This document shows positions 1 through 25,836 of a stretch of DNA of 25,836 nucleotides, in pieces. The translations under genes and the position numbers were made by a program. The stretch covers positions 1-25,836 of the IMG/VR virus record IMGVR_UViG_3300021432_000036; one strand, given 5' to 3'. Source of the stretch: a virus. Lineage: Duplodnaviria; Caudoviricetes. The notes beneath the pieces are model-generated. The model was not told the DNA's origin. It saw nothing but the letters and a program-made list of their open reading frames with translations, and searched no databases. Every line of letters begins with the position of its first letter. The first letter of the stretch is position 1.

Positions 1-822
1 CTCACCCTGCATCACTATTAATTCATCCTGACTATCATTACGTATGTCTGATACTTGTGATTCTTCTATCTTAAAGTCTTGTGTTAATATCTTTAACATT
101 ATCATTTCTGCCAAAGTAAATGACATTGGATATTCATCATCAACCGTAAATGGTCTTATTTGATTAACCAGTTGTACTTTGCCTGTACCTAAAAAAACAG
201 AATTAACCGCTGTAAACGTTTGTGGTGCGTTATATTGTATTGCATTATGTACAATAGTACCAGATTGTACTTGATAAAGAGTGCCTATTACAAGTGTTCC
301 AGACACTTTATCTGTAGTATCATAAATAGTCCCTTCTAAAGGATTGTCAAGGATAAGTATAGGATTAAGGAAGTCTACAAGGCTATTTACATAGATAGAT
401 GTACCTACTTTAAAATAATAATCGAATCTTGTCCTTAGTGAACCTTGTACAAAATCAAAAAATCTCGGTTGACTCACCGGATAATATGTAATCTGCTTGG
501 TCGCAGAACTCATACGATATATCCCAGCATTGCTCGGCAGTTGTACTACTGTAGGAATAGTTATCTTGCTCAAAGTAACTGATGAGATAGGTATGATCGG
601 ATCGTCCGCTGACGTTACTGTAGTAGTTGGGATCGAGCCCATATCTTGCAACCATGATGTATCCGTATCTAAAGTTTTTGAATAATTCTGTCTTATTGCT
701 ATTGCACGATAGCGATTGATTAGATGCTCTATGTGGCGTGGATTTACCCGAAAGTCCTTACTTATCTTAGATTTTTGTAGAAGTAAAAGAATATCACTCC
801 TATAATTTTTCAGCGAGGCCAT
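1..822 (-). CDS. crAss-like tail ring/connector structural protein (3' end runs off the window)
   Basis: Not in the ORF track. Read by hand from ATG at 822: MASLKNYRSDILLLLQKSKISKDFRVNPRHIEHLINRYRAIAIRQ...DDEYPMSFTLAEMIMLKIL...DIRNDSQD, open to base 1. The N-terminal helix, the C-terminal EYPM..D..ND pattern and the position in the structural module resemble crAss ring proteins. Confidence 0.7.
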   Translation of the reverse strand, partial: MASLKNYRSDILLLLQKSKISKDFRVNPRHIEHLINRYRAIAIRQNYSKTLDTDTSWLQDMGSIPTTTVTSADDPIIPISSVTLSKITIPTVVQLPSNAGIYRMSSATKQITYYPVSQPRFFDFVQGSLRTRFDYYFKVGTSIYVNSLVDFLNPILILDNPLEGTIYDTTDKVSGTLVIGTLYQVQSGTIVHNAIQYNAPQTFTAVNSVFLGTGKVQLVNQIRPFTVDDEYPMSFTLAEMIMLKILTQDFKIEESQVSDIRNDSQDELIVMQGE

Positions 823-840
823 ATTAAATATTATATATTA

Positions 841-848
841 CAAATATA
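841..848 (-). promoter_or_regulatory. Bacteroidota sigma-70-type -7 element TATATTTG
   Basis: Matches TAnnTTTG. Lies 19 nt upstream of the ATG at 822, directly after a terminator. Confidence 0.6.
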
Positions 849-859
849 ATAAAAATAAA

Positions 860-887
860 AGGGAGAAAACAATTAAGTTTTCTCCCT
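860..887 (-). terminator. Intrinsic terminator after auxiliary capsid gene 1
   Basis: Stem AGGGAGAAAAC/GTTTTCTCCCT, flanked by A/T tracts on both sides. Confidence 0.75.
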
Positions 888-912
888 CTTTTATCAACCA
901 TTTTCCTATCGA

Positions 913-1938
913 TTAAATGTTAATCATTGTAGGGAAGTTTGCAAGCATAGCCGCATCAAATGCGCCATAACCAGCAGCACCTTCATTAGCATACACTACT
1001 TGTACTCTACGTGCACCAACCAAAACTCCACTTGAAGCATTGTCAGGAGCAAGAATAGAATCAACAACTATATATTGAGTATAGTTATTAGATGCTATTA
1101 CCAACTCAAAAGTTGGGAAAGAGAACAAACCTTGACGTAAGTTATCGCTCAACAATTCTTTTTGAGGAACTTCATCAACTAATCTTGAACCAATACCACG
1201 ACTGATAACACCAGCAGTTGTAATAACTAAATCGCTTGCTGCAAATCCTTTAGTAACAAGTACTGTATTTGGACCTTGGAACAAACCTTTAGTATAAGCA
1301 GAGAAATAACCACCAATATCAATGATTCTTAGACCTAATCCTAATACTGGAGGAGCACTTGTTGTAGTTGTAGCACCACTTGTTTGACCAGTGATTACTT
1401 CTCCGTTTACGAATAAACCAGAGAATACTGCAATGGTCATATTTCCTGCTACATCGGATACAAAATATCCTTTTGCGCCAGAAGTTCCACCTGTTACTAC
1501 TTCATGTAAAACAAATGTTCCTACTACTGCACCATGTGTAATGGTAATAACAGAACCAGCATTAGCACGTGCCGATGCTGTATTGTTAATTTTTGTTGCA
1601 ATAGAGAAATAGATGTTGTATTTATCTGTTGCAGGGCTTCCCGATAATACCGCCGGAGCAGTAGCACCAAAGAATGTTAATTGATTTTGAGCACCTTCTC
1701 TACGATTACCAGTATTGCCTATTGCAACTTGGTATTTAGAGAATGCTACAATAGCTGCTGCACTTGTAACAGTTACCACTTGACGAATTTCTGCAATAGA
1801 GTGTGCTCTTGTTGCTGAAAGAACTTGTGTTTGAAGAACTGGAAACCAGCCAGAAACCTGTACGGACCCGGCAGTTAAAACAGAATCTCCTGCTACCTCA
1901 TTATTCAAGAGGTATGCACGAACTACTTTTGATTCCAT
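913..1938 (-). CDS. Putative auxiliary capsid/decoration protein (paralog A, 341 aa)
   Basis: Rich in G/A/T/V and beta-type, located between ring-protein genes downstream of the MCP. Colinear with the first ~342 aa of 3148..4827 (about two-thirds identical by eye). Contains two F..(G)E..TG.TSGA repeats typical of virion proteins. Confidence 0.6.
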   Translation of the reverse strand: MESKVVRAYLLNNEVAGDSVLTAGSVQVSGWFPVLQTQVLSATRAHSIAEIRQVVTVTSAAAIVAFSKYQVAIGNTGNRREGAQNQLTFFGATAPAVLSGSPATDKYNIYFSIATKINNTASARANAGSVITITHGAVVGTFVLHEVVTGGTSGAKGYFVSDVAGNMTIAVFSGLFVNGEVITGQTSGATTTTSAPPVLGLGLRIIDIGGYFSAYTKGLFQGPNTVLVTKGFAASDLVITTAGVISRGIGSRLVDEVPQKELLSDNLRQGLFSFPTFELVIASNNYTQYIVVDSILAPDNASSGVLVGARRVQVVYANEGAAGYGAFDAAMLANFPTMINI

Positions 1939-2007
1939 GATTAAAAAATATTAAATTTAATTATTTAGTTGTGTGCCCTATGGCACCACTAAATTAGTAA
2001 ATTTTTT

Positions 2008-2733
2008 TTAATCTATTATATTTATATCGGAAAGTTTCCCATTATATTTAATCACTCCTTCGTTGTGCGCTATGGCAGCATCCTTTTCATCTTCAAAATA
2101 TCCCAAATGTTTTACTTTATTATTTATGCGAACTGAAGCAACCCACTTACCTATTTTCATTTTTCGTGTTTCCTTATGCCAACTAACCCCCTTGTATTTA
2201 CTTCTTTTATAAGCATGAATAATATTGCATCTATCTGTAATTATCATTTCTTCCAATTTTTTGATAGGAATATTTATTTCATTAGGACAAAAATAGTCTG
2301 ATAATTCTAATCCTTTTTTATTATAGGCATGAGCCGCAGCCTCCTCTGTTCTATAATACCCACAAAAATGTTTCTTACCATTCATTCGGCAATATGATAA
2401 CCATGTTTTTGTTTCTTCTCTAAAATAGACACCTTTATATTTATTTTTTGTATTTTTTCGCTTTTCCTGATTATGACTATTGCCTTTTTTATCTGTTATT
2501 CTAATATTATCTCTTGTATTATTTAATTTTATTCTATCGATATGATCTGATATTTCACCTGATTTAATTTGTTTAATTAAATGGTGCATTTTTGTTTCTT
2601 TTCCATTTATTTTTGTTGCTGCATAACCACCCGAAATCCACCACCGATGTTTATTTATCCAATCATAATCTGAATCATCAACTTGGGCAAATTTACCATT
2701 TCCGTGTATTCCGTGTAATTTAATATGTTTCAT
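2008..2733 (-). CDS. Free-standing HNH homing endonuclease with two AP2 DNA-binding domains
   Basis: HNH motif MHH...DHIDRIKLNNTRDNIR...N..N. Two AP2 repeats: YKGVYF...CGYYRTEEAAAHAYN and YKGVSW...LGYFEDEKDAAIAHN. Confidence 0.9.
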   Translation of the reverse strand: MKHIKLHGIHGNGKFAQVDDSDYDWINKHRWWISGGYAATKINGKETKMHHLIKQIKSGEISDHIDRIKLNNTRDNIRITDKKGNSHNQEKRKNTKNKYKGVYFREETKTWLSYCRMNGKKHFCGYYRTEEAAAHAYNKKGLELSDYFCPNEINIPIKKLEEMIITDRCNIIHAYKRSKYKGVSWHKETRKMKIGKWVASVRINNKVKHLGYFEDEKDAAIAHNEGVIKYNGKLSDINIID

Positions 2734-2738
2734 ACTAT

Positions 2739-2966
2739 TTATTTTATTTTGTTTCCATATTTCTTACTTTCTGCATGACAATATCTATGTGGTATTTTAT
2801 ACCAGTATATTAATACTGGACTTTTGCCTTTATCTAAATACATTTTTCTAACACCAATAACTTTTCTAACTATTAATGCAGGACCATCATATTCTGATCC
2901 ATCATAAATTACTTGTGCATTTTTTGGCATTTTTTGTAATTCTTCAATTAATTTTTTGACTGTCAT
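2739..2966 (-). CDS. Small phage hypothetical protein
   Basis: The N-terminus MTVKKLIEELQKMPKNAQV is a common small phage-protein pattern. The gene ends 5 nt before the HNH start. Confidence 0.6.
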   Translation of the reverse strand: MTVKKLIEELQKMPKNAQVIYDGSEYDGPALIVRKVIGVRKMYLDKGKSPVLIYWYKIPHRYCHAESKKYGNKIK

Positions 2967-2994
2967 GTTTTTTGTTTTTAATTGTTTATAAAAT

Positions 2995-3089
2995 AAAAAA
3001 TCCCCTTGATAGTGCAGCTATCTCAGGGATTAGTAAAGGCTTGCGCCAATATTTTTTTGAATTGCTGCACAATTCTATGCTCAAATATA
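2995..3089 (-). promoter_or_regulatory. Promoter plus kissing-loop leader/attenuator element A
   Basis: TATATTTG at 3082-3089, then hairpin GAATT-GTGCAGC-AATTC, then a GGC-GCAA-GCC tetraloop hairpin, then hairpin ATCCC..GATA-GCTGCAC-TATC..GGGAT followed by a U tract. The two loops are complementary. Confidence 0.6.
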
Positions 3090-3096
3090 CAAAAAT

Positions 3097-3128
3097 AAAA
3101 TGGGATAACAATTAAGTCATCCCATTTT
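3097..3128 (-). terminator. Intrinsic terminator after auxiliary capsid gene 2
   Basis: Stem AAAATGGGAT/ATCCCATTTT. It has the same ACTTAATTGT core as the terminator at 860-887. Confidence 0.7.
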
Positions 3129-3147
3129 TTATTATTAATCCTATTAA

Positions 3148-4827
3148 TTAAGAGGTAGGAAGTACATAAGTACCTGCTCCAGCACCAGTGCTTATAGCTG
3201 CTGCCGCTGTTGACAATAATCTACCTTCAAGTTGCGTATTAGCACCAGTAGTTTGACCTGCTGGAGAAAGAGAGTTTCCTTTCCAGATAGTGTTTGCTCC
3301 TGTTGTTAATGCTGCGCCTGATGCGAAGAAAATCCTTGATGCAACTGCTCCATTTAGCAATACAAAAGTTGTATTGGCTCCTGTGGTAATCGCACCGGGG
3401 AATATAAATACATAATCTCCAACTCCGCTAAAGGTAACTGTTCCTCCTGCTCCTGTTCCCGCTGCACCTGTTCCTTTAAAGATACCCGGATGGAATATAC
3501 CCGGACCATTACCTACGTCAACAGTTTCTAAAACAACTGCTCCCGGAATAAAGCTAAATGTTGGTGTTAATCCTGTCAATGTAGCATAAGTATTTGCTGC
3601 ATCATTAACTGCCGGAGTAGATGCTGGGGCTGGATAATCTGCACCAGAAGTAAATACTACCGAACCAATTATTGCGCCTGCTTGTCCTATATCTCCATTT
3701 ACTGGTTGTGCTGGTGTTCCAACTGTAAGAGCACCACCTGTAAGAATAACATAAGTAGTAGCTAATCCTAAAGAATAAGCTGGTGCTATTGGAACACCAT
3801 TACTATTTACCATTGTAGGGAAATTGGTAAGCATAACGGCTTGAAATGCTGCATATCCCGGTGCGCCCTCGTTTACATATAAAACCTGTACACGTCTTGC
3901 GGCAACGGTCGTTCCTGCTGCTGCATCATTTGGAACATTGTTAATATAATCTACTACAATATATTCTGTGTAGTTATTTGCTGCAATGATAGCTTCTGTT
4001 GTAGGGAAAGAAAATAATCCTTGAGCTAAATTACTACTCAACAATTCTAATTTAGGTACATCATCCACTAATCTTGTTCCAATACCTCTGCTAATAACGC
4101 CAGCGGTAGTGATAACTAAGTCTAATGATCCCCAACCTCTTGTTGCAAGTACTGTATTTGGTCCCTGTAAAAATCCTTTAGTATATGAAGAAAAATATAA
4201 ACCTGTATCTGTAATTCTAAGTCCCAATCCAATAGTAGGAGGAGCAGTAGTAAGTGCAGTAGCACCACTTGTTTGTCCTGTGATAGTTTCACCACTAATG
4301 AAATCACCAAAATAGTTAGCAATAGTTAAAACACCTGCTGCGTCCAATACCAAATAACCCTTTGCGCCTGACGTACCGCCTGTTACTACTTCATTAAAAA
4401 TAAATGTTCCAACTGTTGCTGCGTGAGCAATAGTTATTACCGAACCAGCAGTAGCGTGTGCGGAAGGAGTTTGATTTATTTTTTTTGCAAGTGCAATATA
4501 AATATTGTGTTTATCCTGAGCAGCGTTACCAGACAATAAAGCCGGAGCTGTTGCACTAAAGAAATCTATTGGAGTTTGTGCGCCTTCTCTGCGGTTTCCT
4601 GTGTTACCAATGGCAACTTGATAAATTGTGAATGGCGTAATTGCAGCGTTACTTGTAATAGTAACAACTTGTTTTACTTCTGGCGTAGAAGTAATTTTAA
4701 TAGCCGAAAGAACATTGGTTTGTTTTATAGGGAACCAGCCCGTAATATATACGTAACCTGCCGTTAAGACTGAATCTGCGGGGGTTTCATTATTGAGCAA
4801 TTGCGCTCGGACAACTTTTTCTCCCAT
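3148..4827 (-). CDS. Putative auxiliary capsid protein (paralog B) with C-terminal DUF3494 ice-binding-type domain
   Basis: aa 1-342 are paralogous to 913..1938. aa ~350-559 carry DUF3494 hallmarks in order: LGLATTYVILTG, VNGDIG, AVNDAANTY, FHPGIF, YVFIFPGAITTGA, VLLNGAVASRIFF, WKGNSL, LEGRLLS. Confidence 0.8.
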   Translation of the reverse strand: MGEKVVRAQLLNNETPADSVLTAGYVYITGWFPIKQTNVLSAIKITSTPEVKQVVTITSNAAITPFTIYQVAIGNTGNRREGAQTPIDFFSATAPALLSGNAAQDKHNIYIALAKKINQTPSAHATAGSVITIAHAATVGTFIFNEVVTGGTSGAKGYLVLDAAGVLTIANYFGDFISGETITGQTSGATALTTAPPTIGLGLRITDTGLYFSSYTKGFLQGPNTVLATRGWGSLDLVITTAGVISRGIGTRLVDDVPKLELLSSNLAQGLFSFPTTEAIIAANNYTEYIVVDYINNVPNDAAAGTTVAARRVQVLYVNEGAPGYAAFQAVMLTNFPTMVNSNGVPIAPAYSLGLATTYVILTGGALTVGTPAQPVNGDIGQAGAIIGSVVFTSGADYPAPASTPAVNDAANTYATLTGLTPTFSFIPGAVVLETVDVGNGPGIFHPGIFKGTGAAGTGAGGTVTFSGVGDYVFIFPGAITTGANTTFVLLNGAVASRIFFASGAALTTGANTIWKGNSLSPAGQTTGANTQLEGRLLSTAAAAISTGAGAGTYVLPTS

Positions 4828-4863
4828 GATTTTTAATTTTTAGTTTTTTGCTTTATAGCATTA

Positions 4864-4871
4864 CAAATATA
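4864..4871 (-). promoter_or_regulatory. -7 element TATATTTG
   Basis: TAnnTTTG 37 nt upstream of the ATG at 4827. Confidence 0.55.
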
Positions 4872-4878
4872 ATGCTTT

Positions 4879-5652
4879 TTATGATTTATTTGCTTCTGCT
4901 TCCGACCATTTAGACTTTGAGTAATTTTCTACTTCTCCAATAATTATAGACGCAGCCAATTTAGCTAATTCCTCATGAGTGCTTACTGGCAAATCAGTAT
5001 TAACTATATTAATTACAGTACCAATACCTGTTAGTGCAGTATTAACTGCAATAAATGTCTGTCCTACCTGATAGGTAATAGCATTATGTGTTACGGTATT
5101 TGTAGTAACATAATATGTTAATCCAATAGTAAGAACAGCCGGACCCGCCACTATAGGAACGGTAGATACAAATACTATTGCAGGAGCAATTAGATAGGTT
5201 AATATGGCACTACTAAAAGTACCAGTACCACCAAAGTCTACATTGATTCCATTTTGATCTTCAAAGTGTACAGGATATTCTATTGTGGGTTCTTGGAATG
5301 TATTACTCTTTATAATTCTATATTCATCATAAGATACCATACGACTACTTTTTTGTATTCCATTAACTATTGTATCAAAGCTGAGTTCGTGTTTGTAATC
5401 AGATGGGTAAGTAACTAAATTGCCTGAGGGAGTTAATGGAGCTGTCTTTACTAATGTACGAAGGTCATCACGTACCCTTTGAATAAATTCAAACGAATAC
5501 ATTTTATGCTGCTTGATATTATCATACCTGTCATAAAAGAATTGATCTATTGCTGTATTAACAGCATTGTCCTTTTCAATCTCTGTGAAGCGAGCAGAAC
5601 GGGCACGATCCACCCATTGCATCATTCTATTTTCTAATTCTACAATATTCAT
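4879..5652 (-). CDS. crAss-like tail ring protein
   Basis: Motifs FEFIQRVRDDLRTLVK and DLPVSTHEELAKLA resemble conserved crAss ring proteins. It is the second gene after the MCP. Confidence 0.7.
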   Translation of the reverse strand: MNIVELENRMMQWVDRARSARFTEIEKDNAVNTAIDQFFYDRYDNIKQHKMYSFEFIQRVRDDLRTLVKTAPLTPSGNLVTYPSDYKHELSFDTIVNGIQKSSRMVSYDEYRIIKSNTFQEPTIEYPVHFEDQNGINVDFGGTGTFSSAILTYLIAPAIVFVSTVPIVAGPAVLTIGLTYYVTTNTVTHNAITYQVGQTFIAVNTALTGIGTVINIVNTDLPVSTHEELAKLAASIIIGEVENYSKSKWSEAEANKS

Positions 5653-5680
5653 GATAGTAAGTTTTTATAAAGGTAAAAAA

Positions 5681-5710
5681 AATAGGCCAACAATTTCTTG
5701 TCAGCCTATT
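5681..5710 (-). terminator. Intrinsic terminator
   Basis: Stem AATAGGC..ACAA/TTGT..GCCTATT followed by a T run on the minus strand. Confidence 0.6.
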
Positions 5711-5729
5711 TCTTGTTCAAGCAATTAAT

Positions 5730-6656
5730 TTATTCAACTTCAAAAGATTCTGCATATCCTTTTTTAGCTAATGGATTCTTTTTATCTTCGACTTCTTTTT
5801 TAGCGGTTTCTACCGCTGCTTCTTTTGCCGTTTCTACTTTCTTTTCATTTCTGGCTTCTTCAACATAGAATATATCCTTCTCTTTCGATTCCGTATCAAT
5901 AAACACCATCATCTGTCTATCCTTGCGAAGGGAATTAACTATACCACCCTCAGTACTTCCAAGAGGAATGGTATTCTTAAACATATACCCTTTGTCAGGA
6001 GTAAGTTGGATAAGTCCAGTTGCCATACCACGCTGTATGATAACTTTAATATCTCTTTCTTCTTCATTTTCAAGCATACTCATAAAATAATCTGGCTTAT
6101 TCATAGCCTTCTCATAAAGCATCTGTTTGATAACAATGTAACTATTATTCATAGTATCAATAGCAAATAAACGTGCTATATCACGAATCTTAGTTTCAGT
6201 CATATCAGGTGCATTAATAAGTGCTACCGCATCCATAGATTTAACAACTGAATCAACTTTTGATTGAGCATCACGTTCTGTATCTATAACTTCAAACATG
6301 TGGAAACGTGTTCTGTTACCATCGCCACAGATAGCAGGATGATGTTTTACAACATGCCATTCTTTAGCATCTTGTTCTATCTCTAAATTGTAATGTCGGT
6401 GTCCATCAATTATAATGCGTTTGAACTTATATGTTCCATCTGCATTACGACCAATAGGAATACCATACCATACATCAGTATTAGGATTTCTCCATCCTCT
6501 GAAGGATAGTTGATTACTATTTAACTCTTTACCGTCTGTTGATTTTTTACTTCTTAACGGCTTAAGGATTACATTTCCTTTGCGTTGTATGTCTGAGAAG
6601 TCTACCAGATTTTGTTCTACCGGAGCGAAGCTCGGTACTGAAAATTGATTATTCAT
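5730..6656 (-). CDS. Conserved crAss-like protein downstream of the MCP (function unknown)
   Basis: 308 aa. Its position and the C-terminal 'IKVIIQRGMATGLI..Y.F....LG.T...IV..L' pattern match the gene usually found after the MCP in this group. Confidence 0.6.
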   Translation of the reverse strand: MNNQFSVPSFAPVEQNLVDFSDIQRKGNVILKPLRSKKSTDGKELNSNQLSFRGWRNPNTDVWYGIPIGRNADGTYKFKRIIIDGHRHYNLEIEQDAKEWHVVKHHPAICGDGNRTRFHMFEVIDTERDAQSKVDSVVKSMDAVALINAPDMTETKIRDIARLFAIDTMNNSYIVIKQMLYEKAMNKPDYFMSMLENEEERDIKVIIQRGMATGLIQLTPDKGYMFKNTIPLGSTEGGIVNSLRKDRQMMVFIDTESKEKDIFYVEEARNEKKVETAKEAAVETAKKEVEDKKNPLAKKGYAESFEVE

Positions 6657-6720
6657 TTTTATGTTTTTTAAATTATGAAGAGGGCTACCTCTTATCCGTT
6701 TAACAATAATTTAAGGAATT

Positions 6721-6753
6721 TTGGGGGAAGATGCTTAGCAACTCCTCCCCCAA
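6721..6753 (-). terminator. GC-rich hairpin just after the MCP stop (terminator or stabiliser)
   Basis: Stem TTGGGGGA/TCCCCCAA with an inner TGCT/AGCA stem. The U tract is weak. Confidence 0.45.
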
Positions 6754-6770
6754 TTTCCTACTCCTATTTT

Positions 6771-8243
6771 TTAGTTAGGAGATTTGTATATAATACCACA
6801 TGACATAGTATTGTAAATGAAGATACCATCTTCTTTCAGCATATTGAACTCAATAGCATCAGTAGAAGATACAACATCTCTGTTATCACCAGTTACACCA
6901 TTAAGGTATGCTGATACCATAGAACGATTAATTCCATAAGCACCTTTAGTCATAATCTCAATGTTGCTACGTCCTGCAACAGTACCCATATCAAGGAAAA
7001 TCATCATAGATGATTGTAGCAATTTACCATCGCTTCCACGTTGAGTAAAACGCTCTTCATCATCAAACATTGGATGTTTAACAGTAACGATTTGATTACC
7101 GTGAATGTTAAACACGTCGAAGTTACCTCCTACTGGAATATCTTCTCCTCCGATAGTTTGTGTTTGACCTGCATTTTGGTTAAGATTTGTACGACCACCC
7201 ATGAAATTAACACGGTAATCTCTAAACAAATCTTGTAGTGTTCCGTAACCATCAGTTCCAGTAACTACATACCACATTTTACCATATACGCTATTAGATT
7301 TCTTTTCTAATTGACGCATAAAGTCAGAGATGTCATCGATAGTAGCTGAACCATCAATGCCAGAACCGAACATTTCGTTTCCACCTTTGATTTGTTCTAA
7401 GATACCATCACCGATAACAACTTGTTCTCCAGTTTCAGGATCAATAACGTTAGAAACAGCTAACAAGTTATTGTTAGAATCTCTCATTGTTGATTTACCG
7501 AAGATTTTATTCCACTCATCTTCCATCATAAATTGAATACGTGCTTGACGTTCTTTTTCAAAGATCCATCCTTTAGCACCATTGTATTCATACCAAAGTA
7601 CATCAGTAAGTGCAGAACCAGAAAGGGCTACTGTCTTACGTTGAATACCTAAGTGGTTAATGAATTGGTCAGGATAATGAGTACGACCAAAACCACGAAG
7701 CGAACGTTCGCTATAAGCAGTAAATTGACCGAAACATGTTTTATCTCCTGACTGTGGAGTTACAGATGCAGCAAAGTTAAATACTGATTTGTCGATAGTT
7801 TGGAAACTATAAACGAAATTACCGGGACCTCCTGCTGGAAGACCTTGAACACGAGCTTGCAATCCATCCCAAAAAGTAACAATCATACCTTGTACGATAT
7901 AATTATCCTTTAAAGAAAGTTGGAAAGAACCATCAAGTCCAGAAGTACCCACTTGAGCACCAATAACTGTTTTCTTTTGAATACGACCTAATACATTGTA
8001 ACGGAAAGCATGATCTCCAATCAGTTTGTCTGCTGGAATTTTGCCAATCTTGTTACGTGTATTCATTCCTTGAAGATCCCAAGGAGATTTTGCACCTGAT
8101 ACGATCAAAGTTGAAAGCATACGAGGTTCTGCATACTGAATCACATCACGAATAACTGGTTTCTTTTGTTGATTTTCAGTAAGGTTACTTGATACTGTGC
8201 AGGTTTCATCGAACCTACCAGCATACACTTGAATTTTTCCCAT
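6771..8243 (-). CDS. Major capsid protein (crAss-like)
   Basis: 490 aa. Synteny is terL-portal-scaffold-MCP. Motifs YSERSLRG, NHLGIQRK, VVTGTDG and KHPMFDD fit crAss-type HK97-fold MCPs. Confidence 0.85.
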   Translation of the reverse strand: MGKIQVYAGRFDETCTVSSNLTENQQKKPVIRDVIQYAEPRMLSTLIVSGAKSPWDLQGMNTRNKIGKIPADKLIGDHAFRYNVLGRIQKKTVIGAQVGTSGLDGSFQLSLKDNYIVQGMIVTFWDGLQARVQGLPAGGPGNFVYSFQTIDKSVFNFAASVTPQSGDKTCFGQFTAYSERSLRGFGRTHYPDQFINHLGIQRKTVALSGSALTDVLWYEYNGAKGWIFEKERQARIQFMMEDEWNKIFGKSTMRDSNNNLLAVSNVIDPETGEQVVIGDGILEQIKGGNEMFGSGIDGSATIDDISDFMRQLEKKSNSVYGKMWYVVTGTDGYGTLQDLFRDYRVNFMGGRTNLNQNAGQTQTIGGEDIPVGGNFDVFNIHGNQIVTVKHPMFDDEERFTQRGSDGKLLQSSMMIFLDMGTVAGRSNIEIMTKGAYGINRSMVSAYLNGVTGDNRDVVSSTDAIEFNMLKEDGIFIYNTMSCGIIYKSPN

Positions 8244-8277
8244 AATTATTTAAACATTTTAAAAGGTTAGACAATAC

Positions 8278-9531
8278 TTAATAGCCGTTGCTGTCAACTG
8301 TGGCATTGTCCTTATCTACCTCTTCCCAAGCATCAAATGCACCAGCACCGACTTTTTTGGTTGAGACTTCTCGCCTTCCAGATGTTTCAGAATTACTTAA
8401 ATCCTTTGTGTTGTGTAACTTACCTTGTATGTCATCACGACCCTTTTGAAATGAAGTTTTCTTCAACTCTTTTAAAGCATCTTGCCCTAAATACTTATTC
8501 AGCATAAAATCAACAACGTCTTTCGAGTTACTTTGAAACGCCTTGCGTACTTCACCCGATTCCCATTGTTTCTGTATATACTGACGAGCATTGTCAGGTA
8601 TTTTAAAACCCATGAATGTTTTGGTTTCTGCCAAAATATTTAATACTTCTTTACTTTCTTTTTCATATTGCTGTTGCAACATGGTAGTTCTTGCGGCAGC
8701 TTCGTTTTTAGCATCTTCTACTATTTGACTTTCCGTAGTTGCACGTACATTTTCTAAATCTTTGCGTAGTCCGTAGGCTTCACTTTCTAATTTGCCTTCG
8801 TCTTTAAGGATTTCCATCTTTTCATCAATCCGGTCAGCCTCCCATCCTCTCGCTTCAAAATCTTTACGCAAAAGAGATTCGTTATCTAATACCAGAACTT
8901 CATCAATTCTTTTTAATGGATTGATAAAATCTTCGATTGTATTTTGTGGATTAGCATTTAAGTATTCAATAGCCTTTTGAGCCTGTGGAGTTAGCTTTTC
9001 TAACTCTATTTTACTTGCTTCTGCCTTTCCTTCTTCTCTTGCTTGTTGTTTAATAGTATCTATCGATTCTTTGAAAGCCTCGTAACTGTCTTCCTTGAGC
9101 TCTATACCTAAATCTTTGCCTAAAGTGGACCATGTGCTTTCTGATTCGTCGGATTTTTCAAGTTTAAATCTTGTTTCATCGATTGCAAGTTCTGGAGCCT
9201 TATCTTCTTCGCTAATATCTGTATCCTTTCCAGCAGTGTCATCTTTTTTTGCTTCCTTCTTAATTTCAGCAGTAGTTTCTGGAGTTTTTTCTGCATCTTT
9301 TTTCTCTTTTTCCTCGTCCTTTTGTTCACTTTTAGGCTCATTGGATAATTCTTTTTCTAATTCATCGAAACCTTTGGTAGTAGATGCCTCTTTTGGCATT
9401 TCTTCTACCGATTTGAATGAATCTTGAGTGTTTGAATCTTTATTTACATCATCAAATCCAGAAAAATTGTCTTTTGGTGATGTATTTTCATTTGCTTGCT
9501 CTGTGGCAGCGGTACTTTCTTCCTTTTCCAT
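8278..9531 (-). CDS. Putative capsid scaffolding/assembly protein
   Basis: Acidic low-complexity N-terminus and coiled-coil C-terminal part, immediately upstream of the MCP. Confidence 0.65.
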   Translation of the reverse strand: MEKEESTAATEQANENTSPKDNFSGFDDVNKDSNTQDSFKSVEEMPKEASTTKGFDELEKELSNEPKSEQKDEEKEKKDAEKTPETTAEIKKEAKKDDTAGKDTDISEEDKAPELAIDETRFKLEKSDESESTWSTLGKDLGIELKEDSYEAFKESIDTIKQQAREEGKAEASKIELEKLTPQAQKAIEYLNANPQNTIEDFINPLKRIDEVLVLDNESLLRKDFEARGWEADRIDEKMEILKDEGKLESEAYGLRKDLENVRATTESQIVEDAKNEAAARTTMLQQQYEKESKEVLNILAETKTFMGFKIPDNARQYIQKQWESGEVRKAFQSNSKDVVDFMLNKYLGQDALKELKKTSFQKGRDDIQGKLHNTKDLSNSETSGRREVSTKKVGAGAFDAWEEVDKDNATVDSNGY

Positions 9532-9553
9532 TTTTGTTTGGCTTTAGGTTAAA

Positions 9554-10039
9554 CTAACTATTCATATCGTACTGATCGATAAATTTTTTATCTGATTTTG
9601 GCGTTACCTTTGTAGAAGTAGCTTTAGTTACTGGTTTAGCACCATTCTTTTTTACTACTTTACCCCCCTTTTTTAACATATCATACTTGTCTATAATAGC
9701 TTTCTTATCAGACTCTGGAGTTGCTTTAGTGGATGTTGCTTCAGATACGGTCTTTCCTCCGCCTTCTTTTGCTTCTACCTTACTTCCATCTGCATATCCG
9801 TTCTCTTCCGATTCTTCATGTTCCGTTTTTGCAGAAATTATTTTAAATTCAGCACACATTGATCCATCTTCTTTTTTACGGATAGATGTTTGTTCTACTT
9901 TAAGTTGAACAATATATTCTTCTCCAACTGTCCAATCTTTTATCTCTGGTAATTCTGCATCTGTCAATACAAGAGTATTTGGAAAGTCGAAAATAGATTT
10001 CAACATTGCTTTTGCGGGTGGTAATTTCTTGTCTGCCAT
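9554..10039 (-). CDS. Hypothetical head-module protein with duplicated C-terminal motif
   Basis: Compact beta-rich N-terminal ~70 aa, then two copies of K.V..ATSTK.TP.SDKK..ID.YDM, plus a KKGGKV motif. Confidence 0.6.
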   Translation of the reverse strand: MADKKLPPAKAMLKSIFDFPNTLVLTDAELPEIKDWTVGEEYIVQLKVEQTSIRKKEDGSMCAEFKIISAKTEHEESEENGYADGSKVEAKEGGGKTVSEATSTKATPESDKKAIIDKYDMLKKGGKVVKKNGAKPVTKATSTKVTPKSDKKFIDQYDMNS

Positions 10040-10045
10040 AATTTT

Positions 10046-10279
10046 TTATTTTTTATTTGTTTCCCATGCTCTGATAGTTCCTTTGGCATCCCAAAGCGCA
10101 CAGCATTCTCTTTTAGTTACTGGTTGATTAACTTTTTCGTTAATACAAAAGTTATCTTTAAAATATTCGCAGTTAGAGCAGTTTGTCCCGGTTATACTTG
10201 GAGGGAGAGTTATGAGGTCTACGTTTTTAGCCTTTTTTAAATCTTCTGTTAAAGAACTCTTTTTCGGTGGCTTATTCAT
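10046..10279 (-). CDS. Small HiPIP-like Cys-motif protein
   Basis: NCSNCEYF-x4-C-x8-V-x4-CCALW resembles the HiPIP CxxC..C..CxxW ligand pattern. Confidence 0.5.
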   Translation of the reverse strand: MNKPPKKSSLTEDLKKAKNVDLITLPPSITGTNCSNCEYFKDNFCINEKVNQPVTKRECCALWDAKGTIRAWETNKK

Positions 10280-10372
10280 GCAAATATATTAATTTTTTAA
10301 TTAACTGTACAACTACTACTTATCAACGGTTATATAAAGGATTACTTTAAGTCAAAAAAAAGGCAAAAAAAT

Positions 10373-12625
10373 TTACGCTCCCTTACCTTGATTTTTTATA
10401 AAATCATTCGCTGCTTGCTGTGAATTTAACACATGTTGATTCTGCGCCTTCACCGTTTCAGCGGCAATTTTATTTGTTCCTTTTTGCACTTCCATTTCTT
10501 TTTGATGTTCAAACATTCTCTCATTCATTCCAGCTTGTCCTTCCTGAGCTTGTTGTGCCTGTTGCGCCTGAGCCTGTTGTTGTGCCTCTTGTTGTTGTTG
10601 ATTCATTGTCTGCACTTCTTTCCATCCTTGCTTAACGCAAGCAACCGCTTCTGTCATAGTTTCTGCAAGTTCAAAACCAAGAGCATCCTGTACTCTCATC
10701 TCTTTACTATTAAGAGCAAATTCCATAAGGCCACGAATACGATTTTTAATCTCCTCTTCTTTTCTATTATCAGCTAAATAATATCCGTAATCATCGTAAC
10801 TAATATCTTTTGTAATCTTTAAGAATCCTACCGCATCATCACCTATTATCATTCCCAATTTATCAGGATGAGTAAATACGGTAATCTTAGAATATTCCGC
10901 AACACGTATCAAAATATTTTCTACATACCTATCGAAATAATAATTAAGAGGCTCTGTAATATTTCTTGATCCCTGTACTGCCAACTGGGCATTACCGGAT
11001 GTTTGACTTGCCGCTATTTCACCTTGTCTTTCGTTAGATATTCCAGACAAACGGTCTGCCATATCCTGAAGTTGAACTTTTAGAGTAAGCAGTACTTGCA
11101 TGTTAGAAGAAATACCTAAATCTATTTCACGAATAGAGCCCTGTACCTCTACGCTTGTTCCACTCATATTGCCATCAGCAGAAGAATCATAATCATAAAT
11201 ACCATCGTTGGTAAGTTTGTGCATTACATCCTTCATGGTCTTCCCTTTTGGAAGATATGCTCTATCGTATGTAACCACTTTACCTTTTGCTTTAGCAAGT
11301 TCCCTATTGATCTGGAACATGATAATATTATATATCCTACTTATATTTTCTAATGATTCTAAAATAGAAATACGTATGCCATCCCTTGTATTGAGTAGCA
11401 TGCCAGTATAAGAATACATAGTATTAAATGGATTATCTAAAGAGCCAATTATATTCGGTTTCTCACGCATATTAACGTACATGTCTGCACCTATACGTGT
11501 TGCTTCCCAGATAATCTTTTTGTATTTAGTTTCTATTGTATATTTTCCTTTATTCACATCACTTTGTATCTGGCTATAATTTTTATTATAATAGTCAAGT
11601 GATATAGATTGACGGTAAGGTTCTGCATCAATATTTCGTGGGTCCTTTGATACTTTAGTATAGAATGGCTTTAAAGCATACCACTCTAAAGTATAAACCA
11701 TAACTGCTAAATTCTTTTCTACTAACCGATAGTTCATCCTCCATTGTTCGGAAGATGTATTTACGTTTTGATCCCAACGATCTCTTATCTCATAAAGATT
11801 TTTCTTTTGGTCATCGCTTAATTCAAATTCAGAAAGTATGTCGTGAATGAACATCAAACGAGCTTCTCCCAAATAAGGTGTTTGTCCTAAAAACGGATCA
11901 CGTTCAATCTCTTCCCATATACCATTACGGGGATCAATTTCTCTGAACCGCACATTTCCATCCTTGTCTATTGACACTTTACCAAAACATTCTGCTGTGA
12001 TAAGTACATCTAAATAGTTAGAAGCGAAACGAGTTTTTACATCCTGACCGTAATGATTATTTTCTATAAAGTTTTTTATTAAAGTTTGCATAACAACTTC
12101 GTTACGCTCCTTAATATTAAAGTCTGGCTTTGCGGTAGCTTGATCTGCGCCATCTGCCTGTTTAACTTCCGGCATAGGCATGCCTTCAAAAACATCGTAA
12201 CCTACTAATTGTTTTTGTTTTTCTAATTGCTCTTGCGCTGCTTGTCTGCCTAATAAAAATTCGTAGTTCTGAAGTTTACGTGAACGGGCTTCCTTGTTGA
12301 TAGTATATACTGTTCCCGAAAGTGGTCGTGATAAAAATTCTCCTACCAATCCATCTATCTTAGGGCGTGCCATACGATAGTCTATGTAATTGGCTAAATT
12401 CTCCTTCCCGTATGTCCTGTTCAAATACTCGAAATTCCTTGCGTCCGTAATACCATTGTAGGAATCCATAAGCAATGTCATCTTCTTTATCTGCCTTCTG
12501 CGGTATCCGTTATAGTTATTAACTGCGTAATCAATGCAGTCTTTACAAACCTGCTCTTGCTTATCTATATTCTTGTGTTCGTAAATCTGGGTTCCAACGA
12601 ACCGCTCAGGAGTGCTACTTGACAT
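10373..12625 (-). CDS. Portal protein
   Basis: 750 aa, between terL and the MCP. Contains PKIDGLVGE, LSGISNERQG and a Q-rich C-terminal barrel. Confidence 0.9.
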   Translation of the reverse strand: MSSSTPERFVGTQIYEHKNIDKQEQVCKDCIDYAVNNYNGYRRRQIKKMTLLMDSYNGITDARNFEYLNRTYGKENLANYIDYRMARPKIDGLVGEFLSRPLSGTVYTINKEARSRKLQNYEFLLGRQAAQEQLEKQKQLVGYDVFEGMPMPEVKQADGADQATAKPDFNIKERNEVVMQTLIKNFIENNHYGQDVKTRFASNYLDVLITAECFGKVSIDKDGNVRFREIDPRNGIWEEIERDPFLGQTPYLGEARLMFIHDILSEFELSDDQKKNLYEIRDRWDQNVNTSSEQWRMNYRLVEKNLAVMVYTLEWYALKPFYTKVSKDPRNIDAEPYRQSISLDYYNKNYSQIQSDVNKGKYTIETKYKKIIWEATRIGADMYVNMREKPNIIGSLDNPFNTMYSYTGMLLNTRDGIRISILESLENISRIYNIIMFQINRELAKAKGKVVTYDRAYLPKGKTMKDVMHKLTNDGIYDYDSSADGNMSGTSVEVQGSIREIDLGISSNMQVLLTLKVQLQDMADRLSGISNERQGEIAASQTSGNAQLAVQGSRNITEPLNYYFDRYVENILIRVAEYSKITVFTHPDKLGMIIGDDAVGFLKITKDISYDDYGYYLADNRKEEEIKNRIRGLMEFALNSKEMRVQDALGFELAETMTEAVACVKQGWKEVQTMNQQQQEAQQQAQAQQAQQAQEGQAGMNERMFEHQKEMEVQKGTNKIAAETVKAQNQHVLNSQQAANDFIKNQGKGA

Positions 12626-12645
12626 CTAATTTTGAATTAGTTTAT

Positions 12646-12653
12646 CAAAAGTA
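12646..12653 (-). promoter_or_regulatory. -7 element TACTTTTG
   Basis: TAnnTTTG 21 nt upstream of the portal ATG. Confidence 0.5.
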
Positions 12654-12663
12654 CGAAAAAATA

Positions 12664-13182
12664 TTAAATTATATTAGGACTGCAAAATTCCCCAAAATAT
12701 TTTTCACATGCCTTATTATATGCAATCGCAGCATGCTCTTCTGTTTTATGTGATCCTAAATGAATAGCTATGCCATTAACCTTTATTCCACATTTCCATG
12801 ATTTATAAATATATAAACTTCCATCTTTTCTTATTCGTTTTTTAATTGCTAAAGAAACACCTTTATATTTTGATGAAGCATTTTTTTGTTTTCTTTTATT
12901 CATTGCATTTTGACTCGTAGTGCTTGGCCTTAAATTATGCCTTTGATTATCAAGTCCATTTTTATTTTTATGATCTGTATTTTTTTGACCAGTAATATCT
13001 TGGTGCATCATGCTATATTTTCTTATATCGTCTTCATAAACAGATCTTCTTGCATATAAATTATTCTCGTCTGGAAGTAAATGGTAATTATACTTACTTA
13101 ACCTTTCATAGTCTTCATCATCAACCATTGCAAAATATTTTCCTTTACTTGGCCCTTGTTTAGATAATTCAATTAATTTCAT
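12664..13182 (-). CDS. Free-standing HNH homing endonuclease with AP2 domain
   Basis: HNH motif MHQ..DHKNKNGLDNQRHNLR..QNAMN. AP2 motif SSKYKGVS...HLGSHKTEEHAAIAYN..FGEF. Confidence 0.9.
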   Translation of the reverse strand: MKLIELSKQGPSKGKYFAMVDDEDYERLSKYNYHLLPDENNLYARRSVYEDDIRKYSMMHQDITGQKNTDHKNKNGLDNQRHNLRPSTTSQNAMNKRKQKNASSKYKGVSLAIKKRIRKDGSLYIYKSWKCGIKVNGIAIHLGSHKTEEHAAIAYNKACEKYFGEFCSPNII

Positions 13183-13195
13183 AATATTTATAAAT

Positions 13196-13284
13196 AAAAA
13201 CGCTTTGCCTTTCAGGGTAGTGCATCCTTACTCAGCAAAGCGATTAATAAGTTTTAGTCGGCACTACTCGACTATATAAATATA
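13196..13284 (-). promoter_or_regulatory. Promoter plus kissing-loop leader/attenuator element B
   Basis: TATATTTA at 13277-13284, then hairpin TAGTCG-AGTAGTGC-CGACTA, then hairpin CGCTTTGCT-GAGTA-AGG-ATGCACTAC-CCT-GAA-AG-GCAAAGCG followed by a U tract. Loops GTAGTGC and GCACTAC are complementary, and there is a loop-E-type AGUA/GAA internal loop. Confidence 0.65.
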
Positions 13285-13292
13285 CAAAAAAT

Positions 13293-15314
13293 TTATGTAA
13301 TCTTCCCTTGTGCTATTAAGCGAAGAAATGGATCTTTGATTTCCGACAACTTTTCTTTTGATACTATTGGTCGAAGATGTCCTCCCTCTCTTGAATATGT
13401 TGTTAAGTCATAAGGGTCCTGTGAAATTTCCTGTTGTAAATTTATTGGCTTTTTATTTATATCAGTATGCCTCATAAGTGCTATACCTAAAGCATCAGCA
13501 GCATCCCAATCGGAATCCTTTTGTAACTGATCGTAGTTAAGCAAGTCATCTATCAGATATTTAAACCAGATTTTGTGTCCGTTATATGCAACAAATGTTT
13601 GTAGTAATGATACCATGCGAGGCTTACTAAGTCCAGTAAGGGCTACACCAAATTCATGGGTCTGCTGTGAATTTTCACTTTCAAAACTTGTTGGGCGTGG
13701 TGCTAAATATTTTTGGCAGCCTTTGTCTTTGTAGTATTGTATCACAGCAGCCTTTGCTATATCCACCAAAGTATTTCCTATAAGATTATAATAGATAGAA
13801 AGTTTCAAACAATTTTCATAAAATATTTCTTTGTGCTTGGGGCGATTACGTATCATGGCAATAGGGGACATACTATCCAATCCGGGTATCATGTGTTCAC
13901 GTATCAACACAACCATAGATCCTAATGATTTACTTGTTTGTGAACTGTCCTGATCGTAACTGTCAAGCCCAGAACAATATAAATTCTTGTATCCTAAAAC
14001 AGGAGTATATCCCGGACGAATAAATATTATATTATCTTCCGGCTCTAATTCATCAGCAATCTTTGCTTTAACTTTAAATGGTGTCTTAATACTTCCATCA
14101 TCATTCTTTTCCCACTCCAAAATATATTTTAAGTATGGAGTTGTTGGTGAACTGTCAATAGCATATCCTTGATTGGATAAAATAGTACTGTCGAAATTAT
14201 TACTACTGAAAGTTAAGAATGCTTCCTTGTCTGTTAATGGATAATTCTGTAAATAGTCATAATACTTTTTCTTATTGCGCCCTTTAACAAGTTCTCGTCT
14301 TGTTTCCATTATCACCTTCTCTGCCTCATGTATATCTTCGCAACCGCTAATATTATTATTGCTATCTTTTAATTTTTTTATATTGGGTATGTGTTCTTCC
14401 AATTTGCCCTTCTCATTTTTACTTCCTCCGAAGTACCCAACCATCATACGGGGGCCCATAATTTCAAACTTCATTAATCCGTAATTGTCTGCCTCCAGCC
14501 ACATATCCCTAAAGTCGTGTGATGAAGATTTTATATCTCCTCCAGTGCCGTATAGATACGGAGTTCCGACCATCTTTGTTCCTACCATGAAGCAAGCCTT
14601 AGTAGCATTATATCCTGCTATCAAGTGATCGAACTGCCCGGCCTCCTCAAATATTACATCATTGAACGCATTACCCTTAAAAATATCCGGGTTGTTGTAC
14701 ATGGTCTCGCAGATAACAGTATTAAGACTACCTCTGCTTACCTCCCCGGTATTTGTCATTTCTGTATATCCACAAACCAATTCTTTTGCATTATCTTTTA
14801 AATAGTGCATTTGTAATTCTTTTGGCAAATCTTTATTTACCTTCTTCACCTTATCGAATAATTCCTCACTATACGTTTCTTGCCCGGCGCATATACCTGC
14901 TTTGTATCCTGAATTAGAAAAACGTATTCCATAATCTAAAATAGATTTGCTCTTTTCGCTCATACCTTTACGCCTTGCCTTGATACATATAATTCCTTTG
15001 TTATCTTTTTTTGCTTGCTCTATGAAGTTGAAGTATTCAAGATCTATATCTACAAATTCAGGATGGTGAAGTCCACGACCTACTGTGCTGATAAGAATAA
15101 AATTCAGGTAGTAATAATATCTTCCGGGAATGAATACGCCTCCGGTGGTGTAACCATTTAGGATTCTATGTAGTTGTTCTTTCCACCATTCTTCGTGGGC
15201 CATTGTACCAACAATGGTATGGTTGAGTGTAGAATTTGCGTAATCTGGAATACCATTAACAGCTATCTCGTTGGGGAAAAAACCACGCTTTTTTATTAAT
15301 GGTGTATATGGCAT
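13293..15314 (-). CDS. terL: Terminase large subunit
   Basis: Walker A-like IKARRKGMS, Walker B VIFEEAG, coupling motif YGTGG, and nuclease motifs GLDSYD and DWDAADALG. Confidence 0.92.
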   Translation of the reverse strand: MPYTPLIKKRGFFPNEIAVNGIPDYANSTLNHTIVGTMAHEEWWKEQLHRILNGYTTGGVFIPGRYYYYLNFILISTVGRGLHHPEFVDIDLEYFNFIEQAKKDNKGIICIKARRKGMSEKSKSILDYGIRFSNSGYKAGICAGQETYSEELFDKVKKVNKDLPKELQMHYLKDNAKELVCGYTEMTNTGEVSRGSLNTVICETMYNNPDIFKGNAFNDVIFEEAGQFDHLIAGYNATKACFMVGTKMVGTPYLYGTGGDIKSSSHDFRDMWLEADNYGLMKFEIMGPRMMVGYFGGSKNEKGKLEEHIPNIKKLKDSNNNISGCEDIHEAEKVIMETRRELVKGRNKKKYYDYLQNYPLTDKEAFLTFSSNNFDSTILSNQGYAIDSSPTTPYLKYILEWEKNDDGSIKTPFKVKAKIADELEPEDNIIFIRPGYTPVLGYKNLYCSGLDSYDQDSSQTSKSLGSMVVLIREHMIPGLDSMSPIAMIRNRPKHKEIFYENCLKLSIYYNLIGNTLVDIAKAAVIQYYKDKGCQKYLAPRPTSFESENSQQTHEFGVALTGLSKPRMVSLLQTFVAYNGHKIWFKYLIDDLLNYDQLQKDSDWDAADALGIALMRHTDINKKPINLQQEISQDPYDLTTYSREGGHLRPIVSKEKLSEIKDPFLRLIAQGKIT

Positions 15315-15326
15315 AATAATATTTTG

Positions 15327-15651
15327 TGGAGCTGGTGGGAATCGAACCCACGTCCAATATATTTAATTAATTGATTTTATTTAAAGGCTTAGGATATGAT
15401 TTACTAACCATCCAAAATCGGGGTCGATAATTTACCAACCTCTCCACCAGTTAGTTTAATGTTCTAACAAACCACAGAGCTTCTGTTCCCAAAAACTGCT
15501 TACGCAGCCGCTCTCATTTCGGTTATCATTTCGATAACTGGCACATTTTTAGTTTTGCCATTTAATTGTGAAAATAATTTATTAATCGGATATTAACAGC
15601 CGATGCCTTAACCAAAGAACGAACCTATACTGTCAAAAGCCTGTCAGCCCC
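15327..15651 (-). ncRNA. ssrA: tmRNA (transfer-messenger RNA)
   Basis: 5' end GGGGCTGA-CAGGCTTTT-GAC. 3' T-arm GTGGG-TTCGATT-CCCAC followed by CAGCTCC-A. The acceptor stem GGGGCTG/CAGCTCC has the G3-U alanine determinant. The tag frame at 15559-15500 reads GKTKNVPVIEMITEMRAAA*. CCA is not encoded (CAA follows). Confidence 0.93.
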
Positions 15652-15654
15652 TTT

Positions 15655-16191
15655 TTAATCTATTTCAACTATTCCTTGTCTACTCTGTGCAGCTTTAAAA
15701 TCACGCATGTTATTTTGCCACTTCTCTATCCATGTCAGTTCACCTCCACCACGTAATTGTTCTATGTCATCACTCTGATCGATTTGTTTCTGTAACTTAT
15801 CTATCCTATCACCCAAACGCTCTATCGCATCATCTATCTCCTTAATAGTCTTTGCCTTTGTTTCATCGAGCATAGCATCGGACAATAATTTTATTTTGCC
15901 CTTGTACTTAATAACCAATTCCCTGTTATGATCGTACTGCAAACCACGATAGCAGTCAATAGCACTACGTATAACTACACTATCTATTTTATATTTGCTA
16001 TCTCCCCAGACGTGATGCTTTGCCCTGCGTTGCCTTTCTTCTTCCGGCAACTGGTGATAAGGTGAATGATAATCTACAAAAATAATTGTGTAAAGCAATT
16101 CGTCTTCTGTCAGGTCCTTAAACTCAGGACACAACAAAATAGCATCTTTATTTAGTATAACCTTTTTAGATTTGTCGAGAGAGAATAACAT
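15655..16191 (-). CDS. Conserved protein upstream of terL, candidate terminase small subunit
   Basis: 178 aa, helical/coiled-coil, with ELLY.IFVDYHSPY...ERQ. Assignment rests mainly on position. Confidence 0.5.
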   Translation of the reverse strand: MLFSLDKSKKVILNKDAILLCPEFKDLTEDELLYTIIFVDYHSPYHQLPEEERQRRAKHHVWGDSKYKIDSVVIRSAIDCYRGLQYDHNRELVIKYKGKIKLLSDAMLDETKAKTIKEIDDAIERLGDRIDKLQKQIDQSDDIEQLRGGGELTWIEKWQNNMRDFKAAQSRQGIVEID

Positions 16192-16979
16192 TATAATGTT
16201 TGTAGATTATTGTCAGATAAAAAAAGCTCTTTGCTCTTACCATAACTCTTCATTATCATTTTTGCTTCATATAGCATAAAGGGAGCTGGTATCACCTGAT
16301 AAAGCTCCGGATTAATCTCCGGTATGAAAACTATATTTATCCTGCGTGTCTTATAATTAAATTGCCTCTTAAGCATATAGGCATAAGAACTTAACTGAAG
16401 CGCATAGCGTGAATAGCTACAATCACTCAAATGACTTACCGGCTTCTTTAAATACTTACCACGCTTACTATAAAATTCTATTTCACCTTTACTCAAACTC
16501 GTTTTCCAGTCGTACATATCAACAACACTCCTACCTACATAACCAAGATAATCAGTACACCCTGCCACATTATACTCATCAAGATACAAAACCTGCTGAC
16601 AAAAACCCTTCTTATAAGTTCCAAAAATCTCTACCTGCATCCGATCCAACATCTTCTCATACCCTACCGCCTTACTCCCATCCAATAAATATTGCTCTAT
16701 AACACCATCCACAAAACTACCAAAGTCAGTACTGCGTTTATTCTTTTCTTCCCAACCCTTCAAAATACTTTCCTGCCGTATAGTTATCTCTTCATCATTC
16801 TCATTACACTCCAATCTCATTTGACTCTTTGCCATAGACCACGATATAATATTCTTATTGAAATCATTCTTCACACTATCCAATACCCAACTCACCCTAT
16901 CGTACTTCCTACCACCTTCCCCAAAGTACGTATTCTCCAAAGGATCCAAAAATACGCTATGTTCTATCAGCTTCTTCAT
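16191..16979 (-). CDS. PD-(D/E)XK (Cas4/RecB-like) exonuclease
   Basis: AGCTD...MYDWKT and YALQLSSYAYML motifs. Start moved to the ATG at 16979 (MKKLIEHS), which follows the upstream stop at 16981. Confidence 0.8.
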   Translation of the reverse strand: MKKLIEHSVFLDPLENTYFGEGGRKYDRVSWVLDSVKNDFNKNIISWSMAKSQMRLECNENDEEITIRQESILKGWEEKNKRSTDFGSFVDGVIEQYLLDGSKAVGYEKMLDRMQVEIFGTYKKGFCQQVLYLDEYNVAGCTDYLGYVGRSVVDMYDWKTSLSKGEIEFYSKRGKYLKKPVSHLSDCSYSRYALQLSSYAYMLKRQFNYKTRRINIVFIPEINPELYQVIPAPFMLYEAKMIMKSYGKSKELFLSDNNLQTL

Positions 16980-16980
16980 A

Positions 16981-17229
16981 TCACTCTTGAAAATATTTTT
17001 CTCTGTCCACATCCCTCTCAAAAATAAAAACATCTATACGTATACAACTCTCCTTAACCACCTCAAACAAATTAATCACACTACCTCCAACTATCTTCAC
17101 CTCTACCTCAAATGGCCTGCCTTCACCCAACTCCTCACCCATCCTATAGCTATCTTCCAGATACCTATCGTAATCATCAAGATTACCATAAATCCCATAC
17201 TGATTATATATACCCTTTTCCTTTAACAT
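16981..17229 (-). CDS. Hypothetical protein (82 aa)
   Basis: A-rich start context, and it abuts the next gene. Confidence 0.55.
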   Translation of the reverse strand: MLKEKGIYNQYGIYGNLDDYDRYLEDSYRMGEELGEGRPFEVEVKIVGGSVINLFEVVKESCIRIDVFIFERDVDREKYFQE

Positions 17230-17386
17230 TATTTTACATTTATCCTAAAAGTTAAAGGTGCTCCGATAGGATAAAGATCAATCTAACCTAACAAGCACCT
17301 CTCACTTCTCTAATTAAAAAAAGGCTTACACCCAATACAAAAATAAATCTTTTCCCTTTTACTTCAACATAAACAAAAAAAAGATA

Positions 17387-17701
17387 TTAACTACCCATCA
17401 ACTGCGGATTACTATTAAACAATCTAAACCACTGCTGACTTTGTAGTGCCTCCAACTCCGTATTCCATCCTCCCTTAAACTCCTGCATCACAGTAAAGAA
17501 ATTCAGATTACCATCACGACCAACATAATTATTATGCCCGGCCTTCGTTACCTGTATCCAATATTGTCCCGCCACAAACACTACCCCTATACTAACCCCA
17601 ATATCCGTAATACTTACATCCAACACTCCATTCGGCGTCGGAAAACCTACCGCTACCGTCGGATAACCAACAGTTGCCATTTCTACCATTACATCTTGCA
17701 T
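17387..17701 (-). CDS. Hypothetical protein (104 aa)
   Basis: ATG in A-rich context, with a TATATTTG promoter element at 17740-17747. Confidence 0.6.
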   Translation of the reverse strand: MQDVMVEMATVGYPTVAVGFPTPNGVLDVSITDIGVSIGVVFVAGQYWIQVTKAGHNNYVGRDGNLNFFTVMQEFKGGWNTELEALQSQQWFRLFNSNPQLMGS

Positions 17702-17739
17702 ATCTTTAAATTTTAAAAGTTAATTACTACTCCTATTCA

Positions 17740-17747
17740 CAAATATA
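17740..17747 (-). promoter_or_regulatory. -7 element TATATTTG heading the packaging operon
   Basis: TAnnTTTG 39 nt upstream of the ATG at 17701. Confidence 0.55.
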
Positions 17748-17749
17748 AT

Positions 17750-18782
17750 AATTTTTATACTGATGTATATTCCAATAATCTATAATTACATTATGTCTGC
17801 ATAATCACTATTCCTATAATTAATTTATATGGATGTAATAACAATACCCCCTACCCACTCTGCCAAAACACTAGGGACGGCTGCCGATAACCGGGGGTCT
17901 TAAAATTCAGAGCAAGAAAAAAGTTAAAGTAATTTCTTTTAAAGGTTGGGATGGTAGGCTCTCCGTCTGAAAGCTATTTTGGTTTTGAATGTATGTACAT
18001 ACTGTTTTGTTGGCTTGCCAGATGATTGCCTAAATTATATGTGCCTGCCGTATATGTTTTGACATTGTATGTATATACATTTGAGACAATAAATTGTCGT
18101 GGAACAATTGCGTGGAACATAACAACGTAACTCATTGAATCCCAGTAAATTTAGACAAGCCTAAAATATTCTACATAAACACCTGATTGTTAATAAAATA
18201 AACCTATTTATATGAAGTATTTGATTAATCTTCATTAAACATTCATAATTAATTTACTAAAATTACTTTTGCTCTTAACTTATTGATTTTTAATTAGTTT
18301 GAAGCATAAATGAAGAGACAAATATATCTTTTTAGATAGTTTATGATATTGAATAGTATTAATTTGGGTATATTATTTGGTTTATGCTTTTATTTTTTTT
18401 TAGTAGATTGTTTTGAGTTAATATACTTGTAATTAATAGTATATTACTGGTAATTACTTATAATATATATATAATACTTGTTATACTGGTTATATAGTTA
18501 CTATTAGTTATTAACTGGTATATTATTGCTTATACTGATGTACTTACCAAGTATATAAAAGGTAATATATAAGTAATTACTTGTAAATTACGACGGCAGC
18601 TTGTAAATGTCCGTAGATTGCATTAGCTGCATTTTTTGGGTTGGTTGATACTTTGGTGTGTTTTAGTGTAGATAGTGTCTTAAATAGCGAACGTATACAT
18701 AAATTAGCCCTTTTAAATTACATTATACATAGTTAAGTTGTCCAATAATCCCGAACAATTCATTTTTAATCAAATTAGAGGC
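17750..18782. other. Long AT-rich non-coding region; candidate packaging/terminus or origin region
   Basis: No ORF of 60 aa or more. Contains an ACCCCC/GGGGGT inverted repeat at the skew flip, IHF-like boxes and short direct repeats. Confidence 0.5.
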
Positions 18783-19091
18783 TTACCAATAACGTTTTTT
18801 GCGTTTCTTCTTCTTTTTGAGTTTAACCTTTCGGGCTAAAGATATTTTCTTCTTGTATTTGCCCTTTTTATTCTTCACATATCCATACTCTTTTTGATGG
18901 CAATTTTTACATAAAATCTTTAAGTCTTCCGGTTCTTCATTAAATATATTTTTATATGTTAAATGATGAATTTGCAACCTTTTAGTATTGCCACAATCTT
19001 CACATTTTTTACCCCTAATGTTAAACAAATCAATTCTAATTTGCGCCCACTCATTACTATTTAAATAATCCTTATATTTTTTGTCAATCAT
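18783..19091 (-). CDS. Small Zn-binding HNH endonuclease (McrA/gp74-like)
   Basis: YLNSNEW...CEDC...LQIHHLTY...DLKILCKNCH, followed by a basic tail. Confidence 0.85.
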   Translation of the reverse strand: MIDKKYKDYLNSNEWAQIRIDLFNIRGKKCEDCGNTKRLQIHHLTYKNIFNEEPEDLKILCKNCHQKEYGYVKNKKGKYKKKISLARKVKLKKKKKRKKRYW

Positions 19092-19297
19092 ATATAATTA
19101 CCGTTAATTATTGAGTGTATATTTTTCCGAGAACCACCAAAGAAAAAAGAACAGAAAAGTAACAAACACTAAAACAATAGTAAAGAGAATAAAAAAGAAA
19201 AGCCCTCCACAAAAGACTATTCTCTGCAATTAGATTGCCTTGGCCTGATCCAAGTAATGTTTATTTACAAGTTTGGTCTGTTTGTAGCTTTGACTTA

Positions 19298-19495
19298 CTA
19301 CTTATTGGTATTATACCCATAAAAGATTTTAGGAGGTTTTAACTCTTTCCTATTCTTTCGCCTGTTTTGCTTTTTAGTTAAACGCTTTACTTTGCCCTTA
19401 ACTAATCGCTTAATACCATACATAACACCGAGCGTTAAACCAGCTGTTCCATTTGCACGATATAATTCTAATTGTTGTTGTTTAGTAAGTCCCAT
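19298..19495 (-). CDS. Small basic hypothetical protein (65 aa)
   Basis: Start reassigned to MGLTKQQQ at 19495, because the upstream ATG lies inside RNA element C. Confidence 0.5.
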   Translation of the reverse strand: MGLTKQQQLELYRANGTAGLTLGVMYGIKRLVKGKVKRLTKKQNRRKNRKELKPPKIFYGYNTNK

Positions 19496-19503
19496 AAACC
19501 ATA

Positions 19504-19661
19504 TAAAACACAAAACCCCACCAGTTTCCTGACAGAGTTCTTGCATGGCATGGGCTTTGCTCGGTTTTACCCGATTCGGTTTTTACACCGCAAAATATTT
19601 TTATTTGTTATTTAGAACTCTGTCAAAAGCCTAATAACACAACAAAACTATAACAAATATA
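19504..19661 (-). promoter_or_regulatory. Promoter plus kissing-loop leader/attenuator element C
   Basis: TATATTTG at 19654-19661. Hairpin 19606-19639 presents TGACAGAGTTCT. Two small CGG..CCG hairpins follow. Hairpin 19511-19559 presents AGAACTCTGTCA (12-nt complement) and is followed by a U-rich tail. Confidence 0.6.
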
Positions 19662-19675
19662 TCAAACTACCAAAT

Positions 19676-19984
19676 TTATTTTAAATGAGCAGAAAATAAT
19701 AACATAAAAACGGGGTTAATTACTGTTATATATTGGCATGGTTCAACTGTTTCTATGCTTGCAGTCCAGTTATCAAAAGAAAGCACAATCCATTTAATGC
19801 CATTACCACAACCGTAAACTTGTCCCGGTATCATATAGGGTTGATTGTGTATAGTTACATTGGCCCTGTAATGATATTTATACTCAATAGGTATATTAAA
19901 GAGTTTAGCTATTACTATTTTGTACTTAGGTATGTGCACCTGAGTTGTTTTTGTTATAACTGATTCACTTATTTTATAGATCAT
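19676..19984 (-). CDS. Hypothetical protein (102 aa)
   Basis: ATGA overlap with the upstream RHH gene. Confidence 0.6.
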   Translation of the reverse strand: MIYKISESVITKTTQVHIPKYKIVIAKLFNIPIEYKYHYRANVTIHNQPYMIPGQVYGCGNGIKWIVLSFDNWTASIETVEPCQYITVINPVFMLLFSAHLK

Positions 19985-20178
19985 TTTTTATTTTCCTCTT
20001 TTTTTAGTTTACTGTCCTCTAATTTTAACGCCTCCTGTATTACTGAAGAATAACACTCTTTTAATGCTTCTTGTATTAATTCCCCCAATGTAATATCATT
20101 ATCAATGGCAAGTTTATGTAATGCTTTTTTTACTTCCAAGCTACCGAAGTCGAATGTATATCTTTTAATGTGTTTCAT
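19981..20178 (-). CDS. Ribbon-helix-helix DNA-binding protein (65 aa)
   Basis: KRYTFDF strand followed by helices EVKKALHKLAIDND and TLGELIQEAL. Start reassigned to the ATG at 20178. Confidence 0.7.
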   Translation of the reverse strand: MKHIKRYTFDFGSLEVKKALHKLAIDNDITLGELIQEALKECYSSVIQEALKLEDSKLKKEENKK

Positions 20179-20182
20179 AAAA

Positions 20183-20190
20183 CAAAGATA
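20183..20190 (-). promoter_or_regulatory. Leftward -7 element TATCTTTG (probably leaderless RHH mRNA)
   Basis: TAnnTTTG separated from the ATG at 20178 by only 4 nt. Confidence 0.55.
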
Positions 20191-20356
20191 GGCAATAATA
20201 TTATAACATTTAATATTAACGCATTTAATTTGTGGCATAGAGTTTGTATGTATGCTTAATTTTAATAGAAACGCACAAAATATGGTGTTTTTAGTTTCTA
20301 ACAACCCATTGTTTAACCTAACTGTATAACTTTAGATAAATAATTATGTAATAATA

Positions 20357-20388
20357 TTTGCGCAATTAATATTGTCAACCTATCTTTG
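20357..20388 (+). promoter_or_regulatory. Consensus Bacteroidota sigma-70 promoter for the rightward operon
   Basis: TTTG (20357-60), a 20-nt spacer, then TATCTTTG (20381-88). Confidence 0.8.
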
Positions 20389-20394
20389 ATGTAA

Positions 20395-20835
20395 CAAATA
20401 ATACAAACGTTCTTTATTTCAGATAATAAAAATTAAAGCCCGAAAGAGGTGCTAACATAGTTAGACGTTAAATAGGGACTGAATGCCAACAGGAATGAAC
20501 GAAAAGTCGAAAGGCGAGTACAAGTAAAGAAAAGGCATAGCGATAATCAAATAGATGAGCTAAAAGAGGGACAGTCAAAAGGGCTGAATAGCGTAAACGC
20601 TTTCCTATGGAAACAGAGGTAATACTCGCCGTACTTAAATAACAATGAGCCTGCCAGTAAGGAGTAGTTTCCAGTACCGCAGGTGAATGAATTAGAATAC
20701 ATTTAAAGCATTATTATAGGTAGATACCTATCGGAGTATCTTTAATCGTGAGCTATACACGTTAACCTATTATTACATATAAATTCGGCGGGATAACATA
20801 ATACGGTTAAGGTATCGCATACCGCCCGCCGAACT
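20395..20835 (+). ncRNA. Putative structured leader/ncRNA, family not recognised
   Basis: No substantial ORF. Many adjacent hairpins, GAAA loops, and long-range pairing GGCGAGTA (20513-20) with TACTCGCC (20623-30). Confidence 0.5.
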
Positions 20836-20854
20836 CACTAATAAATTAACAACC

Positions 20855-21007
20855 ATGAAAACCACAGAAAAATTAAAAAAACAAGCCACTGAACTAATGA
20901 AAAGAGGTTATAGTCAAACATTAATTGAATCTAAAATGTGGGCTATGAGAGATTCCAATACAAGCATTAAAATGATTAAAAAAATCATTGAAAAAATAAT
21001 CGCCTAA
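20855..21007 (+). CDS. Small hypothetical protein (50 aa, MKTTEKLKKQATELMKRG...)
   Basis: Read by hand. AACC-ATG context. Confidence 0.6.
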   Translation: MKTTEKLKKQATELMKRGYSQTLIESKMWAMRDSNTSIKMIKKIIEKIIA

Positions 21008-21045
21008 CCATTAAAACACACTTTAAAAGGCTTGAAATATTAGCC

Positions 21046-21105
21046 ATGTTCAGGGAACGCATTAAGTTTTTAGACCCAAGAGATCAATATCAAATTATAC
21101 GTTAA
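21046..21105 (+). CDS. Micro-ORF (19 aa, MFRERIKFLDPRDQYQIIR)
   Basis: GCC-ATG context shared with neighbouring genes. Confidence 0.35.
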   Translation: MFRERIKFLDPRDQYQIIR

Positions 21106-21127
21106 ACTAACTAAAATCACAATCGCC

Positions 21128-21340
21128 ATGGACAAATATAAAATAGTATCAAACTTTGAAGGCAGCTATATAAGTGTTGACCAAGACAATAATTTTACAT
21201 ATTGTGGTAATTGGGCAAATAAAATATTAAGCATGTTTATTAAACTTAATATACTTAATAATACAGCCGAAAAAATTAATGTAATTAAAAACGTTGTTAT
21301 ACCAAAAACAAGCGGATTTGTTATTTACGGAACTATTTAA
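21128..21340 (+). CDS. Hypothetical protein (70 aa)
   Basis: AATCGCC-ATG start. Confidence 0.65.
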   Translation: MDKYKIVSNFEGSYISVDQDNNFTYCGNWANKILSMFIKLNILNNTAEKINVIKNVVIPKTSGFVIYGTI

Positions 21341-21365
21341 TATTAACCTTTTAAACCTAATCGCC

Positions 21366-21422
21366 ATGAAAACTAAAACAATTACGACATTGCAGAGCTT
21401 GCCGAGATGGCACAAAAATTAA
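21366..21422 (+). CDS. Micro-ORF (18 aa, MKTKTITTLQSLPRWHKN)
   Basis: AATCGCC-ATG start. Confidence 0.35.
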   Translation: MKTKTITTLQSLPRWHKN

Positions 21423-21447
21423 GAAAATAATTTAAAACTTTACAGCC

Positions 21448-21618
21448 ATGAAAACTAATATAGATTTGACCCTAAAGAGTGGTGCAAAGATAACCGTACA
21501 ATGGATATTTGACGATCATATTAATTACTTACTATTAAATGATTCAGAGCCTTGGGCTTATTTGCAAGCAGACAAAGGAACTGACAAATTCAATGAAATA
21601 GTAGAACTTTTGCATTAA
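21448..21618 (+). CDS. Small hypothetical protein (56 aa, MKTNIDLTLKSG...)
   Basis: Read by hand. ACAGCC-ATG start. Confidence 0.6.
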   Translation: MKTNIDLTLKSGAKITVQWIFDDHINYLLLNDSEPWAYLQADKGTDKFNEIVELLH

Positions 21619-21649
21619 TATTAACTCACATAACTAATAACTAATCGCC

Positions 21650-21799
21650 ATGAAAAAGATAAAATTAAATTCAACCGTTTTATGGTATAACCGGAAATTA
21701 TGCAGCCTATTTTATGACTACAAAATGACACGCCAGTTTCCGCAATCGTGCCTAAATAAACAGGATTATATTAACTTCTTAAAACAAATACAGCCATGA
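21650..21799 (+). CDS. Small hypothetical protein (49 aa, MKKIKLNSTVLWY...)
   Basis: AATCGCC-ATG start, with an ATGA overlap to the next ORF. Confidence 0.55.
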   Translation: MKKIKLNSTVLWYNRKLCSLFYDYKMTRQFPQSCLNKQDYINFLKQIQP

Positions 21800-21876
21800 A
21801 TAATCTAAATATATGTATTTGCACTACTTCAATTGAAGGTGAATTTATTCATTTACCAGACTTTTATTTAAACTAA
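21796..21876 (+). CDS. Micro-ORF (26 aa, MNNLNICICTTSIEGEFIHLPDFYLN)
   Basis: ACAGCC-ATG start, translationally coupled to the previous ORF. Confidence 0.4.
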   Translation: MNNLNICICTTSIEGEFIHLPDFYLN

Positions 21877-21896
21877 CCCAAAAAACCACAATCGCC

Positions 21897-22271
21897 ATGA
21901 AAACCGTAAAAAGAAATTCCAAAGGCATAATAACCCATACCACAAAAGACGGTATTAAATGGGATAAAGTGAATAACATTTATAATAAAGCTCAGCATAC
22001 AGCGGGCGAATGGAAAATATTATTCGGAAATTATATTCATTTCGCAACAATCAATAAAGATGCGATGACTCGTATCTGTGAAATTAATATAACAGAAGAT
22101 TCGCCTCAAATAGATGAAGCAAGAGCCAATGCCAAACTGATAGCAGCAGCACCGGAATTATTGAAAGCCCTTGAAAATGTACTGCAATTTAATTGTTTGA
22201 TTCCAGATACAACTGTACGTAGAGAAGTGTTGTATCAAATACATCAGGTAATTAAAAAAGCAACTGAATAA
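21897..22271 (+). CDS. Conserved phage hypothetical protein
   Basis: HTAGEW...ANAKLIAAAPELLKAL is a widespread phage motif. Confidence 0.8.
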   Translation: MKTVKRNSKGIITHTTKDGIKWDKVNNIYNKAQHTAGEWKILFGNYIHFATINKDAMTRICEINITEDSPQIDEARANAKLIAAAPELLKALENVLQFNCLIPDTTVRREVLYQIHQVIKKATE

Positions 22272-22292
22272 TTAACTAATACCACCAACGCC

Positions 22293-22502
22293 ATGAAAAC
22301 CATAAAAAGAATCGACATAAAAGAATGTCCACCACAAGCCACTCACGCTAAATTTAATCCAACAAACGAGTTTATAGAATTATTTTATAAAATCGAGAAA
22401 GATGAAATTAAATTTTTATCGACTTGTGGAGGAGGGTGGGGACATTCCGACAGCGCAGACAAAGACAAAGATTTTATAAACAAATTGATTAAAATAGTTT
22501 AA
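22293..22502 (+). CDS. Hypothetical protein (69 aa)
   Basis: ACGCC-ATG start. The PPQATH motif is common in small phage proteins. Confidence 0.65.
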   Translation: MKTIKRIDIKECPPQATHAKFNPTNEFIELFYKIEKDEIKFLSTCGGGWGHSDSADKDKDFINKLIKIV

Positions 22503-22547
22503 TCGAAGATGCAGTTAATTGTATATAAATATAAATAGGGAGAAAAC

Positions 22548-22585
22548 TAACGGGCACGATTATCGTGGCGATAGTCTGCCCGTTA
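22548..22585 (+). promoter_or_regulatory. Long intergenic hairpin (processing or stability site?)
   Basis: TAACGGGCA-C-GATTATCG-TGG-CGATAGTC-TGCCCGTTA. No U tract. Confidence 0.45.
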
Positions 22586-22618
22586 ACCCCTTGTTAAATT
22601 CACTTAAACTTATTAGCC

Positions 22619-23284
22619 ATGATTAAAATAGAAATAAAATCAATATTAGGTAAAGTTCTTTTTGAATACAAAAAAGAAGATAATACCATACTGAAAACAG
22701 TCGTAGAAGCCGTAAATAAAGGCGCAGACTTACAAGGCGCATACTTACAAGACGCAGACTTACGAGGCGCATACTTACAAGGCGCATACTTACAAGACGC
22801 AGACTTACGAGGCGCATACTTACAAGGCGCAGACTTACAAGACGCAGACTTACGAGGCGCATACTTACGAGGCGCAGACTTACAAGGCGCATACTTACGA
22901 GGCGCAGACTTACGAGGCGCATACTTACGAGGCGCATACTTACAAGGCGCAGACTTACAAGACGCAGACTTACGAGGCGCATACTTACGAGGCGCATACT
23001 TACGAGACGCATACTTACAAGACGCAGACTTACGAGGCGAAAAAATTTTAAAAGCTATTGTATTTAATGGGTTATATGATTATATCATTATTCCATACAT
23101 AACAGAGAAAGACGAAAAACGTGTTAAAATGGGGTGTTACGATAGAAGCCTTGAAGAATGGAATAAAGATTTTTGGAATAATACAAAAGAATTTCCAAAC
23201 GATAATTCAGAAAAAAGTAATTTACGTTTAATGGCCTTTGAAACTGCTAAAAAATGGTTTGAAATTGTAGAGCCTAAAAAATAA
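22619..23284 (+). CDS. Pentapeptide-repeat protein
   Basis: 21 A(D/Y)L(Q/R)(G/D) repeats between an N-terminal IEIKS..GKVLFEY domain and a C-terminal MGC...LEEW domain. Confidence 0.9.
   Translation: MIKIEIKSILGKVLFEYKKEDNTILKTVVEAVNKGADLQGAYLQDADLRGAYLQGAYLQDADLRGAYLQGADLQDADLRGAYLRGADLQGAYLRGADLRGAYLRGAYLQGADLQDADLRGAYLRGAYLRDAYLQDADLRGEKILKAIVFNGLYDYIIIPYITEKDEKRVKMGCYDRSLEEWNKDFWNNTKEFPNDNSEKSNLRLMAFETAKKWFEIVEPKK
22721..23035 (+). repeat. 21 x 15-bp tandem repeat GRCGCAKACTTACRA
   Basis: Counted directly. Only three positions vary. Confidence 0.95.
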
Positions 23285-23309
23285 ATTAACTCACTTAAAA
23301 CTTATTACT

Positions 23310-23654
23310 ATGAAAACTATCGAAAAAATAAATAACATTGATGTTGAAATAGAATGGCGTTTTATAGAAAAAATGGACTCGCACGATTCTAACTGGTTTG
23401 AATGGGCTTGCGAGGGATTTGATAAAGACGGGAATAAATATCAGGCCAATTGCCAAGCAGACGGAACCGAGCCATATGATTTGCATGACAATGTAACCGA
23501 TGTTGAATTATTAAAATTAGATTCTGAAATAAATAAAGCATGGTTGAATTATAGAAAAAATAATATTAAACATATTGAACCATTAACCGCTTTAACTTAT
23601 TACGGAATCTTTACAGATGCCTACATGATAGCAATTAAAAAAGAAACATTATGA
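23310..23654 (+). CDS. Hypothetical protein (114 aa)
   Basis: In the ORF track, co-oriented with the operon. Confidence 0.65.
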   Translation: MKTIEKINNIDVEIEWRFIEKMDSHDSNWFEWACEGFDKDGNKYQANCQADGTEPYDLHDNVTDVELLKLDSEINKAWLNYRKNNIKHIEPLTALTYYGIFTDAYMIAIKKETL

Positions 23655-23785
23655 CAACATTTATAAAGATATGCTCACACCTCAAGTCTGCACATTGCCT
23701 ATCCTATAAAATAGTTAATGACAGACTAAAAATAATTGAACTTGTTAAACAATTACAATCTAACTATAAAATCAACACGCCATGA
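23651..23785 (+). CDS. Small hypothetical protein (44 aa, MTTFIKICSHL...)
   Basis: ATGA overlaps at both ends. Confidence 0.5.
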   Translation: MTTFIKICSHLKSAHCLSYKIVNDRLKIIELVKQLQSNYKINTP

Positions 23786-23949
23786 AACCCTCAGAAATAT
23801 ATACGGAAATATCCGAACAATTAGATAAATTAGATTTGTCCTTTTCTCAAAAGTTAGAAGTCAGAAATATAATTTCAGACGTACTAAATAAAAGTATTTC
23901 AAAAGACATCGAAAACTTGAAAAATAAATTAGAAACCTTTCACCTTTAA
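23782..23949 (+). CDS. Small hypothetical protein (55 aa, MKPSEIYTEISEQL...)
   Basis: ACGCC-ATG start. Confidence 0.6.
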   Translation: MKPSEIYTEISEQLDKLDLSFSQKLEVRNIISDVLNKSISKDIENLKNKLETFHL

Positions 23950-23962
23950 AATATTAATCGCC

Positions 23963-24103
23963 ATGAGACACTACATCACACATTCAAACATCCGGGAGGA
24001 CTTAACTATTGAAATTCTTGCCGAGATATTCGCAGTGAAGAGATATTTTTCTCACCTGTTAATTGATAGATACATAATTGACTTACAAATACAAAATAAT
24101 TAA
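23963..24103 (+). CDS. Small hypothetical protein (46 aa, MRHYITHSNIRE...)
   Basis: AATCGCC-ATG start. Confidence 0.5.
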   Translation: MRHYITHSNIREDLTIEILAEIFAVKRYFSHLLIDRYIIDLQIQNN

Positions 24104-24108
24104 TAGCC

Positions 24109-24258
24109 ATGAAACAAAAAACTTACAGAGACTTAGACTATAACAAGGTTATAGACTTTGCCGATAAAAAAGGATTAAACACTCAAACAGAACAGAACTA
24201 CAAAGAGGTAGCCCAAATGATGTTTGAGGAAATGAAACGTAACCACAAAAAGAAATGA
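24109..24258 (+). CDS. Small hypothetical protein (49 aa, MKQKTYRDLDY...)
   Basis: TAGCC-ATG start, with an ATGA overlap to the next gene. Confidence 0.6.
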   Translation: MKQKTYRDLDYNKVIDFADKKGLNTQTEQNYKEVAQMMFEEMKRNHKKK

Positions 24259-24641
24259 ACCACGTTTATAACGTTGGCGAAGCTGCGCCCGAAGGCAAGC
24301 CCGTCCCCACAGAATATAAATGTTGTTTATGCTTAGAAGAAAAGGAAGCAAAGGACTTGATCGCTATTGATAGCATTAAAAAGATAGTGTGTAAAGATTG
24401 TCTACAAAGTGAAGATAGTACCTTTGATGACATATACGAACTCTTGCAGAAGAGAGCCAACATAAACGAAGAAAGCAACCCTGCTATATGCGCCAAGCTG
24501 CAAATAGAATTAGAGGCCAAGATAGGACGTGCCGTTGAATGGGTAAGTGAATGTTGCAGCACACACGCACCTAACGAGCAATTTGAACTAAGGCAAATAT
24601 GCGGTAAATGTTTGGAAAACGCTCGATACATAGGGCTGTGA
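24255..24641 (+). CDS. Putative double zinc-finger protein
   Basis: Cys clusters CCLC...CKDC and SECC...CGKC. Confidence 0.6.
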   Translation: MNHVYNVGEAAPEGKPVPTEYKCCLCLEEKEAKDLIAIDSIKKIVCKDCLQSEDSTFDDIYELLQKRANINEESNPAICAKLQIELEAKIGRAVEWVSECCSTHAPNEQFELRQICGKCLENARYIGL

Positions 24642-24687
24642 TTTACAGGCGAAGGCGTTTTTATTAACATGAAATAACTATAAACGG

Positions 24688-25002
24688 GTGGCTAAAAAAC
24701 TTAATCCTAAAATCTTTATCGGTATGAAAAATGAAAAATATTTTGCTTTGCTCAAAGAAACATTTGGGGAAGACTACGCTAAATTGATGCTCAAGGAAAG
24801 ACAGGACGCAGAAGTAAGCGAACGCAATGCCCGTATAATCCTAATAGAGGATATAATGAAAGCCCGTAAACTAATAGGGTTGCCACCAAGCGTTAAAATG
24901 TTTGACCACCTCTATGATATGCCATTCGATCAATTACAACTTGCCTCAGTAATTTGGCACGATGAAGTATATTATCATAATTCTAAAACTAAAAAACCAT
25001 GA
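24688..25002 (+). CDS. Hypothetical protein (104 aa)
   Basis: GTG start, with an ATGA overlap to the next gene. Confidence 0.6.
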   Translation: MAKKLNPKIFIGMKNEKYFALLKETFGEDYAKLMLKERQDAEVSERNARIILIEDIMKARKLIGLPPSVKMFDHLYDMPFDQLQLASVIWHDEVYYHNSKTKKP

Positions 25003-25199
25003 GCAAGCCCAAAATAGAACTAATAAAACGTACCAATAAAACGGGGAATGTTTGGTATGATGTACGGGTAAACGATCAGACTGTTGACTTTTATCTTACT
25101 TTAGAAAAGGCAACCGAAAGGTATCATTTACGTTGTGCCGTACTTTCAGACCAAGAAAAAGAAGAAGTAATACTAACTAACAAAACCAAAACACCATGA
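24999..25199 (+). CDS. Hypothetical protein (66 aa)
   Basis: Translationally coupled on both sides. Confidence 0.65.
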   Translation: MSKPKIELIKRTNKTGNVWYDVRVNDQTVDFYLTLEKATERYHLRCAVLSDQEKEEVILTNKTKTP

Positions 25200-25468
25200 A
25201 AAAAAAGATCATTCCGCTACTTATAGCCGTTGTTATAATAGCGTGCCAATCTATGCGTAAGCCAATAGCCCTAACTAAAGAGCAGGCTTTCGCACAAGTT
25301 AAACAAGACCCTTACCATGTTAGGTATCTTGGCTTACCCGAAGAATTTACGCAGATGCGTAAGGGAGATACTATGTACGTATCAACAATCCATGATACTC
25401 TAAGTATAGGATTTTATAAGGCCCGTAATGGGATATTGCCTAACATATACTTGTATCTTGTTAAATAA
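25196..25468 (+). CDS. Putative lipoprotein
   Basis: MKKK, a hydrophobic stretch, then an IIAC lipobox. Confidence 0.65.
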   Translation: MKKKIIPLLIAVVIIACQSMRKPIALTKEQAFAQVKQDPYHVRYLGLPEEFTQMRKGDTMYVSTIHDTLSIGFYKARNGILPNIYLYLVK

Positions 25469-25472
25469 TTAA

Positions 25473-25509
25473 AAGAGCCGTATATCCCTTTTATGGAAGT
25501 ACGGCTCTT
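25473..25509. terminator. Intergenic hairpin, possible terminator
   Basis: 10-bp stem AAGAGCCGTA/TACGGCTCTT. The U tract on + is short. Confidence 0.45.
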
Positions 25510-25570
25510 ATAGATAACTATACCTAAATCCCAGCAACGGGCTATTCAAAGTTAATTAAAATAAATAAAC

Positions 25571-25836
25571 ATGAAACAATCATTTTTTTTGCTTTTCATC
25601 ACTTTAATAGGAATGTCTTGCTCAAAACCATCAACGACAATCACAACACCAACGAATAATAATCCGGTTAATCTTTCAGACAACTATTTTGATTATAAGG
25701 GCTGTATGGGATCGGGACGAGTATATTTAACCTCTTCTTTAACCAATTGCGGAATAGGAAGCAATAATGGGTTTACTTCTATAACTACCATTTATAATAC
25801 AAATACAAATTCAGAATATTTATCTTTTAGTGTAAA
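25571..25836 (+). CDS. Putative lipoprotein (runs off the window)
   Basis: Read by hand: MKQSFFLLFITLIGMSC-SKPSTTITTPTNNNP..., a Bacteroidota-style lipobox followed by a T/P/N linker. Confidence 0.65.
   Translation, partial: MKQSFFLLFITLIGMSCSKPSTTITTPTNNNPVNLSDNYFDYKGCMGSGRVYLTSSLTNCGIGSNNGFTSITTIYNTNTNSEYLSFSV

Follow-up and report, generated by a model that had tools for sequence, protein, structure and literature searches.

Leaders and genes of the window

The window, a 25,836-nt stretch of DNA, belongs to a crAss-like phage. Three leaders lie on its minus strand, present as the initial annotation had described them in both position and complementary segments, and each consists of a -7 promoter box, hairpin 1 and a U-tailed hairpin 2, with an ATG 15-35 nt further on. 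They head two predicted selfish nuclease genes and one small gene. The Bacteroidota -7 promoter consensus is TAHHTTTG (PMC6847099). The features are as follows, by element.

3097..3128, minus strand: terminator-like hairpin at the end of the virion gene upstream, immediately ahead of element 1
3082..3089, minus strand: element 1, predicted -7 promoter box TATATTTG, of the Bacteroidota consensus
3059..3075, minus strand: element 1, hairpin 1, with the complementary segment GTGCAGC at 3064-3070
2991..3031, minus strand: element 1, hairpin 2 and U-rich tail (hairpin at 2999-3031, GCTGCAC at 3012-3018), a predicted intrinsic terminator
2739..2966, minus strand: 75-aa ORF, the first gene behind element 1 (phrog_6161/5861)
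2008..2733, minus strand: HNH_3-AP2 endonuclease of 241 aa (phrog_99)
13277..13284, minus strand: element 2, -7 promoter-like box TATATTTA, 9 nt past the terminase stop
13255..13274, minus strand: element 2, hairpin 1, with the 8-nt loop AGTAGTGC and the kissing segment GTAGTGC at 13261-13267
13192..13242, minus strand: element 2, hairpin 2 and U tail (hairpin at 13201-13242), a predicted intrinsic terminator
12664..13182, minus strand: HNH-AP2 endonuclease of 172 aa between terminase and portal (phrog_99)
12646..12653, minus strand: promoter-like box TACTTTTG before the portal gene
19654..19661, minus strand: element 3, predicted -7 promoter box TATATTTG
19606..19639, minus strand: element 3, hairpin 1, whose loop and 3' strand are spanned by the 12-nt complement at 19614-19625
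19561..19590, minus strand: element 3, a pair of small hairpins, each with a GUAAAA loop
19501..19560, minus strand: element 3, hairpin 2 and U-rich tail (hairpin at 19510-19560, complement at 19530-19541)
19298..19495, minus strand: 65-aa basic ORF behind element 3, with no Pfam or PHROG match over the 62 residues scanned
18783..19091, minus strand: small HNH protein of another HNH family (PF01844), 207 nt behind the 65-aa ORF

Element 2 belongs to a widespread leader family: it scores 72 bits against the family model R1, of whose training set it is a member, and its kissing halves are 37 nt apart. Its hairpin 2 is built of a 9-bp stem, an AGUA/GAA interior loop, a 3-bp stem and a 9-nt loop that carries GCACTAC at 13217-13223. 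The HNH gene behind it occupies a terminase-portal junction, a position at which no HNH gene was found in any of 72 such junctions in distant relatives. The TACTTTTG box implies that the portal gene would not depend on read-through of the leader. Element 1, with 22.6 bits against R1 (E 0.11) and halves 45 nt apart, fits the layout only, and a search with its code returned 21 stretches among which the window's own copy alone had that layout. The 241-aa HNH_3-AP2 protein that it precedes is likely a free-standing homing endonuclease.

Element 3, a singleton, differs in architecture. Apart from the promoter nothing in it matched R1, and a search with its hairpin pattern gave 12 stretches, with element 3 itself the sole instance. 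Its complementary pair, TGACAGAGTTCT/AGAACTCTGTCA, is 12 nt long, with halves 72 nt apart as against 36-53 nt in the family, and folding predicts for it not a loop-to-loop contact but a nested helix that destroys both hairpins (-42.7 kcal/mol, against -38.2 kcal/mol for the terminator fold). A single architecture for all three leaders, as initially proposed, is thus retained for elements 1 and 2, the former by layout only, and given up for element 3. Similarly, the statement that every HNH gene stands behind an element applies to the first two; the link of the PF01844 gene to element 3 is doubtful, since the 207-nt gap and a hairpin with a U run between it and the 65-aa ORF indicate that it may not share the transcript of element 3.

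A promoter-anchored scanner matched exactly the three elements in the window and gave two matches in 40 block-shuffled windows; its thresholds were chosen with the three elements already known, so that the matches within the window are not an independent test. It found no leader before the structural genes of the window, in agreement with the initial annotation, and none in about 22 kb of further DNA of the same phage (L018, L019). An unanchored version was dropped after giving false matches in coding regions and missing element 3. The folding z-scores are -2.4, -2.3 and -3.3 for elements 1, 2 and 3, respectively. A metagenome scan for close relatives of the window returned its own contig alone, and with it no empty alleles for the cassettes. 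In one soil metatranscriptome 8% of the words of the window were present, in seven short contigs whose cover lay outside the leaders.

The leader family

A code-blind scan of 2.24 Mb of phage DNA, which serves as the independent test, yielded 63 leaders, against 1, 0, 0 and 0 in shuffled controls. In an alignment of 37 sequences, whose model for this purpose was built without the kiss included, the loop-loop helix is 96.7% paired and shows double changes at six of its seven pairs, and the overall score was reached by none of 500 shuffles. Loop complementarity maintained under changing letters, noticed in the window by the initial annotation, is seen across the family. Covariation in the ordinary stems is as strong as in the kiss, with double changes at 4/4 and 8/8 pairs. 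Within the modelled subfamily the kiss mostly has G-C at position 1, U-A at position 2 and G-C at position 4, and 49 distinct loop codes were counted among 53 unselected elements. The kissing halves are 36-53 nt apart across 63 elements, a narrow spacing that would be expected of pairing in cis.

Hairpin 2 is terminator-like, as had been suggested: at least six T follow within 8 nt of the last G-C pair in 59 of 64 elements, and the median distance from its end to the ATG is 14 nt. An AGUA/GAA interior loop, or one with GA-rich strands, occurs in 37/55 elements, and the loops together with the interior loop fall into several unrelated sequence types. A second copy of loop 1 is located at the start codon in 4 of 56 members; the other 52, including the three elements of the window, contain no such downstream copy. 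A rough estimate of reach makes the kiss and the full terminator sterically exclusive in 10 of 63 elements and able to coexist in the remaining 53, and strict steric exclusion of the two was rejected as a general rule on this ground.

The leaders had also been proposed to form orthogonal switches. None of 28 within-locus ordered pairs cross-pairs over 6 bp, as that proposal would have it; this absence matches the background of 2.2%, and selected orthogonality is not distinguishable from background. Between elements 1 and 2 the loops can form 5 bp of cross-pairing, so that these two are not fully orthogonal. Model R1 gave nothing in five genomes or in 151 genomes sampled within the order to which a Flavobacterium genome belongs; with 27 candidates scored per genome in the latter set and no positive control, this negative carries little weight. 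The leader itself was unmatched in the 'phages' collection.

Downstream genes and mobility

The leader stands before HNH genes in 41 of 64 cases (L258 counted), most of the loci having been retrieved through HNH queries, while replication operons lie behind 11 of 28 bystander copies. The proteins encoded behind leaders are unrelated, comprising HNH, GIY-YIG, T5orf172, DnaD-like and methylase proteins, and an identical loop code was found before differing nuclease architectures and before a helicase. Related HNH genes are often leaderless: a strict scan detected a leader at only 12/78 and 4/79 loci. By eye, more leaders are visible before such genes than by the strict scan.

The end of the capsid gene is filled in L080 and L059 and empty in L082 and L091, the allele pattern of free-standing homing endonuclease cassettes. 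Compared with L082, L080 carries a single inserted unit made up of the recoded end of the capsid gene, a terminator, a promoter, the leader and the HNH gene; this one relative shows the leader travelling together with its HNH gene. The earlier suggestion that the leader may travel with nucleases is borne out by this site, though its restriction to HNH genes is not, given the replication operons among the bystanders. A guide or target-sensing role was considered and rejected: a partial look-alike of the L080 code close to its insertion site has no counterpart in L059, and cassette ends show no enrichment of codes in their vicinity. A promoter for a counter-transcript was likewise rejected: 10 opposite-strand TAnnTTTG boxes were counted over 15 bins, with about 1.2 expected per bin, and show no enrichment.

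Relation to known systems

No Rfam family matched the elements of the window, 16 family loci or 10 further loci at the gathering score, so the leader corresponds to no family described there. The antisense attenuators of pT181 and pIP501 use a terminator in the leader of the replication gene, a specificity set by loop letters, and a counter-transcript. The leaders share the first two traits with them, and differ in lacking an enriched opposite-strand promoter. The initial annotation had compared the elements to the P4 CI RNA and to the C4 antisense RNA of P1 (P1/P7 C4, Rfam RF01695). Unlike these, the leaders are about 80 nt long with two hairpins and mostly one partner, they have no RF01695 match, and they occur in phages of Bacteroidota, not Proteobacteria; targets on both sides of the antisense segment are absent from all three elements of the window, none of which heads a replication operon. 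The likeness is partial: it consists in complementary segments within a leader before replication genes and, in the 4/56 members with a start-codon copy, in a loop 2 with partners on both sides (for P4 CI, PMC4825925).

The topology is that of the guanidine-IV riboswitch (mepA motif; PMC11611296), in which the loop of the 5' hairpin pairs with the loop of the terminator hairpin and the kiss favours read-through. Elements 1 and 2, and more loosely element 3, share the complementarity of loop 1 to the terminator-hairpin loop. Unlike guanidine-IV, the leaders match no curated model, their letters are free (49 codes in 53 elements), and nuclease or replication genes, not guanidine exporters, lie downstream. 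In phage T4 an intrinsic terminator limits the free-standing HNH homing endonuclease mobE, which is promoterless and whose abstract mentions no kissing loop (PMC2790892), whereas the leader cassettes bring their own promoter.

As given in PMC10690425 (Fremin et al. 2023), the candidate DNAVirus_8377 is a 105-nt motif with a predicted terminator, known from 88 sequences with Bacteroidetes hosts and located upstream of HNH_3, NUMOD4, AP2 and GIY-YIG genes. By its metadata it fits the profile of the leaders, so it may be the kissing-loop leader or may instead represent a second leader class. Neither 'kissing' nor 'HNH' occurs in the main text of PMC5737381, of PMC10690425 or of bioRxiv 2026.09.22.753630, and that of PMC10690425 contains no passage on DNAVirus_8377. 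Apart from this candidate, the literature search found no account of the leader, which is a widespread design missing from Rfam that may have been described before as DNAVirus_8377.

Possible modes of action

The leader can be regarded as a portable promoter-plus-leader module with loop 1 complementary to the tip of the terminator-like hairpin 2. It is tentatively interpreted as an attenuator in which the kiss would be the read-through state, as in guanidine-IV, and which would be shut off by its own terminated RNA, as in P4 CI. On a new transcript, the emerging loop 2 would be captured by loop 1, hindering the lower terminator stem and allowing expression; in a few members the kiss would also hold loop 2 away from the start codon. 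A terminated RNA of about 75-80 nt, or a piece of it released by cleavage within the A/U-rich linker, would then build up with its loop 2 free and pair with loop 1 on later transcripts that carry an identical code, causing termination. Nuclease or replication protein would be made in a pulse upon cell entry, with code-specific shut-off afterwards; element 3 would arrive at this outcome by way of its longer nested antiterminator helix. The diversity of codes, which leaves no ligand-like conserved core, and the replication operons, a gene class like that under P4 CI control, count for the attenuator, as do the covarying kiss, the narrow spacing of its halves, the run of T behind hairpin 2 and the one-unit insertion in L080. 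The trans step is weakened by a code diversity no greater than the covariation of the stems, by within-locus cross-pairing no rarer than the background predicts and by the 5-bp cross-pairing within the window; the attenuator as such, by the rarity of steric exclusivity, by the 52/56 members with no downstream loop 1 copy and by the many leaderless HNH genes.

Several of these observations would suit a purely cis-acting throttle or timer, a possible if doubtful alternative, in which competition between kiss and terminator during transcription would fix the read-through fraction, or the kiss would be lost on cutting of the A/U linker, the codes drifting neutrally by compensatory change. The narrow spacing, stems that covary like the kiss and the lack of surplus orthogonality agree with it, as does the plain internal terminator that limits T4 mobE, going by the abstract of PMC2790892; yet stem strength alone could fix a leak with neither a conserved 7-9-bp tertiary helix nor a structured interior loop, and the start-codon copies of loop 1 imply a toggle. 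The same copies cast the kiss as a de-repressing partner, which argues against its being an OFF lock that stabilises hairpin 2, boosting termination and blocking the start region, or that protects a stable small RNA. The coexistence of kiss and terminator in 53/63 elements would permit such a lock, and hairpin 2 ends close to the ATG, where structure reduces translation in Flavobacterium, but the pairing in element 3 disrupts its terminator and the guanidine-IV precedent is opposite in direction; we regard the lock as unlikely. Contrary to the initial view that the leader may keep the nucleases off, the kiss more likely promotes expression.

In a further reading, the balance of kiss and terminator would shift in response to some signal from the host, be it a small molecule, an ion, temperature or an RNA-binding protein. 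Such a sensor would share the guanidine-IV topology and would fit the recurrent non-canonical interior loops and the biased kiss positions 1, 2 and 4; it is rated quite improbable, with Rfam unmatched and loop and interior-loop types that are unrelated, unlike a ligand pocket. Least probable is an RNA that binds or guides the nuclease as an antitoxin or guide RNA. The frequent position before HNH genes, biased by the HNH queries, and the co-mobility would suit it, but one code precedes varied nuclease architectures and a helicase, the products are unrelated and codes show no enrichment at cassette ends, so this early suggestion finds no support.

Significance

The attenuator reading can be extended, rather speculatively, to an 80-nt leader that would be both a cis antiterminator and a trans self-repressor, with the 6-9-nt code defining incompatibility groups, used by phages as a replication timer or silencer and captured by homing endonucleases. 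Even if the leader were only a cis throttle, it would be an RNA family that Rfam lacks, complete with a covarying pseudoknot. Should the trans step hold, it would be a compact protein-free immunity or dosage circuit uniting riboswitch-like folding with P4-like antisense logic, and it would supply orthogonal regulators for Bacteroidota. In Bacteroidota phages, the crAss-like ones among them, little is known about how the expression of selfish nucleases and of replication genes is timed, and the leader provides a defined and widespread RNA element for this. If the extended proposal is true, the family would offer some 50 orthogonal attenuators for Bacteroidota as a library made by nature, and the promoter module captured by homing endonucleases would let a newcomer with a fresh code be expressed where other cassettes are off.

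Leader RNAs of the Phage Genome

The 25.8-kb virus record encodes, on its minus strand, a Crassvirus-type major capsid protein (PF23898), a portal protein and a large terminase, which together with a tmRNA mark the window as a crAss-like phage; about 22 kb of additional sequence came from another, longer record of this phage. The tmRNA is encoded directly before the terminase gene (15324-15651, minus strand; RF00023, 77.7 bits). A pentapeptide-repeat protein lies within a plus-strand gene block (22619-23284), and a very A/T-rich segment of about 1.1 kb (17700-18790) is almost without ORFs; three of the seven contigs from the one RNA run fall within 17435-18235, and none of the seven covers a leader. 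Three leaders consisting of a promoter, hairpin 1, hairpin 2 with a U-rich tail and an ATG, in which loop 1 is complementary to loop 2 (their pairing being the kiss), were claimed in the initial annotation and were found in the sequence as described:

2995-3089, minus strand: element 1
13196-13284, minus strand: element 2, with loop code GTAGTGC/GCACTAC
19504-19661, minus strand: element 3

Their -7 boxes agree with TAHHTTTG, the Bacteroidetes consensus given in PMC6847099. A promoter-anchored scanner, tuned with the three elements already in view, produced exactly three matches in the window vs two in 40 shuffles. The cleanest is element 2. Its hairpin 1 has 6 bp and a loop of 8 nt and is followed by a 12-nt linker; in hairpin 2, a stem of 9 bp leads through an AGUA/GAA interior loop, of the kind termed sarcin-ricin or loop E, into a second stem of 3 bp capped by a 9-nt loop, after which comes the U tail. 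In element 1 the loops are 5 nt long and 45 nt separate the halves; the element 1 cassette is flanked by a paralogous gene pair (3148-4827 and 913-1938, minus strand), the longer member of which has an extra ice-binding-like domain (PF11999). In the predicted folds of element 3, pairing of the 12-nt complement yields a nested helix at the expense of both hairpins (-42.7 vs -38.2 kcal/mol), and none of 12 pattern matches was a homologue of it. The gene behind it, located 207 nt beyond a small ORF, encodes an HNH protein of another family, and a hairpin with a U run separates the two. Of the three leaders for which a single architecture had been proposed, elements 1 and 2 fit the leader family described below, element 1 by its layout; element 3 is a related idea built on a different plan.

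The Leader Family and Its Covariation

A search with the element 2 code returned 50 stretches, and inspection revealed the full layout in 13 loci, the window's own counted, two of them with the compensatory code GTGGTGC/GCACCAC. Loci were also sampled blind to the code, by protein: terminase, NUMOD4-HNH and HNH-AP2, plus NUMOD4-HNH in genomes. A relaxed scanner was applied to 196 loci below 42% G+C, 2.24 Mb in all, among them the window and 12 loci chosen by code; it found 63 distinct matches vs 1, 0, 0 and 0 in four shuffled sets. The strict scanner applied to the terminase loci alone gave two distinct matches, with no excess over shuffles (3, 0 and 2); both are directly upstream of HNH-AP2 genes. 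Among 80 genome loci, three matches occurred in the 26 labelled Bacteroidota, and two, poorly formed and with no ORF downstream, in the other 54. Removal of four of 68 matches that lacked a downstream ORF (loci L206, L247, L338 and L390) left 64 elements; when 11 code-selected ones are subtracted, the remaining 53 display 49 different codes.

A covariance model built without the kiss aligned 38 matches. In this alignment the kiss columns are 96.7% paired, with both-sided changes at six of seven pairs, which upholds the earlier claim of loop complementarity with varying letters. The covariation score of the kiss is 0.54, falling to 0.20 or less once the partners are slid out of register. The shuffle control takes no account of relatedness. 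The model scored element 2, a training member, at 72 bits and element 1 at 22.6 bits (E 0.11), and on element 3 gave no match past the promoter. The leader family is a real RNA family.

Genes Downstream of the Leaders

HNH genes are located downstream of 41 of the 64 elements, a count biased by the HNH queries that fetched most loci. Among the 28 bystander elements, nine precede HNH genes and two precede GIY-YIG or T5orf172 genes, while for 11 the first or second gene is a PHROG-annotated replication initiator, loader or primase-helicase; weaker replication candidates follow three more, and no recognised virion gene was found behind any of the 28. The proposal of an HNH-specific leader was therefore not borne out, and because the downstream genes are so varied, the leader is not tied to one protein partner. 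In the strict scan it was found upstream in 12 of 78 NUMOD4-HNH and 4 of 79 HNH-AP2 loci; among the rest, further family members can be recognised, as can a second leader class.

The second class stands directly 5' of the matched HNH gene in loci L174, L176, L180, L197, L202, L209, L216, L218, L253, L298 and L315. By eye, it consists of a promoter and a U-tailed branched hairpin, the internal loop of which complements two short repeats 3' of the tail, the second adjoining the ATG. In loci L009, L010 and L015 a long hairpin is located some 100 nt ahead of position 3001; its loop is complementary to the bases immediately 5' of the ATG of an HNH-AP2 gene. An ORF of 58-74 aa separates leader and replication initiator in L135, L197 and L237 (phrog_33177), and also in L193, L209, L234 and L333; in the former three, its ATG is preceded by a small hairpin with AAAACC on the 3' side, similar to the small hairpins in element 3.

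Mobility of the Nuclease Cassettes

Locus L080 carries, 3' of the capsid gene, a new terminator, a promoter, a leader and an HNH-AP2 gene, whose last codons recreate the end that the capsid gene has in the empty allele L082; from the end of the cassette onward the two loci are identical. The insertion point of the cassette lies within the final capsid codons. L059 is occupied like L080, and L091 has no cassette. The same site in L054 contains a NUMOD4-HNH gene with its leader. A single site, at the 3' end of the gene for the major capsid protein, thus hosts two kinds of nuclease cassette, HNH-AP2 and NUMOD4-HNH, whose leader codes differ. In more distant relatives none of 72 terminase-portal junctions has a detectable HNH gene, so the element 2 cassette of the window is likely an insertion too. 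Three related terminases of about 1060 aa (P0002, P0029 and P0068) contain PF14890 and PF14528 domains, presumably an intein and LAGLIDADG, a further mobile nuclease at the same gene.

Proposed Mechanism

Judged by its sequence, hairpin 2 has the appearance of an intrinsic terminator: at least six T within 8 nt are present in 59 of the 64 elements. It ends a median of 14 nt before the ATG. The spacing of the halves is confined to 36-53 nt across the family, a narrow range that is consistent with cis pairing. That the kiss would be the ON state is suggested by three lines. In the guanidine-IV riboswitch, which has the topology of the leader family, kissing impedes formation of the complete terminator (PMC11611296). 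In element 3, pairing is predicted to destroy the element's own terminator fold. Finally, a 7-8-nt copy of loop 1 is present at the start codon in 4 of 56 members (p about 0.001; the 64 elements less eight near-identical code-selected ones), which gives loop 2 a choice of two partners, one upstream and one over the start:

L166, position 1704: loop 1 copy at start codon
L168, position 2851: loop 1 copy at start codon
L178, position 6732: loop 1 copy at start codon
L194, position 1711: loop 1 copy at start codon

The two-partner loop 2 of these four recalls P4 CI with its partners seqA and seqC (PMC4825925). Against the kiss as the ON state, however, its coexistence with the terminator is excluded in only 10 of 63 elements, by a rough estimate of reach.

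As the OFF trigger, the element's own terminated or processed RNA, which would act on transcripts of the same code, is favoured because neither a ligand core nor a counter-promoter was seen in the family elements and many copies precede replication operons. This step is inferred, and code-specific shut-off in trans is less likely than not to hold. The kiss shows no more covariation than the ordinary stems. The orthogonality initially proposed is reflected in the lack of cross-pairing within loci (0/28), but this is what the 2.2% background predicts and represents no excess over it.

Relation to Known RNAs

Rfam, to which the initial annotation had pointed as a check, holds no family matching the leader elements, and no description of the leader was found in the literature searched. 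In Table 1 of PMC2864571, c4 RNA is listed for Proteobacteria and phages only. DNAVirus_8377, as tabulated in the supplement of PMC10690425, is a 105-nt candidate with a predicted terminator, represented by 88 sequences from Bacteroidetes and located upstream of HNH_3, NUMOD4, AP2 and GIY-YIG; by this table description, it may be the leader family or the second leader class. The leader family, which has no Rfam entry, has thus possibly been catalogued once without interpretation. According to PMC2790892, a plain terminator restrains T4 mobE. The family, likely a new form of attenuator, resembles guanidine-IV in fold and perhaps P4 CI in how it is controlled, but belongs to neither.

Follow-up and report, generated by a model that had tools for sequence, protein, structure and literature searches.

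Why does a crAss-like phage encode two copies of what appears to be the same capsid protein, one plain and one extended by a domain of the ice-binding type? The question arises from a stretch of 25,836 nucleotides (IMG/VR record IMGVR_UViG_3300021432_000036, referred to as the window), whose minus strand carries the head-tail module of such a phage. The module comprises the genes for the large terminase subunit (13293-15314), the portal (10373-12625) and the crassvirus major capsid protein (6771..8243; PF23898, E 5.5e-21), the presumed docking partner of the auxiliary capsid protein (AUX). A ring protein 3/4-like gene (4879..5652; weak match to PF25710, E 0.028; same position as in loci L110 and L191) lies directly upstream of the fusion gene, and the ring protein 2 gene (1..822; PF25702, E 1e-16) directly downstream of the plain AUX paralog (913..1938, 341 residues), which was assigned by model, Foldseek and VIA alignment. 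All of these genes are on the minus strand, as is the HNH/AP2-type endonuclease gene between the paralogs (2008..2733; phrog_99, E 1e-42); beside the latter is an ORF of 75 residues (2739-2966). A near-identical IMG/VR contig extends the module by a 246-residue gene, a 1519-residue muzzle-like gene and a cargo-like gene. Position and PHROG matches to "virion structural protein" are the basis for the names ring 1, muzzle and cargo. With Crass_capsid and CrAss_Ring_2 Pfam matches, portal, terminase and muzzle-like gene, the surroundings are those of a crassvirus head-tail module. The sole public run containing the stretch bears the label soil metagenome and gives no temperature; the brine channels proposed in the first-pass annotation have so far found no support.

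Other elements of the window were recorded in passing. A tmRNA gene (15324-15651, minus strand; Rfam RF00023, 77.7 bits; ARAGORN tag of 19 residues) is located just upstream of the large terminase subunit gene. On the plus strand, a pentapeptide-repeat protein with a 15-nt tandem array is encoded at 22619-23284, and a start-codon context recurs ahead of many small early ORFs at 21113-25579 (repeat families D3, D6-D9). There are three HNH-type endonuclease genes (2008-2733, 12664-13182 and 18783-19091, minus strand), two of them within the virion module. The intergenic stretch 2978-3147, from the terminator of the fusion to the 75-residue ORF, contains more inverted repeats and has no Rfam match. 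Ring and muzzle-like proteins (L001 9117-15610; window 4879-5652) have in common a short inserted domain with the motif V..G.I.HNAI.Y, perhaps another repeated surface module.

The fusion gene (3148..4827, minus strand) is a single open frame of 559 residues, whose parts were delimited by means of the ORF list, Pfam, the paralog alignment and matches to solved ice-binding proteins (IBPs). An AUX domain of the gp36 type (residues 1-342; 3802..4827; paralog and family alignments) is followed by a short linker (about residues 343-349; 3781..3801), where the paralog alignment ends and the alignments to solved IBPs begin (residues 349-352), and by a DUF3494 or IBP-1 beta-solenoid with brace helix (about residues 350-559; 3151..3780; PF11999, model, Foldseek). 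Residues 1-341 match the product of ORF 913..1938 with 231/341 identities (68%), an E-value of 5e-155 and one gap, which bears out the duplication of a structural protein noted on first reading. The identity is even along the length (57-80% per 30 residues), and the AUX domain of the fusion retains every invariant column of the close-family alignment. A hydrophobic N-terminal stretch is absent (heuristic value of 1.2 versus 1.7-3.5 in cellular DUF3494 proteins), and a Pfam scan found no Ig, T9SS or PEP-CTERM domains in the fusion. The protein thus does not have the composition of a secreted bacterial ice adhesin, that is, a signal peptide plus a cell anchor or Ig stalk.

Two assembly records, possibly derived from a common sample, contain the fusion: the near-identical contig holds the same frame and shows one difference to the window in 9,938 bases. 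A database protein (P0001) has a Glu at residue 2, where the window has a Gly. That the fusion is an assembly chimera is very improbable. The contigs of one run lack cover at about 2625-5520, a gap that is non-probative. Against a chimera stand the two assembly records, one public run that contains 96% of the sampled words of 900-4900, and the junction itself, which is in frame and leads to a hairpin homologous to that of the paralog. The anatomy, an auxiliary capsid paralog of a crassvirus with a complete DUF3494 domain at its tip, is well supported. AUX proteins, DUF3494 domains and phage-head display domains were each known already.

The identity of the shared part was deduced from its predicted fold. 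It has no Pfam family and no PDB match by sequence, and an AUX profile of 11 sequences retrieved no crAss001 chain from the PDB at E<=10. Models were built separately for the plain paralog (from 11 sequences; pLDDT 80.4) and for the DUF3494 domain alone. A Foldseek search of the PDB with the former yielded three matches at E<=0.001, all of them crAss001 capsid chains, among them 7qof_a with an E-value of 1.3e-8. Chain a of 7qof was taken as gp36 on the basis of its length of 333 residues and of the paper. In the comparison with the crAss001 auxiliary capsid protein, which had been proposed as a check, the plain paralog aligned end to end (VIA: residues 3..341 on 6..333 of 7qof_a, Z 12.0, rmsd 4.1, 269 aligned), at 12-13% identity and a TM of 0.47. 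FliD/FliC chains also match residues ~48-250 of the plain paralog, whose model displays a two-domain fold of PH and flagellin/FliD-like type; for the fused copy, this fold is assumed on the basis of 68% identity. The top BFVD matches of the plain paralog include proteins of the crassviruses phi14:2, Fpv1 and cr128_1. By predicted fold and synteny, the shared part is thus predicted to be a crassvirus auxiliary capsid protein, in line with the earlier reading as a capsid decoration protein. Both paralogs are taken as AUX, the fused copy by virtue of its identity to the plain one and of the invariant columns it keeps.

According to the passages on the capsid in PMC10172136, gp36 is an auxiliary capsid protein of 333 residues present in nine copies per asymmetric unit on the surface of crAss001, and its PH domain (residues 1-74 and 238-333) makes three-fold assemblies in the outer layer. 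The window protein resembles gp36 (PDB 7QOF; PMC10172136) in its end-to-end predicted fold and its length (341 versus 333 residues), and also in the place of its gene, between ring 3/4 and ring 2 and downstream of the major capsid gene. Unlike gp36, it is duplicated and has a beta-barrel insert, and one copy bears a C-terminal DUF3494 extension of 217 residues. The small insert lies at about residues 127-204 of both paralogs (window 913-1938 and 3802-4827). It recurs in hundreds of viral contigs (L003-L081), in tail-tube-like, baseplate and adaptor proteins, and it is doubled in some AUX homologues, for example P0008 and P0060.

The assignment of the extra C-terminal part to DUF3494, made on first reading, was confirmed by profile and model. 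The PF11999 (Ice_binding) search proposed there scored 48.1 bits with an E-value of 1.5e-12, the curated gathering cut-off being 28.7. Sixteen solved ice-binding or antifreeze sequences match the fusion at E<=1 (best 5uyt, E 1.5e-9, residues 350-550), and a domain profile of 12 sequences found 25 PDB sequences at E<=0.001 (best 1e-47). As modelled (pLDDT 94.8, pTM 0.91), the domain is a complete discontinuous beta-solenoid braced by a long helix (59-73). Foldseek returned 31 matches at E<=0.001, and all those listed are ice-binding or antifreeze proteins; the best is EfcIBP (6eio; TM 0.84 over 221 columns), and 7bwx reaches a TM of 0.81. Like EfcIBP (6EIO), AnpIBP (7BWX), IBPv (5UYT) and FfIBP (4NU2), the domain is thus predicted to combine a beta-solenoid with a brace helix (TM 0.74-0.84). 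Those four proteins are cellular and mostly secreted, come from microbes of cold habitats and have measured activity. In contrast, the fusion domain, a putative ice binder at 22-26% identity to them, has no signal peptide and is joined to a predicted capsid protein.

Where did the domain come from? The first-pass annotation had pointed to the DUF3494 proteins of cold-adapted Flavobacteria, a link that has so far found no support: the domain groups with phage-type proteins and not with Bacteroidota T9SS adhesins. The highest identities are to P0050 (66%), P0051 (62%), P0053 (59%) and L091 (58%). L091 is encoded between a prohead protease and a major capsid gene; the genes at L083, L087 and L097 come just after a capsid-type gene, and L096 occupies that slot after terminase and portal. 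For L092/L093, L084, L094, L095 and L098, PHROGs named no structural neighbour. In P0124, a tail sheath protein of 1144 residues, a DUF3494 domain is inserted close to the N-terminus, and the N-terminal domain of P0050 is similar to clusters with 93-96% viral members. In a quick tree of 123 domains, the window domain belongs to a group of 35 rows with 9 of the 11 phage loci and none of the 30 cellular architectures. In a careful tree of 40 rows, hand-chosen from these 123, it falls into a 22-row group (97/90) with 10 of the 12 rows with phage evidence and none of the 12 with cellular architecture; the labels, author-assigned from locus context or from signal peptide, T9SS, IPTL-CTERM or Ig domains, leave 12 rows of this group without label and context. 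Signal-peptide-like N-termini occur in two members of the clade (P0062, P0120). Of 25 proteins compared with PHROGs, 19 had no family there, mostly clade members without context. When 185,579 prokaryote genomes were scanned with a pattern from the domain alignment, one distant match (34% over 93 residues) appeared within the limits of that pattern, and an atlas search with the whole fusion returned bacterial DUF3494 clusters only. Since the closest relatives are mostly phage-type proteins and not Flavobacterium adhesins, the domain likely came from a phage donor, that is, from a pool of phage cassettes. Two adjacent DUF3494 genes of different subgroups occur in several phage-type loci (L083 4679-6627, L092 6170-8621, L093 6165-8615, L094 59-2218).

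The putative ice-binding B-face was located by profile alignment to 7bwx/7bwy, with strands mapped from the definitions for AnpIBP (PMC7277481, section 3.4). Its six strands (residues 365-370, 454-459, 478-483, 505-510, 523-528 and 543-548; 3184..3735, minus strand) turn 24 residues outward, all of which are Gly, Ala, Ser or Thr; column 2 reads AAGAAA and column 4 TSTTTG. A505 and T508 align with S153 and T156 of AnpIBP, for whose B-face a passage of PMC7277481 gives 70% small residues. Sequences from polar-marine and glacier sources have a steady Ala in column 2, as does the fusion, and PF11999 is also found in ice-free habitats (both from passages of PMC12337378). Thirty cellular DUF3494 controls have a mean small-residue fraction of 0.91, with 11/30 at >=0.95. 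The mean of the phage clade is 0.85, with several members down to 0.5-0.75 owing to charged or bulky residues, so an ideal ice face is not a constraint on the whole clade. The fusion (1.0) is, together with P0050, one of the two cleanest in the clade. Because cellular controls are similarly rich in small residues, a flat face says little about ice and was rejected as evidence for it; ice binding is consistent with the face but not demonstrated by it.

The flanks of the two AUX genes suggest a common past. A terminator-like hairpin (3097..3128, minus strand; repeat family D19) lies 3' of the fusion gene and another (857..890, minus strand) 3' of the plain paralog. They are related (70% over 40 nt, identical loop), and both are followed by an identical octamer (3082-3089 and 841-848). 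It is therefore likely that gene and terminator were duplicated together, the cassette having been inserted after the coding end of one copy, ahead of its terminator. The octamer resembles the Bacteroidetes -7 promoter, as given in a passage of PMC6847099, and also occurs about 37 nt upstream of the fusion gene (4864..4871, minus strand). The window contains 9 matches versus 3.5 expected, a number reached by 1/100 shuffles for a pattern picked post hoc; a sigma-70 promoter scan found no excess (34 versus 35.9 expected). The paralogs have diverged to a dS of about 1.5 with a dN/dS of 0.16. Both copies are thus under purifying selection, which agrees with the initial view of a plain and a tipped version of one subunit. 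The branch of the fused copy is longer (0.33 versus about 0.14), which is compatible with relaxed selection. A sister relation of the two paralogs is neither supported nor rejected (p-AU 0.46). The GC3 value is 0.157 for the DUF3494 domain and 0.18-0.22 for the paralogs.

How unusual the fusion is was assessed with word-index searches and the best 150 of 991 matches among 1.84 billion representatives. At least 120 AUX-profile columns were covered by 62 proteins, and 60 remained after removal of P0034 and P0149, which match via the small barrel only. Among these 60 retrieved members, which include the two of the window and stem from the best 150 of 991 matches, the fusion is the only one with a DUF3494 domain. 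One other (P0126) consists of a full AUX and a LamG-like tail of 246 residues, whose Pfam score is just below the cut-off; the family therefore seems to tolerate C-terminal additions. The LamG part of P0126 was also found separately in four viral contigs (L183-L186). A capsid-protein scan identified seven other loci, in three of which the AUX slot was reached (L191 and the near-identical L192/L193, L192 being the contig of L110); each has a single plain AUX without DUF3494. A tblastn search of 50,697 GenBank phage records with the DUF3494 domain and the plain AUX gave no match, and viral-contig scans with AUX alignments found almost nothing but the small barrel motif. In Azobacteroides phage ProJPt-Bp1, the adjacent genes PJPA_024 and PJPA_025 encode proteins of 350 and 319 residues, the lengths of two ProJPt-Bp1 fold matches. 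Crassviruses thus likely have a precedent for tandem AUX paralogs in this phage, genes and UniProt entries being paired by length; unlike the window fusion, neither gene is long enough for an added domain. As the fusion is a singleton, a benefit draws no comparative support.

T4 Hoc is a display protein with an adhesion-type domain on the phage head. The fusion differs from it in the fold of the domain, which would be borne by a high-copy auxiliary protein. The head fibres gp21 and gp29 of crAss001, as described in parts of PMC10172136, likewise place an accessory domain of adhesion type on the capsid surface, as is predicted here; the fusion has a different fold, carried by a high-copy auxiliary protein and not by a separate fibre. 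Literature searches, in which few subscription papers were covered, found no case of a virion-borne DUF3494 domain. The main text of a survey of Arctic prokaryotic IBP architectures (PMC9957290) never mentions virus or phage, and in PMC12923769 ice-binding appears only within a reference. DUF3494 genes encoded by phages are known from Central Arctic vOTUs: main-text passages of PMC11515562 call three viral PF11999 genes auxiliary and assign them to host cryoprotection. These passages mention no virion fusion; Table S14 of that paper could hold some.

The best explanation of these findings is a mixed outer layer, in which the tipped AUX would anchor the particle to ice when the soil freezes. 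The domain would have arrived as a cassette from the virion protein of another phage. Most likely, both AUX proteins would be made late and share the sites of the shell, the AUX part docking on the major capsid protein as crAss001 gp36 does. The tipped subunits would then project the solenoid from the shell by way of a linker of about seven residues, their flat Ala/Gly/Thr faces pointing outward and gripping ice. An outward projection is suggested by the location of the gp36 C-terminus in the PH domain of the outer layer, the direction being drawn from the text of the paper and not from coordinates. The reason for retaining the plain copy may be that three PH domains come together at every local three-fold site, where fully tipped trimers would crowd. 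Judged from the models, display on the capsid is probable. Given display, ice is favoured somewhat beyond even odds as the working ligand, by analogy; it is the likeliest single ligand since it has been demonstrated for the solved relatives. Taken together, these two estimates give the whole reading a probability of about 0.45. A more specific picture is more tentative: a soil crassvirus whose capsids are partly coated with many copies of an active ice-binding domain and which, as the soil freezes, attach to ice or restrain its growth around them. The domain would stem from a phage-specific cassette pool, from which unrelated phages splice copies into head proteins and tail sheaths.

If the domain is displayed, it could instead serve general adhesion, to extracellular polysaccharide, minerals or the surface of hosts, as other display domains of phage heads do. 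This is rather unlikely. In its favour, the soil label carries no cold information, PF11999 occurs in habitats free of ice according to PMC12337378, the AUX slot has accepted a LamG-like domain, and several relatives in the phage clade have charged or bulky residues on the B-face. The fusion itself, however, has one of the two cleanest faces of that clade, lacking aromatic or charged residues of the kind common at glycan sites, and the listed solved matches at E<=0.001 are all titled ice-binding or antifreeze.

A role away from the particle, not mainly as a virion feature but as a soluble or released protein shielding host or lysate against ice, would fit the host-cryoprotection reading of the three viral genes in the passages of PMC11515562, as well as the promoter-like octamer and terminator-like hairpin that the fusion gene has of its own. 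It is nevertheless quite improbable: there is no signal-peptide-like stretch, the fusion partner is a conserved capsid-protein domain encoded within the virion operon, and the phage relatives are located in head and tail proteins. Improbable as well, if slightly less so, is a cassette that was gained by recombination at the end of the duplicated gene and is a neutral or near-neutral passenger, or a mere spacer or shield. The singleton status (1/60 retrieved, from the best 150 of 991), the HNH endonuclease gene between the paralogs and the faster evolution of the fused copy point in that direction. Against it, the frame is intact and the fold complete, the GC3 of the domain is near that of the paralogs, and dS and dN/dS indicate that both copies have long been kept.

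In this fusion, the crassvirus auxiliary protein appears as a display platform. DUF3494 genes of phages have so far been read as serving host cryoprotection; here, such a domain is fused to a predicted capsid-surface protein. The untipped paralog alongside constitutes a natural control, and a solved crassvirus structure allows the place on the capsid to be inferred, so that a direct test of whether virus particles bind ice becomes possible. If the virions do bind ice, this would bear on the survival and transport of phages in freezing soils and on the ligands of DUF3494 domains outside polar microbes.
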